Origin: a virus
Taxonomy: Duplodnaviria; Caudoviricetes
Length of the DNA: 58,402 bases
Reading direction: 5' to 3' (one strand)
IMG/VR virus record: IMGVR_UViG_3300035701_000037
Location: 1 to 58,402 of that record
Shown: piece after piece, positions 1 through 58,402 of the stretch
Position numbering within the stretch: position 1 is the first letter of the stretch
Layout: every line of letters starts with the position of its first letter
Program-made: the position numbers and the translations under genes
The notes under the pieces: generated by a model
The model's database searches: none
What the model saw: the letters and a program-made list of their open reading frames with translations, nothing else
Told to the model about the DNA's origin: nothing

Positions 1-1
1 G

Positions 2-109
2 CTCAAATTCACCGTGACCGAGGATGGCGAAGAGGTTGTGCGACTGAGCCCGATCTTTGAAATTCTCGTGCGCCGGTCCATTCCACCGCCAGAAGAACCA
101 ACGCCATAG
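2..109 (+). CDS. C-terminal fragment of BppU-like baseplate/tail-tip protein (probably continues the ORF at 58190-58402)
   Basis: Frame 2 reads LKFTVTEDGEEVVRLSPIFEILVRRSIPPPEEPTP-stop, which fits as the end of the ORF truncated at the window end. Confidence 0.6.
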   Translation, partial: LKFTVTEDGEEVVRLSPIFEILVRRSIPPPEEPTP

Positions 110-124
110 GCAGAGAGAGTAGGC

Positions 125-463
125 ATGGGACTGACCATCAGAGTCGAGGGCGGCGGCGGGACGATATCGGAGACCGAACAGGAGCAGTCGGTGCTCGTGC
201 AAGGCCCTTCGGTCTCCACCGCCTTTTCGGCGGGGCCGAGGATCCAGATCGAGGTGGGCATGCGGGCGGTCGCCCTTTCGGTGCTGGCGCCGGGCTATAC
301 CGAGATGCCGCGAGTGATGGTGTTGAATGACCTGGCGGACGTAGAGGCTCTCCCGGAGCAGGGCAGCACCCTGCAGTACAGCGATTCGGACAGACAGTGG
401 ATTGCCGGCTTCCGACTTGTCTTTCGGCCCGGCTTGCGGGCTTACATAATTTCAGACGCATAG
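125..463 (+). CDS. hypothetical tail-region protein
   Basis: ATG after a purine-rich RBS; LNDLADV motif typical of tail-fibre proteins; tight operon packing. Confidence 0.55.
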   Translation: MGLTIRVEGGGGTISETEQEQSVLVQGPSVSTAFSAGPRIQIEVGMRAVALSVLAPGYTEMPRVMVLNDLADVEALPEQGSTLQYSDSDRQWIAGFRLVFRPGLRAYIISDA

Positions 464-472
464 GAGAAGAGA

Positions 473-925
473 ATGTCTGACTACAGATTGGTGATCGAGG
501 AGTTCGCACCGTTCCAGCGCCAGATTCTTGATAAGGACCTGGCCACGCCGCCCGGGACGCCGGCCGAGGGCGACCGTTACATCGTCGCGGCCAATCCCAC
601 CGGCGCATGGGTTGGACACGCCAAATCCATCGCTTGGTGGGATGGCGCGGCATGGAAATTCGACGCGCCGGAAGAGGGCTGGTTCACCTACGTGGTGGAC
701 GAAATGACATTCTACCTCTACACGGCCGCGGCCTGGACCAAGTACGATACTCCCGGCGACATGCTCAAGTCCACCTACGACACCGACGACAGTGGGATCG
801 TGGACAAGGCGGAGACACTTGATGATGGGACCCACAGCGCCACGGCCGAGGATGTGGAGTCCGCTGTCGCATGGGACCTGCGCTATGTTGCCGCGCGCAA
901 GTGCGTGATGGTGACATTACCGTAA
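473..925 (+). CDS. DUF2793-domain tail protein
   Basis: [25 protein letters not shown]...W.F.APEEGW is the DUF2793 signature; [13 protein letters not shown] motif. Confidence 0.8.
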
Positions 926-935
926 GCCGGACGTA

Positions 936-2258
936 GTGACTGACCATCGCTTGCCAGATTTGGCCACTTTCCAGTGGCAACCGCCGGCGCTGGACTGGCT
1001 GAACACGCCGCCGGGTTCGCCGGCCGAGGGCGCGCGCTACCTGATAGATAGCGCGCCCACCGGCGCATGGGTTGGGCACGCCGAGCAGATCGCGGAGTGG
1101 AATGGGGCAGCATGGGACTTCACGGCGCCGGCTGCGGGCATGATGGTGTGGGATCTGGATCAGGGAGAGCTCTGGCAGTATCTCTCTGCCTGGGAGATCG
1201 CCATAACGGATGGGCCGCCTGGACCCCAGGGCGCGCAAGGCGCTCAAGGCGCAGCCGGTGCCACTGGACCTCAAGGCGCAGTCGGGTCGCAGGGAACAAC
1301 CGGCGCTCAAGGCGCGACAGGGCCTCAAGGTGCACCCGGGCCTCAGGGGGCCACCGGGTCGCAGGGAACAACTGGAGCCCAGGGTGCCACCGGGCCCCAA
1401 GGGGCAACGGGTCCTCAAGGCGCCGCTGGCGCTCAGGGTGCGACAGGGGCTCAGGGTGCAGCGGGTGCCCAAGGTGCTCAAGGCGCCCAAGGTGCGCAGG
1501 GGGCAGGCTACGGAGGGACCTCGACATCCAGTGTGGCCATCGGCACGGGTTCGAAGACCTTCACGACCCAACCCGGCTTAGCCTACCTCGCGAACATGAG
1601 GGTCAGGGTCGCCAACGACTCGACCCAGTACATGGAGGGGGCGGTCACCTCCTACTCCGGCACGACGCTCGTGGTCAGCGTGGACCGGATTGTAGGCACC
1701 GGCACTTTTGCATCCTGGACCATAGGCATCGTTGGCGATCTGGGCGCTCAAGGAGCGCAAGGAGCCCAGGGCGCTACGGGCGCACAGGGCACACAGGGGA
1801 CTACAGGTTCACAAGGAGCCACAGGTTCACAGGGCGCAACGGGCAGCCAGGGTGCGACCGGAGCACAAGGTACACAGGGAGCCACCGGAGCGCAGGGAGC
1901 GCAGGGCGCTCAGGGATCATCGGCATTCACTTGGTACGACGCCAGCACCTCCGGGAGCACGAAAACGATAGACTGGAGTAATGGGGCCACTCAATTCCTG
2001 CTGCTGACGGCGAACTGCACCCTGACCTTCAGCAATCCGGTAGCGGGCGGAAAGTACGTTCTGATCCTGCGGCAAGACGGGACTGGGAGCAGAACTGTCA
2101 CTTGGCCGGCGGACTGCCGTTGGTCGGGCGGAACGGCTCCGACTCTAACCACAACCGCCGGCAAAAGCGACTACATCGGCTTCGTGTATCATTCAGTTGA
2201 ACAGGTCATCCCGCCCGACCTGAGATACAACGGGGTCGCCTTCAAGGCGAACTTCTGA
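936..2258 (+). CDS. tail fibre: DUF2793 N-terminus, two collagen-like G-X-Y tracts, C-terminal beta domain
   Basis: DUF2793 motif; [12 protein letters not shown] runs; IDWSNG...LTFSNP...[12 protein letters not shown] tail-fibre C-terminal motif. Confidence 0.85.
1211..1915 (+). repeat. 9-bp-period coding repeats (collagen-like; ~1211-1505 and ~1742-1915)
   Basis: ggcgcgcaa/ggcgctcaa/ggtgccacc-type units encoding Gly-X-Y. Confidence 0.9.
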
Positions 2259-2764
2259 TGCCCACTGTAATCGTCAGGCCGAACGGCAACAACAATGACC
2301 TGTGGACTGAGTATGACTATGGGAAGATAAGTGATCCTGTAGTACAGCCGAATGCAGGTGATGGCATCTACATCTATGCACGAAAGGCTGATGCTGATGA
2401 GCGGCAGCAGTATGATATGGAAACGCTGGCGGTCACCGCCGTCACGAATGTGACGGTTTGGATTTATGGCCGATATCTATCGGGGTCAAATCGCACGATT
2501 ATCTTCGCTAGTATCTCGATGGGGGGATATTGGCAGGACCCTGTGCAAGTGCAGCTTTCCGACACATTTGCGTGGTATTCAGTAAGTTTCAGTCCCCCAG
2601 TAGGCGGTTGGGGACAATCGGACATGGATACATTGATAGCGGGTTTGACTGCACCCCATAATGACAGCATCTACGACGAACAGGACGTTGATGTTCTCTA
2701 CTGTAGTATAACGTATACGCCTCCCCCACCAGGAGAGTACGGAGACTTCTTCGCGGTGCTTTAG
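2258..2764 (+). CDS. hypothetical beta-rich protein, likely tail-fibre associated
   Basis: TGATG start/stop overlap with the fibre gene; visibly lower GC. Confidence 0.6.
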   Translation: MPTVIVRPNGNNNDLWTEYDYGKISDPVVQPNAGDGIYIYARKADADERQQYDMETLAVTAVTNVTVWIYGRYLSGSNRTIIFASISMGGYWQDPVQVQLSDTFAWYSVSFSPPVGGWGQSDMDTLIAGLTAPHNDSIYDEQDVDVLYCSITYTPPPPGEYGDFFAVL

Positions 2765-2774
2765 AGAGGCTGAT

Positions 2775-3266
2775 ATGTGGACTGAACTGAAGGCACAGGA
2801 CAACTTGAAAAGGGTAGCCGAAATCATGGCGTTTATGAATGACCGCTATCAAGTGGACTTGACGGCTACCAAGGTAGCTAACCTCTTGCGGAAGGATGAC
2901 GCGCACATCTATTATTACAGCGATGGTTCCGAGGAGGTGGTATTGGCAATCTGCTTCAAAGCCCTGCTCGGTGCCCACGCCGTTCTGATGGCTGGTTACA
3001 CGGGCAATGCGAAGAAGGCGGCGCTTATTCTCGCTGCGAAGGTGGCAACTCTCATTGTCGAGAAGGGACATCCCTTCTACACAACTGTCCCGGTGAAGAA
3101 TACTCCTTACGGCGATGCCTTCTACCAAAGAATACCGGCGATTACCGGGTCCGTGGGCGGAACGCTCAAAACGCTCGCCGGGCAAAATGGGAACACATAC
3201 ATGTTCCGCGTGGGGCCGATGGATAGCAGCGGACTGGAGGCTCAACTTGCAGGGGTGCTAAGATGA
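2775..3266 (+). CDS. hypothetical protein
   Basis: RBS gagagg; operon packing. Confidence 0.6.
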   Translation: MWTELKAQDNLKRVAEIMAFMNDRYQVDLTATKVANLLRKDDAHIYYYSDGSEEVVLAICFKALLGAHAVLMAGYTGNAKKAALILAAKVATLIVEKGHPFYTTVPVKNTPYGDAFYQRIPAITGSVGGTLKTLAGQNGNTYMFRVGPMDSSGLEAQLAGVLR

Positions 3267-4486
3267 TTACAGTTATCACACCGACGCACGAGCCTAGGTG
3301 GCTACTCGAAACGGCCGCCTCCCTGATCGCCCAGGAATACCGCGGCGAGTTCGAGTGGCTGGTGGTGCCGAACAGCGGGTGCGAAGTCGTCGCCCTGCCG
3401 GGGTTTGCCCGGGTCCTGCCATACCCCGGCCCGGCTGCCAATGTCGGCGCTATCAAGGCTTATGCCTGCCAACATGCGAAGGGTGAGAAGATTGTCGAGC
3501 TCGACCATGATGACCTGTTGACCCCGAATGCGCTGCACCGCATAGACGAGGCGCTTGACCAGGCCGACTTCGTGTACAGCGACTTCGCCGAGTTCCGGGA
3601 CGGTTCTTGGGAACCGTGCACCTACGATGCTGCCTATGGATGGCGCTATCGCGACGAGGTCCACTGTGGTCATGTCGTCAAGGTCGCGGAGGCATTTGAC
3701 CCTTCCGCACATTCGCTGAGCAGGATAGAGTATGCGCCGAACCACGTGCGGGCCTGGCGCACGGACAGCTATTGGAAGATCGGCGGGCACGATCCCTCCC
3801 TGAAGGTGGCCGATGATTACGACTTGGTCTGCCGCTTCTACCTTGGCGGGATCATTAGGCGGATCCCGGAGTGCCTCTATTTATACCGAGTTCACGAGGG
3901 CAACTCTTGCAGACTCCGGAATGCGGAGGTGCAGGAGGCCATGCTGGGCCAGCGGGACAGGTATCTCCACCAACTGGTGGAACGATGGGCCGCGCTCAGG
4001 GAACTGCCGAAGCTGAACATTTGCTGCGGGAGTGATCAGCCCGCCGGATGGATCAACGTGGACTCGCGGCCAGCCGCGCCTATCCGCGCCGATCTGGAAA
4101 AGACCTGGCCCTGGCCCGACAACTCCATCGGCGTCATACGGGCAATGGATGCCCTGGAGCACTTGGCCGACCCGGTCCACACGATGACCGAGATCTATAG
4201 AGTCCTGGTGCCGGGTGGATGGCTGCTGACATCCACGCCATCAACCGATGGCAGGGGCGCCTGGCAGGACCCGACTCACCGGTCATTCTGGAACGCGAAC
4301 TCCTGGTGGTACTGGACATCCAGCCGATATGCAGATTACGTCGGTCACGACGCGGAATTCCAACTGGTCCGGCTGTGGGAGGGATACCCGACCGCCTGGC
4401 ATGACACCAACAGGATCTGGTATGTCAATGCCGACTTGGTGGCGCTGAAGGGCGACTACCGGGCGCCCGGGTTGGTTGAAATCTGA
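3263..4486 (+). CDS. family-2 glycosyltransferase fused to a class I SAM-dependent methyltransferase
   Basis: ITVITPTH, ELDHDD (DxD), ADDYDL..R, LYLYRVH; then LNICCG, DALEHL, EIYRVLVPGGWL, QDPTH. Confidence 0.85.
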   Translation: MITVITPTHEPRWLLETAASLIAQEYRGEFEWLVVPNSGCEVVALPGFARVLPYPGPAANVGAIKAYACQHAKGEKIVELDHDDLLTPNALHRIDEALDQADFVYSDFAEFRDGSWEPCTYDAAYGWRYRDEVHCGHVVKVAEAFDPSAHSLSRIEYAPNHVRAWRTDSYWKIGGHDPSLKVADDYDLVCRFYLGGIIRRIPECLYLYRVHEGNSCRLRNAEVQEAMLGQRDRYLHQLVERWAALRELPKLNICCGSDQPAGWINVDSRPAAPIRADLEKTWPWPDNSIGVIRAMDALEHLADPVHTMTEIYRVLVPGGWLLTSTPSTDGRGAWQDPTHRSFWNANSWWYWTSSRYADYVGHDAEFQLVRLWEGYPTAWHDTNRIWYVNADLVALKGDYRAPGLVEI

Positions 4487-4500
4487 CGGGAAGAGAGACG

Positions 4501-4998
4501 ATGAGGGAAATCAGGACGACGCAACAGCGGCTACTGGTGCTCGGCCGGCCATACCTGCGCGGGCCCAACGGCGAGATGCTGGCGGATCGGAATTGGGAGG
4601 CCCACAACCTGGTGCGGGTTGCGCTGCCCGGGCCACTTCCGCTGGCCTGGGACAAGTCCGTCGAGGTTACCACCGTGCGGTTCCACCGCCTCCTCGCCAA
4701 GCAGCTGGGAGGCGTATTCGAGGACCTCGATACGAAGGGACTGTGGAAGTTTTTCCAGACCTTCGGCGGCACATATATCGTCCGCAAGGTCCGGGCGCGC
4801 AATGCGATCTCGCCGCATACATTCGCTGCTGCTATTGACTTCGATCCCGAAAAGATGCCCTTGGGCAGCGGAGTAAAATGGCCGGCCAACGTGCTCAGCA
4901 TCTGGCATGCACACGGATTTATCTGCGGCCAGGAATTCAGCGGTCGCAAGGATCCGATGCACTTCGAGGCGGTGAAGTGCTTCGGCGGAGATGACTGA
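4501..4998 (+). CDS. endolysin, M15 family zinc peptidase
   Basis: R...SPHTFAAAIDFD (SxHxxxxAxD) and DPMHFE motifs. Confidence 0.85.
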   Translation: MREIRTTQQRLLVLGRPYLRGPNGEMLADRNWEAHNLVRVALPGPLPLAWDKSVEVTTVRFHRLLAKQLGGVFEDLDTKGLWKFFQTFGGTYIVRKVRARNAISPHTFAAAIDFDPEKMPLGSGVKWPANVLSIWHAHGFICGQEFSGRKDPMHFEAVKCFGGDD

Positions 4999-5221
4999 GA
5001 TGCCCGTGATCCGTTGGTTGGACAAGGTATGGCGGCGCAACAAGCGGACGCGGGATGCGATCGAGGCGGTGGTGGCCCCCATGTTGGCAGAGGCTTTTGC
5101 GGGTCAGATACGCGATGCCGTGGGCCGGCACGGTGGGGACAGTCTTCCTGCTGAGGTCAAGGATTCGATCACGGCCGAGGTCATGGGCCTGATAAATAAA
5201 GCCTTGAAAGCAGGCAAGTGA
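4991..5221 (+). CDS. hypothetical protein (lysis region)
   Basis: Overlaps the endolysin stop; RBS ggag. Confidence 0.55.
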   Translation: MTEMPVIRWLDKVWRRNKRTRDAIEAVVAPMLAEAFAGQIRDAVGRHGGDSLPAEVKDSITAEVMGLINKALKAGK

Positions 5222-5291
5222 GAGGAAGCGACCGCCCGCCTACGGAATCTCCTACCGGCCATGTTGCAGGGCAGCGGAAAAGGAGCTGTCC

Positions 5292-5564
5292 GTGAACCTC
5301 TTCAAGGTATTGCTGAACTGGGCGAAGATAGCCGCCGGCCTTGCCGCGGCTATCCCACTGCTCGAGGAACTGGCGGTCAATGACTATGAGACCGCCGGTA
5401 CGCTCATCCTCTCCTACGGCGACGTAGAGGACTTGGTCGCCGACATCCCCCCTGAACTGAAGCCGTACATCGAGCCGCTGCTTCCCAAACTGGCGGCACG
5501 GTTCGCTGAGAAACTCGACAAGCTCATCCCCGAGGAAGCGCTGCTGAAACTCCTGCCCCACTAG
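5292..5564 (+). CDS. hypothetical protein with hydrophobic N-terminus (possible lysis accessory)
   Basis: RBS aaggag; GTG start. Confidence 0.55.
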   Translation: MNLFKVLLNWAKIAAGLAAAIPLLEELAVNDYETAGTLILSYGDVEDLVADIPPELKPYIEPLLPKLAARFAEKLDKLIPEEALLKLLPH

Positions 5565-5879
5565 CCCGGACTGGATGCGATAGGACGGCGGCGACCTCCT
5601 CGGCCGGCCCCATTGCAGGCCCCGTAGCCAGCGGCGCGGCACGGGGCCTGCCCCTTTCCGGCACGAGCAAGCCGGCCTGAGCCCCAATCAGCCGGGCTCC
5701 GCTCCTTCATGAGCCGTGGCGGATAAACGGACAAGGCCAGGCCAGGGCCGCGGGCGTGCGTGGAAACGGCTCTTACGACGGATACCTATTGACAGCGCCA
5801 CCCTGCCGCCGGCCCGAAGGCCCTCCCCACGGTCAGGTCCTCGGCCGCAAAATATGCTGCCGACACAGCCAGATACCTC

Positions 5880-5907
5880 TTGACAAGGGGCGAATCTGTG
5901 GTATCAT
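5880..5907 (+). promoter_or_regulatory. sigma70-type promoter
   Basis: TTGACA-16 bp-TATCAT with extended -10 TG. Confidence 0.75.
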
Positions 5908-5937
5908 GTAAACAGTTGGAACGACGGAGGCGGCGAG

Positions 5938-6510
5938 GTGACTATCATCAGGCTCAGGATCGAAGGCACGGCACCGCTGATGCAACGCAGATTCCCGACG
6001 GGGCAGCACCACCCAGATGGCCCCGCCGTGGCGGCCGATCCCATATCCGAAGTCGAGGCCGCCCTTTACCGGGAAGAAGACGGGGTGATCTATCAGCCGG
6101 CGGTCCACATAGAGAGGGCGCTGGACGAGGCAGCGGCACAACTGGGGCTCCCGACCCGGGGCGCCCTCTTCGTGCAGCCGGACCGGATCCGGCACGAGGA
6201 ACAGAGATATGTCGTTGACGGCAGGCCGGTCGTGGAGGACGGTGTCCGACTGATGCGCCACCGGGCGCGCTTCGACGCCTGGGCGCTATGCTTCGAGATC
6301 GTCATCCTCAACGGCCGGCTGAGGGAGGATACCCTGAGGGCCCTCGTGGACCAGGCCGGGCGCTACGTAGGGATAGGGGAGCACCGGCCTCGCTGCGGTC
6401 GGTTCGTGGTGACAACCTGGGAGATTACCCGAACAGGGCAAGCCTCGGGGGACCGCCGATCGGGGGATGCGGCCTTGGCCGGGGGAAAAATATCGGCTCG
6501 CCCCTCTTGA
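5938..6510 (+). CDS. solo RAMP (Cas7/Csm3-like) fold protein, function unknown
   Basis: IRLRIEGTAPL (first strand), IYQPAVHIERAL (like IPxSxxKGAL), C-terminal glycine loop GIGEHRPRCGRF; no cas operon or array nearby. Confidence 0.55.
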   Translation: MTIIRLRIEGTAPLMQRRFPTGQHHPDGPAVAADPISEVEAALYREEDGVIYQPAVHIERALDEAAAQLGLPTRGALFVQPDRIRHEEQRYVVDGRPVVEDGVRLMRHRARFDAWALCFEIVILNGRLREDTLRALVDQAGRYVGIGEHRPRCGRFVVTTWEITRTGQASGDRRSGDAALAGGKISARPS

Positions 6511-6535
6511 CAACCAGAGACAATTCTTGTATGAG
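6507..6535 (+). promoter_or_regulatory. putative sigma70-type promoter
   Basis: TTGACA-17 bp-TATGAG (imperfect -10). Confidence 0.45.
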
Positions 6536-6572
6536 AGAGTCCCGGAGGCAGCGCTGGGATGGAGACGCGGTG

Positions 6573-6875
6573 ATGAGGAAGCAGAAGTCGGCGACCAAGC
6601 AGAAAGCGGCGAACCCGGCGATCAAACCGAAGGCCGCCAGGCGCCCCTATATCCGGTCGGAGAAGTACCGGAAGATCGAGGCGGCGTACGGCGCGGAGCC
6701 CACCGACATCGTCCGGGCGCATCTGAGGGAGGGTCTCTCTGTGACGAAGTCGGCGGCCAGGATTCTGCGCGAGACCAAGATCAGTGTGAATCGCGCGACC
6801 CTGTATGCCTGGCTTGGCAAGGATGCGGTCCCCGGCCGGCCCTTGCTGGAGCCGGTGGCCGCAGCGGCGAAGTGA
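6573..6875 (+). CDS. basic helix-turn-helix DNA-binding protein
   Basis: GLSVTKSAARILRETKISVNRATLYAWL is HTH-like; Lys-rich N-terminus. Confidence 0.6.
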   Translation: MRKQKSATKQKAANPAIKPKAARRPYIRSEKYRKIEAAYGAEPTDIVRAHLREGLSVTKSAARILRETKISVNRATLYAWLGKDAVPGRPLLEPVAAAAK

Positions 6876-6885
6876 CGGAGGACAG

Positions 6886-8328
6886 ATGGGCCAAGTGGCC
6901 ACGATAGCAGGGCGGGACCTCGAGCGAGGGGGCGCGGCCGTTCTATTCTCCCGCGCCCTATTCCTCGAGCGGATAGGGGATGGCGAGCGAACCGCGGAAC
7001 TTGGGACCACGAGGTCGCCGGTTCAAGTCCGGCCGCCCCGACCAGAGTCCCTAAGCACTGATCGGGCCAGCATTTCCCCCGATTCTCCCCTTTTCCGCCT
7101 CCTCACTCGCCTTCCGGCCAGTCGAACGCTCGCATATCCGGCCTATGGAATAGGATTCTATGAGGATCGCGGCAACGAAACGCGCGCAAAGTGCGCACCT
7201 TGGGGAGATGGTGACATGTGCGGTCTGCAACACGTTGGCCCGTTCCTCCGTGTGGACAAAGCCGAGGGCAAGGCTCCATCCACGCTTCGCAACCACTACC
7301 GCGCTCTTCAGCGGCTGAACACTTGGCTGCTGGGGTTGGGATTGACTGATGGGCAGATCAGTGCGAGCCACCTGGCGGCCTACATCAACGGCTTGCGAGA
7401 GCGCTACCCGCCAGACCAGATCAACAATGAAGTGTCGGCCTTGCGGCTCTATTTCCGGTGGCTGTTCGAGGCGCAGGCCCGCCCGGACAATCCGGCGGCG
7501 GGCCTCCGATTCCTGCGGGCCGATCCAAAGCCGGTCGAGAGCCTGACGCCTCAAGAGGTCCGCAGGCTTCTTTCGTTCCTTGCCCGGGCGCGGGAACTGC
7601 GCTTCGGCACCTACCGGACGGCGGTACTGACGATCTGCCTGATCGATACGGGGCTGCGCTTGGGCGAGGCCCTCCGCCTGTGCTGCGCCGACTTGGACAT
7701 CATAGAGGGGCGGGTCCACGTGATCGCTACGAAGACCCGCACGACCCGGTGGGTGCCGGTCTCGCCGACGCTGCGCCGGCACCTGGGCGGTTATCTGCGG
7801 CGACGGGCTGCGCATCTCGAGCAGCATAGGCTGGCCGACTGCGGCATTCTTTTCATCGGCGAGCACGGGGGACCCTGGACGGTCGCCAATGCCGAGCGAT
7901 CATGCCGCACAGTCGGCCGGCTCGCCGGCCTCAGCCGCCGCGTCTATCCGCACCTTTACCGGCACACGTTCGCCACCCTTTCCCTGCTGGCCGGCGCGCC
8001 GCTCAGCGCCGTGATGTTGCTGGGTGGCTGGCGGAAGCTGGCGACGGTGCAGCGCTACACACACATGTCGGCGCAGCAACTGGCCGACGTGCAGGCGGCA
8101 ACCAGTCCTTTGGGGCAGGCTATCCGCCTGCAATTTGTACTGCCAGAGGAGAAGACCACTACACTGGTGCTGAGATCGAGCAAGAGGGCGAAAGCCCGCC
8201 CGAGCTGGGAGCTAGGCGGGCCATCGCAAACCCGGATAGGGCAACGGGATTATACCCCGGTCCGGGTCGGCAGTCAAGCGCAGATTCGAGATCCGTCCGC
8301 CACCAGGCGGAAAGGGAGGACGAGATGA
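6886..8328 (+). CDS. int: tyrosine recombinase/integrase (alternative start ATG 7216)
   Basis: N-terminal SAM-like domain; catalytic DTGLRLGE (R), TKT (K), HLYRH, LGGW, RY; RBS-like ggag before both ATG 6886 and ATG 7216. Confidence 0.9.
   Translation: MGQVATIAGRDLERGGAAVLFSRALFLERIGDGERTAELGTTRSPVQVRPPRPESLSTDRASISPDSPLFRLLTRLPASRTLAYPAYGIGFYEDRGNETRAKCAPWGDGDMCGLQHVGPFLRVDKAEGKAPSTLRNHYRALQRLNTWLLGLGLTDGQISASHLAAYINGLRERYPPDQINNEVSALRLYFRWLFEAQARPDNPAAGLRFLRADPKPVESLTPQEVRRLLSFLARARELRFGTYRTAVLTICLIDTGLRLGEALRLCCADLDIIEGRVHVIATKTRTTRWVPVSPTLRRHLGGYLRRRAAHLEQHRLADCGILFIGEHGGPWTVANAERSCRTVGRLAGLSRRVYPHLYRHTFATLSLLAGAPLSAVMLLGGWRKLATVQRYTHMSAQQLADVQAATSPLGQAIRLQFVLPEEKTTTLVLRSSKRAKARPSWELGGPSQTRIGQRDYTPVRVGSQAQIRDPSATRRKGRTR
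7000..7044 (+). mobile_element. attP core: 3' half of a tRNA-Pro(TGG) gene
   Basis: CTTGGGA anticodon loop, CCACG, GCCGG-TTCAAGT-CCGGC T-arm, CGCCCCG-A-CCA acceptor end; 5' half absent; next to the integrase. Confidence 0.85.
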
Positions 8329-9431
8329 CTGAAAAGCCTAGCAAACCGGCCGGGGTGACTCTACCGGTCAAATTGAATCAGGCCGTGCAGACCCTGGACC
8401 TGACTCCGGTCGCCGACAAAGTGAATCTGCTCGGCCCGCGGGGAGTTGTCCACGCTGGCACCGGCCTGCGGCTCTGGGCAACGATGGTAACACTATCCCC
8501 GATCCCCGATGACGAGGACGTATATCCGGCTATCGGTCGCCCGGGGAAACTCTCTCTCTCCAAGAAGGGTCTACTGACCCTGTCTTCGTATCGCGGAGTG
8601 GTCTGGAGCGAGGCTCACTCACACGCGCTCAGCGACGCGCCGCCGTGCCAGGCCTGCGTGGAAGTGGCAATTCGGTTGGGCCGACAGGAGCCCCTCTGCT
8701 CGCACAACGTAGGTTTCAAGGCCGTGGCGGCCTGGCTGAGCCCGGCGGGCAACTGGGAGGTCCACTACGGGACCAAATACTGGCTGTGGGACGAGGAGTT
8801 GGCTGAGGTCCAGCGCGTCTACCGCAAACAGATCGCCGAGGGGAAACTGAACGAGGCCCACTTCGATCAGCGAGTCGAGGAGGAGTTTCGGAAGCGTTTC
8901 CGCGATCGGTTGGCGCAAGTGGATACGAAGGCCAAGTTGCGAGTGGTCCGCGAGTTGGGGATAAAGGCCGCCTACACCGCAGCGGAACTGGCCCGGCCAT
9001 TCCTTTGTGTGCGAGTCGAGCCGGATACATCGCCGGAGGAGGTTCGGCGCCGCGGAATGGCGAGCGCGTCGGAGATCTTCGGTGCGAGCCTCACCAGTCT
9101 GCCGGCGCTGCCGGGTGTGGACTTCGCGCGGGCGACGGAGAGCCGGGCCCCCGATGAGGAAGACGAGAATGGCGGCGATGCCGGTCAACCGGAACACGCG
9201 GCCCCTCTCTCCGCTGAGGCCGCCCCAGGACCGGCGCCGCCCGAGCAGCCGGAATTGCCGGCGGAGGGCGGCGAGGCCGTCGTGTGCGAATGCGGCTGCG
9301 GCGAGGTCCTGCCGGATAATATCGTCGCCTACTGCCAGAGCGCCAAGGGTCGCAAGGAGTTCGGCGGCAAGAACCTGTGCTGGGCGAGCCAGGGCCGGAT
9401 GCGCGCGGGCGTGAAGGGTGGCTCGGCATGA
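8325..9431 (+). CDS. hypothetical protein, possibly a recombination/annealing protein by context
   Basis: RBS gggagg; acidic linker and Cys-rich tail; directly upstream of sbcD-sbcC. Confidence 0.6.
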   Translation: MTEKPSKPAGVTLPVKLNQAVQTLDLTPVADKVNLLGPRGVVHAGTGLRLWATMVTLSPIPDDEDVYPAIGRPGKLSLSKKGLLTLSSYRGVVWSEAHSHALSDAPPCQACVEVAIRLGRQEPLCSHNVGFKAVAAWLSPAGNWEVHYGTKYWLWDEELAEVQRVYRKQIAEGKLNEAHFDQRVEEEFRKRFRDRLAQVDTKAKLRVVRELGIKAAYTAAELARPFLCVRVEPDTSPEEVRRRGMASASEIFGASLTSLPALPGVDFARATESRAPDEEDENGGDAGQPEHAAPLSAEAAPGPAPPEQPELPAEGGEAVVCECGCGEVLPDNIVAYCQSAKGRKEFGGKNLCWASQGRMRAGVKGGSA

Positions 9432-9610
9432 GCAAGGCATGGTATTGCTCCGCGGGGATTTTGGCCGGTTGCATTTGGGGAGCGCTTCTGTCTAGGCAAT
9501 TTGGCGACAGGGACGTCGAGTTGGCGGTGGCGACCATCGGCCTGCTCTTCGCGGTGTGGAGTGTCGCCGCGTGGTTCGGGGAGCGGGCCGGGAGGAGGGA
9601 CAGGCGGTGA
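9428..9610 (+). CDS. small two-TM membrane protein
   Basis: Two hydrophobic stretches; ATGA/GTGA overlaps on both sides. Confidence 0.5.
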   Translation: MSKAWYCSAGILAGCIWGALLSRQFGDRDVELAVATIGLLFAVWSVAAWFGERAGRRDRR

Positions 9611-10851
9611 GGATCGCATTTTCGGGCGATTGGCATTTGGGCGCGCAGGGCAGCCGCCTCCATCCCGAGACCGGACTCAATGCGCGGTTAGTGGACCGCG
9701 CGCGTTGCGCGCGCTTTGTCGTCAAAGAGGCGGTGGGGCACGGGGCGGAGATCCTCCTGCATGGCGGCGATGTCTTCGACGGGTGCCGCCCCAGCCCCAG
9801 CGAGGTCCACCTGGCGCGAGATATCATCAGTATGGCGACCAACTCGCGCATCCCGACTCTGCTCCTGCTGGGCAACCATGATGCCCCGCGATCGCCGGCA
9901 GAGAAACACGCGCTCGACCTCGTTGGCGATATGGGGCGGGTCACCATCGTTGATTGGCCCCGCCTGCTCTATTTCCACGAGGTTCAGACTGAGCAGGGAG
10001 ACTCGGCGCTCGAATGCAAGGCGGACCAGGCCGATCTGCAGATTGCTTGTCTCCCTTGGCCTAACAAACAGTTACTGCTGGCCGATGAGGAACACCGGCG
10101 GCTGAGCCCGGGCGATCTCAATCAGGTCGTCTGCGACAAGATGGTGGACATCGCGCGGGGTCTCGCGGCCTCGCGGCTCCCCGGAGTGCCGTCCATTCTG
10201 CTCGGGCATTTCTCCCTCGACATGGCCGAGGCCGGAGGGATGAGCCGGCTCATGGCTCTGGGAGGGGATTGGACGCTCCCGCTGCCGGAGATCCAGGCCT
10301 TGAACTTCGACATGGTATTGCTGGCGCATATCCACAAGCCGCAGGCATGGGGCAGCGACGGCACCGGCGGCCGGCCCGTCATCTACTGCGGCTCGCCCGA
10401 GGCGATGGGATTCGGCGAGGAGGGTGAGGAGAAATCCTTCTGCCTGCTGGAGATCGCGGGCGCGGGAGCGGCGGCCAATGTCGCCTTCGCGCGCGTCCCG
10501 ACTCCTCACACCCGGTTCGTGACGATTGAGATCAAGGCACCGCCAGTCGAACTTTTCACCGAGGAGATCGGAGGCGCATGCATCCGCGTCCGCCTGGCCG
10601 AGGCGATGGCACACGAGGCGGGAGCGATCGCCAAGACACTGCAGGAGGCTGGAGCCAATGAGGTGCGGATCGAAGTGGTGCGCGCGGAAGCCGGCCTGCA
10701 TCGGGCCAGCCAGGTATCTGAGCAGATGGCCGCCGCGGAGGCGATCGAGGCGTGGCTTAAAGAACGGCCGGACCTCGAACCACTGACGGCGGACGTGCTG
10801 GCGGAAGCCCAGGCCGTCGAGACCGCGCTCGGGAAGGGCGGTGGATCATGA
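9607..10851 (+). CDS. sbcD: SbcD/Mre11-like metallophosphoesterase nuclease
   Basis: GDWHLG, GDVFD, GNHD, GH, AHIH motifs. Confidence 0.9.
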   Translation: MRIAFSGDWHLGAQGSRLHPETGLNARLVDRARCARFVVKEAVGHGAEILLHGGDVFDGCRPSPSEVHLARDIISMATNSRIPTLLLLGNHDAPRSPAEKHALDLVGDMGRVTIVDWPRLLYFHEVQTEQGDSALECKADQADLQIACLPWPNKQLLLADEEHRRLSPGDLNQVVCDKMVDIARGLAASRLPGVPSILLGHFSLDMAEAGGMSRLMALGGDWTLPLPEIQALNFDMVLLAHIHKPQAWGSDGTGGRPVIYCGSPEAMGFGEEGEEKSFCLLEIAGAGAAANVAFARVPTPHTRFVTIEIKAPPVELFTEEIGGACIRVRLAEAMAHEAGAIAKTLQEAGANEVRIEVVRAEAGLHRASQVSEQMAAAEAIEAWLKERPDLEPLTADVLAEAQAVETALGKGGGS

Positions 10852-13166
10852 CGCCCCGGAGGTTGGTGATCTTCAACTTTCTGAGTTACGAGGGAGACCA
10901 CGCGATCGAGCTTGAGGGCATCAATCTGGCCGTCCTCAGCGGCCAGAACGGGGCGGGCAAATCGAGTTTGATTGATGGGGTGCGGTTTGCGCTGTTCGGA
11001 TACGCGCGAGCCGACCTCGACGGCATGATCACGCAAGGCGAGCAGGCCTGTCGGGTAGAGTTCACCTTCGCCCTGGGCAATGAGATTTACATGGTCTCTC
11101 GCCAGCGGAACCGTAAGGGCGGGGGCACCACCCTACTGTCATTTCAACTCCTCGATCCCGCCGGCGCTATAGTGCTCGATGGGAAGACGGCGACGGAGAC
11201 CCAGGCCAAGATCGAGGGCGTCCTGGGCATGAATGATGAGCTGTTCTGCACCACGGCATGTGCGAACCAGGGGAACGCGGCCGCATTCAGCCAATCGAAG
11301 CCAGCCGAGCGCAAGCAGGTCCTCGCCGAAATCCTGAACCTAGAGGCGTGGGAACGGCGGGCCGAACGTGGCCGCCAGATCCACCGTGATCTGACCAATC
11401 AGACAGAGGCCGGCCGGGCGCGGCTTTCAGAACTGCTCGAGCAAGCGAATCAGATCGAAATCATCGCCGCCGAGATCGCGCGGCTGCTGGCAGACCAGCG
11501 GCAGCGCGAGGAGGCTATCGCCGCAAAGGAATCAGAACTCGCCGAAGCACAGGAGGCGCGGGCGAACATTCTCCGCGACCAAGAAGCCGACCGCGCCCGG
11601 CGGGCCGATCTGGCGGACGTAGAGAAGCGGCTCGCGACTCTCGACAAGGCGATCGCCGAGGCCGAAAGCCGGGCGAAGGGACTGCGGCAGGCCGCCGCCA
11701 GCAAGCCAAAACTCCTCGCGGAGTTGCGCCTGGCCGAAGAAGCGCAGACCGCCGCCCAGGAGATGGAGGCCAAGCGGCAGGAATCGATCGAATTGAAGCA
11801 TGAGGCCGATCTGGCACAGCAGAGATATGATGCCATGGTCCAGCAGCACAGAGTGGCTGTGGCGGCTGCAAACGAACGCATCACGCGGCTGCGGACAATG
11901 CACGAGCATGAGATCAGAGCTGCGGAGGACCGAATTGTGCTCTTGACAAAGCAGGCCGAGGTCCTCGATCGGGTGCCGTGTACGAGACTGCCGGATATAG
12001 GCATAGGCGAGGATGGCGCTGCTGCAGTTGAGGCCATTGCCGACCACTTCATGGAGACGCCGTGCCCGCTACTGGCCCAGGCCCGCACCGCGTCGGAGGA
12101 TCTGCCCGCCCTCAAAAACGACCTGAAGACCCTTCGGGAGCGGCAGTCCTGGGCCCAGGATGAGGCCGATCTCAAGGTGCTGGTCGGCGAACAACCAGGC
12201 GCGAAAGAGAACGCAGCTCTCGCCGAGATCCTCCGCCGGATGAAAGCACTTGGCTATGATTCGCAGGCCCACAATGAACTAAAGGCCAAGGGGGCTGGCG
12301 CTGTGAAGGTGCGGGATGCACTCAGCGGGGCTGAGCGTGCGGAGGCGCAAGCCCTTGAGGTCGAGACCGGCCTGGCCGGCCGGAAGGTCGAGCGGGACGA
12401 TCTCGACGCAACCCGGGGCATCCTGGCGCAAGAGTTGGGCGCACCCCGGCAGTGGGATGCGCTACTGGCGGCGGCCGGCAGGCAAATCGAGGCCGTCCAG
12501 ACGGCCCTCGGCGGGTTCCAGCAATCCCTGCGCATACTCGAGCAGCAGCGCGGCGGGTCGGACTTGCAATTGAGGCAGGCCAAGCGGGCAAAGGAAGACG
12601 CGAAGAAGCTCGCGGACGAGTTGTCCGGATCGGAGCGGCGATTGCTGGCCCTCAAAATCCTGGTCGAGGCTTGCAGCAAAGCCGGAGTGCCAGCATTGCT
12701 CATCGAGCGGGCGGTCCCGGACCTCGAGGCCGCCGCAAATGGGGTCCTGGAGGTGCTCAGCGATGGCCAGATGAGCCTGCGCCTGGAGACCTTGCGCGAG
12801 ACCCAGGAGGGCAGGCTCAAGGAGACACTCGAGCTGATGATCGCCACCCAGCGGGGCGAGCGACCATACGAAAGTTACAGCGGGGGAGAGGCCATGCGCG
12901 TGGACATGGCCATCCGCATCGGGCTTTCGACATTGCTGGCGCACAGGGCAGGGGCGCGCTGCGAGCTGCTGGTTCTCGACGAGACGGCAGCCCCCCTGGA
13001 TGCTGAGGGGCGAGCGCTTTTCGCCGAGGGTCTGCAGCGCATCGCCGGCCGGTTCGGATGCATCCTGGTCGTGACCCACGTGGAGGAATTCAAAGACCTG
13101 TTCCCATGCCGCATCGAGGTCACGAAGGACGAGGCTGGCAGCCACGCGGAGGTAATAGCGGCATGA
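10848..13166 (+). CDS. sbcC: SbcC/Rad50-like SMC ATPase
   Basis: Walker A GQNGAGKS, long coiled coil, signature YSGGE, Walker B LLVLDE, H-loop VVTH. Confidence 0.92.
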   Translation: MTPRRLVIFNFLSYEGDHAIELEGINLAVLSGQNGAGKSSLIDGVRFALFGYARADLDGMITQGEQACRVEFTFALGNEIYMVSRQRNRKGGGTTLLSFQLLDPAGAIVLDGKTATETQAKIEGVLGMNDELFCTTACANQGNAAAFSQSKPAERKQVLAEILNLEAWERRAERGRQIHRDLTNQTEAGRARLSELLEQANQIEIIAAEIARLLADQRQREEAIAAKESELAEAQEARANILRDQEADRARRADLADVEKRLATLDKAIAEAESRAKGLRQAAASKPKLLAELRLAEEAQTAAQEMEAKRQESIELKHEADLAQQRYDAMVQQHRVAVAAANERITRLRTMHEHEIRAAEDRIVLLTKQAEVLDRVPCTRLPDIGIGEDGAAAVEAIADHFMETPCPLLAQARTASEDLPALKNDLKTLRERQSWAQDEADLKVLVGEQPGAKENAALAEILRRMKALGYDSQAHNELKAKGAGAVKVRDALSGAERAEAQALEVETGLAGRKVERDDLDATRGILAQELGAPRQWDALLAAAGRQIEAVQTALGGFQQSLRILEQQRGGSDLQLRQAKRAKEDAKKLADELSGSERRLLALKILVEACSKAGVPALLIERAVPDLEAAANGVLEVLSDGQMSLRLETLRETQEGRLKETLELMIATQRGERPYESYSGGEAMRVDMAIRIGLSTLLAHRAGARCELLVLDETAAPLDAEGRALFAEGLQRIAGRFGCILVVTHVEEFKDLFPCRIEVTKDEAGSHAEVIAA

Positions 13167-13456
13167 TCACCGTGATCTGCAAGAGGATTGCGGACCTACC
13201 TCAGGCCTCAGTGGCCTCGGGCAGGGAAACTTGTGCGCGGTGCGGCGCACCGGTCTCGGTTCACAATGTGCTGACCCACGATCGCGCGGTCTGCGACCAC
13301 TGCGCCCCGCATGTCCTACCGCTGGGGGCGAAGACAATCTCGCCACCCGAGCAGCAGGCAGAACTGACCAGGCACGGCTTAACCAACCGAGAAGTGCACA
13401 GGCTGCTAGGGCGTTATCGCAGAGACATTGAGGCCGCGATCAGGAGGCGGAATTGA
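13163..13456 (+). CDS. small Zn-finger protein
   Basis: CARC...CDHC. Confidence 0.5.
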   Translation: MITVICKRIADLPQASVASGRETCARCGAPVSVHNVLTHDRAVCDHCAPHVLPLGAKTISPPEQQAELTRHGLTNREVHRLLGRYRRDIEAAIRRRN

Positions 13457-13698
13457 TGGCCACCCTGGAACCGATCTGCGCCAAGTGCCGGCGGACGATG
13501 GTCTGCGTGAAGAACAACTTCCTGGTCGCCGATCCTGAAAGCGGACCTTTCCCGAGCACTTTCTGGTATGGCGACAAGTGGGAGTGCCCGGACTGCGGCG
13601 CCGAGATTGTCGTTGGTTTCGGCGGGCCGCTGTCGCGTCCCACGTTGGAGCCGGACGAGCAGCCGCTGGTCTTTGAGTACAAAGGCAGAGAAGCATGA
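13456..13698 (+). CDS. small Zn-ribbon protein
   Basis: CAKC...ECPDCG. Confidence 0.6.
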   Translation: MATLEPICAKCRRTMVCVKNNFLVADPESGPFPSTFWYGDKWECPDCGAEIVVGFGGPLSRPTLEPDEQPLVFEYKGREA

Positions 13699-13918
13699 TC
13701 GCGGAGTGCGAGGAGCTGGCAAGTCAGTTGAGCCGCGGGAAGTGACCAAGCAGGCCTGCTGGTGGATGAGGACCATCGGCTACGACGAGTATGAATGCGA
13801 ACTATCCGGCGTGAGTGTAGATGAGGACTGTGGGGCGAGCGGCGAGGGCACCTGCATACCCAGGATCGCGCTTCACCGGCGGCGCGGGATGCCGACGACC
13901 CCTATCTCAGGGAGGATG

Positions 13919-14311
13919 ATGGAGATGGCAGTTGAGCAGACAGAAGCCAAGATCGCAGAGAAAGTGGAGATCGGCGCGTTGCCGATCGAGGCGGCAGCCG
14001 ATCGAGAGATCGAGGCCCTGGTTGCCAAGGGGCGCGCGGAATTGATAGCCAGGAAACGCTGGCGCCGCAGGGTCCCGATCCTGCAGCGGAAGCGCGATGC
14101 CTTGCTGAGCAAAATCGCGGCGCTAACACAGGACGCGGAGGCGATGAACCAGTCCATCCAGGCCATCAAGGACGGCAAGGGCCTGGCGGCCGGCCCTGGC
14201 CCCCTGCCTGGGCGCCCGGGCGGGAGCATGAGCCCGGAGAGGCGCGCAAAGATCAGCGCCGGGCGCCGCCGCGCCCTGGCGCGCAAGAAACGAGAGGCGA
14301 AAGAACAGTGA
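13919..14311 (+). CDS. coiled-coil protein with basic C-terminal motif (start uncertain)
   Basis: GGAGG RBS; MSPERRAKISAGRRRALARKK. Confidence 0.5.
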   Translation: MEMAVEQTEAKIAEKVEIGALPIEAAADREIEALVAKGRAELIARKRWRRRVPILQRKRDALLSKIAALTQDAEAMNQSIQAIKDGKGLAAGPGPLPGRPGGSMSPERRAKISAGRRRALARKKREAKEQ

Positions 14312-14487
14312 CCATTGGCGGGCGGTGGAGTCATGAGTGCGCTTCTCAGGATTGGGAGCGCTTCGCTCAGGAGGCTTTCTCCCCCCTTCGGCCTCCTCCG
14401 GTCCGGCGGGTCCACCACGGCGCGGCAGACGCCAGGCTCTGCCGGCCGGCCCGCCCGCCTTTATCTCACGATTTCAAGGAGGTCTTT

Positions 14488-16416
14488 ATGAGGGCTGCTA
14501 TAGCATCTGATGTGAAGGCTGAGTTTCTTACGCTGCCGCTGGCCGCTCTGCAGGAATCGCCCACGAACCCGAGGAGCCACGTGGACCAGGCGGCGCTCAA
14601 GGAATTGATCGAGAGCATCAAAGCCCAGGGCGTACTCGTCCCTCTGCTGGTGCGGGCCACGGACAGAGTGGGGCTCCAGAAGGACGGCCGCGATGGCCGG
14701 TTGTATGAAGTTGTCTGCGGCTCGCGCCGCCACACCGCTGCAAAGGCGGTGGGACTCGAGGGGGTCCCGGTCCGCGTCTGCAATTTCACCGACGAGCAGG
14801 TGATGGAAGTGCAGATTATCGAGAACCTGCAGCGGCAGGACGTCCACCCGCTCGACGAAGCCCAGGGCTACTTGCGCCTGATGAAAAGCGGCCGGTACGA
14901 TGCGACCGGCCTGGCGGCGAAGGTCGGGCGATCGGAGACCTACATCCATCGGCGTCTGAAACTCTGTGCGCTGATCGAGCCGGCGCAGAAGGCGCTCTGG
15001 GCAGATAAGATCAATGTCGCCCAGGCCGAGTTGATCGCCCGGTTGCAGGCCGGCGATCAGAAGAAGGTCCTCGACTTCGCGACCACGCGGACCAACTGCA
15101 CCACTGCGGTACTGGAGCAATGGATTGCCTCGAATGTGCTCCTGCGCCTGCGCGAGGCGCCGTTTGACAAGGCGGATGGCGGCTCCCCCGGTGCGAAGCC
15201 CGGGGCGTGCAACGAATGTCCGAAAAGAACGAGCGCGGCGCCCCTACTTTTCCCCGAGGTGGGGCGCGATGATCGCTGCACCGACCCGGGCTGCTGGCAG
15301 GCGAAGATCGAGGCGCACATCGGCAGGATCACCAGCGAGGACGACGCCGGCAGGCCCAAGGTCCTGCGGCTCTCCGGAGACTACGAGTATGCCAAGCAGA
15401 CGCCGGATGGGGTTCTCGGCAACGATAAGTGGCGGGTAATTTCGCGCAAGGCCGATGCCTGCGAGCACGCCACGAAGGGCATCATCGTCAAGGGCTACAA
15501 CCTGGGCAAGCTGATCACTGTCTGCGCCGAGCCGACCTGCAAGGTTCACCACCGCGGGGGCGGCGGGTATCAGCGCAGCCCGGCGGAACTCGCGGCCGAG
15601 AAGAAACGCAAATTACAGACGCGGATTGACGCGGAGGTGGAGAACCGGATTCGCGCGGCCATCGCCGAGAATGCGGGCGACCGGATGACGGTTCAGCACA
15701 TCCTCCTGTGGGGTCAGAGTATCGCGGCGGGTCTGCCCTACGACGCGGCAAAGCGGTTGTGCGAACGCCACGAACTCAAACCGTTGAAGACGAAATGGGG
15801 TGGCGCCGACCACGGTGGCGCTCTGGCGAACCGGCTGGATGCGTTGCATGAGAAACTGCCGAGCGCCGTGACCGAGATGGCGCTCGCGACGATGAGCGCC
15901 GACCACTTGAGAGAGGCCGCGGCGGAATGGGACATCGAGCCTGCCGAGATCCGCAACGCCGTTACCGCGGAACTGACTCCCAAGCCGAAACCGGAAGCCA
16001 AGGCGAAAGCGAAGTCGAAAAGCAGGGGCTGGGGCGCATCCGCCCCGGAATCTGCCCGGTCACGGCAGCGGACAAAGAAGAAGGCCAAAGCCGAGCCCGC
16101 ATGCGTCAAGTGCGGCTGCACGGAAGCCAATGCCTGCATGGACGTGAGGACTGGGGCGCCCTGTGGTTGGGTGCCGGCAGATCAAATCCCCGAAGGGATG
16201 GAAGGCCCTCTATGTTCGGCCTGCCTGGTGGCGGCGCGAGAGCGAACAAAGCGCGATCGGAAGAAGCCGAAACCGAAGGCGAAACCGACCTGGGAATGGC
16301 CAGCCGGCAAAGCGACCGCCAAGTCCGCCCGCAAGAAAGCGGGAAAGAAACAGGCAGCGCCGGCGCCCGACAATGGCGACAACCGAGGCTCGACAGAGCC
16401 CGGAAAGGAGCGATAG
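14488..16416 (+). CDS. parB: ParB/Spo0J family protein with long C-terminal extension
   Basis: SPTNPR, LIESIKAQGVLVPLLVR, GSRR, IIENLQRQDVHPLDEA, HTH; RBS aaggagg. Confidence 0.88.
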   Translation: MRAAIASDVKAEFLTLPLAALQESPTNPRSHVDQAALKELIESIKAQGVLVPLLVRATDRVGLQKDGRDGRLYEVVCGSRRHTAAKAVGLEGVPVRVCNFTDEQVMEVQIIENLQRQDVHPLDEAQGYLRLMKSGRYDATGLAAKVGRSETYIHRRLKLCALIEPAQKALWADKINVAQAELIARLQAGDQKKVLDFATTRTNCTTAVLEQWIASNVLLRLREAPFDKADGGSPGAKPGACNECPKRTSAAPLLFPEVGRDDRCTDPGCWQAKIEAHIGRITSEDDAGRPKVLRLSGDYEYAKQTPDGVLGNDKWRVISRKADACEHATKGIIVKGYNLGKLITVCAEPTCKVHHRGGGGYQRSPAELAAEKKRKLQTRIDAEVENRIRAAIAENAGDRMTVQHILLWGQSIAAGLPYDAAKRLCERHELKPLKTKWGGADHGGALANRLDALHEKLPSAVTEMALATMSADHLREAAAEWDIEPAEIRNAVTAELTPKPKPEAKAKAKSKSRGWGASAPESARSRQRTKKKAKAEPACVKCGCTEANACMDVRTGAPCGWVPADQIPEGMEGPLCSACLVAARERTKRDRKKPKPKAKPTWEWPAGKATAKSARKKAGKKQAAPAPDNGDNRGSTEPGKER

Positions 16417-16419
16417 GAA

Positions 16420-16695
16420 ATGGCCATGGAGGTTGTGTTTTCAGCGAAGGTGCACGATGTGAATATCAAGGTCGTAGATGTGGGCAAGGATGCATTGCCC
16501 ACCCTTGCCGTGAACCTGGTCAACCGGGGCAGCGAATGTATCACCGATGCCCAGGACCTGCTGAACCTGCTCGGCAAGCGCGTAATCGTGACCCTGGTCC
16601 AGGAGCAGGGCGACCTGCCGTTCGACCAGGGCGGCGGCGAGGCGCAGGCGGAGATCCCCGCTGCTGCCGGGTCCGAGGAAGGCAACCCCGATTGA
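16420..16695 (+). CDS. hypothetical protein
   Basis: Operon packing; acidic tail. Confidence 0.55.
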   Translation: MAMEVVFSAKVHDVNIKVVDVGKDALPTLAVNLVNRGSECITDAQDLLNLLGKRVIVTLVQEQGDLPFDQGGGEAQAEIPAAAGSEEGNPD

Positions 16696-16928
16696 TGACC
16701 AGGCCGATTCCCAAATGCCGGTTCTGCGGCAAGGACCTGCGGCGCAGCAAGCGGCGCATTATCATCGAGGAGGGGCAGCGCGGAGAACGGGTCCGGTGGG
16801 CTTGCTGCGGTAGCGCCAAATGCCTCGATGAGTTTGCCTCTTGCGGCCGGATCCCGGGCATGCCGGGGTTCGGCATCCTGGTCCTTGGCGCAACCAAGGA
16901 TGCGGCCGCGGCCAGGAGGCGCAGATGA
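16695..16928 (+). CDS. small Zn-finger protein ending in an 18-aa copy of major capsid sequence
   Basis: CRFC...CCGSAKC then PGMPGFGILVLGATKDAA; start and stop overlap both neighbours. Confidence 0.6.
   Translation: MTRPIPKCRFCGKDLRRSKRRIIIEEGQRGERVRWACCGSAKCLDEFASCGRIPGMPGFGILVLGATKDAAAARRRR
16852..16908 (+). repeat. 57-bp direct repeat of 38514-38570 (major capsid gene), 55/57 identical
   Basis: tcccgggcatgccggggttcggcatcctggt(c/g)cttggcgcaaccaaggatgc(g/a)gccg. Confidence 0.95.
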
Positions 16929-17200
16929 GCGCCGGCGTCATGGATCTGGAGATCGTCCAGGCCGATGGCGCGACCTGGTTCGAGTTCACCTGGCTGGGGC
17001 GCGGCGACGAGTGGCGCGAGGCCCTGGATCTGCTGAAGCAGTGGATCCCGCCAGCAGCCAGGTCGTTCGATCCGGAGACCAGGCGATGGCGAGTCCGCGG
17101 CGATTACGAGCCCGGGCTCTGCCAGATCTTCGGCAACTTCGCGGCGGCGCTGGATGCAGTGCGCAGCCAACTGAATCTGTTCGGCGGAGGGGCATCATGA
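16925..17200 (+). CDS. hypothetical protein (HARP-like motif)
   Basis: LKQWIPPAARSFDPETRRWRV; RBS aggagg. Confidence 0.55.
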   Translation: MSAGVMDLEIVQADGATWFEFTWLGRGDEWREALDLLKQWIPPAARSFDPETRRWRVRGDYEPGLCQIFGNFAAALDAVRSQLNLFGGGAS

Positions 17201-17490
17201 GCAAATGGATCGCGGCGAGATGGGAGGGGATCGTATTCGGCGGCGCGGGCATCATCGCCATGGCCTACGTCTTCGGCTATGTGCTGTGGCAATTCCTGAA
17301 CTTCATCTGGGGCCCGGGCCCCGCATGGGCAGTGACCCTGGGCGTCTGGATCGGCCCGGCCGCCGGATTCGTCGTTGGGCGATATCCGCTCCGCGGTTGC
17401 CCCGGATGCAAATCGCGCGAGGCGGTGATGCGGATGCTGTACCTGAGATTACACGATGATCCCGTGCGGGAGGTGACGAAAGTGACATAG
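17197..17490 (+). CDS. membrane protein
   Basis: Two hydrophobic helices, then CPGC. Confidence 0.55.
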   Translation: MSKWIAARWEGIVFGGAGIIAMAYVFGYVLWQFLNFIWGPGPAWAVTLGVWIGPAAGFVVGRYPLRGCPGCKSREAVMRMLYLRLHDDPVREVTKVT

Positions 17491-17564
17491 GCACAACCCC
17501 AGAGATACAAGACCAATCCCCGGCACGATAATGATGGACCGTCGACGCGCGAGAGGATGCAATC

Positions 17565-18611
17565 ATGGCAAAACGGGGCGGATGGTTCCGCATGTACTCC
17601 GAGATTCTGTCGGACGCGAAGATCGCGAGGCTCCGCGATCTCGAATTTCGGGTCTGGGTCTGCGCCCTCGCTTTCTGCAACCAGTCCCCCGCGCGTCTCC
17701 GCCGTGGAGGCTTCCTCTACCACTCGCCGGGGTTCCCCGTAACCGCCGAGGACTTCGCGCGCATTCTGCACAAGCCGCTCTCGAAAATCACAAAGGCCCT
17801 CGATGGATTGTCCAAGGTCGGCGGCGATTCGCCGCTGCTCGCATGCAAGAAGGGAGTCTATCAAATCCCGTCTTGGCGGAAACGCCAAGACCTGCAGGCC
17901 CAGGGTGAGCTTGCCGAGGAGCAAGATGGAGAGGGCAACGAGGACCCGGAAAAGTGCCGTGCCGGTGACAAATCCGTGACGGAACCGTGCCAGTCTGGTG
18001 ACAGCCTGGTGACAGAAACGGCCAGGTCTCTCGCGCGCGCGCGCGTTGAAGACTTAGACTTAGACAGAGACAAAGGAAGCAGCCGGCCACAGCCGCCTGC
18101 CGCAGGGCCTGCTCCGCAGCAATGCTCCTGGTGCGGCAACCCGATGGACCCCGCAGACGAGGCGAAGCCAGGGGCCCAGCGCCTCATGCAGGTCTACCAC
18201 GACGCCTGGCGGCGGCGCTATGGCGAATGCCCGGTCATCGAGCCAGTGGACTTCAAGCTTGCAAAAGGACTCCTCAGACGCGGGCAATTCGAGCAGGTGA
18301 GAGCCGTGGTGAAGCACGGACTGGACTCGGAGGATGGGTTCCTGCTCAAGACGGCCCATACATTCCGGGTCCTGGCTAGCCAGTTCGTCGGCATTCAGCA
18401 AGCCTTCAAAAAGGGGATGCCCTACGGCTCGCGTGCCCAAGGGAGCGAAGCGGCAGGGGCAGGGGCAGCGGCAGGAGCTGAATTGGAGGGACGGGCGGAT
18501 GTCGAGCGGGCACGCGGCTGGCGAAAGCGGCGGCTGCTGGAGCAAACCGAAACAAAAGCCGCAAAGGCCGGGCTCCCCGTCGATCCTACAGGGCTAGTGA
18601 AGCCGTTGTGA
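17565..18611 (+). CDS. phage replication initiator (replisome-organiser-like)
   Basis: WFRMYSEILSDAKIARL..EFRVWV N-terminus; internal iterons. Confidence 0.75.
   Translation: MAKRGGWFRMYSEILSDAKIARLRDLEFRVWVCALAFCNQSPARLRRGGFLYHSPGFPVTAEDFARILHKPLSKITKALDGLSKVGGDSPLLACKKGVYQIPSWRKRQDLQAQGELAEEQDGEGNEDPEKCRAGDKSVTEPCQSGDSLVTETARSLARARVEDLDLDRDKGSSRPQPPAAGPAPQQCSWCGNPMDPADEAKPGAQRLMQVYHDAWRRRYGECPVIEPVDFKLAKGLLRRGQFEQVRAVVKHGLDSEDGFLLKTAHTFRVLASQFVGIQQAFKKGMPYGSRAQGSEAAGAGAAAGAELEGRADVERARGWRKRRLLEQTETKAAKAGLPVDPTGLVKPL
17954..18075 (+). repeat. putative replication origin: six GTG(A/C)C iterons at exact 11-bp spacing, then a (CG)n tract and gacttagacttagac
   Basis: Cores at 17954, 17965, 17976, 17987, 17998 and 18009. 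Confidence 0.7.
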
Positions 18612-18666
18612 TTACGCATGGCATGGCGAGGCATGGGAAGAGAGTCCAACAGGGAGGCCATAAGCC

Positions 18667-18888
18667 ATGTCCGAGCCTTTTCAGATCCAGATCAGCGACA
18701 CCCAGGCGATCGCGGTCCTGGAGTGCATCCTCATCGCGGTCCGCCGGTCGGAGAACCGCGGGCCATGCGCATCGTTGGCCAAGGAGTGGGCCGGCGGTCT
18801 GGCCAGGACGCTATTCGAGCGCAAGGTCATCCCACAGGGCACCGCCGACGAGTGGCGGCGCGAGTTGCTGGGGGAGGGCGCGGCGTGA
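18667..18888 (+). CDS. hypothetical protein
   Basis: RBS gggagg. Confidence 0.5.
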   Translation: MSEPFQIQISDTQAIAVLECILIAVRRSENRGPCASLAKEWAGGLARTLFERKVIPQGTADEWRRELLGEGAA

Positions 18889-18907
18889 CGCCGCGCGGAT
18901 ATGAATC

Positions 18908-19147
18908 ATGAGACGAATCGTATCGCCAATCACACCGTTCAAGCCTTACATCGTGCGCCGGCATACCGCGCTCGGCGGCTGCCAGGTGCTGTTTCCACTG
19001 GCGCTGCTGGACAAGTTAGTCTACTCGGCGTTGGGCGTGGCGCTCGCCCGGCTGGACCAGGAACACTGCAGGGGTAACCTGGCTTTCGGCATGGACGAAC
19101 TGATGCGCGAAGTGACCCAGAAACTTGAAAACCTGGAGAAGCGATGA
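18908..19147 (+). CDS. hypothetical protein
   Basis: ATGA overlap with the next gene. Confidence 0.5.
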   Translation: MRRIVSPITPFKPYIVRRHTALGGCQVLFPLALLDKLVYSALGVALARLDQEHCRGNLAFGMDELMREVTQKLENLEKR

Positions 19148-20919
19148 CCCGGATTGAGATCGGCACGTCGGTCGCCAGCGGCAAGGCGGTGATGCTGGAT
19201 CTGCAGACGCTGGTGGCGACGCGGCTGCTCATCCAGGCGAACTCTGGCGGGGGCAAATCATACACGGTCCGGCGGATCGTCGAGCAGGCAGACGGCAAGA
19301 TCCAGATTCTCATCATTGACCCGGAGGGCGAGTTCTCCAGCCTGCGCGAGAAGTTCGCCTATGTGGTGGCCGGCAAGGGCGGCGACGTGGCGACCGAGCC
19401 GCGCATCGCCGCCCTCCTGGCCCAACGGCTACTCGACCTGAGAGCGAATGCGGTGCTCGATCTCTACGAGATGCGGCGCATGGCCGACCGGCGCGAGTTC
19501 GTGAAACTGTTCCTCGACGGGCTGATCAATAGCCCGAAGAACCTCTGGCACCCGGTCCTGGTGGTGATAGACGAATCACACGTGTACTGCCCCGAAGGCA
19601 AAGAATCCGAATCGAGCGATGCCGTCATCAGCCTCTGCCAACGGGGGCGCAAGCGCGGGTTCTGCGCCGTGCTGGCCACCCAGCGGCTTGCCAGTCTGAG
19701 CAAGGACGCGGCTGCGCAGTGCGGGAACGTGCTGATCGGCCCGACGACCCTGGACATTGACTGCAAACGGGCGGTGCAAGCCCTGGGCCTGTCGCGCGAG
19801 AAGCAGGCCGAGATGATCCGCCAGATGATGCGGCTGGATCCGGGGCAGTTTTTCTGCCTCGGTCGCGCCGTCTCGAACGAGATCACTCTCACCAAGATCG
19901 GCGGCGTGCAGACGCACCATCCGGAGGTTGCGATCGCGGGGAAGGTGGCCTTGGGCCCGCCCCCGCCGCCGGAGCGCGTGAAAGCCATGCTCCCGAAGCT
20001 CGGCGACCTGCCGAAAGAAGCCGATGAGGAAGCCGGCAGCGTCGCCGCCTTGCAGAGACGGGTCCGGGAACTGACGCACGAGCTCGCGGGGGCGAAGCGG
20101 GCGCCGGCAGCGCGCACGGCTGATCGAGCGGCGACGGAGGGAGCGCATACGGCCGAGCAGGTCAAACGCGCGGTGGAAGCGGCCCGCCGCGACTACGACC
20201 GGCAATTTATCGCGTTTACGCAACGCGTAAACTTTGACGTGCGGAAGATGCAGACAGCGCTGCGAAAGGTCGCGGAGATCGCCTCCGCAGCGACTGGCAT
20301 TGAATTGCCTGTGGCCGCTGCCACATCGCCCCTCCCCGCGCATCGGGACTTGCCGGCCCTTCGCCCTGCGCCGCTGCCGGCACCTCGGCCGGCCCGCGAA
20401 AAGGAATTGACGAATTTGTCAAATCGTCAATCGGACGATGCAGACCCGGAATCGCTCGGCAAGGGCGCTCTGAAAATGCTCAAAGTCCTGGCGCAGGGCT
20501 CGCCAATCCGGCTGAGCCGCAGCCAACTGGGAACACTGGCGGGCTACACCGCCAGCGGAGGCACGTTCGGAAATTACTTCAGCCAACTGCGCAGGGCCGC
20601 TTTGATCGCGGAAGATGCCCAGGGCGTCTTCGCAACGGAGGAGGGCATCGAGCGGGCGGGCGCGGTTCCGCCCGCGCCGGAGACGCACGAGGAGATCGTG
20701 GCTATGTGGCGCGCCAATCTGCCGGCGGGCCCCATGAAGATGCTGGATATTCTGCTCAAGTGCTGGCCGGATTGGCTGACCAGGGAAGAACTGGGCGGGA
20801 GCTCGGGTTACACCGCCAGCGGCGGGACATTTGGGAACTACCTCTCGATACTACGCCGGAACGGTTTGGTGGAGATCTCCGGCGGTGATCTGCGCGCGGC
20901 AGAGGCATTATTCCCATGA
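19144..20919 (+). CDS. HerA/FtsK-superfamily ATPase with two C-terminal winged-helix-like repeats
   Basis: Walker A ANSGGGKS, DPEGE, Walker B VVIDESH, GRKRG, ATQR; GYTASGGTFGNY occurs twice. Confidence 0.85.
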   Translation: MTRIEIGTSVASGKAVMLDLQTLVATRLLIQANSGGGKSYTVRRIVEQADGKIQILIIDPEGEFSSLREKFAYVVAGKGGDVATEPRIAALLAQRLLDLRANAVLDLYEMRRMADRREFVKLFLDGLINSPKNLWHPVLVVIDESHVYCPEGKESESSDAVISLCQRGRKRGFCAVLATQRLASLSKDAAAQCGNVLIGPTTLDIDCKRAVQALGLSREKQAEMIRQMMRLDPGQFFCLGRAVSNEITLTKIGGVQTHHPEVAIAGKVALGPPPPPERVKAMLPKLGDLPKEADEEAGSVAALQRRVRELTHELAGAKRAPAARTADRAATEGAHTAEQVKRAVEAARRDYDRQFIAFTQRVNFDVRKMQTALRKVAEIASAATGIELPVAAATSPLPAHRDLPALRPAPLPAPRPAREKELTNLSNRQSDDADPESLGKGALKMLKVLAQGSPIRLSRSQLGTLAGYTASGGTFGNYFSQLRRAALIAEDAQGVFATEEGIERAGAVPPAPETHEEIVAMWRANLPAGPMKMLDILLKCWPDWLTREELGGSSGYTASGGTFGNYLSILRRNGLVEISGGDLRAAEALFP

Positions 20920-21191
20920 CCATGCGATATCCGCAAGGCGCCGTGGTGGCAAGGTGCCCGCTGTGCGAGAAGCCGGTCGCATCCTTCATCGACCCCGGCG
21001 GCAGCCTCACTGTGCTGGTCAGGTTGCCGACGCCCGAGGGCCTGGTGGTCTCTTGGATTCACTGGGACTGCCTAGCGACGGCAGCGCCGTATCTCTACCG
21101 GCTTCTATACGATCCGCAAGCAGCGGCCATGGCCAAGATCGCTGAGGCGCGGGTTGCGCAGGGTCGGCCGGCCGATGTGAGGTTGAATTGA
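20916..21191 (+). CDS. hypothetical Zn-binding protein
   Basis: CPLC...HWDC. Confidence 0.5.
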   Translation: MTMRYPQGAVVARCPLCEKPVASFIDPGGSLTVLVRLPTPEGLVVSWIHWDCLATAAPYLYRLLYDPQAAAMAKIAEARVAQGRPADVRLN

Positions 21192-21730
21192 TGAGGGCGC
21201 TTGGCATAGATCTCGGGCGCCCGGGCGGACTCGCCCTGCTGTCGGATGACCAGCGGGGCAAGCCGCGATGCCTGGCGATGATCGAAGTGCCGCGGCGGAT
21301 CAGCGACCTCGATTATCAGAAACTGATGCACTGGTTCATGAAGGCACACAAGCCGGATGTCATCGCGGCTGAACGTCCGGGGCATTGGGGCCGGGCGGTC
21401 ATCGGGATGAGCCAGTCGCGTGACGACGCTCTGGCCACCGCCGCGGCCCAAGCCCTGCAGATTCCCTACCGGCATTTCGAGCCGCATCACATCAAGGCGA
21501 TGGTCGCTGCCGATGGCCACGCGAGCAAACGAGCAGTGAAGGATGCGATCCGGGACCTGGTGCAGATCGAGGATAGCAACGAACATATAAGCGATGCCGC
21601 GGCGATCGCACTCGTGGCACTGAAGGGCCCGCCGGCGGGGAACAGGGCGGCCACCAGGCCGAAAGCCCAACCCGCGGGCACGTGGCGCGAAAAACCAGGC
21701 AACCCGCAGGGACGGCGCAGGCCGAAGTGA
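21191..21730 (+). CDS. ruvC: RuvC-like Holliday junction resolvase
   Basis: ALGIDLG, IAAE, P..IK.MV...GHASK, EHISDAAAIAL. Confidence 0.85.
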   Translation: MRALGIDLGRPGGLALLSDDQRGKPRCLAMIEVPRRISDLDYQKLMHWFMKAHKPDVIAAERPGHWGRAVIGMSQSRDDALATAAAQALQIPYRHFEPHHIKAMVAADGHASKRAVKDAIRDLVQIEDSNEHISDAAAIALVALKGPPAGNRAATRPKAQPAGTWREKPGNPQGRRRPK

Positions 21731-21808
21731 GCGAACTTAGGGAGGACGCAAGAGGCGGCTTCGGCCGCCGCAAAATAATGCCCGAGAGGGCGCAAGAGAG
21801 GAGCAGTA

Positions 21809-22345
21809 ATGAGAAGCAAGTGGCAGCAACGAGCAGCAACCATGATGGCAACAGCGGTATTGGCGCTGGCAGTCCTCGCCGGGCCCGCCGGCCTTGAGGC
21901 GCAGGCTGCGACAACCACGGAGCCGGGCGTGACGGCAGCGGTGGGTCTCTCGCCAGCGACTGCGAGCGCACCCGGAACGGTGACGACAACCCGTACGGTG
22001 ACCCTGACGAATGCGAACCTTGATGCGACGACGACTAGCACCTTCAATCTGGGCATCAAGGTAGGAGTTACGCCCACGGGAGTGCCTGTCCCGGTGGACG
22101 CCATCTTCATAAGCACAGTCACGGTGCTGGGCGCGAGGAACGGGCGGCTTCTGACGATGTTGGTGCCCACGGGGACCGTATTCGTCCTGGCCAGTCTGAA
22201 ACTGAATGGCGTGGCGCAGGCGGACCCGACAATCAGCGCGGGATCGTACACAGTGACCCTGAATCTGCCGGCGGCAGCGAATGCTTCCACGCCGTCGGTG
22301 ACGACAGTTCTGGATAAGGTGCAGGTTACTACGCCAAACCCTTAA
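21809..22345 (+). CDS. secreted Thr/Val-rich protein
   Basis: Sec signal peptide (basic, hydrophobic, AQA); RBS gaggag. Confidence 0.7.
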   Translation: MRSKWQQRAATMMATAVLALAVLAGPAGLEAQAATTTEPGVTAAVGLSPATASAPGTVTTTRTVTLTNANLDATTTSTFNLGIKVGVTPTGVPVPVDAIFISTVTVLGARNGRLLTMLVPTGTVFVLASLKLNGVAQADPTISAGSYTVTLNLPAAANASTPSVTTVLDKVQVTTPNP

Positions 22346-22349
22346 TAAC

Positions 22350-22386
22350 GTCGGCCCGTTATATGACCTTCTGGACGCGGGCCGAC
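22350..22386. terminator. 9-bp inverted repeat hairpin
   Basis: gtcggcccg / cgggccgac just after the stop of 21809-22345. Confidence 0.45.
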
Positions 22387-22445
22387 TGGCGACTCGAGGG
22401 CACGCCGCAGGCAATGTGGACGATGGATGTAGTGGGCATAGTAGA

Positions 22446-23498
22446 ATGATGTGCCGGCGATGGAAGGGATTCGAGGCTCTCCCCGCATATTTTGGCGGGA
22501 AGAGGCGGCTCTGCGGCAGCATCTTCCGGCAGATCGCGCGCGCATATCCACGCGAGACCTGGCGGCGCCTGCGTTTCGTGGATCCATTCCTCGGGGGCGG
22601 GAGCGTCAGCCTCTACGCAAAACTGCTGGGATTCGAAGTCCTTTGCGGCGATCTGGCATGGCGGAGCGCCGTCATCGGCAAAGCCCTCATCGAGAACAGT
22701 CGCCAGCGGATCGGGGCGGCGGAGATCGTTTCCCTCTTCGTTCCTGTCGCGGGTGCCGGCACCATGATCCAGGAGCGCTTCTCTCCGCAACATTTCAATC
22801 CGGAGGCCGCGTCTTTCCTCGACAACGCCATCGCTGCGGCGCGGCAGATCCCCGAGGCGACGAAGCGCGCGCTGATCGAGCTCCTGCTGGTCAAGTATAT
22901 CTTCGCGCTGCGGCCGCACAGTAAGTTCTCATCGCCGGGTGCATTCAATCGGCCGTTCGCCGAAGGCCGCTGGGACGATATCAAGCCCACCTACAAGGCG
23001 GCGGTGGCCAGCAACGCGGTGCATCCGCTCTTGGTGCTCCAGCGCCTGGCCCCGAAAGTGAACGCCGGGGTCTTCCCGGGAACGCAACCTTGCCGGGCGA
23101 TGCATGCCGAGGCCCTGGAAACGATCGGAGCCGGCGAGGGCGCCGACGTGCTCTACCTGGATCCGCCTTACGGCGGCACGCTGGCCTACGAGAAGGAATA
23201 TCAAGTGCTCGATGAGATCTTCGGCGAGCAGATCGTGCGCAGCCCCTACTCGGCGCGCGACGGCCTGGCATATTTCGGCGAGCTGCTCAGTCACTGTGAA
23301 TCCTATCGGCTCTGGGTGATCTCCTACGGCAATGCGGCTGCCACCCTGGACGAGGTCTTGGCCATGGTGCGGCGCCACCGGCCCGCCGAGGCGATCGAGA
23401 TTCGCTATGAGCACTTGGCGGCGGTGGCCAGGCAGAAGAAGCGCGAGGTCAACCGCGAATTCATCATCCTCGCGGGGAAAGGAGTGAGCTATGGATAG
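22446..23498 (+). CDS. DNA adenine methyltransferase (Dam/D12 class; start uncertain)
   Basis: YFGGKRRL, DPFLGGGSV, LYLDPPY. Confidence 0.88.
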   Translation: MMCRRWKGFEALPAYFGGKRRLCGSIFRQIARAYPRETWRRLRFVDPFLGGGSVSLYAKLLGFEVLCGDLAWRSAVIGKALIENSRQRIGAAEIVSLFVPVAGAGTMIQERFSPQHFNPEAASFLDNAIAAARQIPEATKRALIELLLVKYIFALRPHSKFSSPGAFNRPFAEGRWDDIKPTYKAAVASNAVHPLLVLQRLAPKVNAGVFPGTQPCRAMHAEALETIGAGEGADVLYLDPPYGGTLAYEKEYQVLDEIFGEQIVRSPYSARDGLAYFGELLSHCESYRLWVISYGNAAATLDEVLAMVRRHRPAEAIEIRYEHLAAVARQKKREVNREFIILAGKGVSYG

Positions 23499-23808
23499 AC
23501 CGGAGCCATTCGCGATCGTATTCAGGCCCTGGATCGTGGACAGGGCCGATGGATGCTCCCAAGTACTGATCCCCCTGGCAGAACTCAATAACCTCGTCAT
23601 CGAACTGGTCGCCCGCGTAGCGGGAGAGGCGCGCTGTTACCGCATACAGTGCAACCGACGGCTCTGCCAGCCAGTGACGAGGACATGCAGGAAGTGCGGC
23701 CTGCCGTTCATGCCTTTCCGGCGCGATAATCGGTTCTGCTCCACGAAATGTAGGAACAGTTATTGGCAGAGACAACACCGGCAGCGGCTCAAGAGGGACT
23801 CCGCGTGA
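23491..23808 (+). CDS. Zn-finger protein
   Basis: CRKCG...RFCSTKCRN. Confidence 0.6.
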   Translation: MDRPEPFAIVFRPWIVDRADGCSQVLIPLAELNNLVIELVARVAGEARCYRIQCNRRLCQPVTRTCRKCGLPFMPFRRDNRFCSTKCRNSYWQRQHRQRLKRDSA

Positions 23809-24092
23809 ACGGCATCGGCAAGTCGGAACTTGAGGTGGGGACCTGGTGCATGGGGCAGATCATTGCCTGTCTGCGCGAGAATTCCATGGGCATCTCGCTG
23901 AAGGAGGTCTGGCGCTGGTGCTCCTACCGGGAGGGAGAAACCAAGGAGACTGGCTGGTCAGATTTCATGAGTGCATTCGACGCGCTGGAGCAACGCGAGA
24001 TCGTGAAGACCGACCGCGACGCCGGCGGGAACATCAAATGGGTCCTACGCGGTGAGAAATGGCCCGCTGAGAAGCGGGCCAGGAGGTCATAA
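23805..24092 (+). CDS. hypothetical protein (winged-helix-like)
   Basis: GTGA overlap; FDALEQREIVK. Confidence 0.45.
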   Translation: MNGIGKSELEVGTWCMGQIIACLRENSMGISLKEVWRWCSYREGETKETGWSDFMSAFDALEQREIVKTDRDAGGNIKWVLRGEKWPAEKRARRS

Positions 24093-24096
24093 CGAA

Positions 24097-24504
24097 ATGA
24101 ACCAAGTTGTATTGATGGTGGAGATGGGCGAGCAGAAAGAGGCCCTGAGCTTTCAGCACCGGCCCATTCTTTTCGATCTGGACAGCAGACCTGACTGCGC
24201 CAGGATGGGCGATTTGGTCCATAAGTATCCTTGGGAACCCTACTCAGCGGAACGATTCCCGCATCCAATACTGGCGGCGGAGTGGTTCATGCGCATGGGC
24301 AGAGGAGAACGCCCCGATACGGCCCAGCCAGCCGAGATTGACCTGCCAGCGGATGCCAGCGAGCGCGAAGTCTGCCTTGCCTGCGGCCAGTTTCGTGATC
24401 CTGATCATATAGGAGAGGCGGATGGGACCACCGGCGGTGCGTGCACCTGGTGCGGCCAGTTGTTCCCTGATGGGCACCCAAAGCGGGGCCCAATGGAGGA
24501 GTAG
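24097..24504 (+). CDS. hypothetical protein with C-terminal CxxC pairs
   Basis: CLACG...CTWCG. Confidence 0.5.
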   Translation: MNQVVLMVEMGEQKEALSFQHRPILFDLDSRPDCARMGDLVHKYPWEPYSAERFPHPILAAEWFMRMGRGERPDTAQPAEIDLPADASEREVCLACGQFRDPDHIGEADGTTGGACTWCGQLFPDGHPKRGPMEE

Positions 24505-24588
24505 GTTGCCTGCCCGGGCTGGGGAGCACAAACTAACATGGCGCTGCCTTCACGCAACATCGGTCAACGCTCCCCGGCCCGGGTCGGG

Positions 24589-24622
24589 ATGATACAACAG
24601 GTGCTATAACAGGTGATATCAC
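24589..24622. promoter_or_regulatory. three 10-bp operator-like repeats at 12-bp period, overlapping an extended -10
   Basis: ATGATACAAC, GTGCTATAAC, GTGATATCAC (the last is a perfect palindrome); TGcTATAAC. Confidence 0.55.
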
Positions 24623-24641
24623 AACCGAGGAGGCGAGAAGA

Positions 24642-24926
24642 ATGAAACTGAGAGATTGCCTGAAGGAGTTCGCCGCAGACATGGAGGTGCAGTTGTCTGC
24701 CAACGAGTGGCGCGGCGGATGGAACGCGGAGTCGCTCGCGAATATGCTCGCCCGGTTGGACGAGCAGCGGCGGCAGTTGAAGCTCGCGGTCAAGCGCCTC
24801 AGCCAGGGCAAGGTGCAACCGGGCGAGGTCGTGCGGCGCGCGGCGGACGTGGCCAACTACGCGATGATCGTCGCTGATCTAGCCCGGAAGGAAAGGCCAT
24901 CAAATGGCCGCCACGCTCCTGAATAG
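24642..24926 (+). CDS. small all-alpha protein, MazG/NTP-pyrophosphatase-like
   Basis: AADVANYAMIVAD motif; RBS gaggagg. Confidence 0.5.
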   Translation: MKLRDCLKEFAADMEVQLSANEWRGGWNAESLANMLARLDEQRRQLKLAVKRLSQGKVQPGEVVRRAADVANYAMIVADLARKERPSNGRHAPE

Positions 24927-25269
24927 GAGCCTCAAAGTTCGGATGACGAAGCGCGAGGCGTTGCGGCTCTACCGACTCATGCGGTGCACCCGTGATTGCG
25001 ATCTGAAAGTCAAGCAGGCGGCGGGACGGTATGCGAGATCCCACAGGGGCCTGGCTTTGGAGCTGGAGCGCCTGGGGTTTGAGGGTGAAGCAATGATTCA
25101 GGAGGTTGACGCCCAAGGGACCATGCTTGTGCTGGTGACCTACAAGGACGGCTGGGCCATGATCGTGCTGCATCCGGACTTGGGCCTGGTCCACCACGAC
25201 TGGCTGCCACGTCAAGGGACCTATACCTACTGTTGGGATCCTTGGCGCAAAAGAGGGAAGGTCAAGTGA
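24904..25269 (+). CDS. hypothetical protein, paralog of 25266-25580
   Basis: Shared TKR.A.R.YR, L.LE..RLG..GE, GTMLVL, LHP..GL. Confidence 0.65.
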   Translation: MAATLLNRSLKVRMTKREALRLYRLMRCTRDCDLKVKQAAGRYARSHRGLALELERLGFEGEAMIQEVDAQGTMLVLVTYKDGWAMIVLHPDLGLVHHDWLPRQGTYTYCWDPWRKRGKVK

Positions 25270-25580
25270 TTGCAGCGCTGGACGCGAGGGGCAGCCTCCG
25301 GATCACGAAGCGGGATGCCCAACGGGTCTACAGAGTCCTGAACGGCCTGTATGATGCCGGTCACGCACGGATGGAAGCAGCCCAAGACGAAACGCAATGG
25401 CACCAGGCCTTGGGCCTGGAAATGATGCGGCTAGGACTTCGCGGCGAACCGCGAATCTGGTACCGCGATGACTCAGGCACAATGCTCGTGCTCCTGATGT
25501 CGCCGGGCCACGGTGCCCAAATGTTGCTGCATCCGAAAAAGGGGCTGATCTTTTACGAATGCCTGGCGGCTGCCCCATGA
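25266..25580 (+). CDS. hypothetical protein, paralog of 24904-25269
   Basis: Same shared motifs as 24904-25269. Confidence 0.65.
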   Translation: MIAALDARGSLRITKRDAQRVYRVLNGLYDAGHARMEAAQDETQWHQALGLEMMRLGLRGEPRIWYRDDSGTMLVLLMSPGHGAQMLLHPKKGLIFYECLAAAP

Positions 25581-25894
25581 AACCCTTCATAGTCGAGATT
25601 TATGAGGGATCTCTGCGGGACACTGTCGTCGTGACGTTCCCGAGGACGCGGGAAGAGATATGCAACCCGCTGCTGCACCAGATCTTTACGGTCGACCCCG
25701 AGGATCCGCATGAGGAGTTACCCATGTGCAGCCTGCTACTGGAGATGACGCGTAGGCAATGGCGCCTGCTGCGGCAGCGGCTCGGCGCCAGGCGCGGCCG
25801 TCGCTTGGTTCTGGAAATCAGGGAGGAGAACGCCCCGGCAGAGCCAGGGTGGATTGACCCGCGGTTCGCAGTGGGCAGGAAGGGAGAGCAATGA
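25577..25894 (+). CDS. hypothetical protein
   Basis: ATGA overlaps on both sides. Confidence 0.5.
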   Translation: MKPFIVEIYEGSLRDTVVVTFPRTREEICNPLLHQIFTVDPEDPHEELPMCSLLLEMTRRQWRLLRQRLGARRGRRLVLEIREENAPAEPGWIDPRFAVGRKGEQ

Positions 25895-26433
25895 CCCCCG
25901 CTGTGCGGACGATCTGCGTGGATTTCGACGGCACGATCTGCGAGTACGCGTTCCCGAAGTGCGGACCACCACACTGGCAGGTGATCGCGGCTCTCCGGAG
26001 CCTGAACAAGAGCGGCTGGCGAATCATCATCCACAGTTCGCGGGTGAATCGGGATTGGTCGGCGGAAGAGCGTCGCCGGCGGACGGGCGACATGGTCGAA
26101 TACCTCTACGTGCACAGTGTGCCATTCGACCAGGTTTGGGGGGCTGAACTTAGTTCCCATCTGCCAGGCCGTTGCCCCGGTGGTTTATGCCCGGATGGCC
26201 GAATCGTCGAACTGAATGGCGACGCGGAGTTAAAAGTCTGCGTCCGGGTGCACTTCCCCGACCGCGATGTGGGCAAGCCCATCGCCCACGTCTACCTCGA
26301 CGATCGCGCTCTGCCGGTGGTGCCTCGCGTCGGCAGTCAGGTCTGGCCGGCATATACCGAGCATGAGATCATCAGCGCCTGCAGGGAGATAGCCGACTGG
26401 GCGGACCGCGAACATTCGCCGGGCACGGCCTGA
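25891..26433 (+). CDS. HAD-superfamily phosphatase-like protein
   Basis: ICVDFDGTI, HSSR, KP.AHVYLDDRA. Confidence 0.8.
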   Translation: MTPAVRTICVDFDGTICEYAFPKCGPPHWQVIAALRSLNKSGWRIIIHSSRVNRDWSAEERRRRTGDMVEYLYVHSVPFDQVWGAELSSHLPGRCPGGLCPDGRIVELNGDAELKVCVRVHFPDRDVGKPIAHVYLDDRALPVVPRVGSQVWPAYTEHEIISACREIADWADREHSPGTA

Positions 26434-26449
26434 AGAGCAGGCAAGCGAG

Positions 26450-26458
26450 TGGTATAAT
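26450..26458 (+). promoter_or_regulatory. extended -10 promoter (near-leaderless)
   Basis: TGgTATAAT 8 nt before ATG 26467; no RBS. Confidence 0.6.
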
Positions 26459-26466
26459 AGGTGGCG

Positions 26467-27132
26467 ATGACGATCGCGCGCGATAAGATCCGCCCGAACC
26501 CGTGGAATGCGAATGCATTCGACCCCGACAACTATCCCAAGTTGATCGAAAGTCTGCGCGATCGCGGCATCATGGAACCGCTGAAGGTGATGCCGGATCC
26601 CGATGCGCCTGGTTGGTTTCTGCTCGTGGACGGGTATCATCGGTGGCTGGCGGCCGAGATCCTCGACATCGCGGATCTGCCCTGCGAGGTCTGGGACATC
26701 TCGATCGAGGAAGCGAAGATCCGCGGACTGCAACTGAATTATCTACGCGGCCAGCCCGTCCCGCAGCGCCTCGCCGCCCTGCTGCATGACCTGAATGCTG
26801 AGCAGTCGGTGGAGGATCTCGCCAAGATCCTGCCGTGGTCGGCAGGCGAAATCGAGCAGGCGATGGAGATCATGCGGCTGCCGCCGGATCTGCAGGAGCG
26901 CCTGGACCGCGAGGCCGCGGACCAGTCGGCCCGGGCCCCCGTTCCGGTGACAGTGATCTTGGTGGGCCCGGAGTTCGATCGGTTCGAGCAGGCGATGGCC
27001 ACCGCGAAGAATGAACTGGGACACAACGCGTGGCGGGGCCAGTGCCTTGCTCGCATATGCGAGGCCTACATCCTCGACGCCGACCAATCCGGCGGCGACG
27101 CCCAATCGGATGAGCCGAGAAAGGCCGGATAG
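26467..27132 (+). CDS. ParB/Srx N-terminal domain protein
   Basis: IRPNPWNAN, LIESLRDRGIMEP, LVDGYHRW, QLNYLRG. Confidence 0.8.
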   Translation: MTIARDKIRPNPWNANAFDPDNYPKLIESLRDRGIMEPLKVMPDPDAPGWFLLVDGYHRWLAAEILDIADLPCEVWDISIEEAKIRGLQLNYLRGQPVPQRLAALLHDLNAEQSVEDLAKILPWSAGEIEQAMEIMRLPPDLQERLDREAADQSARAPVPVTVILVGPEFDRFEQAMATAKNELGHNAWRGQCLARICEAYILDADQSGGDAQSDEPRKAG

Positions 27133-27136
27133 GAGC

Positions 27137-27640
27137 ATGGAATTCTGGCGCCATGAAGGGCGATGGCATGTGGAAATGGATGCCTACGAGTGGGCACTCC
27201 TCGGCGCATTCCGGCGGGCGCATCTATTGCCAGACAAGGTCCTTCGGACATTCGTGAAATTTGCCGATCACCGGATACCAGCGGCTGACCGCATCGATGG
27301 CACGATCGTCATGCAGATGAAGGGCGGAACCACTCGATATCCGCCCGCCGCCTGTCAGTGGCTTCGACGCCATTTCCGGTGTTTGTCCGCCACAGAGGAC
27401 TTCGACTGGGCCGCGATCAGAAAACGCCTGCAGCGGATCGTGCCTTTGCGCAGGTTTTTCCCGTGGGAAACGGTTGATGAGGTCCTGGTGGCCCTTTACA
27501 GAGAGCAACGATCGCATGATCGGTTGGAAGCCATCGAACTTCGTCGGAGGCAGCGCCACGAGGAACAGACTTGTCGATCCGACATTATGCAGGGAGAAGG
27601 GGACGACAGGCACGAATCGGGGGAGGCCGAGGAACCTTGA
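27137..27640 (+). CDS. hypothetical protein
   Basis: RBS aggag. Confidence 0.5.
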   Translation: MEFWRHEGRWHVEMDAYEWALLGAFRRAHLLPDKVLRTFVKFADHRIPAADRIDGTIVMQMKGGTTRYPPAACQWLRRHFRCLSATEDFDWAAIRKRLQRIVPLRRFFPWETVDEVLVALYREQRSHDRLEAIELRRRQRHEEQTCRSDIMQGEGDDRHESGEAEEP

Positions 27641-29013
27641 GCAACCTTGGATACCTTATCGAGCTGTGGAGCATCGGGCACCTGCGGGCGAACCCGCGCA
27701 ATTACCGGGCGCACCCGCCCGAGCAGATCGAGGTATTGCGGCAGAATATCCGCAGACATGGCCTTGAAAAGCCGATCGTGGTCGCCGAGGACGGCACGAT
27801 CCTGGCCGGCCACGGCATCCTCGAAGCCGCGCGCCTCGAAGGCTATGAACAAGTCCCGGTCCATATCTACCATGGGGGCGATGCAGAGGCATTTCTGATC
27901 GACGATAACGGGAGCGATCGTCTGGCCCAAGACGATGAGCGCATCCTAGTGCAGTTGCTGCGCGAGCGGCAGTCGGCGGGCACACTGGGATCCACCGGAT
28001 GGACTGATGACGACCTGCGGGAGATGATGGCGCGCCTCGATATGTTGGACGAGGGCCTGCCGGCGGATCCGGGGGCCGGCGAGCCGCCGGCGCACGCGGT
28101 CACGCACCGCGGCGAGGTCTGGGTGATGGGGCGGCACCGCCTGATCTGTGGCGACTCCCGGGACGCGAGGGTGATGGAAACGATCCTCGCCGGCGAGCGG
28201 GCGGCCCTGTGCGTGACCTCGCCTCCCTACGGTGTCGGCAAGGAGTACGAGGAGAAGGGCATCACGCCCTGGTTCGAGACCGTCCGGCCAGTCATTCAGA
28301 ACCTGGCCCGGTTCGCGGAGATCGTGGTCTGGCAGATCGGCGATCTCTACACGACCGGAAGCCAGTTCATTGAGCCCACCATGGCACATTCCGCGCAGAT
28401 CTTTCTGGATGCCGGCATGCGGCCGATCTGGACCCGCATTTGGGAGAAACAGGGGATGAATTTCGGCATCGGCCCTTACCACCTGGTCTCGAACAAGCCG
28501 GTGCAGCAGTACGAGTACTTGGCGGCATTTGCCAGCGCACTGGCCGAGGACGCGGGCGGCGAGGTGCCCGAGATCCGGGAGTATGGCTTCGTCTGCGCCT
28601 TTGCGGGGGCGCAATACCGCTTCCTGCGCCGCCTGACCCAGGCGGAGCGGCGGGCATGGGGATACGCGGGAATCTGGCGCATCAACACGGTCGTCGAGAA
28701 CAAAGAGCACCCGGCGATGTTCCCGCTGGAGATCCCGGAGCGCTGCATCCGCATGCACAGCGACCCCGACAATCTGGTCCTGGAACCATTTTCTGGCGCA
28801 GGAACGACCATAATTGCCGCAGAAAGGCAGGGCAGGCGCTGCTGCGCGGTGGAATTGTCACCCGCCTACTGCGACGTGGCCGTGGACAGGTGGCAGCGCA
28901 TGACGGGTTTGCAGGCGCAGTTGGAGGGCAACGGAGCACTGTTCGACGAACGGCGGCAGCGGGATGGGGCAGCCGCGGCATCGGGCGCATTTGGCGGTCG
29001 CGAAGGGGGATGA
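27637..29013 (+). CDS. ParB-N domain fused to an N4/N6 DNA methyltransferase
   Basis: NPRNYRAHP, ILAGHG; HRLICGDS, TSPPY, HPAMFP, EPFSGAGTT. Confidence 0.88.
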   Translation: MSNLGYLIELWSIGHLRANPRNYRAHPPEQIEVLRQNIRRHGLEKPIVVAEDGTILAGHGILEAARLEGYEQVPVHIYHGGDAEAFLIDDNGSDRLAQDDERILVQLLRERQSAGTLGSTGWTDDDLREMMARLDMLDEGLPADPGAGEPPAHAVTHRGEVWVMGRHRLICGDSRDARVMETILAGERAALCVTSPPYGVGKEYEEKGITPWFETVRPVIQNLARFAEIVVWQIGDLYTTGSQFIEPTMAHSAQIFLDAGMRPIWTRIWEKQGMNFGIGPYHLVSNKPVQQYEYLAAFASALAEDAGGEVPEIREYGFVCAFAGAQYRFLRRLTQAERRAWGYAGIWRINTVVENKEHPAMFPLEIPERCIRMHSDPDNLVLEPFSGAGTTIIAAERQGRRCCAVELSPAYCDVAVDRWQRMTGLQAQLEGNGALFDERRQRDGAAAASGAFGGREGG

Positions 29014-29017
29014 CGCC

Positions 29018-29584
29018 TTGCCGAGGGGGCCGGAAGAGCGGGAGGCGATCAAGCAGAGGCAGGACCGGGCGTGGCATTTGCACACGATCAGGAAGCTGAC
29101 CGTGCCCGAAGTGGGCCGCGTGCTCAACGTCTCGGAGCGGACCATCCTGCGGGATCTGGCCGCGGCGCGGCGGAAGAACCTGGCCGCATTCAGGAAAGAC
29201 GCGAGCAAGGCCGACTGGCTGATGATCAACGCCATGGAAGCCCTCGGCGAATCCAACGCGATTATGCGCCAGGCGTGGACCGATCTGGTCAGTTCGCCGG
29301 AGGGATCGGCAGTGCGCGCCGGCTTCCTCAACGTCTTGCTGCGGGCGCTCGAGCGACGCATCGAGATCCTGCAGTCGCTGGGGCTGCTGGCCAAGGCGCC
29401 GGAAAGGATGTTGATGGGTGACCTCGATATCTCTCAACTCTCGGATTCAGAGCTTGAGGCTCTCCACGCGGGGCTCAAAGCGGAAGAGGAATGTCTTGCT
29501 CTCCCAGCTGGAGCGGGCGATCCGGGACCGGCGGAATCCGGCGGCGTGGATGCAGTCGTGCCTGCAGATCCGAACCAAAGATAG
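29018..29584 (+). CDS. terS: terminase small subunit (HTH)
   Basis: EVGRVLNVSERTILRDL HTH; directly upstream of terL; TTG start after aaggggg. Confidence 0.7.
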   Translation: MPRGPEEREAIKQRQDRAWHLHTIRKLTVPEVGRVLNVSERTILRDLAAARRKNLAAFRKDASKADWLMINAMEALGESNAIMRQAWTDLVSSPEGSAVRAGFLNVLLRALERRIEILQSLGLLAKAPERMLMGDLDISQLSDSELEALHAGLKAEEECLALPAGAGDPGPAESGGVDAVVPADPNQR

Positions 29585-31037
29585 ACGAGCTGTCCAGTTG
29601 GCGCCGAACGCGGTGCAGGTGCAGTATCTCGCCGAGCGCACCAACCGGGATGTGATACTCAAAGCGCGGCAGGTCGGGATCACGACGATCGTCTCCGCCC
29701 TATTCTTCTACGACACGATCACCAGGCCGAACACGGCATCGGTCATCGTCGCCCACGACCGCGAGAGCACGGAGCTCGTATTCCGCATCGTGCAGTTATT
29801 CTGGCGGCGGCTGCCGGACGCAATTCGGGAGAGGGCCGGGCCAACACATTTCGCTAGCCGGCGGGAGTTCTTCTGGCCGGCGATCAACAGCCAGTTCTAC
29901 ATCGGGACGGCGGGGGCTGTGACGTTCGGACGCGGCCAGACAATCAACAACTTGCACTGTTGCGAGTTCGCCTTCTGGCCCAGAGCCGAAGAATCAATGG
30001 CGACCCTGCTGGAGGCCGTGCCGGCGGACGGGCGAGTGGTCATCGAGTCCACGGCCAACGGAGTGGGCAATCATTTCCACACGGTATGGCGGGCGGCCGT
30101 GGACAGGCAGAGTACATTCCGAGCGCACTTCTTCCCCTGGTGGCGCGAGCCAGCATACCGATTGGCGGGCGAGCCACTCGGAGATCTGAGGGCCGATGAG
30201 GCCGCGCTGCGGGCGCAGGGATTCGATGATGACCAGATCCGCTGGCGCCGGACTAAGGAGCGCGAGCTCGGCGAGCGCTTCGTCCAGGAACACCCCGAGG
30301 ACGACGTGACTTGTTTTTTGGCCAGCGGGCGATGTTGCTTCGATGCCCTGGCATTGCGCCAGTTGCTCGGCCACATAGGCTCGGAGCCGCCGCCGCGGCG
30401 TGTGCTCGGACTGGAGAATGGCGCCGGAGCCACCTCGTTCGCGCCGGCGCACTTGCTCCTCTGGGCTTACCCCGAACGCGGGCATCTCTACGCCATCGGA
30501 GCGGACGTGGGCGAAGGACTGGCTGGAGGCGACGCCTCGTGCGCACAGGTGATAGACCGTGAGACCGGAGAACAGGTGGCGGAGCTGCATGGGCGCGTGG
30601 CACCGGATAGGTTCGGGCATTTGCTGGACGTCCTCGGCCGCTATTACGGCATGGCGACCATCGGGGTCGAGCGCAACAACCACGGGCATTCGACGCTCAA
30701 CACGCTGCGCAATGTCTGCCACTACCCCAGGCTCTACTACTACATGCGCTACGACCGCACTGCGCGGAAGAACCAGCCGGTGCTGGGCTGGCCGACCGAC
30801 CAGGCCACGAAGCCGATCCTGGTTGACGACCTGGTGGCGGCGGTGAACGGCGGTCACCTGCGGGTGCATTCGCCCGGGCTGGTGGATGAGTGTCTCACGT
30901 TCATCTCGAAGGACAATGGCGGGCAGGAGGCGCAAGAGGGCAAATACGATGACAGGGTGATGGCTGCGGGGATCGCCTGGCAGGTGCGCAAGCGTGGCGT
31001 CGCACGCGGCACCACCCAGAGGCCGCGAGGTTGGTGA
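29418..31037 (+). CDS. terL: terminase large subunit (start uncertain)
   Basis: ILKARQVGIT, NLHCCEFAFW, IESTANG, nuclease IGADVGEG, VERNNHG, DDRVMA. Confidence 0.92.
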   Translation: MTSISLNSRIQSLRLSTRGSKRKRNVLLSQLERAIRDRRNPAAWMQSCLQIRTKDRRAVQLAPNAVQVQYLAERTNRDVILKARQVGITTIVSALFFYDTITRPNTASVIVAHDRESTELVFRIVQLFWRRLPDAIRERAGPTHFASRREFFWPAINSQFYIGTAGAVTFGRGQTINNLHCCEFAFWPRAEESMATLLEAVPADGRVVIESTANGVGNHFHTVWRAAVDRQSTFRAHFFPWWREPAYRLAGEPLGDLRADEAALRAQGFDDDQIRWRRTKERELGERFVQEHPEDDVTCFLASGRCCFDALALRQLLGHIGSEPPPRRVLGLENGAGATSFAPAHLLLWAYPERGHLYAIGADVGEGLAGGDASCAQVIDRETGEQVAELHGRVAPDRFGHLLDVLGRYYGMATIGVERNNHGHSTLNTLRNVCHYPRLYYYMRYDRTARKNQPVLGWPTDQATKPILVDDLVAAVNGGHLRVHSPGLVDECLTFISKDNGGQEAQEGKYDDRVMAAGIAWQVRKRGVARGTTQRPRGW

Positions 31038-31252
31038 CCGCCCAACCCAAAGCCGATCAGAACTGGCAAGACCTCTGCGAGGGGTTGGCGCGCGCCTCCG
31101 AGACTATCGGCGGATACGGGCGTCTCTCGGTGGAAATCGTCTTTCACGGCGGCGCGCCAGTGGACCTGCACGTCCACGAACGGGTGAATCACTACCGCCT
31201 GGGCAGTACGAAACCTCCATTGACAGGGCGGTCGCCCCTGGCTACACTCTAG
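31034..31252 (+). CDS. small YezD/DUF2292-like protein
   Basis: GYGRLSVEIVFHGG.PV.LHVHER..YR resembles the FGSVEIVIHDG..VQIER pattern (from memory of the family). Confidence 0.5.
   Translation: MTAQPKADQNWQDLCEGLARASETIGGYGRLSVEIVFHGGAPVDLHVHERVNHYRLGSTKPPLTGRSPLATL
31220..31248 (+). promoter_or_regulatory. sigma70-type promoter for the portal leader
   Basis: TTGACA-17 bp-TACACT. Confidence 0.8.
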
Positions 31253-31260
31253 GCAACTGA

Positions 31261-31337
31261 ACAACTGAATACTCGCCGGCGTTGCGATGACGAGGCGAGC
31301 CGCTTCAAGCCCACAGAGGGCCGGCGGCTCGCCTTTT
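31261..31337 (+). ncRNA. cis-regulatory leader 1 (ACAACUGAAUA plus alternative antiterminator/terminator)
   Basis: ggcgag (31294-31299) pairs either with ctcgcc (31272-31277) or within terminator aggcgagccgc/gcggctcgcct-TTT. Confidence 0.65.
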
Positions 31338-31370
31338 GTATTGACTGCAGGATCGAAGAAGGAGCCGACT

Positions 31371-32900
31371 ATGGCGATCGATTTCAGGACGTATCCGCCG
31401 GCCGGCCACACAGACAGAGTGGCCGCCTACGGCAAGTTCGAAAAACTCTTCATCGGGGACCACAAGACAGTCTTCAATGTGCAAGTCGGCCCCTATCAGG
31501 CACTGCGCTACATCGTGGCCAATTTCCCGCAAACACTCTCGCGACTTTGCGCCGACATGCTCTTCGGCGAGCAGCCGGACTTCATGGCCGGCCAGCAGGA
31601 GGGACCCGAGCGCGAAAAGGCGCAGGCGGCGCTGGACAGCATGACCCAACTCAACAGCCTCCACGTGGTCAATTACGAATCGGCTCTCTCGAATTCTTTC
31701 CGGGGGGATGCTATCTACAAGGTCTGGTGGGGCGCCCCGGCCGGCGACTTCGGCGTGGAGAGCAAACCGCGCGCAGTCATCCAGGAAGTCCCCGCCGCGA
31801 TCTACTTCCCGGAGGTGGCCGAGGACGACGTGCGGGAGATCCGTCGGGTCACGCTCGCGTGGACAAAGCGCGATCCCAAGATCCCCACCATGCAATACCT
31901 GCGCGTCGAGGAACACGAGCCAGGCACGATAAAGCATCGCTTACTGCTGCTGACTGGCCAATCGCCCGGGCAGGAAGTGCCCCTCAACACGCTCGAGGAA
32001 TACAAGAACCTCCCGACAGAGGAAGAGACCGGCCTGCCGGTTATCCCGGTCGTGCATATCCCGAACTTCCGCTATGGCTCGCGCTTCTGGGGCATCAGCG
32101 ACTACCAGGGTCTCGACGCCCTCTTCGAGGCAATGAACAACCGCCTGTCGCAGATCGAGATCGTACTGGACAAACACGTGGCCCCGAAGATCATCTTGCC
32201 TCCCGGGTTCATCGACGATCAAGGCAAAGTGCGGTTCGACTCGATGGAGGCGGTGGAAATGACGGCGGGAGATATGCCGCCGAGTTACCTCACGTGGGAG
32301 GGACAGCTTACGGCCGCCGGCGCGCAGTACGATCGCCTGCTCGACCTGCTGATGATCACGGCCGAGATCGCGCCATCGTTGTTCGGTCTGGAGAAGTTCG
32401 GGCTGGCGGAGAGTGGCCGTGCATTGCGGCTGCGGTTGCTGCGGACCCTGGCGAAGATCAATCGGAAGCGCCTCTACTACGACCGCGGGCTGGCAGAGGT
32501 ACTGCTGATTGCACAGATGCTGGACGCAGCCAAAGGCGCGGGGGGTTATACGCCGGTGAAACCCAATATCCAGTGGGCGGACGGTCTCCCGGAAGATATC
32601 GTCGAGATGGTGCAGACGGAGGCCCAGCGATTGGCGGCGGGCAATAGCTCGATCGAATCCTCGATTCGGCGTTTGGACGGGCCGGATGCGGTGGAGGCGG
32701 AGATGGATCGGATCGCCGAGGAAGCGGGCCTATTTGGGGCCCTGATGGGCGCGACCGGCGGCCGTGGCGGGAAGGTCGAGCCCCCAGCCGTCCCCGGAGG
32801 CACGAGCGGCCAAGGCGGGCAACAGGGTGGGACGACCGAAACCCCAGGCCAGACCACCGGGGCAGCGGCCGGGGCACAACCAACCGGAGCCACCCAATGA
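31371..32900 (+). CDS. portal protein (SPP1/A118-like)
   Basis: Follows terL; LCADMLFGE, FWGISDY, ESGRALRLRL, IQWADGLP. Confidence 0.88.
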   Translation: MAIDFRTYPPAGHTDRVAAYGKFEKLFIGDHKTVFNVQVGPYQALRYIVANFPQTLSRLCADMLFGEQPDFMAGQQEGPEREKAQAALDSMTQLNSLHVVNYESALSNSFRGDAIYKVWWGAPAGDFGVESKPRAVIQEVPAAIYFPEVAEDDVREIRRVTLAWTKRDPKIPTMQYLRVEEHEPGTIKHRLLLLTGQSPGQEVPLNTLEEYKNLPTEEETGLPVIPVVHIPNFRYGSRFWGISDYQGLDALFEAMNNRLSQIEIVLDKHVAPKIILPPGFIDDQGKVRFDSMEAVEMTAGDMPPSYLTWEGQLTAAGAQYDRLLDLLMITAEIAPSLFGLEKFGLAESGRALRLRLLRTLAKINRKRLYYDRGLAEVLLIAQMLDAAKGAGGYTPVKPNIQWADGLPEDIVEMVQTEAQRLAAGNSSIESSIRRLDGPDAVEAEMDRIAEEAGLFGALMGATGGRGGKVEPPAVPGGTSGQGGQQGGTTETPGQTTGAAAGAQPTGATQ

Positions 32901-33196
32901 GTCCACCAATTGATCGCGAGTGCCGCAGGCTTGCGTCTGCGGTTATCTGGAGAGCATTCCTAGATGCCACGAGCCCGGAACAGGCGCACCAGTGTGAAAC
33001 TCACGCGATTGCTGGGAGACAGAACCACGAAGAGGCCCGCCGTTTCTTCGACCGTGGCTCGCCTGGCCTGGACTTCTGGTGCGATATGGCAGGGATGGAT
33101 GCGGAGACAGTCTCCGTCCGGGCCGTGGTATTGATCGCTCGCGCGGATGCTACCAGGCGCGCGCCGATCGCCGCGCAAGGCGGCATGGCCCCGTGA
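32897..33196 (+). CDS. hypothetical phage protein
   Basis: RRLASAVIWRAFLDA...FWCDMAGMD. Confidence 0.55.
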   Translation: MSPPIDRECRRLASAVIWRAFLDATSPEQAHQCETHAIAGRQNHEEARRFFDRGSPGLDFWCDMAGMDAETVSVRAVVLIARADATRRAPIAAQGGMAP

Positions 33197-33480
33197 CCAG
33201 GATCTTCCACAGCCGCGTTTACGGAGCGATCAACAAGCGGCGCCGCCGGGCATTGGGGCTGGTCGGGTTCAAACGCGAGCACGTCTGGAATCTCATGGCC
33301 CTCGAGGAGGTACACTTGCGGGCGCGGGCCGCGGCTGCGGCCTACCGGATGCTCCCCTGCTGGCGGCGGGCCCTGATACGGATCAGTCGGTTGTGGCCCA
33401 TGCTGGTGCGTTTTCTGCTGAGCCGGCGGCCCGTGTGGAAGTTGTTCGGGCGAAGGCCACGAGGAAACCAGCGAGGTTGA
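33193..33480 (+). CDS. hypothetical basic protein
   Basis: GTGA overlap; fills the gap before the minor capsid gene. Confidence 0.4.
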   Translation: MTRIFHSRVYGAINKRRRRALGLVGFKREHVWNLMALEEVHLRARAAAAAYRMLPCWRRALIRISRLWPMLVRFLLSRRPVWKLFGRRPRGNQRG

Positions 33481-33489
33481 GAGGCCTCG

Positions 33490-35655
33490 ATGCCCAAACT
33501 GATATCGGCCAGTCGCGCTCAAGAATTCAGACGGGCCTTCGATGGGCAGATCGGCGACCTGGCGGCGCTCTACCGCAATGCGGCTGCCGATGCACTCGAC
33601 GTGCTCACCAGGGCTGCCTCGACAGTTGCCTCGCGCCAGCGGGCTCTCGCACTCTTGCGGCAGTACGAGACCATGCTCGCGGAAATGAACGATGAGGCCG
33701 CGCTCTGGATTCACCTCAACGTCCCGGAAGCCTATGACGCGGGGGTCACCATTGCCGAGGAGGGGATCGGCAATATCCAGCGCGCCGGAATCAATCTGCG
33801 TCCCGGGCGCCGGCGGGCAGTGGCGCTCCGGGAGCGGGACGTCTTCTCGCGAGTCCACCAGGAGGCGGCCCAAGCGATTGCCGCGGCGATGGTTGACCGC
33901 ATGAGTGCGGCGGTGCTGGAGATCGGCCGGCGCGTGGACGATGTCTTCCGGCAAGAGGGGATGGTGGCGGTGGCGCGGGGGATCGCGGCCGGCAGGGCAC
34001 GGGTCGAGGTTAGCCGCGAGATTAAGGATCGGCTGATCCAGGCCGGGCAACCAGTCTTCCGGGATCGGCTCGGCCGCATCTGGACCCTCGACCGATACTC
34101 GGAGATGGTCGCTCGCACAACTACGCGTGAAGCGATGACCCAGGGGACGATCAATCGGCTGCGCCAGGAGGATATCCTGCTGGCGCGAGTCTCCTCTCAT
34201 CCGTGCGAAGATTTCTGTTGTGCGCCGGGTACGCGAGTGCTAACATCCGCGGGCTGGCATCGCATCGAGACTATTCAGGAGGGCGACCTGGTGATGACGC
34301 ACCAGGGCCGATGGCGCGCCGTGACAACCGTCATGCGGCGGCACTATAAGGGGCCCCTCATTGAGATCGGCGGGCTACGGGTCACGCCAGACCATCGGGT
34401 TTTGACCCGACGGGGATGGATGAAAGCGGGCGCACTACTGGGCCGGGACCAGATCGTGCTCCTTAAGGCCGTTGAGGACCGCGGTCGGCAATGTGCGGGG
34501 GTCTTTGCCCGATGCAATGCGGAGGACCTGATAGCCCAAGGCGCGGAGGTTGGCATCCCGAACACCATCTCTCTCAGCGCGCCGCTTGGCCTTGTGCCAG
34601 CCGCCGCCGTCGATCTCAACGATCAAATTAGCCCCGGGGAAGAAGAAATCAGCCACATACGCCTCGATGGGTTGTTGGAAGATATAGGGGATGCTGCGAC
34701 GGTCGAGTTCGGTTATCACCGCACGCTCGATCGCGGATGGATTTCGGCGGTAGGCCGCCGCGTTGCTCGTGGCCCTTCTGCTTCGGGTGACCGGATTCCG
34801 CGCGAGATTTCTCGCGCGCAATCGTCTGCCTGCCTCGGCATGCCATCGGCTACGATCCGGATGGTTGGGATCAGTGAAGCCCTTGGGGGCAAGGCCTCCG
34901 GTTGGCTTGGCCTTGATGCCATAGCGCGGCAGCCATCTCCGGGACAAGTGGGCATTGTAGGAGCGGCTGCGGCCCAATTCCTGCGCGATGTCAGCAAGAT
35001 TGGCTCCTTCTGCGACGCGGCGGCGGAGAAACTGCTCCAGTGGCTCTCCGAGGCGATCGCTGAACTTCTTTTCGGTCCCGCGCATCCGCAGCTCGCCGAA
35101 GCACTTGGAGGAACATGTCTGGGAGCGACCGCAGGCTTTGATAAGGGAGGGAAAAGAATCGGCAGCCTGGCCGCACACCGGGCAGATGGTCTTCATGCGC
35201 GGAGTATAGACGGTTCTGGCAGTTCGCGCAATAACTACCGCGGCCCCGTCTGGAATCTATCCGTGGCAGGCGATGAGAGCTACGTGGCGGAGGGGATTGT
35301 AGTCCACAACTGCATCTACTTCGAGGGCATGATTGTAAACATCGGCTCGAAGCCTCACCCGGTCTATCCAGACATCTCCGCGATCGGCGGCGGCCCGCCG
35401 TTCCACCCCCAGTGCACTCACGTGTTGGAGCCCTTCGTCGAACGACTGGCATCGCGCGAGGAGCGACAGCAGGGCAAGGCCGCACCGAAGGTGCTGATAC
35501 CGGCAGGCAGGTCGAGAGAGCAGCAATTCGGCCTTCTTCAGCGCCGGTTCACGAAGCAGTTCCCCGATCGAGCGCGAGAGGAAGGCAAGCGATTGCGCAC
35601 CGAGGGTGCGCGGGCTCAGGCGCGGCAAGAGCGGGCGGCGGCGCGGGCGCGGTAA
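33490..35655 (+). CDS. minor capsid/head morphogenesis protein interrupted by an intein (356 aa after splicing)
   Basis: DRLGRIWTLDRYSEMVARTT, VSSH.C...C..FEG, PPFHPQCTH. Confidence 0.88.
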   Translation: MPKLISASRAQEFRRAFDGQIGDLAALYRNAAADALDVLTRAASTVASRQRALALLRQYETMLAEMNDEAALWIHLNVPEAYDAGVTIAEEGIGNIQRAGINLRPGRRRAVALRERDVFSRVHQEAAQAIAAAMVDRMSAAVLEIGRRVDDVFRQEGMVAVARGIAAGRARVEVSREIKDRLIQAGQPVFRDRLGRIWTLDRYSEMVARTTTREAMTQGTINRLRQEDILLARVSSHPCEDFCCAPGTRVLTSAGWHRIETIQEGDLVMTHQGRWRAVTTVMRRHYKGPLIEIGGLRVTPDHRVLTRRGWMKAGALLGRDQIVLLKAVEDRGRQCAGVFARCNAEDLIAQGAEVGIPNTISLSAPLGLVPAAAVDLNDQISPGEEEISHIRLDGLLEDIGDAATVEFGYHRTLDRGWISAVGRRVARGPSASGDRIPREISRAQSSACLGMPSATIRMVGISEALGGKASGWLGLDAIARQPSPGQVGIVGAAAAQFLRDVSKIGSFCDAAAEKLLQWLSEAIAELLFGPAHPQLAEALGGTCLGATAGFDKGGKRIGSLAAHRADGLHARSIDGSGSSRNNYRGPVWNLSVAGDESYVAEGIVVHNCIYFEGMIVNIGSKPHPVYPDISAIGGGPPFHPQCTHVLEPFVERLASREERQQGKAAPKVLIPAGRSREQQFGLLQRRFTKQFPDRAREEGKRLRTEGARAQARQERAAARAR
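34435..35196 (-). CDS. DUF559/Vsr-like endonuclease with N-terminal Zn-finger and HTH, nested antisense in the intein
   Basis: CPVC..CSSKC; LADIAQELGRS; PSAIE..FQQPI..YVADF..LIVEIDG..WH..RD..RD..LRALGYQVLRI. Confidence 0.88.
   Translation of the reverse strand: MKTICPVCGQAADSFPSLIKACGRSQTCSSKCFGELRMRGTEKKFSDRLGEPLEQFLRRRVAEGANLADIAQELGRSRSYNAHLSRRWLPRYGIKAKPTGGLAPKGFTDPNHPDRSRWHAEAGRRLRARNLARNPVTRSRRATSNAAAYRRNPSAIERAVITELDRRSIPYIFQQPIEAYVADFFFPGANLIVEIDGGGWHKAKRRAERDGVRDANLRALGYQVLRIASGKDPRTLPTAVLNGLKEHDLVPAQ
35203..35231 (-). promoter_or_regulatory. sigma70-type promoter, leaderless, for the antisense endonuclease
   Basis: Minus strand reads TTGCGC-17 bp-TATACT-6 nt-ATG(35196). Confidence 0.7.
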
Positions 35656-35675
35656 CAAAAATCCGCCTGGGGGGA

Positions 35676-35703
35676 TTGACGGGCGCTGAAATTGGGATAC
35701 AAT
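35676..35703 (+). promoter_or_regulatory. sigma70-type promoter for the head-module leader
   Basis: TTGACG-16 bp-TACAAT. Confidence 0.7.
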
Positions 35704-35733
35704 AGGTAGGTAAGCCTGGACGGGGCCATCGTG

Positions 35734-35841
35734 ACAACTGAATAAGCCGCCTGCCGGCGTTGTGATGACGAGGCAGGCATCTCGCGACTCTTGCAATCAT
35801 CGAGGGTCATGGGATGCCTGCCTCTTTCTTTTTGGCAGGCG
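35734..35841 (+). ncRNA. cis-regulatory leader 2 (ACAACUGAAUA plus antiterminator/terminator)
   Basis: gcctgcc/ggcaggc versus terminator gaggcaggcatctc/gggatgcctgcctc-TTTCTTTTT; 21/22-nt core shared with leader 1. Confidence 0.7.
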
Positions 35842-35881
35842 CAGGAGCGGGCGGCAATCACGAAGCCAACCGAGATCGACG

Positions 35882-36064
35882 ATGCCGGTTCACGAAGTCT
35901 CTGGCGGGTGGCAATGGGGCAAGCATGGCAAGGTCTACCCCACTAAAGCCCAAGCCGAGGAGCAAGGCCGAGCGGCCTTTGCTTCGGGATATCGAGGGCA
36001 ACGTGCAGGGCGTGTGCGAAAGGCCACGCGCCGGTTCAAAGCCGGCCGGCGCCCGGGGAGATAA
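35882..36064 (+). CDS. small phage protein
   Basis: MPVHEVSGGWQWGKHGKVYPTKAQAEEQGRA. Confidence 0.6.
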   Translation: MPVHEVSGGWQWGKHGKVYPTKAQAEEQGRAAFASGYRGQRAGRVRKATRRFKAGRRPGR

Positions 36065-36070
36065 GGGCTA

Positions 36071-36433
36071 ATGGCAGACATCAAGATTGACAATCAGACC
36101 TTTGTGAGTGGCGGATACGGGCCCGGAGAGAGAGCCGACTTGGGGGAGAAGCTGGCCGAGGCAGGGGACGCGGCGGCGATTCGCGAGGCCTTCCTCTACG
36201 TGCCGGACCTCGAGAACCGCAGCGAATGGGGCGGACCTCATCACGAGCTGAGGGGCGATACGCTGGTTGTAAACCGGACGGCAGTTCATGCGAGGCTGGG
36301 CGAATTGCACGGGGCCCGGCATGCCGGCGGTCCGGACTGGCCGCGCGCAGCGAAGATCGCCGCCCTTGCCCATCTACGCAAGCATTATACAGCCATGGAT
36401 GAGGAGATCCCCCCAAAGCCATCGGGCGACTGA
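36071..36433 (+). CDS. head-region protein, paralog of 36444-36806
   Basis: EAF..V...PHHE...D.LVVNR.AV...ALAHLRKHY. Confidence 0.65.
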   Translation: MADIKIDNQTFVSGGYGPGERADLGEKLAEAGDAAAIREAFLYVPDLENRSEWGGPHHELRGDTLVVNRTAVHARLGELHGARHAGGPDWPRAAKIAALAHLRKHYTAMDEEIPPKPSGD

Positions 36434-36443
36434 GGGGCACCAC

Positions 36444-36806
36444 ATGCGCATCAACAACAGCCGGATTTCGGATTTGCCGTGGAACGACGAGGCCATCTTC
36501 GGAGCGGAGCAAGCCCTGGCCGATGCACCCGCCAAGATCCTCGCCGAGGCCTATTGCCACGTGGGCAAGGATGGGCAGCGACTTGGTCTGCACCATGAGG
36601 TCGTGGACGATGAACTGCTTCTGAACCGGCAGGCCATCTATGCAGCGATGAGTCTGTTCCAGGGGCAGCAGGTGCCCACGGTCGGAGGTCTCTCTAGCCA
36701 GGGAGAGGCGACGAGTCCGCAACCGATGCTTGGCATTGCGCGGGCGGACCGCATCAAAGCCCTCGAGCACCTGAGCGAGCATCTAGAGGATTTGCAACAG
36801 AGTTAG
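36444..36806 (+). CDS. head-region protein, paralog of 36071-36433
   Basis: EAY..V...LHHE..DDELLLNRQAI...ALEHLSEH. Confidence 0.6.
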   Translation: MRINNSRISDLPWNDEAIFGAEQALADAPAKILAEAYCHVGKDGQRLGLHHEVVDDELLLNRQAIYAAMSLFQGQQVPTVGGLSSQGEATSPQPMLGIARADRIKALEHLSEHLEDLQQS

Positions 36807-36906
36807 GGATTCGCCCCGGGCAACCGGGGTTACCAGACGCATCCGGCGAGCGGTGAATCACCGGGAGACGCCGACGGGCGGTCAACCACGGGAGGAGACC
36901 AGGATC

Positions 36907-37620
36907 ATGGCTAAGACACCAGAGGAAATCGAAGCGGAACGCAAGGCGCAGGAAGCTGCAGACGAAGCCAAGCGAAAAGCCGATGAAGAAGAGGCGAAAC
37001 GCAAGGCCGATGCTGCGGCCGCAGCCAGCGTTGCAGACAAGGGCGGCTTCAAGGTCACCCTAACTGACGTCCAGCGCAAAGCCCTGCTCGAGGGCAAGCC
37101 GCTCGAGTTGTCGGATGAGCAGTATACCGGCGGCGTCCGAGACCAGGTGGAGAAGGAGAGGCGGTCACGCAGGGCGGCTGAAAAACAGCTGGCCGATATC
37201 GCCAAGCAGCGGGAAGAGGAAGAGAAAAAGGCTCTCGTCGAGCAGGAGAAGTACAAGGAGCTCTACGAGAAGGAAGCGGCGGGCCACAAGACCACTCAGG
37301 ACGCTCGAAATGCCGACGCGATCCGGAGCGCTTTTCTGGTGGCTGCTGTGAGGGCCGGCGTCGTGGACGTGGACCTCGCATTCCTCGCTGCCAAGGCATC
37401 TCCCCTGTTCGCGAAGATCAGCCTCGATGACAATGGCGCCGTCACCGGCGTCAATGAAGTGCTTGAAGACCTCGTCAAGCAGAAGCCTTTCCTGGTTTCC
37501 CAGCAGCGGCAAACGGTAGGCGGGCCGAGCAATCCCAACACAGGGGAATTGCCGGCCCCGAAGACGCTCGCCGAGGCCGGGGACCAACTTGAGTCGAGAA
37601 TGAAGACCGGGCAGGTCTGA
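36907..37620 (+). CDS. capsid scaffolding protein
   Basis: Charged coiled coil, EQEKYKELYE, LVKQKPFL; precedes the capsid gene; RBS ggagg. Confidence 0.8.
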   Translation: MAKTPEEIEAERKAQEAADEAKRKADEEEAKRKADAAAAASVADKGGFKVTLTDVQRKALLEGKPLELSDEQYTGGVRDQVEKERRSRRAAEKQLADIAKQREEEEKKALVEQEKYKELYEKEAAGHKTTQDARNADAIRSAFLVAAVRAGVVDVDLAFLAAKASPLFAKISLDDNGAVTGVNEVLEDLVKQKPFLVSQQRQTVGGPSNPNTGELPAPKTLAEAGDQLESRMKTGQV

Positions 37621-37663
37621 CCGGCCGAGTCCAAGCGGCGAGCCAAATTGAAGGAGGATCGAA

Positions 37664-38647
37664 ATGGCGGCGACGCTTATCACGCTGGCGGAGCTCATCG
37701 TAAAGCTCTATGCCGGCCCGTGGGTCGACGCGCTACAGAAGGAGACCTTCCTGCTCGTCCGCCTGGGTGAGCGGGGCAATGTGAAGACCGGCCGAGGCAA
37801 TGGGATCCGTTGGCCCGTTCGATATGCGGGGAACTCGGCAGTGGGATCGTATGGCGAGGGCGACGCGGCCGGCGGCGCTGGCAACCAGTCCGCCAAGGAG
37901 GCATTCCTTGGCTGGAAGTTCCAGAAGGCCGAGATCTCCATCGGCGGGCCTTCCTTGGCAGTCGGCGCGCAGGGCGGGATGGTAGTTGATCCGCTCCGCT
38001 TTGAGTTGGACAACGGCCTGCTGGACATGCGGGCTGCGATCAATACGCAGATCATGGGTGATGGGACGGGCAACAGCGGCAAGGATTTGACCGGCCTGCT
38101 GGCAGCCCTGGCCGACACCGGGACCTACGCGGGACTTGACCGCGGCAGTTACACCTGGTGGAAGGCATATGTCAATGCGAACGGCGGCACGCCGCGCAAC
38201 CTGACTGAAGCGCTGATGCGCGACGTGAAAAAGACAATGGAGAGCAGAGGCGGCACGCTCACGGCGATCTATGCCGGGGCAAACCAGTGGTACGCCTACG
38301 GCGACCTCTTGCGGGCCGAACGGCGGCAACAGGATCCGCAGACCCTGACCGGCGGCTACCAGGCCCTTGACTTCGAGGGGACCCCGCTCATCAAGGTACC
38401 GGGGTACGTCCAGACGAGGATGGAGTTCGTTGACGAGCGGCTGATCGAGTACCACATGCTCCCGGTCACCAGCGAGAACACGGCGATAGCCGGGCTGCGC
38501 ACAGTGGCCGCGGTCCCGGGCATGCCGGGGTTCGGCATCCTGGTGCTTGGCGCAACCAAGGATGCAGCCGACTTCCAGGTGATCCACTACAGCCAACTCG
38601 TGGTGCGCAATCCCTACCGGATGGGCGTGCTGAAGGACCTGGCCTAA
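37664..38647 (+). CDS. major capsid protein
   Basis: Position after scaffold, 327 aa; GDGTGNSGKDLTGL, TYAGLDR, LTGGYQALDFEGTP, QLVVRNP. Confidence 0.85.
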   Translation: MAATLITLAELIVKLYAGPWVDALQKETFLLVRLGERGNVKTGRGNGIRWPVRYAGNSAVGSYGEGDAAGGAGNQSAKEAFLGWKFQKAEISIGGPSLAVGAQGGMVVDPLRFELDNGLLDMRAAINTQIMGDGTGNSGKDLTGLLAALADTGTYAGLDRGSYTWWKAYVNANGGTPRNLTEALMRDVKKTMESRGGTLTAIYAGANQWYAYGDLLRAERRQQDPQTLTGGYQALDFEGTPLIKVPGYVQTRMEFVDERLIEYHMLPVTSENTAIAGLRTVAAVPGMPGFGILVLGATKDAADFQVIHYSQLVVRNPYRMGVLKDLA

Positions 38648-38672
38648 CCGGGACAAGGAGGAAAAGAGCGAT

Positions 38673-39959
38673 ATGGCAATCACTGACGCTCAAATCGAGC
38701 TTCTCAAGAAGATCTGCCCAGGCCTGAGAGAGATTGATGCCGGCGCGCTGATACGAGCGGCGGAGTCCGGCGGAGTCAGCGAGGGCGCGGGCATCGATAT
38801 CACGGCCGGGGTCATCTCAGCCGACGTGGACGACACCACCGTCTCGGTGGGCGGCTCCGGCATTCAGGTGAAGGCGAAGGGCGTTGACACGGCCCAGTTG
38901 GCCGACGACGCCGTCGAAACGGGGCAGGTCGCTGATTTGGCGATTACCCTGGGGAAGTTGGCCGCTGCGGTCCAGAGCGCGATCGTGTCGAACGCGGTCG
39001 CAGCGCTGGCGGCAGCCCAGAAGATCATCCGCGGCCAGATCACGCTTGCCGGCGCGAACCCGACGACGGTCCAGATCGCCAGCTCTCCCAACAATGCGAC
39101 CTTGCTGGGGACCACCGGGCCGAGCTATCTCCTGACGGTGAACAACACCTTCATCGTCAACCCCAATGCGGTCGGCAACCAGACGTGGACCGTGGCGGGG
39201 ACGGCGGGCACATCGACGGGCACAACGGGCTGCTCGGAGGACATGTCGGCGGCTGCTGACAACAAACTGAAAGTCGCAGTTGATGGCGGCGCGGCTCAGG
39301 TCGCCACTTTCGACTGGACGGCCGGCGGCGGGTGCAACACCGGGGCCAAGATCGCGGCCCAGATGCAGACGGTCATCCGTGCCCTCGGTGGGGACTATGC
39401 GGCGGTCACGGTCGCCTTCTCGACCGACCACTACGTGGTGACCTCGGGCAACAAAGGGACGGCGAGCGTGGTGGTGATCACCGCGGCCGCCGACCACAAC
39501 TGCACCGAGGAACTGAAGCTCGGCGTTGCAGATGGCGGGAGTGAAGCCGCCGGCACCGGGGACGTACCGATCCTGGCGCGGGCAACCGCGGCGCAATGCG
39601 CGGCGAAGATCGCGGCGCTGCACGCCTCGCTGGCCAACACGGCGGCCGAAGGCAATCACATCCGCCTCAACGCCACGGGCTCCGGTGGGTCGAGCAGCCT
39701 GGTGGTCGGGAATGGGACGGAGAACACCGTCCTGGGCTTCACGAACACCCAGGCCGACTACGGAGACGTCGGGTTGGCAGCTGGTCATGCAATGGCGGAT
39801 GCCAACTACACCGTGGTCGTCACTCCACTCACCAACGATCCGGCTGCTGTGGACGTCATCAGCGTCTACAACAAGGCGGCCGGGTCCTTTGACATCTACG
39901 CCGAGACGGCGGTGGCCATTCCGGTCGAGATCATCGTTATCGGCGCGATCGCGAGTTAG
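38673..39959 (+). CDS. structural protein (head decoration or fibre-like)
   Basis: Ala/Gly/Thr-rich beta repeats; follows the capsid gene. Confidence 0.65.
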   Translation: MAITDAQIELLKKICPGLREIDAGALIRAAESGGVSEGAGIDITAGVISADVDDTTVSVGGSGIQVKAKGVDTAQLADDAVETGQVADLAITLGKLAAAVQSAIVSNAVAALAAAQKIIRGQITLAGANPTTVQIASSPNNATLLGTTGPSYLLTVNNTFIVNPNAVGNQTWTVAGTAGTSTGTTGCSEDMSAAADNKLKVAVDGGAAQVATFDWTAGGGCNTGAKIAAQMQTVIRALGGDYAAVTVAFSTDHYVVTSGNKGTASVVVITAAADHNCTEELKLGVADGGSEAAGTGDVPILARATAAQCAAKIAALHASLANTAAEGNHIRLNATGSGGSSSLVVGNGTENTVLGFTNTQADYGDVGLAAGHAMADANYTVVVTPLTNDPAAVDVISVYNKAAGSFDIYAETAVAIPVEIIVIGAIAS

Positions 39960-40021
39960 AGAGTTTCAGGGGCCGGGTCCGGCCGGCCTCTGGATGAACA
40001 GTCCGAATAGAGGAGATTGAA

Positions 40022-40396
40022 GTGCCAGACGATTTCAAACCGATCGAGGATCCCAGGCAGGAGACACCCACGGCGGCCGCGGCACCGCGTGGCGCCAGGG
40101 GCGCAGAAGCGCCGACGCCGTTGGAGATCGGTGTGGCGCCGGGCGCGGCGCCGGCCGGCAACATGACCATCACCGAGATGATGGCCATGGATGAACCGCG
40201 GCGGACCGACATGCTGGAGAAAGCAGTCCAGGCCGGCGTAGTTGTAAACCTGCGCAGTCGCACCGACGCGGATGTGGTCCAGTCCTACGGGGAGTTCATC
40301 CTGAGGCTGGGGCGGAAGTCCAAGCCGTTCACGGCTGCCCATGCCCTGCACCTGCTGTGGTACCGGGGATCTGAGATCGAGGAAGTCCCGGAATAG
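40022..40396 (+). CDS. hypothetical protein
   Basis: RBS aggag; operon position. Confidence 0.55.
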   Translation: MPDDFKPIEDPRQETPTAAAAPRGARGAEAPTPLEIGVAPGAAPAGNMTITEMMAMDEPRRTDMLEKAVQAGVVVNLRSRTDADVVQSYGEFILRLGRKSKPFTAAHALHLLWYRGSEIEEVPE

Positions 40397-40405
40397 GGGG
40401 CGGCC

Positions 40406-40960
40406 ATGGCCACGATGATCGATGCGACCGTAGGGGGCGCGAACAGCAACTCCTACGTGACAACCGATGCAGCGATCGCCTATTTCGCCCAGCGGTTGCG
40501 GTCCGATGCGTGGATGGCTGCCGCCACCGCGGACAGAGAGAAGGCGCTGCTGATGGCCTGCCGCAACATCGAGGCGGCCCGGCCCAGGGTGGACCGCGGG
40601 ACCACGGGCGTGCTGGCGCCGTCCAGCCCGAACCAGGTCCTCTCGTTCCCGCGCGTCAGGGATTCCAAGAGCGGCGCGGGATATTACGTGCCGCAGCCAG
40701 TCAAGGACGCGCAGTGCGAGGAGGCGCTGGCCCTGCTTGCAGGGGGCACCGAGGCAGATCGCAGGCGGACGCTGCAGGCGGCGGGTGTCAGATCCTTCTC
40801 CATCGATGGACTAACCGAAACCTACGGAGAGGGGACCTCCAAGTCCCCGATCGTCAGTGCTGAGGCCCGCGCTCTCCTGGCGCCCTACCTGAGAAGGACG
40901 GGCGTGATAGCGACATCCGATCTTGCCCAGGGCGAGTTCACGCCGGGGAGTCAGCAGTGA
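40406..40960 (+). CDS. head-tail adaptor (DnaT-like annotated family)
   Basis: GANSNSYVT, DREKALLMA, QVLSFPR, VKDAQCEEAL. Confidence 0.8.
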   Translation: MATMIDATVGGANSNSYVTTDAAIAYFAQRLRSDAWMAAATADREKALLMACRNIEAARPRVDRGTTGVLAPSSPNQVLSFPRVRDSKSGAGYYVPQPVKDAQCEEALALLAGGTEADRRRTLQAAGVRSFSIDGLTETYGEGTSKSPIVSAEARALLAPYLRRTGVIATSDLAQGEFTPGSQQ

Positions 40961-41262
40961 TCGCAGGTTACCTGGCCCAGGACATCTCGCACAAACCGAA
41001 GACCGGCGTGGACGGCTACGGTCAGCCGGCTTTCGGCACGCCAGCGCACACGAAGGGTCGCTGGCTCGAAAAGAACCGCCTGGTGCGCAATGCGCAGGGT
41101 GAGCAGAAGACCTCGGAGATCACCGTGACCCTCCTGGCGGGTTGTCCGGCCGTGGTGGGCGATCAACTCTCCCTGGACGGGACTACCTGGCACACAATCA
41201 TAGCCCTCTCGGCATCGCGCGGTCTCAATGGCGAGGTCATGCAGAAGAGGGCCTACCTATGA
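40957..41262 (+). CDS. head closure protein
   Basis: DGYGQP, RLVRNAQGE; position. Confidence 0.7.
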   Translation: MIAGYLAQDISHKPKTGVDGYGQPAFGTPAHTKGRWLEKNRLVRNAQGEQKTSEITVTLLAGCPAVVGDQLSLDGTTWHTIIALSASRGLNGEVMQKRAYL

Positions 41263-41272
41263 GGAGGACACC

Positions 41273-41476
41273 ATGAATGTCAATTGGTACTTGACTCTGA
41301 TCAAGGGCGCCGTGATCGGAGCCCTGGCGATGTTGGGGGTCTATATCGGCGATGTTCAGCATATCCAAGCGGTGCAGGGTATCCCGCCCTGGTGGGCGGG
41401 GCTCGCCGTGATGGCGCTGGAGACGATCCGCGACCTCATCAAGACGCGGTTCGGCAGTTTCGTGCCCAAGGAATAG
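41273..41476 (+). CDS. small two-TM membrane protein (holin-like)
   Basis: Two hydrophobic segments; RBS gaggagg. Confidence 0.55.
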   Translation: MNVNWYLTLIKGAVIGALAMLGVYIGDVQHIQAVQGIPPWWAGLAVMALETIRDLIKTRFGSFVPKE

Positions 41477-41486
41477 GATCGGCCCG

Positions 41487-42047
41487 ATGCCTCAGTTCTA
41501 CCGCCAGACCTATGGCAAGTTCGGGATCCGGTTCACCGGGATGGACCAGGTGATGCGGGGCCTGGCGCCAGGTGGAGAGGTCTGGCAGCGCGTCCAGCAG
41601 GCGCTGATACGCGCGATGACTGAGAATACCGAGGACCTGCTGGGCCGCTCGATGCGCGACGCCCCGATCAAGGAGGGCACGCTTCGGGCGACCGGCACCG
41701 CGGCGGTCTATGTGAATGGCCGGCCCGTGGCCCGGCGCGGTGTTCAGACCCTGCGTTTGGACACGGGCGGGGGGGTCTCGAGGGCGCGCCTGCCACAGAT
41801 GGCGCAACAGGGCATCGAGGTGGAGCAGCGCCTGGCAGAAGGCGGAGCGATCCATGAGGGTCGCCTCGGCGATGCCGTGATCGGCATCGTCGGATTCAAC
41901 ACCCCGTATGCCCTCGTGCAGCACGAGCGGCTCGATTTCCACCACCCGAAGGGCGGCAAGGCAAAGTACCTCGAGGACAACTTGAAACAGCGGGCAGATC
42001 TTTACCAGCGCAATCTGCAGGATCGAGTGGCGGAGGCCCTAGCATGA
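41487..42047 (+). CDS. neck protein (HK97 gp10-like)
   Basis: APIKEGTLR, FNTPYALVQHE, KAKYLE. Confidence 0.8.
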   Translation: MPQFYRQTYGKFGIRFTGMDQVMRGLAPGGEVWQRVQQALIRAMTENTEDLLGRSMRDAPIKEGTLRATGTAAVYVNGRPVARRGVQTLRLDTGGGVSRARLPQMAQQGIEVEQRLAEGGAIHEGRLGDAVIGIVGFNTPYALVQHERLDFHHPKGGKAKYLEDNLKQRADLYQRNLQDRVAEALA

Positions 42048-42445
42048 GCCTGCTGATCGACCAGTTGGCGACCTGGCTGGAGAACCAGCACCTGGGCACG
42101 GTCGGCACGACCATTTTCAAGGTCCACCGGCCGGCCAGCCCAGTCGCCTGCATCAGTCTGCACCCGACCGGCGGGTATCCGCCAGATGGTTACACGCAAC
42201 GCGAGTTCCCGACGGTCATGATTTTCGCCAGGGCGGCCACTTCAGGCGCGGCCCTGCAAAAGGCCTACAGCATCTACAACAGACTCCACGGGAAGCAGAA
42301 CGTGGATCTGGGAGGCGGGATTTCCGCGCTGACGATCCAGGCCGTCAACAGTCCGGCTTATATGGACATCGAGCGGGCGGCCGATCAGGATGCGCACCTC
42401 GCCTCATTCAATTTGCTTTTCGACCTGCGGAGGGCGTCTTCGTAG
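42044..42445 (+). CDS. tail terminator/completion protein
   Basis: LGTVGTTIF, TGGYPP, P.V.I..R; position. Confidence 0.75.
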   Translation: MSLLIDQLATWLENQHLGTVGTTIFKVHRPASPVACISLHPTGGYPPDGYTQREFPTVMIFARAATSGAALQKAYSIYNRLHGKQNVDLGGGISALTIQAVNSPAYMDIERAADQDAHLASFNLLFDLRRASS

Positions 42446-42466
42446 GTCCACAGAGGAGGAATAGGA

Positions 42467-43288
42467 ATGCCAGCAACAATCACGACCGTCAAGCCCGGAG
42501 CGGCGAAAGCGGGGACCAGCCTCACGATCATCGGGACCGGCTTCGCGGACACTCCGAGCGAGACGAAGGTCTATCACCGGAAGCACGGCGCCGCCTCATG
42601 GGAGGCAGTTGACCCGGCGAATGTAGTCTACGTGTCGGCGACGGAACTGACCATCAGCATTGATGATCCCGACACGGACGGGTGGGACAAGGGGCTCAAC
42701 GACGTGGGGGTCTCGACCAGCGCCGGCAGTACTCCCGACGACGAGCTGACCCAGGCCCTGTACTTCTACGGCGCTGGCGCGTTTGCGCCGGATGACGTGA
42801 TCAAGGGAGCGCTCGAGGAGTTCTACATCGAGGGCCTATTCATGGGCCACACGCACGGCGCCTTCGACGCTGACTTCGCAGTCGAGACCTCGGACATCGA
42901 GGTGGAGCAGTCGCTGCTCCCGGTCCGGACGATCAAGTCGGGCGAGAAGTACACGATCAAGGTCCCGTTGGCCGAGGTCAGTCTCGAACATATCAAAGAG
43001 GTCTGGGGCATCTCGGCGACTATCGAAGATCTCGGCAGCGGCAGGCGGCGGCTGACCTTCGGTGGCGACACCCTAATCGCCGAGAAATCGGTCATGGTCG
43101 TTCTCCCAGGCAGGTCAGGCCGGAAGTACTACTGGTTCTTCTATCGCTGCGCGGTCCGCGGATCGGGCACGTTATCCTGGAGCAAGGGCGACCAGGTGGA
43201 TCTGCCCATCGAGCTGACCGTCTTGGCCGACACCAGCAGGCCGGCCGGCGATCAGGTTGGGTTCATGGAAGAGGTCACCGTTACCTAG
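42467..43288 (+). CDS. major tail (tube) protein with N-terminal IPT/TIG domain
   Basis: ITTVKPGAAKAGTSLTIIGTGF; MGHTHG..D.EVEQ..P; PIELTVLAD. Confidence 0.8.
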   Translation: MPATITTVKPGAAKAGTSLTIIGTGFADTPSETKVYHRKHGAASWEAVDPANVVYVSATELTISIDDPDTDGWDKGLNDVGVSTSAGSTPDDELTQALYFYGAGAFAPDDVIKGALEEFYIEGLFMGHTHGAFDADFAVETSDIEVEQSLLPVRTIKSGEKYTIKVPLAEVSLEHIKEVWGISATIEDLGSGRRRLTFGGDTLIAEKSVMVVLPGRSGRKYYWFFYRCAVRGSGTLSWSKGDQVDLPIELTVLADTSRPAGDQVGFMEEVTVT

Positions 43289-43423
43289 GACGGCGACCGA
43301 AAAACGGATAACACACGCGCGGCAATGATGCCGGGCAATGTCGGAGGCGGGTCGCCCCACCTCCCCGGTAGCAGCAGCCGGCCACAGGGCGGCCCGACTC
43401 CGGCCAGTGGAGAGGAGATCAGG

Positions 43424-43873
43424 ATGTCGGAGCAGACGACCGATGCCAGCCCAAAGGTGGCGGAAACCCCGCCGCCGTCACCCTCCGTCATCGAGGTGAT
43501 ATTCCCGCCCGACCGCCAATACAAGATCGGCGACCGGGTAATAACCGTCAAGCCCTCGGTAGGCGGGAAACTCAAGCGGGTCGAGGGCGAGCTCAGGGAA
43601 ATCGGCAAGCACATCGCTGAGAATCATCCAGATTTCGATCTGGAGAAACCAGGTGTGCATCTCGCGCTCGTGGTTCCCTCAATGGTCGGGACCGTATGGC
43701 ACCTCCTGGCGGAGCTTTTCGATATCGAGGAATCCTACCTCGATGACCACCTCACGATCTTGGAGGCGGTCGAGATCATGTCCGCCTGGATCGAAGTGAA
43801 CCGGCTGCCGGACGTACTAAAAAAAGCACTCAGCGCCCGGATGATGCTGGCGGGCATACCGAGTCTCAACTAG
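43424..43873 (+). CDS. tail assembly chaperone (G)
   Basis: Between tube and tape measure genes; slippery site near its 3' end. Confidence 0.75.
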   Translation: MSEQTTDASPKVAETPPPSPSVIEVIFPPDRQYKIGDRVITVKPSVGGKLKRVEGELREIGKHIAENHPDFDLEKPGVHLALVVPSMVGTVWHLLAELFDIEESYLDDHLTILEAVEIMSAWIEVNRLPDVLKKALSARMMLAGIPSLN

Positions 43874-44181
43874 GGATCGCGGGCGCCTACGACTTGCTGG
43901 TGGAGGCGGGATGGGCAATAGAATCGCCGGACGCCTTGACGTGGGGATGGACGCCGGCGCAAATGCTGCTGATGATCCGGGCCGCGGAGCAGCGGCGCGC
44001 CGCGCGGCTGGTCGAACAGGCGCATATCGACTATGCGATCGCCGCGGCGGCACAGGGCGGAAAGAAAGCCTTCGGGGCATTTCGTTCGATGCTGCGAGAT
44101 CTGATGGAACGCGCGGGCCATGTTGAGCAGACCGATGCGGAGGAACTGGCGCGCCGCATGGGGCTCAGGCGAGTCGGGTAG
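43819..44181 (+). other. programmed -1 frameshift (A AAA AAA, 43819-43825) into the GT chaperone extension
   Basis: The -1 frame is open from the heptamer into ORF 43894-44181; lambda G/GT-type arrangement. Confidence 0.75.
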
Positions 44182-44193
44182 GAGCGTGAAGAA

Positions 44194-47100
44194 GTGACTG
44201 TCGGCGAAGTGAAAGCGATCCTCTCAGCGGACCTGACGAAGTTCCGGGCGGGGCTCCTGCAGGCCAACTCGCTGCTCGACCAGGCCGGGGCATCGGCCAT
44301 GAAGGCGAGCGCGATGCTGGCCGGGTTCGGAGCGGCTGTGGCCGGCGGGATGGGCATGGCGGTCAGAGAGAGTATCGAGATACAAGCAGCGCTGGCGGAT
44401 CTCAACAAGGTCCTGAAGCTGAGCGATGACGCCCTCGAGGAACTAGCCAAGCGGTTAGATGTCCTGGGGATGGCCACAGGGATCGCGGATGAAGCCCTCG
44501 CTGAAGCCCTCGCCAACATCGGCAAGGCGGGACTGGCGGGAGCAGAGGGCATGCAGGTCCTGGAGGCCGCCACAAGGGCGGCCGTCGCAGGGCGGGCAGA
44601 CATCAAGTTAGCAGGCGATGCCCTGGTCTCGATCATCCGCGCTTACAACCTCCATGGTTCGGAGGCGGCAAAGGTCACTGATGCCCTTTACCAGGCCAGT
44701 ATCAAAGGCCGCATGAGTCTGGAAGCCGTCTCAGAGGCAGTCAAGGGAATGGCGCCGATCGCTTCTCAGCTGGGGGTCAGCTACGTGGACCTTGCGGCTG
44801 CGCTGGCGACGACTACGACCGTCGGTTACGATGCTGAGAACAGCATCATGGGCCTTTCGCGGGCGATGATCAACCTGACGAACCCTGGCAAGCAACTCCA
44901 GGCCGCGTTGAAGGCGGCGGGGTATGAAACGGGCCAGGCCCTGATCCAGGCGAAGGGCTTTACCGGCGCGATCCAGTTCCTGACCGAAGCAGCGGGCGAT
45001 GACGAGCAGGCGATGATCCAGATGGCCGGAGGGGCGCGGGCCTACAAGGCCGTCGTAGCCCTGGCGGCGGATGGGGGCAGGCTTTTCGCCCAGAAACTCG
45101 CTGAGATCGCGGACTCGGCGGGAGCCGTAGATACGGCATTCGGCATGATGGAAAAAACCTTCAGCTTTCAGTGGTCCCGCTTCGTCCGGGCAATGAAAGA
45201 GGCCGGCGAGGCAGTCGGCAATGTGTTGCTGCCGGGCCTGACACTTCTGGCCCGGATCCTGGCCGCTCTCGTAGGAACGGTCCAGTTGATGCCGGGGCCA
45301 TTGAGAACGGTGGTGGTAGGGGCGGTCTCTTTGGCCGCAGCCATCGCCGCCCTCGCAGGATCGTTCATCCTCTTCAAGTTGCACCTGGCGGAGACGATCG
45401 TGCTCACGGGCAGACTGGTCATATCCCTGGCGAGTGCGGTTGTCGCTGCGATCGCCGGTTCGGCCACCTTGCAAGCGGCGCTGGCTGGCTTGCGCGCGGC
45501 ATTGATCGCGACGCGCGTAGCAATCGAATTCTTCTTCATCTCGACTGGTCCGATCGGATGGACTCTCGCTCTTCTGGCGGCGGTCGGGGCCGTGGTGGCC
45601 GCCCTGGTCCTCTGGTACAAGCACCAGGCGAACCTGAACAGACAGGCCGAGGAAACCCATCGGCTTACCCAGCAGCAGGCCGAGGATCTGGCAAACCTGC
45701 TCGATCACCTGCAGAAACTTCAGGTGGCACGGCTGAAGGAACAGGCCGCGGGGAAACCGGCGAACCTCGCTGCACTGAAAGATGAGGCCGACACCCAGGA
45801 TAAGATCGCCGATCTTTACCCGAAACTGATCGACTATGTGGACAAGTATGGCCATGCCCACCTCATCGCCGCCAAGAGTCTGGAGACCTTGACCGAAGTC
45901 CAGAAGAAGAACCGCCAGGCGGCAATAGCAAGCGCCGCCGCCCAAGTTGCGGAGGCGGCGCAGAGGCGGTCCGACCTGGCCGACCAACTGGCAGCGGCAA
46001 TAAAGATGAGGGAAAGATTCGAGGCGCTCCCGCCCAGCAAGCAAGCCTTCATACTCTCCGAAGTACCCGGAATGCGCGGCAAATCTGCGGCGCAGGTCAT
46101 TGAGGAGATGCAGAGCAAGGAGAAGGACCTCCGCGCCCAGGTCCGGGCGGCCAATGCTGAGTACGAAGAGCGTCAGAAGGTGCTCCACCAGGTTGGCATG
46201 ACGCAGGAGCGGATCGCCAGGGAGCAGGCAGCGGCGGATGCAAAAGGCCGCGCAGAGGCGCATCGCGGCCTTGTCCAACGTCTGGCCGCCATTGACCAGG
46301 AGGCCGCAGCGCTGAGGCGGCTGGGGGTGACGGCGGATGATATCAACCGATGGGTTGCCGTTCGGCGTCTCGAGGCTTACAAGAAATCCAGCGATGAGAT
46401 CCTGAAACTGCAGGCCCAGGTCCTCGAGGCCGAGGGCAAGAAGCACGCGGCGCGACTGGTCCAGATAGAGATCGAGTCCAACGAGCTACTCGAGAAGGCG
46501 AAGACCGCCAAGGTGCCCGAGCCCGAACGCAAGGGACTGGTCCGGCGCTTCATCGCCGGCGAGTTGAAGACGGCCGCCAAGGAAGCGGCCGATGCTGCCC
46601 GCGAGAAGACCAAGGCCGCACTTGAGGCCGAAGGCCAGCTGGCCGAAGTTCTCAAGCAGTATGAGAACGACGTCGCCGGCGTGCGCGCTTATGTCCACAA
46701 TGTTCGCATGCGGCAGATCCGCGCCGAGGCGGACGAGATAAAGCGGCAGATGGTCGAAGCGCAGATGCCGGCCGCCCGGGCGGAGATCGCTGCGCGGGAA
46801 TATGTTACCGCAAAATCCATCGAGCTCGCGAAGGAAGAAGCGGACGCGAGGGCGGCGATATTCGAGAAGTCGGCGCCCCTGATCGTGAGCAGGTGGCAGG
46901 CTGCTGCCTCGGCCATGTACGAGGCTGGCACCATGAAGGCCAGCGAGTACCTGGCCAGCCTCGCCCGGCAACTTGATCTAATCCATCAAATCAACCTGGC
47001 CCAAGCCGCTGCGGGGAGGCCGGCGCTCCTGAGGGACGAGGAGATGCGGCTCGCCCAGACGATCTTCTCCGAGCGCAAGCGCATGTTGTCGGAACTCGAG

Positions 47101-47820
47101 AGCGCCGAGAAGCGCCTGGCCGATGAACGCAAGCGGTGGAGCCAGGAAGAGCTCGAGCAGCGCCGCCGGGTGCACGAGGCCGAACTCTCAATGATATCCC
47201 TGAGCTTCGAGCACCAGCGGGATCTGTTGAAGGCTCGGGGCATTGAGGACCAGGCCGCTACGGCGCGGATCGCCAGCGATGAGCTGGCCGCCCTGCAACT
47301 GCGCCGGCAGACGGAGATGCTGACCGGGCAGGAGCGGCTCGAATCGCTCCAGCGGGAGCGCGACCTGGTGATGCAGATGGCCGAGGCGCAGATGGCGCCC
47401 GCAGGCGGCGCCCGTGGCGCGCTCGAGGCGATCTACACGGAGATGGTGTCGGCCCGGCAGCAGATGGCCCTGGAGGACAAGCGGGCATTCGAGGAGCGCA
47501 GGCGCGAGGCCAACGAGGCGGTCACCAAGATCGAGACCGAGCAGACCACACTGCGCAGCCAGATCGCGCTGACAGCGACCAACATCGCAGACGCAGCCAG
47601 GCGCGTGTTCGAAGGCATCCGGAATCAACTCGAGATGCTCGGCACCGTGAGGATCGTCCCCACCGTGCAGATGGCCGCCGTCGGCGGCCGCGCGGTTCCC
47701 ACGCGGGTGAACAACTTCTACATCAGTGGCCAGCGAGTGGGGGCCGGCGTTGACATAGATAAGATCGCCGATCAACTGGCCGCCATGCTCGAGCGGGAGC
47801 ACCAATTTGCGAGGGACTGA
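44194..47820 (+). CDS. tape measure protein (TP901-type core)
   Basis: 1208 aa, helical and Ala-rich; central hydrophobic segments; position. Confidence 0.92.
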   Translation: MTVGEVKAILSADLTKFRAGLLQANSLLDQAGASAMKASAMLAGFGAAVAGGMGMAVRESIEIQAALADLNKVLKLSDDALEELAKRLDVLGMATGIADEALAEALANIGKAGLAGAEGMQVLEAATRAAVAGRADIKLAGDALVSIIRAYNLHGSEAAKVTDALYQASIKGRMSLEAVSEAVKGMAPIASQLGVSYVDLAAALATTTTVGYDAENSIMGLSRAMINLTNPGKQLQAALKAAGYETGQALIQAKGFTGAIQFLTEAAGDDEQAMIQMAGGARAYKAVVALAADGGRLFAQKLAEIADSAGAVDTAFGMMEKTFSFQWSRFVRAMKEAGEAVGNVLLPGLTLLARILAALVGTVQLMPGPLRTVVVGAVSLAAAIAALAGSFILFKLHLAETIVLTGRLVISLASAVVAAIAGSATLQAALAGLRAALIATRVAIEFFFISTGPIGWTLALLAAVGAVVAALVLWYKHQANLNRQAEETHRLTQQQAEDLANLLDHLQKLQVARLKEQAAGKPANLAALKDEADTQDKIADLYPKLIDYVDKYGHAHLIAAKSLETLTEVQKKNRQAAIASAAAQVAEAAQRRSDLADQLAAAIKMRERFEALPPSKQAFILSEVPGMRGKSAAQVIEEMQSKEKDLRAQVRAANAEYEERQKVLHQVGMTQERIAREQAAADAKGRAEAHRGLVQRLAAIDQEAAALRRLGVTADDINRWVAVRRLEAYKKSSDEILKLQAQVLEAEGKKHAARLVQIEIESNELLEKAKTAKVPEPERKGLVRRFIAGELKTAAKEAADAAREKTKAALEAEGQLAEVLKQYENDVAGVRAYVHNVRMRQIRAEADEIKRQMVEAQMPAARAEIAAREYVTAKSIELAKEEADARAAIFEKSAPLIVSRWQAAASAMYEAGTMKASEYLASLARQLDLIHQINLAQAAAGRPALLRDEEMRLAQTIFSERKRMLSELESAEKRLADERKRWSQEELEQRRRVHEAELSMISLSFEHQRDLLKARGIEDQAATARIASDELAALQLRRQTEMLTGQERLESLQRERDLVMQMAEAQMAPAGGARGALEAIYTEMVSARQQMALEDKRAFEERRREANEAVTKIETEQTTLRSQIALTATNIADAARRVFEGIRNQLEMLGTVRIVPTVQMAAVGGRAVPTRVNNFYISGQRVGAGVDIDKIADQLAAMLEREHQFARD

Positions 47821-47821
47821 T

Positions 47822-48676
47822 CTACGGCTTAGCCTGGGCTTTGAACTCAGCAGCGAGGGCAGCATTGGCGAGGCCGATGTAACCTTCGAGGAGATACATC
47901 GGCTCCTGCGAGGCGAGCAGTGCCTCCCATTGCTCCCCGAGGTTCCCATGGACTTGGGCGCGATGAAGCAACCGGGCATGGACGGTGCTGAGGTCCATTG
48001 CCCTGGCTATGCAGTTGCGGCTTGGCGGTTTCCAGTCGAACCCCTGGTAGCGCAGAAAACCATCGACGAACCTTCGGGTGGCAAGCAATCCCGAGAGGAA
48101 ATGATAGTTGTCACCACTGGCCAGCCTGTAGAGATCACCGAGGACATCGAGTGCGGCACGGGCGTGAAGAATGTATGCCTGCTGTGCATAGATCTCAGCG
48201 CCAGTTTTGGGCCGCGGGAACCGGGTCATTACCTTGAATGGGAATCCCGCCTGGCGCAGGAGATCCTTGGCCCTTTCGATGGAATGCCCGCATTTCGCGA
48301 CCTCGACAGCGGGATCAAGGGGCTCAGACAAAGCCTCCTTGTCGCAGATTTGAGCCGTGGCGCCGATGGCTTCCTCGGCGGCCAATGCAGCATCTGCCAG
48401 CAACTTGTAGCGGGGAGCCTTGGTGCGGTCGTAATCTGCGTTCGCCTGCTGCGCGACAGCGGCCGCACTGCTGGCAAGCGACCGCAGGATAATCGAATTC
48501 GCGGGATCGATTCGCAGACAGACCCAATAGTCATCGAGGGTCTGCCGCAGTCCTGCAGCGATCCGCCTCGCCTCGGGGCCGGGGACGCCATATGGTTTCG
48601 GGACCGCTGCGCCGGCTGCAAACGTGAGGCCGAGAATGGACCATACCCCAAGGCAGAGTCTAGGGAACCTGTGCAT
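47822..48676 (-). CDS. secreted hypothetical protein (moron)
   Basis: RBS ggagggagg; signal peptide MHRFPRLCLGVWSILGLTFAAGA; inverted in the tail operon. Confidence 0.65.
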   Translation of the reverse strand: MHRFPRLCLGVWSILGLTFAAGAAVPKPYGVPGPEARRIAAGLRQTLDDYWVCLRIDPANSIILRSLASSAAAVAQQANADYDRTKAPRYKLLADAALAAEEAIGATAQICDKEALSEPLDPAVEVAKCGHSIERAKDLLRQAGFPFKVMTRFPRPKTGAEIYAQQAYILHARAALDVLGDLYRLASGDNYHFLSGLLATRRFVDGFLRYQGFDWKPPSRNCIARAMDLSTVHARLLHRAQVHGNLGEQWEALLASQEPMYLLEGYIGLANAALAAEFKAQAKP

Positions 48677-48770
48677 CGGGATCCTCCCTCCTGTAGCGCC
48701 CCTGGCAGCAATATTCATGCCAGGCCGGGCTTCCAGAGCATTTATGCCATGAATTGAGGCGTGAACGTAG

Positions 48771-49148
48771 ATGGCCAGCACCTGCTATTTGAGCCTGCCG
48801 GACGACAGCGCGAAGATCTACCTCGACGAGGACCCCGAGACCTACGACGACGGGCCGGCCGAGCGCCGGATGTCCTCGCAGGAGACCATGGGCGGCGGGC
48901 GGGTCTGGCAGGATTTCGGCGTCCAGGACCTTGACCGCACGATCCGCCTAAAGACGGGTTGGATGACGCAGGCAACCCTTGATGCGTTCAAGACGAAACT
49001 GGCTGTACTCGCGCAGGTCTGGAAGTGGGCCGATCACAAGGGACGGTCCTACCTCGTCGTCTTCCGGACCATCAACCCCGAGCGGATCCGCGGATACGAG
49101 GCCTACCGGGTCGAGATCAATTTTGACGTGCTGCAGGCGCTCTCATGA
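48771..49148 (+). CDS. distal-tail-like protein
   Basis: First + strand gene after tape measure; TMGGGRVWQDFG. Confidence 0.6.
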   Translation: MASTCYLSLPDDSAKIYLDEDPETYDDGPAERRMSSQETMGGGRVWQDFGVQDLDRTIRLKTGWMTQATLDAFKTKLAVLAQVWKWADHKGRSYLVVFRTINPERIRGYEAYRVEINFDVLQALS

Positions 49149-49594
49149 AAACCCAGAGGCTGCTAACCGACGGCCAGAATGGCCGGGAATGGAGGCGACT
49201 CTTCGCCCTGTGGGCCAGGCGCGCGCTGCTGCGCGCGGGCTGGAGGATCTCGATCGTGGGGGACCCGCACCTGGATGCGATGGCAGAGTACAGCACGGTC
49301 GTGCCCCGGCGCGAGGTGGTCTTCAAATTCAGGACGGACGTAAAGGCAGACTCGCTGACGGCGGCTCACGAGATCGGCCATGTAATGGTGGCGCCGATCC
49401 AACACTCGGCAGACCATGTTATCGAGGACCTCCCCGAGGCGCAGAAGTCCCTGGCCCGCAAATGCATCAGGGACGCGATCGAGGAGGCGGCCGAGAACAT
49501 CGCCCTGGCACTGGCAGAGGCTTATCGGGAGCTGGATGCGGACAGGCGGGGAGGCAAACGGAATGGCAAAAGGCCGAAGGCAGCCAGGCGCTAG
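49145..49594 (+). CDS. HExxH zincin-like protein
   Basis: TAAHEIGH with downstream EE. Confidence 0.55.
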   Translation: MKTQRLLTDGQNGREWRRLFALWARRALLRAGWRISIVGDPHLDAMAEYSTVVPRREVVFKFRTDVKADSLTAAHEIGHVMVAPIQHSADHVIEDLPEAQKSLARKCIRDAIEEAAENIALALAEAYRELDADRRGGKRNGKRPKAARR

Positions 49595-49860
49595 AGAGGG
49601 CCGGACTGGGCGCACGTGGGCAGGCGTGCAGCGGACGGCTCCCTGGGCGACCTATGTTCGGCCGGGGCTGGAACGTCGCAACACGGGGCATCCTGGTGCA
49701 AAGTTTTCGGGCGGGTCCGCGCATTGTCCGCGCATTGGGGCGCAAACCGGCGATTTCGGGGATTCCGGGCCAGGCCGGCCGAGAAGATCGCAGTGGCGCT
49801 CGTCGAGGCTTACAAGCAGGCGCAGGCATGATGAACCGCGCGCGGCCGATACGCGCGCTC

Positions 49861-49965
49861 ACAACTGAATAGACCGCCCAAGAGACCGGGGTGGCCACCC
49901 CGGGGCCAGAGGGCCGAGCCCGACAGACTCACGTGAGGGGTCTGCCGGGCTTTTCTTTTGGGCGG
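49861..49965 (+). ncRNA. cis-regulatory leader 3 (ACAACUGAAUA plus terminator)
   Basis: agcccgacagac/gtctgccgggct-TTTCTTTT; outer stem ccgcccaagaga/tcttttgggcgg. Confidence 0.55.
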
Positions 49966-49990
49966 CGAGGCGGGCAGGGAGGTAGAGAAA

Positions 49991-50701
49991 ATGTCAAAAC
50001 AGGTCGTCCGATACGAAAGTGATGGCGTGACGCCGGCGCAGGAATCATACGACGAGGGGTCTGTCCTCGACGGCGCCGCGACCACGGCCCGCCGCATCTG
50101 GTGGAAGAACACATCAACGGCCGGCGAGATACTGCAGAATTGCCGGTTCCGCCGGGTGCAATTCAGCAGCAATGATGGGCTGAACTACCTGCAGATCGCC
50201 CCGGATGTGCCGATCGCGGCCCCGGGCGCGCCAGGTCTCGGCCTCGCGGGAGGCTTCGAGCTCGAGGTGGGGACCTACAAGTACGCGGTGACCTTCTACA
50301 GGGCCAATGGGGAGACGGATGCGGGCGTCGAGGCCGAGATCGTCACTGCCACTGCAAACCAACGGGTCGCGCTGTCGGCGATCCCGACGGGGCCCAGCGG
50401 AACCCTCGGGCGCAGGATATGGCGCACCGCCGTTGGGGGCACCCAGAAGAAACTCGTGGCCGCGATCGCCGACAATACGACGACCACCTATCTGGACCAG
50501 GTGCCGGACGCGAGCCTCGGAGCGAACTCGCCATCGCTCAACACATCGGGGTCGCCCGGCACGTGGCGGACGGCCAATATCACCGTGGGCGACATGGCCG
50601 TCGGCGATTATGCGGCCGCCTGGATGCGATACAACGTCCCCGCCGGCACGACGCAGGTGGGGAATCCACGCAAGGCATACACCCAACTCGAGGAGACCTA
50701 A
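49991..50701 (+). CDS. tail structural protein
   Basis: GTYKYAVTF...GET...IPTGPSGTLGRRIWRT...TTYLD domain. Confidence 0.7.
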   Translation: MSKQVVRYESDGVTPAQESYDEGSVLDGAATTARRIWWKNTSTAGEILQNCRFRRVQFSSNDGLNYLQIAPDVPIAAPGAPGLGLAGGFELEVGTYKYAVTFYRANGETDAGVEAEIVTATANQRVALSAIPTGPSGTLGRRIWRTAVGGTQKKLVAAIADNTTTTYLDQVPDASLGANSPSLNTSGSPGTWRTANITVGDMAVGDYAAAWMRYNVPAGTTQVGNPRKAYTQLEET

Positions 50702-50711
50702 GGAGGACGCG

Positions 50712-51248
50712 ATGCAAGACAGGGATGGAATGCAGTGGCGGTGCGTGACCACGCTGCGGAAATTCTCGGGCGACATTGATACCTACCGCGCGATGTTCGG
50801 CAGGGCCCAGGGGGAGGCGATCTTCGACCGCCAGGAGATGCCCTATGAATCGCGGGTCATCGAGGGCAACTTGCTCCTGCGAGAAGGGGTCAAGGCCATC
50901 TTGGACCTGCTGGTCGGCAATACCGAGACGACTTACAGCCACGCCAATGCACGGATCGGAGTCGGCAACGGGGATACCCCGGCGGCGGCCGATACTCAGA
51001 CCGCCCTGCAGGGTGGCAGCACTGCCTTCAAAGCGATGGATGAAACCTATCCCATCGTGGGCGCCCTGGCCGACAAGAAAGTCACATTCCGTGCATCCTT
51101 CGGGGCGAGCGAAGCCAACTTCGCCTGGGAGGAGTGGACGGTTGACAATGGCGACTCTGCCAACAAGAACCTCAACCGTAAGGTCGAGTCCCTGGGGGTT
51201 AAGAGTGGCGGTACTTGGCAGCTGAGCCTGGACGTATCACTCGCTTAG
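50712..51248 (+). CDS. tail/baseplate-associated protein
   Basis: NLLLREG, IGVGNG, FRASFGASEANFAWEEW; RBS aggagg. Confidence 0.7.
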   Translation: MQDRDGMQWRCVTTLRKFSGDIDTYRAMFGRAQGEAIFDRQEMPYESRVIEGNLLLREGVKAILDLLVGNTETTYSHANARIGVGNGDTPAAADTQTALQGGSTAFKAMDETYPIVGALADKKVTFRASFGASEANFAWEEWTVDNGDSANKNLNRKVESLGVKSGGTWQLSLDVSLA

Positions 51249-51902
51249 ACGGGGGCGTCCATGACCTTTGGGATTGGGTTTGCGTTGCGCCTCTCGGGCA
51301 CATTGCCGGCAACGGGATTGGTGCGGGTCTGCTGTATACCGGCGCTCCTTGGAGAGGCGGAATTCGCTTCTGGGCTTGATGGCTCGGCACCGCGAGCACT
51401 GCTTGTCGGTTTCTGTGCGATAGGTGGCGTGAATGCGGCGATGATCCCCTGTGGATTTGAGCACCACGAGGTTGGAGATGTCGTTGTTCGAGCGATTGCC
51501 GTCCTTGTGGTGGACCTCTTCACCCGGCTCCAGAAGGCGGCCGAGGCGCTGCTCCATGACAAGTCGATGCTCGACGACGTAACCGCAGACATTGGCAGGG
51601 TGATCGGGCATGCGAATCCGGATATATCCGGCGTTGCTCGCGACGCGGCCACCTTTCCAGTTCCCGTGATTGGCTCCGCGGTGGGCAAGGCCCACGCATT
51701 TATTCGAACAGAAGCACTGCGACTTCTCGCCCGGCTTGAAGGTGGTCCCACACACAGCGCATTTCCTCATTTCGCCTTTCCATCTCGGATGGCCGGGTCC
51801 ACGCTGGCCGACGTGCATGCAGGCGCGCGAGCAGTAGGTCTGATGCCAGCTTGGATAGGCACTAAACTGCTTCTTGCAGACCGGGCACTTGGATTTGACC
51901 AC
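51237..51902 (-). CDS. HNH homing endonuclease with Zn-finger modules
   Basis: HGNWKGG, GYVVEHRLVMEQRLGR.L...EEVHHKDGNRSNNDISNL...H..H. Confidence 0.92.
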   Translation of the reverse strand: MVKSKCPVCKKQFSAYPSWHQTYCSRACMHVGQRGPGHPRWKGEMRKCAVCGTTFKPGEKSQCFCSNKCVGLAHRGANHGNWKGGRVASNAGYIRIRMPDHPANVCGYVVEHRLVMEQRLGRLLEPGEEVHHKDGNRSNNDISNLVVLKSTGDHRRIHATYRTETDKQCSRCRAIKPRSEFRLSKERRYTADPHQSRCRQCAREAQRKPNPKGHGRPRLSE

Positions 51903-51908
51903 GGAGCT

Positions 51909-51937
51909 ACTCTACGATTGGCGTAGGCACATGTCAA
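51909..51937 (-). promoter_or_regulatory. sigma70-type promoter, leaderless, for the HNH gene
   Basis: Minus strand reads TTGACA-17 bp-TAGAGT-6 nt-GTG(51902). Confidence 0.75.
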
Positions 51938-51947
51938 GGGGTCTCTG

Positions 51948-53360
51948 ATGCAGATTGCGGTCGGTACCTATACCGGCGACGGGACGGATAACCGACAGAT
52001 CACCGGGATCGGATTCCTGCCGGACCTGGTGATCGTGCGCGCGCGCGACTCCGGCCAATACGCCGTCTTTCGCACATCAACCATGGCGGCCGACAAGACG
52101 GCCTACTTTGCCCAGGCGGCCGCACTTTTTGCGAATGCGATCCAGTCGCTGGACTCCGACGGGTTCACGGTTGGCACGCACGCGACCGTCAACAGTAACG
52201 GCGTCACCTACGATTGGCAGGCATTCGCCGACAACGGCGCGCCTGATTTCAAGGTCGGGACCTTCAGTGGCGACGGGACGGACAGCCGCAACATCACCGG
52301 GCTCGGATTCGATCCGGACTTCGTGACGATCAAGCGCGACGGCCTGTGGTATGCATTCTGGCGCACCTCGAGCAACTCGGGCGACCAGGCGTTGTGCTTC
52401 ATTAATGACGCCGACCAGTCCAACAACATCCAGGGCTTCGTGAGCGACGGCTTTCAGGTGGGCACCAGCCAGAATATGGCCGGTTCGGTCTACCACTGGT
52501 TCGCGTTCAAGGCGGTCGCGTCGGCGACCGCCTACGGCTCCTACGCGGGCAACAACGCCGACGACCGCAGCATCAGCGGAGTCGGCTTCGAGCCCGACCT
52601 CGTCTGGGTAAAGGGCACGAGCTCGCTGGACAAGGCCGGCCTGCGCCCCTCGAGCATCACCACCGACCTGACCGAGTTCTTCACCAGCGCGGCGGCGGCC
52701 ACGAATCACGTGCAGGCACTCGAGTCGGACGGATTCCAGGTGGGCGCGACGCAGAACATCACCGGCCGCACCTACCGCTGGTTCGCCTGGAAGTCCGGGG
52801 CCACGAGCACGTTCAAGGCGGCTAGCGACGCCGGGTCGGCCGCCGATGCGGCTGAAATGGCTCTGGCGCTGGGCGGCAGCGACTCGGGCGCCGCAACCGA
52901 GGCGGCCGCCTACCAGGACGCGCCCCACTCGATTGACGAGGCCTTCGGCGATGATTCAGTCGCGGATCGGGCCTTCGGCGCGACAGAAGGCGCCACAGGG
53001 GCAGAATCCGGGGCCGTGGTGGGACTGCAGGGCGCGGACGAGGCGGTCACGGGCACCGATCTGGCCGCCGTGGGGCATGCCCGGGCGGACTCGGCGTCCG
53101 CGACCGATACCGCATCCATCTTTCCCCAGACCGCAGCGCAGCTGCTCGAGGTGGACATCGCCAACCGGGCAGTCAGCCAGGTCCGGCTCGATGTGGATGT
53201 TTTCTACGAACACATTGCATCGGCAGTTATGCTGCAGGTCGAGATCTCGCCGCTGGTGGCGACGGGTATCCTGCTGCTGGCAAGAGTCATAAATCAGAGC
53301 CTACAGACCGGATCGGAAGGGGATGTCCTGGCGCCGACCCAGGAGATCGCTTTCCTCTAG
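51948..53360 (+). CDS. tail fibre/receptor-binding protein with three ~95-aa repeats
   Basis: G.Y/F.G.....R.I.G.GF.PD.V three times. Confidence 0.75.
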   Translation: MQIAVGTYTGDGTDNRQITGIGFLPDLVIVRARDSGQYAVFRTSTMAADKTAYFAQAAALFANAIQSLDSDGFTVGTHATVNSNGVTYDWQAFADNGAPDFKVGTFSGDGTDSRNITGLGFDPDFVTIKRDGLWYAFWRTSSNSGDQALCFINDADQSNNIQGFVSDGFQVGTSQNMAGSVYHWFAFKAVASATAYGSYAGNNADDRSISGVGFEPDLVWVKGTSSLDKAGLRPSSITTDLTEFFTSAAAATNHVQALESDGFQVGATQNITGRTYRWFAWKSGATSTFKAASDAGSAADAAEMALALGGSDSGAATEAAAYQDAPHSIDEAFGDDSVADRAFGATEGATGAESGAVVGLQGADEAVTGTDLAAVGHARADSASATDTASIFPQTAAQLLEVDIANRAVSQVRLDVDVFYEHIASAVMLQVEISPLVATGILLLARVINQSLQTGSEGDVLAPTQEIAFL

Positions 53361-53368
53361 GGTGACCG

Positions 53369-55057
53369 ATGGCAGTAGAGATCAAACCAACGAGATGCGA
53401 AATCGAGAGCAGCCTGGACAGCCTTGCTGACGCTTTCAACCTTGCACTGGTCGAAGAGGACAGCGCCGCGCCGTTGTCGCCTACGGCGCAGGCTTGGCGG
53501 ACGCTCACACGGGGCAGCCTGGTGCGACTGAGGCTCGGGCTCAGGAATCTCGGGCTGATGGACTACGGCACGTTCCGGGTTGACTCGACCGCGCTGGAGC
53601 CCTCCGCAGATTCGTGGACTTCGCGGATCCGGGGCAGGGATCGCGCGGCCGAGTTGATTGACAACCTGGGGCTGGAGATCGGCGAGCCCGCCTGGGCCGG
53701 TGCCGGCGAATTCGATCCGCTTCCACCGGAGGGGCCGCCCTGGTCTGCGCGCCGGATCATCCAGAGAATCTGCACGGCGCTGGGGTTGGGCTTGGTATGG
53801 GATGCGCCCGACTATGCGCCGCGACTGCGGCCGCCAAGCACCGGGGAAGTGGCCCTCGGAGTAAGTGTGGTGACTCCCTTCGGTATCTTTGAGCTTCAGG
53901 CCAGCCCGGACGCAGACATCGCGGTCAAGTCGTTGGAGATACCCGGCTCCTGCAGCAAGGTAATCGGCAGCGCACTCGATCCCCTGCAGCAAGCCAAGCG
54001 CCATCGCACCGACGCGTGGATCGCGGACGACACCCTCTTCGTGCGGCGGCGGGGCAACGGGCCGACGAAGGGCACGATTGACTGCGCGCTCGGCCAGGTG
54101 CGGAGCATCGAGCGCCACATGGAGCCGCTGGTAGGTGAAATCACGGTGCGTATGACGATCTACGAAGCCGTCGAGACGCCGGGCGCGGTCGAGATGAAGC
54201 AAGGCGATGAAGGTTCCACTTCGGGCATTAGGCAGGTCGAGGACGTGGTTGACGGAGAGGTGGTGGCGCGGGAGTCGGAGACGATGAGCATGGCGCCCGT
54301 CGGCGGCGGAGATGGCAGCCCTGGCACTTTGGTGGCTGCGGAGAGCACGAGCACCGAGGAACGCGACGTGCAGACGGATGACCCCAAGGTGGCGCAAAAG
54401 CATGTCAGCTTCCAGAACGACGACAACTTCTTCATGGCGAGCATGGAGGAGCAGACTATCGCACAGACGGAGGAGGGCCCGAAGCCGGTGAGCGCCCGGC
54501 TTGTGAGGCAGGAGCAGATCACTCCCAGAGAGACGCGCACGACGGCCGTCGAGGTGGGGTACGATTGGGACGGCAACCCGTATGTGAGGGCCGGATACCC
54601 CCGCTGGGAGCAGAGCCCCGGAAAACTCCCTGATCCCACCAAGATGCGGCCCAAGGCCAAAGACAGGGGCGACTTTGATCCGCACGAGTTCACTGAAGAG
54701 TTTACCTTCCACCTGCCAACCATGCACCTGGAGCAGAGGGTCGTCATTGGAGGCACGTCCAACGGCGGCGGTACGACGCCGCGTGATTACCAGAACGATG
54801 AGATCACGGGCCGCAGACTCTGCCAGCAGATCGCGGACGACCTATCGGCCGAGAGCGGCAAGTGGGTTTACAACGTGACCCTGACATGGCCGCGTCCGCT
54901 GCTGTATCGGAAGGGCGACAAGGTGACGCTCACCAATCTGCCGGGCGGGTGCCCGGACCTGGTGGATGCGATCATTACCGCCGTGCGCACAAGATACAGC
55001 GAACCGGACGCGCTGTGGACCCACCAGATCGAGGTCGAGGCCTGGAGAGACGACTGA
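53369..55057 (+). CDS. tail hub/baseplate protein
   Basis: SLDSLADAFNL, GTFRVD, IRGRD.AA.LID; GDKVTL..AIITAV. Confidence 0.7.
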   Translation: MAVEIKPTRCEIESSLDSLADAFNLALVEEDSAAPLSPTAQAWRTLTRGSLVRLRLGLRNLGLMDYGTFRVDSTALEPSADSWTSRIRGRDRAAELIDNLGLEIGEPAWAGAGEFDPLPPEGPPWSARRIIQRICTALGLGLVWDAPDYAPRLRPPSTGEVALGVSVVTPFGIFELQASPDADIAVKSLEIPGSCSKVIGSALDPLQQAKRHRTDAWIADDTLFVRRRGNGPTKGTIDCALGQVRSIERHMEPLVGEITVRMTIYEAVETPGAVEMKQGDEGSTSGIRQVEDVVDGEVVARESETMSMAPVGGGDGSPGTLVAAESTSTEERDVQTDDPKVAQKHVSFQNDDNFFMASMEEQTIAQTEEGPKPVSARLVRQEQITPRETRTTAVEVGYDWDGNPYVRAGYPRWEQSPGKLPDPTKMRPKAKDRGDFDPHEFTEEFTFHLPTMHLEQRVVIGGTSNGGGTTPRDYQNDEITGRRLCQQIADDLSAESGKWVYNVTLTWPRPLLYRKGDKVTLTNLPGGCPDLVDAIITAVRTRYSEPDALWTHQIEVEAWRDD

Positions 55058-57204
55058 TGCGCCTGGCGACCGTGATCCGGAACATTCTGCGGGCGGAGGA
55101 GACGATGGGCAGCGGGATCGTCGAATCCGTGCAGCAGAACAGCGCAGCGCTGGTCGGACGAAGCGAGCAGGTGCTCGTAGCCGGGAATTACCTTCCGTCC
55201 AGGGGCGACTGGACGCCGTGGATGCAGATCAAACGGGGCCTCCTGGTGACGCCGTGGAACCTGCGGTATGGGATGCGCCCTCATATTGGGGGCGGGATAG
55301 CGCCCCTCTGGAAGGCAGAGATCGCCGAGGTGGCCTCGGGGGTCGAGGGCGGCTGGACCTATGGCGAGGCGGTGCCGGCGTGCGCGGAGGACCCCGCGGG
55401 CCGCGCGTGGGTGCCAGTGATCGCGGCGCCGGGCTTCCCGTATGCGGCGGTCACGCTCCATTTCTACAGCGCGGAGAATGATCGCCTCCTGGATGGCTGG
55501 CGCAGCCGTGCGAATATCGAATTTGCGCCGCTGGCGTACGGCGTGCACGGCGGGCCGGGGTCCGTCGCCTGTCTCGTGGACGACGGGGGCAGGCTCTATG
55601 CGTGGTGGCACAGGCCAAACGTCTGGCGGCAGACGAAATCAACCGGGGGCATCATGCAATCGGCGCAGGGGGACATTGACCTGCAGAGCGGCGGCCTCGG
55701 GGTGGCCACTGCGGACCTCGAGTTGCCGTACGTGCAAGGCTTCGGCCCCGCGGACTGGGTTGACTACCTGGCGCTGGCAATAGACGAGGACGAGCGCCTC
55801 TGGCTCGCGGCGTCGCTGAAGTACGACCATGCACCCTGCGCACTGCAGCTGCTCTTCGGCAACGAGCTCGAGGAGGGATGGTACGGCTACAGCGTGCACG
55901 TGGATTCCGGCATGGCGGAGTTGGGATCGAGCTCGTGGGGATTTCTGAAGGGCACGGCCGACCCTCACATCAAGACTGAGGATCCTGCCAGGCCCTCCTA
56001 TCCCCGCTTCGTGGAGTATCTGCCGGGCGGCAGCTTCCATCAGGGGAGGAACTACTTCTGCGTGACCGCCTACATCGGGGCGGGGAATACGCCCGAGACC
56101 GAGACGCTGGGCAGCCAAGAGGTGGGGATCGAGTTGCCTGGCGATGGGCTGGCGGTCCGGATGCAGGTCCCGCCCACGCTGGCGAACGGCAACCTGCGCG
56201 TCTATCACAGGGGGCCGGGGATGGGGCACTTCCACCTGGCCTACGATTTCGGGGACGACGAGGGAGGGCAGATCACGCTGACACAGCCGGGGACGGGCAG
56301 GGACTTGCCGGAGGAGACGACGCTGGCGGCGCGTGCGGTGCGCGTGAGCGCCATCAAATCGGGCCCGCCGGGCACGGGATCGCGGATCATCTACCGCACG
56401 AAGGTGCAGGAGAGTCGTGAGGCCCTGAGGCTTCCCTACCCCGACATCTTCCACGTCGGCGCGGTGAGCGGGAATACGGACGACGAGGAATGGGACGACC
56501 ACGTGCCGGACGGCGGGCTCGGCGGCGCGGCCCGCGACCAGGTGGTGGGACAGGGGTTCAGCGCCCTGGCGGTCGGGAGATCGGGCGCGGCGCGGTCGCT
56601 GGGGAGCGTGCAATGGGAGACGGTGCTGCCCTGGGAAAGAAACGACTACCTGGGCGACCGGCCAGCCATTTTGGGGCTGCGGGCCGGAGCCGCGGTCGTG
56701 TTCTACCGCGACGAGGCCGGAAAGCTCGCTGCGAAGCGTTTGGGGGCCGGAGGCGGGGAACTGAGCCTGCCCGGAGGGCCGGAGGCGGCGGTCTGCCAGG
56801 CGGCGATGGTCGAGCGGCAGGGGCAGGTTCTGTGGCGCTCCTTCGAGTGGGGCGATCACGAGGAATGGCATTGGGGCAGGCTCGACCTGAGGGCCAGCAG
56901 GCTCGCGCTGGCGGAGTCGAAGAGTCTCGGGTCGTGGCCCTGGAGCGATGTCTCCCCCGGGTTCACCTGGTCGGAATGGTGGGGATGCGGAGTCGTCCAC
57001 GGAGCCGGCGAGACCGAGGCACGGATATACAATATCGTGGATGCGGAGCGGATCGTGCAGGCGGGCGCACCGATAGGGATCGGGGGTCTGCTCAACTGGG
57101 GCTTCGCTGCGCCGCAGAAAGTGTGGGGCCGCAGGGTGTGGGGCATCTTCGGTAACAGCTGGGACAAACGCGTCCACGTGATCGTCTGGAGGCCGCTCCT
57201 ATGA
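55057..57204 (+). CDS. large tail-tip protein
   Basis: TGATG overlap; contains a domain like that of 49991-50701 (GPPGTGSRIIYRT). Confidence 0.65.
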   Translation: MRLATVIRNILRAEETMGSGIVESVQQNSAALVGRSEQVLVAGNYLPSRGDWTPWMQIKRGLLVTPWNLRYGMRPHIGGGIAPLWKAEIAEVASGVEGGWTYGEAVPACAEDPAGRAWVPVIAAPGFPYAAVTLHFYSAENDRLLDGWRSRANIEFAPLAYGVHGGPGSVACLVDDGGRLYAWWHRPNVWRQTKSTGGIMQSAQGDIDLQSGGLGVATADLELPYVQGFGPADWVDYLALAIDEDERLWLAASLKYDHAPCALQLLFGNELEEGWYGYSVHVDSGMAELGSSSWGFLKGTADPHIKTEDPARPSYPRFVEYLPGGSFHQGRNYFCVTAYIGAGNTPETETLGSQEVGIELPGDGLAVRMQVPPTLANGNLRVYHRGPGMGHFHLAYDFGDDEGGQITLTQPGTGRDLPEETTLAARAVRVSAIKSGPPGTGSRIIYRTKVQESREALRLPYPDIFHVGAVSGNTDDEEWDDHVPDGGLGGAARDQVVGQGFSALAVGRSGAARSLGSVQWETVLPWERNDYLGDRPAILGLRAGAAVVFYRDEAGKLAAKRLGAGGGELSLPGGPEAAVCQAAMVERQGQVLWRSFEWGDHEEWHWGRLDLRASRLALAESKSLGSWPWSDVSPGFTWSEWWGCGVVHGAGETEARIYNIVDAERIVQAGAPIGIGGLLNWGFAAPQKVWGRRVWGIFGNSWDKRVHVIVWRPLL

Positions 57205-57434
57205 GCAGGCTCTATAACGCAATCAAGCGGATGCGGGAGCGCGGGGACAGGGCGGTCATCGGACAGGTATTGGGACACCTGGGCGGCGCGCGTTACCGCG
57301 TGCAGATCGGCGACTATCAGTACGTGGTGGAGGCCGCCGCGGAGGCGACGGCCGAGACGGGACAGGCAGTGGCAGTGCTGGTGCATGGGAGAACCGGGTC
57401 GCCGATCGCGATGCTCGGCCCTGTGAGCGGTTGA
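57201..57434 (+). CDS. small OB-fold-like tail protein
   Basis: ATGA overlap; IGQV..GARYRVQIG...GQAVAV. Confidence 0.55.
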   Translation: MSRLYNAIKRMRERGDRAVIGQVLGHLGGARYRVQIGDYQYVVEAAAEATAETGQAVAVLVHGRTGSPIAMLGPVSG

Positions 57435-57455
57435 AAAAAACAGGAGGTCGGAGCG

Positions 57456-57806
57456 ATGATAATCTATCACGAGGCAGTCACGAAGTTGGCCGTATCGAAG
57501 TCGGACCCCGAGGTGGTCCTGCCCCCGAGGGACCTCGACACGAGACCGCGGAGGGTGCTGTCGTTCAGCGTCGCCGGCGGGTCGGGCAAACTCGCCCTCG
57601 CAAATGCCAAGGTACAACTGGGCCCCACCGCCACCGGTCCCTGGTTCGATGAGGATCTCAGCGGGACCGGGATCCCGACCCTCGCCGCCGGCAGTAACGC
57701 AGTCTATCGGATGGACAGGGCCGATCACTGGCTGCGCGTGCTGGCGCAGGGCGCAACGGCGACGGGACAGACCGATCTTACGGTCTACCTGGACGCGGCA
57801 GGATAA
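57456..57806 (+). CDS. hypothetical beta-sandwich structural protein
   Basis: RBS ggag. Confidence 0.55.
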   Translation: MIIYHEAVTKLAVSKSDPEVVLPPRDLDTRPRRVLSFSVAGGSGKLALANAKVQLGPTATGPWFDEDLSGTGIPTLAAGSNAVYRMDRADHWLRVLAQGATATGQTDLTVYLDAAG

Positions 57807-57851
57807 GACGCGGGCACGCCCCGCAAACTGAGCCTGCAGAAAGGGAGAACT

Positions 57852-58154
57852 ATGTCGGGAGAAGCAATCGCAGGCATCATCACCGCCGGCGGCGGCGTGC
57901 TGGTCGGAGTGATGGAAGCCTATCGTAGGATCGCGGCGGGCAACACCAAGCGGATCACCAACGCCATCGGCCAGCAGACCGCAGCAATCAACCAACAGAC
58001 GGGGACGATCAACGGCCTGGTCGCGAAGAATGGGCGGGACCAGACCTATTTACAGGAAGCAGTTCGCTCGCTGAAGGATGTGGCCATCACGATGTTGCGC
58101 ACGAGCGAGCGCTGCGAGACCGTCGAGTCCATACGCCGTGGCAGGGCAGACTAG
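57852..58154 (+). CDS. membrane-anchored coiled-coil protein
   Basis: N-terminal TM then a Q/N-rich helix; RBS gggag. Confidence 0.55.
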   Translation: MSGEAIAGIITAGGGVLVGVMEAYRRIAAGNTKRITNAIGQQTAAINQQTGTINGLVAKNGRDQTYLQEAVRSLKDVAITMLRTSERCETVESIRRGRAD

Positions 58155-58189
58155 GCCCACAGTCATGATGGCGCAATAAGGAGGAGAGA

Positions 58190-58402
58190 ATGCCTGCAAC
58201 CTGGCAAGAAGGCGAGACAATCCCGCCGATCCTCTTCACCGTTACCGAGGACGGCCAACCTTTCGACTTCACCGATGTCGCGGTCGCACTCCGGTTTGCC
58301 CTCTCTGGCCAGGCGGCGCTCTGGGAGAAGGACTGCCTGGTTGATGAGCCAGAAACCGCCGGCAAGTGTCGCTACGAATGGGATGAGGGCGATCTGGCCA
58401 TT
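58190..58402 (+). CDS. BppU-like baseplate protein, N-terminal part (truncated by window end)
   Basis: QEGET.P.ILFTV..DGQPFDFT...AGKCRYEWDEGDL; RBS aggaggag. Confidence 0.7.
   Translation, partial: MPATWQEGETIPPILFTVTEDGQPFDFTDVAVALRFALSGQAALWEKDCLVDEPETAGKCRYEWDEGDLAI

Follow-up and report, generated by a model that had tools for sequence, protein, structure and literature searches.

A capsid-derived stretch in the Zn-ribbon gene of an uncultivated phage is probably the scar of a deletion filled from the phage's own capsid gene

Why would a small Zn-ribbon gene, whose neighbours suggest that it is expressed early, contain an in-frame piece of the major capsid protein of the same phage? The locus lies in a linear, complete-looking viral record from IMG/VR (58,402 bp, CheckV 100%), which we analyzed over its whole length and refer to as the window. 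Positions 16852-16908 and 38514-38570 are identical at 55/57 nucleotides in direct orientation, and both copies are read in the same frame, encoding PGMPGFGILVLGATKDAA as residues 54-71 of a 77-amino acid ORF and as residues 285-302 of the capsid protein. This match, the starting point of the original prediction, was reproduced by direct sequence comparison and by self-BLAST. The latter, also used to look for further captured segments, returned the 16852/38514 pair (E = 1.4e-20) as the sole significant long-range repeat in the 58.4-kb record; the next long-range pairs had E values of at least 0.04, and the one lower match was a local domain repeat at 596/1056. Diverged tandem domain repeats with 76-81% identity were seen near both ends of the record (539-679 / 999-1139 and 51959-52032 / 52253-52326).

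The two copies differ at two third codon positions. At the first, the early gene has C at 16883 and the capsid gene has G at 38545 (GTC versus GTG, both Val), and at the second the early gene has G at 16904 and the capsid gene has A at 38566 (GCG versus GCA, both Ala). Both differences are synonymous, as had been described. Their reading as two substitutions held only in part, since a relative, G001, natively has the same G at the position equivalent to 16904 (GGATGCGG). To judge from this alignment, the 16904 difference may lie beyond the right junction of the copied tract, and any argument built on synonymous differences is thus reduced to one secure difference.

As the record is a metagenome assembly, we considered the possibility that the patch is an assembly or chimeric-read artefact that is absent from the phage. 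The stretch was found in a public sediment metagenome, run X1, from which five Logan contigs were compared with the window; X1 may be the source sample of the record and hence not an independent sample, and all sequence evidence comes from one sample. One contig covers 16200-16881 and joins the left flank to 30 nucleotides of the patch, whereas another covers 16853-17600 with 0 differences and joins the patch, including both early-specific bases, to the right flank. The two copies share an exact 31-mer (16852-16882), which forms a 31-letter contig of its own, a branching node in the Logan graph that the two capsid-side contigs also meet. This node would leave room for a wrong pairing of flanks. 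However, a second assembler recovered both early junctions and ran the early-specific bases into the right flank without a break at approximately 10-12x depth (early contigs 10.5 and 12, capsid-side contigs 11.9 and 12.6), the gene order on both sides agrees with that of G001, and pairing the flanks the other way would cut short a capsid gene with a conserved C-terminus. The patch is therefore joined to each early flank in a second assembly and is real at the contig level, and we regard an artefact as extremely improbable.

The ORF that contains the patch (16695-16928, + strand) consists of three parts with different homologies. Residues 1-52 (16695-16850) form a conserved four-Cys Zn-ribbon core, to which the similarity with the homologs is confined, residues ~54-69 derive from the phage's own capsid gene, and the last ~9 codons match an RNase H-like gene at its 3' end. 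Within the matching segment, 38 nucleotides (16860-16897) are shared with the capsid gene alone; they contain one mismatch (16883) and have no counterpart in any homolog of the Zn-ribbon gene. No Pfam or PHROG family matched the 77-amino acid ORF, and its Atlas neighbours were small unnamed proteins. In an alignment of five sequences, C8, C11, C37, C38, and C43 were invariant; this CxxC...CC...C pattern (CC/CxxxxC), with two conserved Cys pairs, fits a Zn-ribbon as far as sequence motifs can tell.

The gene lies between two ORFs of 91 amino acids each on the same strand. The stop codon of the upstream ORF (16420-16695) overlaps the ATG of the Zn-ribbon gene (TGATG), and the stop codon of the latter overlaps the ATG of the downstream ORF (16925-17200, the WFEFTW ORF, kept in relatives) in an ATGA. 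ParB-like, DnaD-like, and HerA-like genes lie nearby. The ParB-like protein (14488-16416) ends with a Cys-rich module (ACVKCGCTEANAC...CSAC), and similar modules occur at the end of the ORFs 5' of the Zn-ribbon gene in two related contigs (L028 and L029) and in an ORF 5' of it in a third (L026). The C-terminal part of the HerA-like ORF carries an internal duplication (20540-20604 / 20804-20868, 72% nucleotide identity) that repeats a GYTASGGTFGNY motif, and a homologous fragment is present in L028.

The identity of the donor gene (37664-38647, + strand, 327 amino acids) was established from several sides. Its ORF matched PF17236 SU10_MCP (1.4e-7, 31.7 bits against a cut-off of 24.1) and phrog_9953 (2.5e-33), and a scaffold gene lies directly 5' of it. 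A first model built from 10 sequences was unusable (pLDDT 34.7) and was superseded by an AlphaFold model built from 122 sequences with a pLDDT of 91.3. With this model, Foldseek found 7f38_A as the best match (1.1e-14), followed by the capsid proteins of SU10 (7z48_F, 2.4e-10) and HK97 (2fs3_A, 6.3e-10). A sequence search of solved structures aligned 7f38_A over the N-terminal 196 positions only (E 0.0014), with the peptide outside the aligned part. Taken together, profiles, the neighbouring gene, and the predicted fold identify the late gene as that of the major capsid protein, as originally assigned, and give this protein an HK97 fold.

The donor segment (38514-38570, + strand, capsid residues 284-303) could be placed on the predicted structure, a mapping that had been suggested with the original prediction. 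In the model, it comprises a loop up to residue 289, the strand FGILVL (290-295), the turn GATKD (296-300), and the start of a long strand (301-314), of which only the first two residues (301-302) were copied; the early gene would therefore encode one strand and the turn of a beta-hairpin, that is, half of the hairpin. Among nine capsid relatives aligned (49-87% identity), six keep the donor segment as protein (L015, L003, L004, L005, L018, and L019), and in three it is missing together with ~21 residues (L007, L010, and L014). In these three, which form a clade at 62-64% identity, capsid residues ~265-294 (38456-38545), the donor strand included, are absent, so that the element is dispensable for the fold in some lineages.

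The early copy is far closer to the capsid gene of its own phage (55/57) than to those of the five closest relatives (46-48/57). It also shares with that gene a Met at capsid residue 287 that is unique to this phage's capsid. The donor was therefore the capsid gene of this phage or a near-identical one, and the copy is recent; import from the capsid gene of a foreign phage is ruled out by the same comparison. A scan of a genome collection with the capsid alignment found one uncultured MAG as the only relative, and the same scan with the Zn-ribbon alignment gave no match.

If the peptide served the Zn-ribbon protein, homologs would be expected to keep a piece of their own cognate capsid gene, and this had been proposed as a check. 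Six distinct homologs were collected: G001 (also L021), L029, L026, L028 (the contig of protein P0003), P0002, and G010 (also L032). Single-protein queries with the Zn-ribbon protein or the downstream ORF found no close relatives in viral contigs, and the relatives were reached via the capsid, upstream-ORF, and alignment queries. Ten related viral records were searched with the Zn-ribbon protein: the core was matched in two of them by tblastn (residues 1-52 in G001 with 67% identity and residues 1-49 in G010 with 60%), three gave no match to this query, and query residues 50-71 alone matched the capsid genes of G001, G002, G005, G006, G007, and G008. A protein search added P0002 (65 amino acids, 79% identity) and P0003 (61 amino acids, 74%), and a metagenome scan with the alignment added L028, L029 (G001-like), and L030 (the same contig as L026). 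L027 and L031 were dropped as homologs, their matches being weak or partial and their context unrelated.

The capsid piece was found in none of the six homologs. Homology among the Zn-ribbon proteins ends at residue ~52-54; beyond it, the homologs, 56-69 amino acids long, have short tails unrelated to each other. In a search of 5.8 billion proteins, the chimeric protein was a singleton (one member on one contig, the window itself). The proposal of a capsid-epitope decoy or assembly modulator thus received no support from the homologs, none of which carries the segment, an outcome that had been named with the original prediction as refuting it.

What the homologs do have in this place explains the locus better. 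In G001 and L029, the Zn-ribbon gene is followed by an RNase H-like ORF of 165 amino acids and then by the homolog of the downstream ORF; the RNase H-like ORF of G001 matched PF13456 RVT_3 (9.7e-9) and, weakly, PF00075. In L026, the same interval holds an RNase H-like ORF with a 44-residue in-frame internal deletion and without a Pfam match. Homologs of the upstream ORF lie directly 5' of the Zn-ribbon gene in all three (1205-1501 of L021 for G001). G010 has instead a Cys-rich ORF of 78 amino acids, and in L028 a LexA-like wHTH gene lies directly 3' of the Zn-ribbon gene. Given these differing contents, the Zn-ribbon gene and the WFEFTW ORF enclose a cargo slot of variable content, which is empty in the window; no RNase H-like homolog was found anywhere in the window at E<=10. 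The shortened ORF of L026 (L026:2925-3302 against L021:1692-2189) represents a second, independent decay event in this slot.

Although the RNase H-like gene is gone from the window, its 3' end is still recognizable. The last 33 nucleotides of the 77-amino acid ORF are identical to L021:2157-2189 of G001 at 27/33 positions, compared with 66-67% for the flanking genes, and the encoded tails are DAAAARRRR* in the window, DADTARRRG* in G001, and DAVAVRRPR* in L026. In G010, where another gene occupies the slot, the sequence 5' of the downstream gene is unrelated, so that the shared end does not represent an upstream element of general occurrence. From these two observations, the window keeps the last ~9 codons of the RNase H-like gene. 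Within this remnant (16904-16928, + strand) lie the downstream gene's ribosome-binding site, AGGAGG (16914-16919), and the stop codon of the ATGA overlap. Relative to G001, ~493 nucleotides (L021 1666-2158) are replaced by ~41, and judged from the relatives, the window lacks sequence of the ancestral arrangement, as is typical of a deletion junction.

The borders of the patch carry short identities to both partners. On the left, the window reads CGG ATC CCG GGC ATG, the native Zn-ribbon tail of L028 reads CGG AAC CCG GCC CCG, and the capsid gene reads GCG GTC CCG GGC ATG. The microhomology, (T)CCCGG(GC), spans 16852-16859 on the + strand (TCCCGGGC), and its CCCGG is common to all three sequences in the same codon phase. 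The P0002 protein reads R-T-P-G at this point, and its native tail may read ...ATCCCGGGC..., which would make the left microhomology longer. On the right, the window reads AAG GAT GCG GCC GCG GCC AGG AGG CGC AGA TGA, the capsid gene reads AAG GAT GCA GCC GAC TTC, and the end of the RNase H-like gene of G001 reads ATG GAT GCG GAC ACG GCG AGG AGG CGG GGA TGA. Here GGATGC (16898-16903, + strand) is shared by the capsid gene and the 3' end of the RNase H-like gene, again in the same codon phase. The junctions were delimited by comparison with relatives that are 50-79% identical in the Zn-ribbon protein rather than with a direct ancestor, so their probable extents are approximate.

The choice of donor calls for no special cause. 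CCCGG followed by GGATGC within 120 nucleotides occurs at ~30 sites in the genome (23 on the + strand and 9 on the - strand, counting nested pairs and the patch itself), which makes the capsid gene an unremarkable donor. The preserved frame is a point against a scar without selection: by our estimate, a phase match at both junctions would arise by chance in ~1 in 9 cases, or in ~1 in 3 if translational coupling of the downstream gene lets only frame-preserving deletions survive.

The stretch that resembles the capsid gene is therefore, in our view, probably the recent scar of a deletion at a variable accessory slot, filled with sequence templated by the capsid gene. The fallback offered with the original prediction, neutral capture, was borne out to this extent: the copy sits at the RNase H-like slot, flanked by a gene remnant and by microhomologies. 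In the ancestor, the Zn-ribbon gene would have been followed by an RNase H-like accessory gene and only then by the present downstream gene, an order still seen in three relatives; relative searches found no intermediate or ancestral genome. Approximately 0.5 kb, from the variable tail of the Zn-ribbon gene to ~25 nucleotides before the RNase H-like stop codon, would have been lost, and ~40-50 nucleotides of the phage's own capsid gene copied into the junction. This would most likely have happened by a double template switch, either in replication or in the repair of a break: the growing strand would leave the Zn-ribbon gene at CCCGG, re-anneal to CCCGG in the capsid gene of the same or a sister genome, be extended to GGATGC, and finally pair with the GGATGC close to the 3' end of the RNase H-like gene. 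With both microhomologies in the same codon phase, the product is one open frame in which the ATGA overlap and AGGAGG are kept. Such a deletion would be tolerated, and the capsid peptide would be a passenger on a C-terminal tail that is free to vary among homologs.

The same scar could have been produced by another route, namely by two separate events in either order or by repair templated with capsid mRNA, which we consider unlikely. The sequence gives no relative dating of the two junctions, and the copy is oriented as the transcript. In addition, SbcCD-like and RuvC-like nucleases are among the window's gene products and could account for the formation or processing of breaks. Against this, two independent illegitimate events within 50 nucleotides would be less parsimonious than one double switch, and a reverse transcriptase (PF00078) was not found in the window. 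An integrase is encoded as well; it would be speculation that either it or the nucleases took part in the event. The two regions that hold these genes, 6805-13166 and 21188-29013, contain the integrase, an SbcD-like/SbcC-like pair, a RuvC-like resolvase, and several ParB-domain and DNA methyltransferase proteins.

Template-switch filler is a product of copy-choice illegitimate recombination, and its signatures are of the MMEJ and FoSTeS/MMBIR type. Insertions templated in this way ("filler DNA") at deletion junctions are described in the accessible parts of PMC12426944 and PMC7954356. The locus shares with these junctions a deletion, a short insert from the own genome, microhomology of 5-8 nucleotides at both ends, and a copy in direct orientation. 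It differs from them in the distance of the donor, which is 21.7 kb away, and in the in-frame product; moreover, the described cases come mostly from eukaryotes and bacteria, while ours is an uncultivated phage. For phages, the accessible part of PMC2327257 describes how phage-type recombinases act on homologies of 5-13 bp and how illegitimate recombination gives rise to mosaicism. As in mosaic genomes, the event is located at a gene boundary and the content of the slot differs among relatives, but mosaicism usually swaps whole modules between phages, and here an intragenomic patch of ~50 nucleotides accompanies the loss of a gene. In the accessible text of the literature searched, no direct precedent for a templated insertion in a phage genome was found. 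The most fitting reading of the locus is a new phage instance of an event of known kind, a templated insertion at a deletion junction. It offers a clean natural example in which the donor, the microhomologies, and the lost gene can be read from relatives, and it shows how an accessory gene can be shed from a variable slot with translational coupling to the next gene kept.

Two near-identical repeats, one of them in a structural gene, are also a feature of diversity-generating retroelements. The repeats found here are 57 nucleotides long and lie at a deletion junction, PF00078 had no match in the window at E<=1 (control genomes were matched), and only one of the two differences falls on an adenine of the presumed template. 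This candidate was rejected.

We then weighed functional readings of the copied peptide. According to the first of them, the early Zn-ribbon protein displays the capsid strand-turn FGILVLGATKD and thereby modulates assembly or occupies a host capsid sensor. Frame and orientation are preserved in the copy, synonymous differences would also be expected if the peptide were under purifying selection, and in the confident capsid model the peptide would form the strand and turn of a beta-hairpin. The capsid region around it is variable and absent in 3/9 relatives; lineage-specific surface elements often are variable in this way. Yet the patch is absent in 6/6 homologs and the chimera is a protein-database singleton, the copied part is half of a hairpin with the hydrophobic core FGILVL, a frame match has a prior of ~1/3, and the deletion junction fully accounts for position and flanks. 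Furthermore, in a paper from a limited literature search on capsid and CapRel, "decoy" was a term of mass spectrometry. On balance, a functional tail of this kind is very unlikely. Should the tail nevertheless act on capsid assembly or on a sensor, a function would have been born in a single mutational step.

Examples of capsid-derived triggers of abortive infection are the Gol peptide of T4 gp23, to which Lit responds, and the major capsid protein, which CapRel senses. They resemble the present case in that a short stretch of the major capsid protein is present as a separable peptide. They differ in that the trigger is the capsid protein itself and not a second copy in an early gene, and nothing ties our peptide to a defence system, trigger mapping, or conservation. 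A combined version is likewise very unlikely; in it, the scar was later co-opted, and the peptide of the Zn-ribbon protein acts on capsid subunits as a cap or seed or blocks a capsid sensor of the host ahead of late expression. If true, a replication error would have given rise to a capsid mimic in one step. In a predicted complex of the capsid and Zn-ribbon proteins, the scores were 0.00 and 0.20 against a mark of 0.32, which speaks neither for nor against binding. For genome scans, the locus provides a caution: an in-frame copy of a capsid epitope with synonymous differences can come from repair mechanics alone, and conservation in homologs should therefore be checked before mimicry is proposed.

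A role of the copies as a recombination substrate between the two regions, also raised originally, is unlikely to be their function, since recombination between the direct copies would delete 21.7 kb including the terminase and portal genes.

Finally, the new junction might act as RNA, with a stem-loop formed by the patch and its flank tuning translation of the downstream gene. The predicted fold of the early copy with its flanks had an energy of -51.9 kcal/mol (z -3.33, 1/200 shuffles as good) and was thus more stable than shuffled sequences, in contrast to the capsid context (z -0.73). In this fold, the ribosome-binding site of the downstream gene would be partly paired, and the C for G at 16883 would add one pair to a CCUUGG/CCAAGG stem. 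However, a single sequence makes covariation impossible, palindromic GC-rich hexamers are common in a genome with 64% GC, no terminator-like or promoter-like site was seen on the + strand between 14000 and 19500, and the stability may be a by-product of the microhomologies. We judge an RNA role highly improbable, and a deletion scar with capsid-templated filler remains our preferred reading of the junction. The region 16840-16930 is dense in GC-rich palindromic hexamers and has two long predicted stems, the second of which would pair with CCAGG at the start of the downstream ribosome-binding site.

Follow-up and report, generated by a model that had tools for sequence, protein, structure and literature searches.

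In the BglG/SacY/LicT-RAT, HutP and ANTAR systems, read-through of an intrinsic terminator depends on the stabilisation of a short hairpin that overlaps the terminator 5' arm. In hut, the regulator is encoded immediately 5' of the terminator that it controls, and in the ANTAR target RNA two small hexaloop hairpins stand in tandem, of which the second overlaps the terminator. The put RNA of phage HK022 folds into two stem-loops that need no protein to act on RNA polymerase and lie clear of any terminator. In phage lambda, the N/nut system pairs a conserved linear element with a phage-specific stem-loop behind each promoter, and in the PR'-tR'/Q system the late genes are preceded by a promoter of constitutive type with a short leader and a terminator behind it. 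PMC7547250 describes a short RNA by-product of lambda-type late promoters that ends at the terminator. In the pLS20 family, as described in PMC13401043 and PMC8191782, the zipper-type attenuator and conAn use terminators and leader RNA to control a long one-directional operon. Here we describe an uncultivated tailed phage with short RNA leaders before its portal and head genes; as in the RAT, HutP and ANTAR targets, a short hairpin in these leaders overlaps the terminator 5' arm.

The window, by which we mean the whole stretch of DNA analysed, is a complete 58.4-kb siphovirus record. No named phage matched it by megablast, and all tblastn matches to its portal protein were below 60% identity (Paenibacillus, Streptomyces, Gordonia and other phages). 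An exact 11-mer, ACAACTGAATA, is present in three copies, at 31261, 35734 and 49861, all on the + strand and each with a strong intrinsic terminator on its 3' side. The first-pass annotation had reported these copies and their terminators, and both were confirmed: the chance expectation is 0.15 copies, and 0 of 100 shuffles gave three or more. Neither strand of the window holds an additional match with up to one mismatch, and by inspection the whole genome has no canonical + strand terminator besides those of the three cassettes. Other AACTGAAT-like sites, at 17169, 22200, 26210 and 26732, are within coding sequence and without a terminator, and we set these aside. In cassette 1 the 11-mer has a partial tandem copy just 5' of it (CAACTGAA twice). 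Copies 1 and 2 do sit behind near-consensus sigma70-type promoters, as had been proposed, and these are the best two of four promoter-like sites within 30001-50000. The portal gene is the first gene 3' of cassette 1 and has the ribosome-binding site GAAGGAG; the small ORF that follows cassette 2 is succeeded by the scaffold (36853) and major head protein (37664) genes. In relatives, copy 2 likewise precedes an ATGCC(G/T) gene start. The coordinates of all features are collected in Table 1.

Table 1. Positions of the three cassettes and of the genes around them in the window.
Feature	Position	Strand	Details
Terminase large subunit gene	29418..31037	+	PHROG phrog_2 E 2.2e-21, phrog_24361 E 4.1e-22; upstream of cassette 1
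Small ORF, P0001	31031..31252	+	73 aa; candidate trans factor, encoded between terminase and cassette 1
Sigma70-type promoter, cassette 1	31220..31248	+	TTGACA-17-TACACT; consensus matches 10/12
5' motif, cassette 1	31253..31271	+	exact 11-mer at 31261-31271
Antiterminator hairpin W1 (predicted)	31272..31299	+	truncated-RNA fold -14.1 kcal/mol; covariation
Intrinsic terminator W1	31294..31342	+	stem GGCGAGCCGC...GCGGCTCGCC, then TTTTGTATT; hairpin -31.1 kcal/mol
Portal gene	31371..32900	+	PHROG phrog_533 E 2.4e-43; tblastn to annotated phage portal proteins; ATG at 31371
Minor head protein gene	33490..35655	+	phrog_4611 E 1.5e-30; last gene 5' of cassette 2
Sigma70-type promoter, cassette 2	35676..35703	+	TTGACG-16-TACAAT; 30-nt leader before motif
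5' motif, cassette 2	35734..35744	+	exact 11-mer
Antiterminator hairpin W2 (predicted)	35749..35778	+	fold -18.5 kcal/mol; covariation
Intrinsic terminator W2	35770..35834	+	stem 35770-35824, then TTTCTTTTTG; -39.7 kcal/mol
Conserved small ORF (MPVHEV...GGWQWGKHGKVYPT)	35882..36064	+	first gene 3' of cassette 2
GC hairpin	49837..49858	+	directly 5' of cassette 3 motif; G001 copy keeps stem, loop changed
5' motif, cassette 3	49861..49871	+	exact 11-mer
Cassette 3 body	49874..49965	+	fold -52.4 kcal/mol, z -4.0
Tail-module ORF-A	49992..50701	+	first gene 3' of cassette 3

Cassettes 1 and 2 share the core GCCGGCGTTG(C/T)GATGACGAGGC, which had also been picked out in the first pass and which occurs at 31275 and 35753 only, even when up to three mismatches are allowed (expected 0.01). 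Truncated RNAs fold with CUCGCC/GGCGAG (W1, cassette 1) or GCCUGCC/GGCAGGC (W2, cassette 2) enclosing an inner CGUU-loop-GACG hairpin. The W1 hairpin has outer arms at 31272-31277 and 31294-31299, a GG bulge, an inner hairpin at 31280-31292 and an A bulge; in W2 the outer arms are at 35749-35755 and 35772-35778 and the inner hairpin at 35758-35770. The full leaders fold as the terminator instead (-36.3 kcal/mol, z -2.9 for W1; -59.2 kcal/mol, z -5.0 for W2), and the terminator 5' arm is GGCGAG (W1) or GGCAGGC (W2). When the hairpin is forced, the residual terminator stem stops 7-9 nt short of the U-tract. In the predicted folds the hairpin is the lowest-energy state until the final 6-8 nt of the terminator 3' arm are transcribed. 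We also considered a leader peptide: both inner loops, W1 and W2, contain an ATG that is in frame with the downstream gene but has no ribosome-binding site; the equivalent ATG in locus L066 is out of frame, and we treat the W1/W2 ATG as a coincidence. The sequence GGCAGGC appears again at 35834-35840, behind the W2 terminator stem.

Related loci carry the same element. An alignment of nine hand-picked hairpin copies had 94.9% of its cells paired, with both-side changes in 7 of 11 pairs; its score was reached by 0 of 500 shuffles, and slid controls paired at 32-56%. We built the covariance model that the first-pass annotation had suggested (R1, motif plus hairpin). At E<=0.1 it added 64 matches, spread over 51 of the 80 portal-related metagenome loci. 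Every one of the 64 is on the portal strand and lies either ~100 nt 5' or 3-5.5 kb 3' of the portal ATG, the same two positions as in the window; the claim that the leaders stand 5' of late-gene modules holds. In the alignment of the 52 distinct rows among these matches, which was fitted to the model, 92.3% of cells are paired and both sides change in 8 of 11 pairs. In the family hairpin, a 2-nt/1-nt internal loop separates the outer stem (5-7 bp) from an inner 4-bp stem, which is capped by a loop of ~5 nt. Among 63 distinct copies, 58 could be scored for the shared arm, and in all 58 at least 4 nt of the hairpin outer 3' arm are also terminator 5' arm; the terminator uses the whole outer 3' arm in 49. 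The hairpin has a median energy of -14.7 kcal/mol and the terminator one of -37.8 kcal/mol. A script for stem plus U-tract was positive in 58 of the 63 copies, and the other five have weak or missing U-tracts. One locus (L118) has two unlike cassettes arranged in tandem. The mutually exclusive folds with compensatory stems thus hold, with covariation in dozens of related phages, and by their predicted structure cassettes 1 and 2 are transcription attenuators, in that one strand is common to both helices and both pairings are conserved. The Rfam search proposed alongside the model returned no family: release 15 had 0 matches to the whole window at the gathering score, and elements from six related loci had none. 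Permissive searches gave only chance-level scores, with microRNA models alone on the W2 terminator (E 1.1 and 9.9) and a DUF1874 RNA at E 7.4 (14.3 bits, cut-off 42). In a scan of genome contigs we retrieved two short contigs only, from a Candidatus Hebobacteria MAG and a Bacillota MAG, both with the element. Sequencing runs listed for 30900-36900 included one DNA run, perhaps the source of the record, and no RNA run.

Only the 5' decamer (consensus AACYGAATAG) and the terminator base are conserved in sequence across the family, and the hairpin interior varies between phages. A promoter, taken as a hexamer that agrees with TTGACA at four or more of its six positions plus a second hexamer TAnnnT, is present in 54 of the 63 distinct copies. 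Most often (16 copies), 6 nt separate the second hexamer from the decamer's first A, a spacing that places this A at +1; the start of the motif would mostly coincide with the predicted transcription start. Across the family, the spacing between -10 hexamer and decamer ranges from -4 to 53 nt.

The three leaders had been taken as one kind, and this did not hold, since copy 3 has neither a promoter nor a competing hairpin. No promoter-like site was found 5' of copy 3 in a search of 30001-50000. It has the 11-mer and terminator in common with copies 1 and 2, and its other hairpins differ and include no two-part hairpin: hairpin A (49886-49903) and hairpin B (49904-49915) are followed by the terminator (49916-49952) and a T-tract (49951-49959), and the body is closed by CCGCCCAAGAGA (49874-49885) pairing with TCTTTTGGGCGG (49954-49965). 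In G001, the closest relative, cassette 3 occupies another gene gap than in the window and its hairpin A shows a compensatory G>A / C>U change. When viral contigs were searched with two patterns for cassette 3, the G001 copy was the only hit, and there is no cassette 3 on either side of ORF-A in another relative (G002). Cassette 3 is a separate internal terminator cassette bearing the same decamer, and, as a decamer without a competing hairpin, it is left unexplained by the attenuator model.

The inner stem-loop varies in sequence between phages and agrees between the two copies of one phage. The mean edit distance between the inner hairpins of copies 1 and 2 is 2.27, compared with 5.48 when copy 2 was permuted among 11 phages, and 0 of 10,000 permutations, which ignore relatedness, were as low. 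The outer arms show no such within-phage match (3.45 vs 3.21 shuffled). Between the window and G001, the promoter, motif and terminator of copy 2 are conserved and ~23 nt, comprising the 5' arm and inner hairpin, are replaced; in L060 and L064 the loop is common to both copies but the stem is not. Like HK022 put, the leaders are promoter-proximal phage RNAs that would act in cis on terminator read-through, but because the inner hairpin is swapped between close relatives, an RNA that binds the polymerase directly is disfavoured.

P0001, the small protein encoded directly 5' of cassette 1, would by analogy be placed as the hut regulator is. The 3' end of its ORF contains the cassette-1 promoter (the PPLTG codons hold TTGACA). 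It is conserved in relatives, with 75 library representatives at E<=0.001, and from its sequence, read by eye, it is not notably basic. The AlphaFold2 model is a helix plus a beta-hairpin (pLDDT 79.5), for which Foldseek found no PDB match at E<=0.001 (E>=3.7) and the VIA structure search no structural match (best Z 3.5); P0001 had no Pfam hit even at E<=10. In its nearest named atlas cluster (score 0.81), DUF2292 is found on 30% of members, and DUF2292 (PF10055) scores 12.9-15.4 bits in 3 of 25 distant relatives, below the 22-bit gathering cut-off; we treat this relation as a lead only. We found nothing in the literature on the function of DUF2292 or YezD. The window-type family is present in 32 of 98 loci, and in 0 loci of the clade without the element. 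The small-protein subfamily tracks the hairpin type: the CUCGACAUCCGAG hairpin accompanies a MPRCDVHANW...GHGEMTLTF protein in five distinct loci, and the CCGGAWAACCGG hairpin accompanies an unrelated 86-93-aa protein in L004, L054, L059, L060 and L064, the gene being ~2.9 kb away from the cassette in L060 and L064. Physical linkage and shared ancestry explain part of this link. The model of the type-D protein is poor (pLDDT 56).

We hypothesize that cassettes 1 and 2 are promoter-proximal, factor-dependent antiterminator/terminator attenuators, each gating one block of the late operon, the portal block (cassette 1) or the head block (cassette 2), and we put the probability of this at roughly one half. 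The layout would be, in order, a near-consensus sigma70-type promoter, a conserved single-stranded decamer, AACYGAAUAG, at or near the RNA 5' end, the hairpin and the terminator. By default the far more stable terminator would win, giving a short RNA of ~75-95 nt and leaving the structural genes off. Read-through would need a trans-acting, phage-specific factor that recognises the inner stem-loop, and probably the decamer too, and locks the hairpin, so that the leftover terminator stem would end 7-9 nt short of the U-tract; regulation would run from off to on. The best candidate for the factor is P0001, which would be made from the upstream transcript, ahead of the structural genes. A phage-made factor probably decides the timing of structural-gene switch-on. 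The cassettes are unlike the BglG/HutP/ANTAR systems in their conserved 5' decamer, their 2-3 copies and their gating of virion modules, and one nested two-part hairpin with a loop of mostly 5 nt differs from the shapes generally given for RAT and ANTAR targets. Pfam (41 ORFs) and PHROG (48 ORFs) searches revealed no known antiterminator or RNA-binding family and no CAT_RBD/PRD, HutP or ANTAR domain. These negative searches, the sequence of P0001 with its lack of marked basicity, the unlike stems in L060 and L064 and the unlike tandem cassettes of L118 count against the hypothesis.

The conserved linear element followed by a phage-specific 4-bp stem-loop with a pentaloop, one site for each promoter, resembles the layout of lambda nut. 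The cassettes could then be loading sites for processive antitermination, in which the decamer corresponds to boxA and binds a host factor, the inner hairpin corresponds to boxB and binds an N-like protein, and the modified RNA polymerase passes the adjacent and later terminators, cassette 3 included. The unprotected terminator of cassette 3 farther down the operon speaks for this, as does the retention of the decamer even without a promoter. However, a pure loading site needs no overlap of hairpin and terminator, yet the overlap is found in 58 of 58 copies, and the phage hairpin, unlike that of nut, sits within an outer stem whose pairing competes with the adjacent terminator. The decamer is also unlike the boxA consensus as generally given, and no arginine-rich N-like protein stood out among the small basic ORFs that we scanned; we know of no reliable profile for N proteins. 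We consider loading sites of this kind fairly unlikely.

The attenuators might instead work without any factor, with co-transcriptional partition between the folds giving a fixed partial termination that sets the upstream/downstream ratio and insulates modules. The conserved alternative folds and the late loss of the hairpin, at the last 6-8 nt of the terminator 3' arm, are consistent with this, and the zipper-type attenuator of plasmid pLS20 offers a factor-less precedent in a long mobile-element operon (PMC13401043). An antiterminator fold competes with an intrinsic terminator in the pLS20 family too, but those leaders (PMC13401043, PMC8191782) are hundreds of nt long with a single long imperfect stem, whereas the phage element is ~90 nt, repeated and has a genome-specific inner hairpin; we found no sequence or Rfam relation between them. 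Fixed termination leaves unexplained both the decamer conservation and an inner hairpin that is the same within a phage and different between close relatives, and we regard it as unlikely.

It is very unlikely that the terminated short transcripts are small regulatory RNAs, with the decamer as 5' seed and the terminator as stabilising 3' module. The anatomy is that of a 5'-seed RNA, with its constitutive-type promoter, conserved single-stranded 5' end and strong terminator, and the short RNA ending at the terminator of lambda-type late promoters is a precedent (PMC7547250); this reading is compatible with a switch, and both could coexist. A seed RNA would not require covariation between the 5' and middle arms, however, and decamer-complementary sites in the phage are not enriched (48 vs 36 expected, up to two mismatches), none on the + strand being better than one mismatch and none a convincing target.

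Highly improbable is a Q/qut-like site at the DNA level, where the decamer would let a Q-like protein join RNA polymerase paused near the promoter. The order of promoter, short leader, terminator and late genes is that of lambda PR'-tR', with a short terminated RNA in the off state in both (predicted for the phage; for lambda, from PMC7547250), and the decamer is at ~+1 to +10 in most copies. In contrast to PR'-tR', the phage has its terminase upstream of the gate and has two promoter-bearing gates plus one internal cassette. The variable spacing of -10 hexamer and decamer, the promoter-less cassette 3, the lack, by inspection, of a TAnnnT-like hexamer in the decamer to hold sigma, the RNA covariation and the lack of a Q family hit among the same Pfam and PHROG searches all argue against it. 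A small-molecule riboswitch is scarcely credible, because the sole candidate pocket, the inner hairpin with its 2x1 internal loop, changes from phage to phage, and the element is very small and without an Rfam match, even though its antiterminator and terminator folds are mutually exclusive. The alternative folds of the RNA switch first proposed for late-gene control stand, and a ligand-type form of such a switch is unlikely.

Returning to the factor-dependent attenuators, we tentatively propose, as a doubtful but possible extension, a modular code of RNA-protein antitermination shared by a clade of uncultivated temperate siphoviruses. Swappable small proteins in the terminase-portal slot, some of them unrelated to one another, would each recognise their own inner stem-loop in all late-gene leaders of the phage and so lock the antiterminator fold, and the conserved decamer would recruit a shared factor, perhaps from the host. 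If small proteins do read the inner hairpins, these leaders would be naturally orthogonal terminator switches, and a modular code would give a new family of phage late-gene timers with orthogonal hairpin-protein pairs and a first function for the DUF2292-like protein family. If there is no factor, they would follow the pLS20 leaders as a second case of self-contained attenuators structuring long mobile-element operons. The anatomy of the leader family is clear, its covariation is strong and the partner hypothesis can be tested. Either way, regulatory boundaries in a phage 'late operon' can be marked by a terminator within it, and separate timing of terminase and virion genes is possible.

The 11-mer ACAACTGAATA occurs exactly three times in the window, always on the + strand, and allowing one mismatch gave no extra match (chance expectation 0.15; three copies in 0 of 100 shuffles). 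Each copy is followed by an intrinsic terminator, as the first-pass annotation had correctly reported, and by inspection these are the only three canonical + strand terminators in the window. They mark module boundaries: terminase/portal, minor head protein/head genes, and a site within the distal tail genes. The core common to copies 1 and 2 was found nowhere else in the window. Among promoter-like sites in the 20-kb region, the two best are immediately 5' of copies 1 and 2, where the first-pass annotation had placed promoters; none was found 5' of copy 3. The record itself, a complete virus of 58,402 bases (CheckV completeness 100% in IMG/VR) with a G+C content of 64% and almost every plausible gene on the + strand, is judged from PHROG and Pfam scans to be a temperate siphovirus.

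Coordinates of features in the window
Feature	Position	Basis or remark
Integrase	6805-8328	PHROG/Pfam scans
Replication and methylase genes		present; PHROG/Pfam scans
D12-class adenine methylase (further)	22416-23498
105-aa ORF	23491-23808	zinc-ribbon-like basic C-terminal tail
Two ParB-N-like ORFs	26461-29013
ParB-N fused to N6/N4 DNA methylase (one of the two)	27571-29013	directly precedes putative small terminase gene
Putative small terminase subunit (206-aa ORF)	28964-29584	location, plus weak helix-turn-helix matches (sigma region 4), only
Large terminase	29418-31037	PHROG/Pfam scans
Small ORF (73 aa)	31031-31252	after terminase gene, 5' of cassette 1
11-mer, copy 1	31261
Portal	ATG 31371	PHROG/Pfam scans
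Minor head protein	33490-35655	PHROG/Pfam scans
11-mer, copy 2	35734
Conserved 60-aa ORF (MPVHEV..GGWQWGKHGKVYPT)	35882-36064	first gene 3' of copy 2 in window and relatives; Pfam search, no match
Scaffold, major head protein, connectors		after minor head protein; PHROG/Pfam scans
Tape measure	44194-47820	PHROG/Pfam scans
Distal tail genes		after tape measure; PHROG/Pfam scans
11-mer, copy 3	49861

Truncated leaders of cassettes 1 and 2 folded into a two-part hairpin, in which outer arms enclose an inner stem-loop, and the full leaders folded into the terminator, which captured the 3' arm of the hairpin. In both, the hairpin was the lowest-energy structure until the RNA 3' end lay 6-8 nt from the U-tract, and with the hairpin forced the residual stem stopped 7-9 nt before it. 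Intrinsic termination needs a stem abutting the U-tract, so this gap should disable termination. Among 63 distinct copies (74 listed, deduplicated on the first 100 nt), a script found both folds in 58, the U-tract being weak or absent in the remaining five. At least 4 nt of the outer 3' arm of the hairpin served as terminator 5' arm in 58/58, and the arm was wholly shared in 49. Median energies were -14.7 kcal/mol for the hairpin versus -37.8 for the terminator, and the U-tract began a median of 87.5 nt after the motif; the predicted terminated RNAs are short, ~75-95 nt. The alternative folds proposed in the first-pass annotation are borne out for copies 1 and 2, whose hairpin covaries and shares an arm with the terminator, but not for copy 3, which has other hairpins.

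Cassettes of the copy-2 type have a second occurrence of the middle-arm sequence, GGCAGGC, immediately 3' of the U-tract (window 35834-35840; also L084, L068 and L041), which also allows the hairpin 5' arm to pair past the terminator and so close the whole element; this closing helix has an analogue in cassette 3. The inner loops of cassettes 1 and 2 each contain an ATG (31287 and 35765) that is in frame through the terminator with the downstream gene (ORFs 31287-32900 and 35762-36064). The ATG lacks a ribosome-binding site, and in relative L066 the frame is not kept, so this is probably a coincidence.

After realignment, the conserved part of the 5' motif is the decamer AACYGAATAG (counts among the 63 copies: A55, A46, C48, Y59, G52, A55, A51, T56, A58, G35/C16). 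A TTGACA-like/TAnnnT promoter was present in 54/63. The spacing between the -10 hexamer and the initial A of the decamer was most commonly 6 nt (16 copies), then 3 (9), 8 (6) and 9 (5), so that the decamer would be the RNA 5' end in most copies. Nine copies, copy 2 of the window included, have 27-53 nt between the two, with a hairpin within; given this variation, the motif holds no fixed promoter position. In cassette 1, CAACTGAA, the first 8 nt of the motif, is tandemly duplicated (31254-31269), and the motif is thus partly present twice; relatives have a single copy, 4-7 nt 3' of the -10 hexamer.

Portal relatives among viral contigs (18 loci) share this architecture and differ in their stem sequences. 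In a hand-checked alignment of nine copies, 94.9% of cells were paired and both sides had changed in 7/11 pairs; the covariation score was reached by 0/500 shuffles, and slid partners paired in just 32-56% of cells. The covariance model search suggested by the first-pass annotation, with a model built on motif and hairpin, gave 64 matches (E<=0.1), spread over 51 of the 80 portal-related loci from metagenomes, all 64 on the portal strand and either ~100 nt 5' of the portal ATG or 3-5.5 kb 3' of it. The 23 loci with portal identity <=45% had no match, and the other six unmatched loci were short fragments. The 52 distinct rows had 92.3% of cells paired and both-side change in 8/11 pairs, in a model-fitted alignment that leans toward structure. 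Two short contigs, one belonging to a Candidatus Hebobacteria MAG and the other to a Bacillota MAG, also have the element 5' of the portal gene. No Rfam family matches it.

Locus L118 (4009-4300) has two tandem cassettes with unlike inner hairpins, the terminator of the first degraded, which looks like a recombination scar. In L006 (6190-6260; = L070) a sequence resembling a tRNA gene 3' end (GGTTCGAATCC, by look only) adjoins the 5' side of the copy-2 promoter. The L005/G002 provirus has the small ORF 3' of the terminase gene, but its portal gene lies ~4.6 kb further, past an inserted tape-measure-like gene, and only copy 2 is present, with no cassette before the portal.

The inner stem-loop varies between phages and agrees between both copies of one phage. 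It is CGUUG(C/U)GAUGACG in both copies of the window, CCGGAAAACCGG and CCAGAAAACUGG in the two copies of its closest relative, G001, CUCGACAUCCGAG in both copies of L047 and L065, and AUCGCAACGAU in both of L052. Across 11 phages, kinship ignored, the mean edit distance was 2.27 within phages versus 5.48 with copy 2 shuffled (0/10,000 shuffles as low as 2.27); three large within-phage distances are partly extraction errors. The outer arms showed no such concordance (3.45 versus 3.21 shuffled). In G001, whose portal is 73% and whose major head protein is 87% identical to that of the window, promoter, motif and terminator of copy 2 align nearly base for base with the window copy, and ~23 nt comprising the 5' arm and inner hairpin are replaced. 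Judged from these sequences, such a change would not be expected of an RNA that binds polymerase directly or of a ligand pocket, and would be expected of an RNA with a cognate phage factor. We consider a factor-dependent antiterminator/terminator switch the most likely mechanism for copies 1 and 2, with a probability of roughly one half.

A candidate factor for leader read-through is the 73-aa product of the small ORF that separates the terminase gene from cassette 1. The last codons of its ORF contain the cassette-1 promoter: at 31214-31252 the -35 hexamer TTGACA encodes Leu-Thr within a PPLTG tail that is conserved and common to many relatives, and promoter and coding sequence thus constrain each other. 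The ORF is kept in relatives; its profile covers 75 library representatives, nearly all of 47-98 aa, and matches 32/98 loci here, with zero matches among loci of the clade lacking the element. An AlphaFold2 model (pLDDT 79.5) shows a helix and beta-hairpin. Structure searches with this model and a Pfam search of the window protein gave no match; 3/25 distant relatives had sub-threshold DUF2292 scores, and a protein atlas provided a weak DUF2292 lead. The CUCGACAUCCGAG hairpin type accompanies a 75-aa protein in this slot of marginal similarity only (hhalign probability 32%), and the CCGGAWAACCGG type an 86-93-aa protein without detectable similarity, present in 5/5 loci with this hairpin; in two of them it lies ~2.9 kb away from the cassette. 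This association is a correlation, confounded by linkage and ancestry. Another candidate regulator is the 105-aa ORF, which has weak matches of treble-clef and NinG-like type and no homologue in G001.

Cassette 3 opens with a GC hairpin, followed by the motif, then two hairpins and finally the terminator, and is closed as a whole by pairing of CCGCCCAAGAGA with the U-tract region. Together with its flanks, the G001 copy is 84% identical; it shows compensatory change within hairpin A and follows the ORF-A homologue, whereas the window copy precedes ORF-A. G002 has none, and scans of viral contigs found no copy beyond that of G001; cassette 3 is thus an optional insertion that sits at different places in different relatives. 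It carries the decamer without any promoter, and this unexplained retention is the main reason for keeping a nut-like site for processive antitermination as an unlikely alternative to the factor-dependent switch. Slightly less likely is a factor-independent attenuator, comparable to the zipper type of pLS20. A small-RNA role is improbable and Q-like control a little more so, and a riboswitch is the least credible, as the inner hairpin varies between phages in a way unexpected for a ligand pocket. A factor-dependent switch is a kind of mechanism already known; the novelty lies in the family, in how it is used repeatedly at the boundaries of virion modules, and in an inner hairpin that is specific to each genome.

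What the first reader, a model, noticed from the sequence alone, without database searches (positions are those of the whole stretch)
34216..35310. Intein whose homing endonuclease is encoded on the opposite strand
Seen: complete splicing motifs (C1, TxxH, HN/C+1) at a conserved Cys of the minor capsid protein. The ~250 residues between blocks B and F match no endonuclease motif I recognise, but their exact in-register reverse complement (35196-34435) is a full ATG-to-TAG gene with Zn-finger, HTH and DUF559/Vsr-like nuclease motifs. Both strands are open for 254 codons. Known: intein endonucleases are normally in-frame domains of the intein polypeptide. Inference: a two-strand composite selfish element in which splicing removes the antisense-derived filler and a separately expressed nuclease drives homing. 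I know of no description of this arrangement.
Basis: partly seen in the sequence, partly recalled or inferred. Interest (0 to 1): 0.95.

Follow-up and report, generated by a model that had tools for sequence, protein, structure and literature searches.

The report
Phage intein with antisense homing endonuclease
A phage head-protein gene carries a self-splicing intein whose homing nuclease is a separate gene written on the opposite DNA strand; the arrangement is real and under selection, but it was already described in 2025, so this is a well-supported new example and not a new kind of element.

Summary
The + ORF 33490-35655 (721 aa) is a MuF-like minor capsid protein interrupted at 34216-35310 by a class-1 intein (Cys1, TxxH, HN/Cys+1). 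Intein-free homologues read ADFC|IYYEN, which fixes the boundaries. The minus ORF 34435-35196 (253 aa) is codon-for-codon in register and encodes a DUF559/Vsr-like (EDxHD-type) nuclease.

Between the window and its closest relative (L033), the slot evolves neutrally in the sense frame (omega about 1.0) and under purifying selection in the antisense frame (omega 0.23-0.29). A second pair gives the same result. AlphaFold2 folds the antisense protein (best PDB match is the I-Bth0305I catalytic domain) but not the sense filler.

Seven further elements of this type were found, all in MuF genes and all in the same register. One is in a 45% GC Vibrio phage, whose nuclease avoids every codon that would stop the sense frame (P about 2e-8).

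The novelty claim fails. A 2025 preprint (Gosselin et al.) describes antisense Vsr-like endonucleases in full inteins of actinobacteriophages, with minor capsid proteins among the hosts of its non-canonical inteins. Antisense LAGLIDADG cases date from 1998. "Both strands open" is cheap at 64% GC (P about 0.16-0.23). Expression, splicing and cleavage are untested.

The parts
33490..34215 (+). N-extein of the MuF-like minor capsid / head morphogenesis protein (aa 1-242)
   Evidence: Pfam Phage_min_cap2 E 3.6e-14. Colinear with intein-free homologues up to ...DF. Sense omega 0.23 versus L033.
34216..35310 (+). Class-1 intein, 365 aa (C243..N607), followed by Cys+1 at 35311
   Evidence: Hint_2 and TIGR01443 hits. 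Boundaries fixed by the intein-free alleles ADFC|IYYEN. C1, T57-P58-x-H60 and H364-N365 are invariant in the 4 aligned inteins.
34216..34461 (+). N-terminal Hint part (intein aa 1-82, blocks A and B)
   Evidence: AF2 pLDDT 74-86 (block means) over aa 1-70, falling to 62 over aa 71-80; under 50 from aa 83. Sense omega 0.27, with differences mostly at codon position 3 (14, 13, 34).
34435..35196 (-). Antisense, in-register homing-endonuclease gene, 253 aa (ATG 35196, TAG 34437-34435)
   Evidence: DUF559 E 4.8e-13. Antisense omega 0.23-0.29 against sense omega 0.97-1.08. AF2 mean pLDDT 76.3. Foldseek top match is 3r3p, I-Bth0305I.
34513..34776 (-). DUF559 / Vsr-like (EDxHD-type) catalytic core, nuclease aa 141-228
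   Evidence: Pfam stretch. phmmer against PDB gives 3hrl E 1.1e-3 and 3r3p E 1.6e-3. E157, D183, D196, H201 and D210 align with I-Bth0305I E170, D196, N208, H213 and D222 (alignment, residue numbers from PMC3239194).
34957..35022 (-). Helix-turn-helix-like stretch of the nuclease (aa 59-80)
   Evidence: HTH_38 E 0.0049 and HTH_23 E 0.011, both below the Pfam cut-offs. Helices with pLDDT 83-93 in the model. Putative.
35101..35184 (-). CxxC...CxxxC zinc-finger-like N-terminus of the nuclease (C5, C8, C28, C32)
   Evidence: Read from the translation. The four Cys are shared with L033 and present in similar form in L005 and L037. No HMM hit, and pLDDT is 54-61 there.
35203..35231 (-). Promoter-like motif TTGCGC-17-TATACT ending 6 nt before the nuclease ATG (would give a leaderless mRNA)
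   Evidence: The same geometry is found in L033, L004 and L037. By my post hoc definition there are 19 such sites in 116,804 nt, so P is about 0.0011 at a given ATG. The tool's own sigma-70 scan found none at its threshold. Inferred.
35230..35310 (+). C-terminal Hint part (intein aa 339-365, blocks F and G, ...VVHN)
   Evidence: AF2 pLDDT 80-88 (block means from aa 341; segment under 50 ends at aa 338). TIGR01443. Sense omega 0.24 for aa 570-607.
35311..35655 (+). C-extein (114 aa), starting with Cys+1; holds the empty second insertion site (FHPQ|C)
   Evidence: Sense omega 0.28.

Best explanation
This is a two-strand selfish element in the MuF-like minor capsid gene of an uncultivated siphovirus-type phage.

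A class-1 intein sits at a conserved Cys. The usual endonuclease slot between blocks B and F holds a free-standing-type homing endonuclease gene (zinc-finger-like + HTH-like + DUF559/Vsr-like EDxHD core). That gene lies on the opposite strand with its codons exactly in register with the sense codons.

In this register a sense-frame stop can arise only from a TTA, CTA or TCA codon of the nuclease. Synonymous codon choice therefore keeps the host frame open.

Shown here: both ORFs are intact. The Hint parts and exteins are under purifying selection in the sense frame. The slot is neutral in the sense frame and under purifying selection in the antisense frame. The antisense protein has a nuclease fold with the catalytic residues in place.

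Inferred: the sense read-through gives an unstructured linker of about 256 residues that leaves with the intein on splicing (721 aa to 356 + 365 aa). The nuclease is made from its own, probably leaderless, minus-strand transcript. It cuts intein-free alleles at the ADFC|IYY site so that repair copies the whole composite.

The most likely origin is invasion of a mini-intein by a free-standing nuclease gene.
For: Domains and boundaries.

Selection per strand, window vs L033: N-extein omega 0.23, Hint-N 0.27, Hint-C 0.24, C-extein 0.28. In the slot, sense omega is 0.97-1.08 and antisense omega is 0.23-0.29. Differences at sense codon positions 1, 2, 3 are 130, 64, 77 in the slot and 68, 63, 135 in the N-extein. 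Amino-acid identity is 59-61% antisense against 37-39% sense. The second pair, L004 vs L037, gives antisense 0.33 and sense 1.23.

Composition: sense GC1 exceeds GC3 only inside the slot.

Folds, each from a 4-sequence alignment: the antisense protein has mean pLDDT 76.3. Its top PDB match is the I-Bth0305I catalytic domain (E 3.1e-4, prob 1.00, TM 0.63 on the target). The five EDxHD positions are occupied. The sense intein has pLDDT 74-88 in the Hint parts and below 50 for aa 83-338. No Pfam family matches the sense slot.

Recurrence: 8 of 8 elements are in MuF-type genes and in register 0 (window, L033, L004, L005, L037, L040, L002, L048). DUF559 is above cut-off in L033, L004, L005, L037, L040 and L002, and L048 matches my own HMM at E 2.2e-20.

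Selection for an open host frame: the nuclease of the 44.7% GC Vibrio phage uses no TTA, CTA or TCA. Neighbouring genes use them for 51% of Leu and 26% of Ser. P is about 2.4e-8.

Sporadic distribution: the 5 intein-bearing alleles are scattered among 24 intein-free ones, each next to an intein-free allele. Examples are window + L006/L007 (support 100/100) and L037 + L026 (100/99).

Promoter-like motif abutting the ATG in 4 of 7 nuclease starts. The Vibrio ORF has AGGAG 7 nt before its ATG.
Against: There is no expression evidence. No RNA run was available. The tool's sigma-70 scan found 0 sites in 34000-35700. My promoter motif was defined after seeing it. There is no Shine-Dalgarno sequence before the window's ATG.

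Omega values are pairwise Nei-Gojobori estimates at high divergence (pS 0.6-0.65). In overlapping frames, constraint on one frame inflates omega in the other.

The window and L033 inteins are about as diverged (dS 0.8-1.4) as their exteins (dS 1.1-1.5). There is therefore no sign of recent transfer, and vertical descent with repeated loss is not excluded.

The HTH hits are below cut-off, the zinc finger is read by eye, and the model's pTM is 0.45.

Splicing with a 256-residue disordered insert is assumed, not shown. The target of the nuclease is unknown. Related elements sit at two different sites with no evident shared DNA motif.
Confidence: 0.8

Rival explanations
1. The composite is a fixed relic. 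The intein still splices, but the antisense nuclease no longer drives homing. It is either decaying or kept for some other role, and the element is inherited vertically with occasional precise loss.
For: Intein and extein divergence between the window and L033 are similar. L004's nuclease lacks the zinc-finger N-terminus and the His and Asp that align with H201 and D210, which shows that decay occurs in this clade. The preprint reports that some VSR-like cases look vertically inherited (section 15).
Against: Antisense omega is 0.23-0.33 over deep divergence in two independent pairs. All catalytic positions are intact in the window. The start, the stop and the promoter-like motif are conserved with L033. 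The distribution on the extein tree is scattered.
Confidence: 0.13
2. The sense-strand insert is the real, in-frame endonuclease or another domain, and the minus ORF is a chance shadow ORF of a GC-rich gene.
For: In-register shadow ORFs are common in this phage: 23% of 254-codon windows are open, and there is a 399-aa one over the N-extein.
Against: No family matches the sense slot. Sense pLDDT is 23-40. Sense omega is about 1. The minus ORF scores 49.4 bits for DUF559 against a cut-off of 20.6, folds as a Vsr-like nuclease, and carries the third-position substitution pattern.
Confidence: 0.02
3. The gene is dead or the join is an assembly artefact. Either a nuclease gene landed in a minor capsid gene of a defective or chimeric contig, or the intein does not splice.
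For: It is a metagenomic record. Splicing is untested.
Against: CheckV rates the record 100% complete. The structural module around the gene is intact. A second assembly covers the stretch without differences, though from the same reads. The same architecture occurs in 7 other contigs or genomes, including an isolated Vibrio phage. The Hint parts are under purifying selection.
Confidence: 0.05

Closest known systems
Anti-sense VSR-like HEN inteins of actinobacteriophages (Gosselin, Arsenault, Gogarten, bioRxiv 10.1101/2025.01.02.630785; abstract, passages and section 15 read)
   Same: A full, contiguous intein with a Vsr-like nuclease ORF on the antisense strand between the splicing blocks. 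The sense slot has no recognisable fold. Minor capsid proteins are among the host genes of their non-canonical inteins. Their VSR-like nuclease has its catalytic core at residues 144-267 after a long helical N-terminal part, and an HHpred match to 3R3P. The proposed origin is invasion of an intein by a free-standing nuclease gene.
   Different: This phage is an uncultivated metagenomic virus of unknown host. Its nuclease finds no actinobacteriophage by tblastn (2 records, both Vibrio phages), so it appears to be a different lineage. The main text of the preprint holds none of the terms 'codon usage', 'GC content', 'promoter' or 'Vibrio'. I could not see its supplements, which list the clusters.
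Anti-sense or out-of-frame LAGLIDADG endonucleases in inteins. Sources: Synechocystis dnaX and Chloroflexus SpoVR-like (Gorbalenya 1998 and Gogarten 2002, known to me only as cited); Phillips et al., bioRxiv 10.64898/2026.09.14.751524 (abstract and section 17 read); Gordonia phage minor capsid inteins.
   Same: The endonuclease is encoded in another frame of the intein slot. Frame-specific dN/dS contrasts were used for dnaX. Gordonia phage Nordenberg has a MuF intein at the same type of Cys site with an in-register antisense 236-aa ORF.
   Different: A different nuclease family. The 2026 preprint calls the dnaX case a +2 ORF. The Nordenberg ORF gave no Pfam hit at E 0.01, and its LAGLIDADG-like motif was read by eye.
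Fractured genes: split inteins with a free-standing Vsr-like nuclease gene between the halves (Dassa et al. 2009, PMC2677866; abstract and passages read)
   Same: The same nuclease family lies in the same slot of an intein and is encoded as a separate gene.
   Different: There the host gene is broken into two ORFs and spliced in trans. Here the sense frame is continuous. The words 'antisense', 'complementary strand', 'same strand' and 'reverse' do not occur in that paper; 'opposite' (3) and 'orientation' (2) occur only in other senses.
I-Bth0305I, prototype of the EDxHD homing endonucleases (Taylor et al. 2011, PMC3239194; passages read; PDB 3r3p)
   Same: A Vsr-like catalytic fold, the five active-site positions, and a bipartite build with an N-terminal DNA-binding part and a C-terminal nuclease.
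   Different: I-Bth0305I is encoded in a group I intron of recA and has NUMOD repeats. Here the N-terminal part is zinc-finger-like plus HTH-like, the gene lies antisense in an intein, and identity is about 24-26%.

Membership tests
Intein, class 1 | Nucleophilic first residue (Cys/Ser) and block B TxxH | tested here: met
   C243 is the first residue. T57-P58-D-H60 of the intein, with C1, T57, P58 and H60 invariant in 4 aligned inteins. Hint_2 35.8 bits, above the 28.4 cut-off.
Intein, class 1 | C-terminal His-Asn followed by a Cys/Ser/Thr +1 | tested here: met
   ...VVHN|C. TIGR01443 27.1 bits, above the 15.6 cut-off. H364 and N365 invariant.
Intein, class 1 | In-frame insertion that homologues lack, at a conserved host residue | tested here: met
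   Intein-free homologues are colinear, ADFC-IYYEN. 27 of 29 IMG/VR relatives lack an intein.
Intein, class 1 | Protein splicing activity | not testable with these tools
   Inferred from the intact motifs and from purifying selection on the Hint parts.
DUF559 (PF04480) / Vsr-like EDxHD homing endonucleases | Profile match above the curated cut-off | tested here: met
   49.4 bits against a cut-off of 20.6. The same family is above cut-off in 6 of 6 related intein-embedded antisense ORFs tested.
DUF559 (PF04480) / Vsr-like EDxHD homing endonucleases | Vsr-like fold and the catalytic residues E, D, x(H/N), H, D | tested here: met
   Foldseek top match 3r3p, E 3.1e-4; Vsr itself (1cw0, 1vsr) also listed. 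E157, D183, D196, H201 and D210 align to E170, D196, N208, H213 and D222.
DUF559 (PF04480) / Vsr-like EDxHD homing endonucleases | Site-specific cleavage of the element-free allele | not testable with these tools
   No assay possible. The empty-site sequence is known from the flanks and from relatives.
Anti-sense VSR-like HEN intein (Gosselin et al. 2025) | Contiguous sense ORF through the slot, plus a complete Vsr-like ORF on the antisense strand between the splicing blocks | tested here: met
Anti-sense VSR-like HEN intein (Gosselin et al. 2025) | Homology to the actinobacteriophage examples, or an actinobacterial host | tested here: inconclusive
   tblastn of the nuclease against 50,697 phage records hit only 2 Vibrio phages. 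The host is unknown: relatives occur in MAGs of four phyla. The preprint's cluster lists are in supplements I could not open.
Fractured gene / split intein (Dassa et al. 2009) | Host gene broken into two separately translated ORFs | tested here: not met
   A single 721-aa ORF with no stop in the slot.

The most novel reading that the evidence does not exclude
Capture of a free-standing nuclease gene in antisense, in the codon-coincident register, is a general and recurrent way of making mobile inteins in phage MuF genes. It reaches well beyond actinobacteriophages.

The register is obligatory: 8 of 8 Vsr-type elements, plus the Nordenberg ORF. In that register only TTA, CTA and TCA need to be avoided, and that avoidance is actively selected (Vibrio phage, P about 2e-8).

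The nuclease is transcribed as a leaderless mRNA from a promoter embedded in the Hint-C linker coding sequence. That sequence is conserved as an AGT-ATA Ser-Ile pair in the window and L033.

The intein-nuclease unit co-diverges and has moved between two Cys sites 33 residues apart in the same gene. The site-b elements L004 and L037 are closer to the site-a elements than to site-b L005.
Probability: 0.45. Interest if true: 0.55.

Novelty: new member of a known kind. Interest (0 to 1): 0.4.

Why it matters
This is one of the cleaner natural cases of two proteins read from exactly opposed codons of the same DNA, with different selection on each strand. It supports the 'splicing domain first, nuclease captured later' view of how mobile inteins arise.

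It also gives testable material: a defined empty site, a 253-aa nuclease, and a promoter candidate.

Annotation pipelines miss these nuclease genes. The deposited Vibrio phage records annotate only the sense ORF: 'hint domain protein' in MG592631 and 'coil containing protein' in MG592457, whose antisense ORF I did not inspect. A search of 5.8 billion predicted proteins found no relative of the nuclease. Intein surveys based on called proteins will therefore class such inteins as having no endonuclease, or a degenerate one.

None of this changes the fact that the architecture is already in the literature.

Tried and rejected
1. Sense slot as a real domain. No Pfam family, pLDDT below 50, omega about 1. 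Rejected.

2. Minus ORF as a shadow ORF. Rejected.

3. 'Both strands open' as evidence in the window. Rejected: 23% of comparable windows are open, and P = 0.16.

4. The tool's sigma-70 scan found 0 sites. Terminator-like sites numbered 2 against 1.0 expected. Nothing usable came from it. My looser promoter motif is post hoc.

5. Relatives of the nuclease by word-indexed protein search: none at E 1e-3 among 2045 candidates. Single-protein scan of IMG/VR: none. PHROGs: none at 1e-5.

6. Host identification. Genome contigs gave 4 loci, in MAGs labelled Hebobacteria, Bacillota, Actinomycetota and Omnitrophota. No conclusion is possible.

7. RNA evidence: no RNA holder listed. Read laying saw only contigs of the probable source run. 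One other contig gave a 'joint' with 21-letter sides and 98 letters between, which I disregard as another organism.

8. A regex for the sense 'shadow' of the DUF559 core hit 16 of 172 stored proteins. It is crude and is not used as evidence. Of 10 representatives taken, 7 are MuF or minor-capsid proteins. Their DNA could mostly not be fetched: P0091 and P0089 gave nothing, P0043 led to L048, and the A4 scan found only L040's own contig. L051-L054 carry inteins with no match to my nuclease HMM on either strand.

9. A shared DNA target at sites a and b: none evident.

10. Recent gain, tested on L005 vs L012: the spliced genes are only 87.8% identical, so there is no evidence of a recent event.

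11. Beyond the two Gogarten-lab preprints, Dassa 2009 and Taylor 2011, I found nothing on MuF inteins with antisense Vsr-like nucleases. Gorbalenya 1998 and Gogarten 2002 were not read and are known to me only as cited. PMC11855218 (hidden HNH in a phage methylase insertion) was seen as a listing and abstract only. Supplements were closed, so Supplemental Table 1 of the 2025 preprint (clusters 60 and 91, VSR-like) could not be compared with this clade.

Full report
WHAT IS THERE

The window is a complete 58,402-base IMG/VR virus record (CheckV 100%). All likely genes lie on the + strand. The structural module reads:
- large terminase, 29415-31037
- portal, 31287-32900
- the gene in question, 33490-35655
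- scaffold, 36853-37620
- major head protein, 37652-38647
- tape measure, 44182-47820

The 721-aa product matches Phage_min_cap2 (E 3.6e-14). It has a Hint_2 N-terminal part at aa 243-287 and an intein C-terminal region at aa 587-608. It is the only Hint match in the genome. Intein-free homologues read ...ADFC-IYYEN....

The minus ORF 34435-35196 (253 aa, ATG to TAG) has codons that coincide with the sense codons. It matches DUF559 at 49.4 bits against a cut-off of 20.6.

WHICH STRAND CODES IN THE SLOT

The closest relative, L033, is a metagenome contig with the same insertion site, a 365-aa intein and a 253-aa antisense ORF. Window vs L033:

| Segment | Frame | Omega | Differences at sense codon positions 1, 2, 3 |
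|---|---|---|---|
| N-extein | sense | 0.23 | 68, 63, 135 |
| Hint-N | sense | 0.27 | 14, 13, 34 |
| Hint-C | sense | 0.24 | 7, 9, 20 |
| C-extein | sense | 0.28 | 30, 22, 50 |
| Slot | sense | 0.97-1.08 | 130, 64, 77 |
| Slot | antisense | 0.23-0.29 | (sense position 1 is antisense position 3) |

In the slot, amino-acid identity is 37-39% in the sense frame and 59-61% in the antisense frame. A second pair at another site, L004 vs L037, gives antisense 0.33 and sense 1.23. GC1 exceeds GC3 in the sense frame only inside the slot.

These are pairwise Nei-Gojobori values at high divergence and in overlapping frames, so the numbers are rough. The contrast is large and was found twice.

FOLDS

Both models used 4-sequence alignments.
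- The antisense protein has mean pLDDT 76.3. Its best PDB match is the catalytic domain of the homing endonuclease I-Bth0305I (3r3p; E 3.1e-4, prob 1.00). Vsr itself is further down the list. phmmer against PDB finds 3hrl and 3r3p at E about 1e-3.
- Through that alignment and the numbering in Taylor et al. 2011, E157, D183, D196, H201 and D210 occupy the five EDxHD active-site positions.
- The sense intein has pLDDT 74-88 in the Hint parts and below 50 for residues 83-338.

HOW SPECIAL IS DOUBLE OPENNESS

In this 64% GC phage it is not special. The in-register antisense frame is open in 23% of 254-codon windows of 21 likely genes. Given the nuclease protein and the local codon usage, the sense frame would stay open with P = 0.16.

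The reason is simple. In this register a sense stop arises only from a TTA, CTA or TCA codon in the nuclease.

The same architecture in Vibrio phage 1.266.O is a different matter. That phage has 44.7% GC. Its 707-aa Phage_Mu_F + intein protein carries a 245-aa antisense ORF that matches DUF559 at E 1.9e-10. Its neighbours use the three codons for 51% of Leu and 26% of Ser, and the nuclease uses none. P is about 2.4e-8. That is direct evidence that selection keeps the host frame open.

RELATIVES

| Locus | Host gene, insertion site | Antisense nuclease ORF |
|---|---|---|
| L033 | same MuF family, site a (ADF\|C) | 253 aa |
| L004 | same MuF family, site b (FHPx\|C, 33 residues downstream) | 208 aa |
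| L005 | same MuF family, site b | 265 aa |
| L037 | same MuF family, site b | 245 aa |
| L040 | other MuF protein, canonical H-x-N\|CRx site | 239 aa |
| L002 (Vibrio phage 1.266.O) | other MuF protein, canonical site | 245 aa |
| L048 | other MuF protein, canonical site | 232 aa |

All eight elements, the window included, are in register 0 (L048 from the coordinates).

A scan of IMG/VR with the nuclease alignment returned 5 loci. Four lie inside MuF inteins. One (L041) looks free-standing, because its opposite strand matches no family.

On an extein tree of 29 alleles the 5 intein-bearing ones are scattered, and each sits beside intein-free alleles. L018 was dropped from that tree as truncated. 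L031 and L032 were left out as partial.

Hint and nuclease identities co-vary. The window and L033 pair together. L004 and L037 pair together, and are closer to the site-a pair than to L005. So the composite evolves as a unit and has changed site at least once. The two empty sites share no evident DNA motif.

EXPRESSION SIGNALS (INFERRED)

The nuclease would be the only minus-strand gene, so it needs its own promoter. Immediately before its ATG lie:
- window: TTGCGC-17-TATACT-6-ATG
- L033: TTGCAT-17-TATACT-6-ATG
- L004: TTGACC-17-TAAACC-6-ATG
- L037: TTGCAA-17-TATAAT-9-ATG

By a definition made after seeing them, there are 19 such sites in 116,804 nt of the window. P is therefore about 0.001 at a given ATG, and 4 of 7 nuclease starts have one. 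The geometry would give a leaderless mRNA.

The tool's stricter scan found none. L005 has GGGAGG 12 nt upstream of its ATG, and the Vibrio ORF has AGGAG 7 nt upstream. No RNA data were available.

WHAT IS KNOWN

- Gosselin, Arsenault and Gogarten (bioRxiv 10.1101/2025.01.02.630785) report 63 actinobacteriophage inteins with non-canonical HENs. These include VSR-like HENs on the anti-sense strand. They note that minor-capsid inteins carry only non-canonical HENs, that the sense slot has no recognisable fold, and that HHpred links the VSR-like HEN to 3R3P. They propose invasion of inteins by free-standing HENs.
- They cite Gorbalenya 1998 and Gogarten 2002 for anti-sense LAGLIDADG HENs. I did not read those papers.
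- A 2026 preprint on the dnaX intein applies frame-specific dN/dS.
- Dassa et al. 2009 described the split-gene version with the same nuclease family.
- Gordonia phage Nordenberg shows a MuF intein with an in-register antisense 236-aa ORF. I read a LAGLIDADG-like motif in it by eye; Pfam gave no hit.

What this case adds, as far as the main text of the 2025 preprint goes:
- strand-specific selection for the Vsr type
- the register rule and the codon avoidance
- a promoter candidate
- two sites in one gene
- occurrence outside actinobacteriophages

VERDICT

The mechanism is well supported by sequence evidence but untested at the bench. The architecture is already described, so this is a new member of a known kind, with moderate interest (0.4).

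Noticed in passing
L002 (Vibrio phage 1.266.O, MG592631) 1703-3826 minus strand and 2156-2893 plus strand; tblastn hits on both strands of MG592457: A cultivated, 44.7% GC Vibrio phage has the same build. A Phage_Mu_F + intein protein (annotated only as 'hint domain protein') carries an unannotated in-register antisense 245-aa HTH + DUF559 ORF. That ORF has AGGAG 7 nt before its ATG and uses no TTA, CTA or TCA (P about 2.4e-8). In MG592457 I saw only tblastn hits under a CDS annotated 'coil containing protein'; its ORFs were not read.
   Followed up: partly
L004 1566-2522, L005 4826-5944, L037 (intein aa 275-631), against window 34216-35310: The same MuF family carries related intein-nuclease composites at two Cys sites 33 residues apart (ADF|C and FHPx|C). 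The site-b elements L004 and L037 are closer to the site-a elements than to site-b L005. No shared DNA target is evident.
   Followed up: partly
L004 1785-2411 minus strand: This nuclease is shorter (208 aa). It lacks the zinc-finger-like N-terminus and the His and Asp that align with H201 and D210, which may mean it is decaying. Its omega against L037 is still 0.33.
   Followed up: partly
L001 (Gordonia phage Nordenberg) 2636-3346 minus strand: The MuF-like minor capsid gene has an intein at ...VIN|C...HN|CRC with an in-register antisense 236-aa ORF. I read a LAGLIDADG-like motif in it by eye. Pfam gave no hit at E 0.01.
   Followed up: partly
L040 2240-3733 minus strand: The intein in this MuF protein seems to begin with Ser (HFN|SVPSS...) and not Cys. 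It still ends ...VHN|CRS and carries an antisense 239-aa DUF559 ORF.
   Followed up: no
L041 2108-2842 plus strand: A low-GC viral contig holds a 244-aa multi-CxxC + DUF559/Vsr ORF related to the window's nuclease. Nothing recognisable lies on the opposite strand, so it looks like a free-standing relative.
   Followed up: partly
Proteins P0002, P0004, P0005, P0013, P0015 and P0024; L037: Relatives of the MuF protein carry long, variable C-terminal extensions that the window's protein lacks. These include DUF2924/RAMA matches and, in P0002 and P0015, an HExxH-like motif read by eye.
   Followed up: no
window 27520-29013 plus strand: A ParB-like N-terminal part fused to a DNA methyltransferase (phrog_498, E 8.5e-79), just upstream of the packaging genes.
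   Followed up: no
window 33001-34200 minus strand: A 399-aa in-register antisense ORF lies over the N-extein. It shows how readily shadow ORFs arise in this register at 64% GC. I treated it as chance and ran no family search on it.
   Followed up: partly
window 35203-35208 and L033 (sense codons AGT ATA): The candidate -10 hexamer TATACT is kept in both elements as a sense Ser-Ile pair. It uses ATA, the rarest Ile codon in the window's likely genes (68 of 648 Ile codons).
   Followed up: partly
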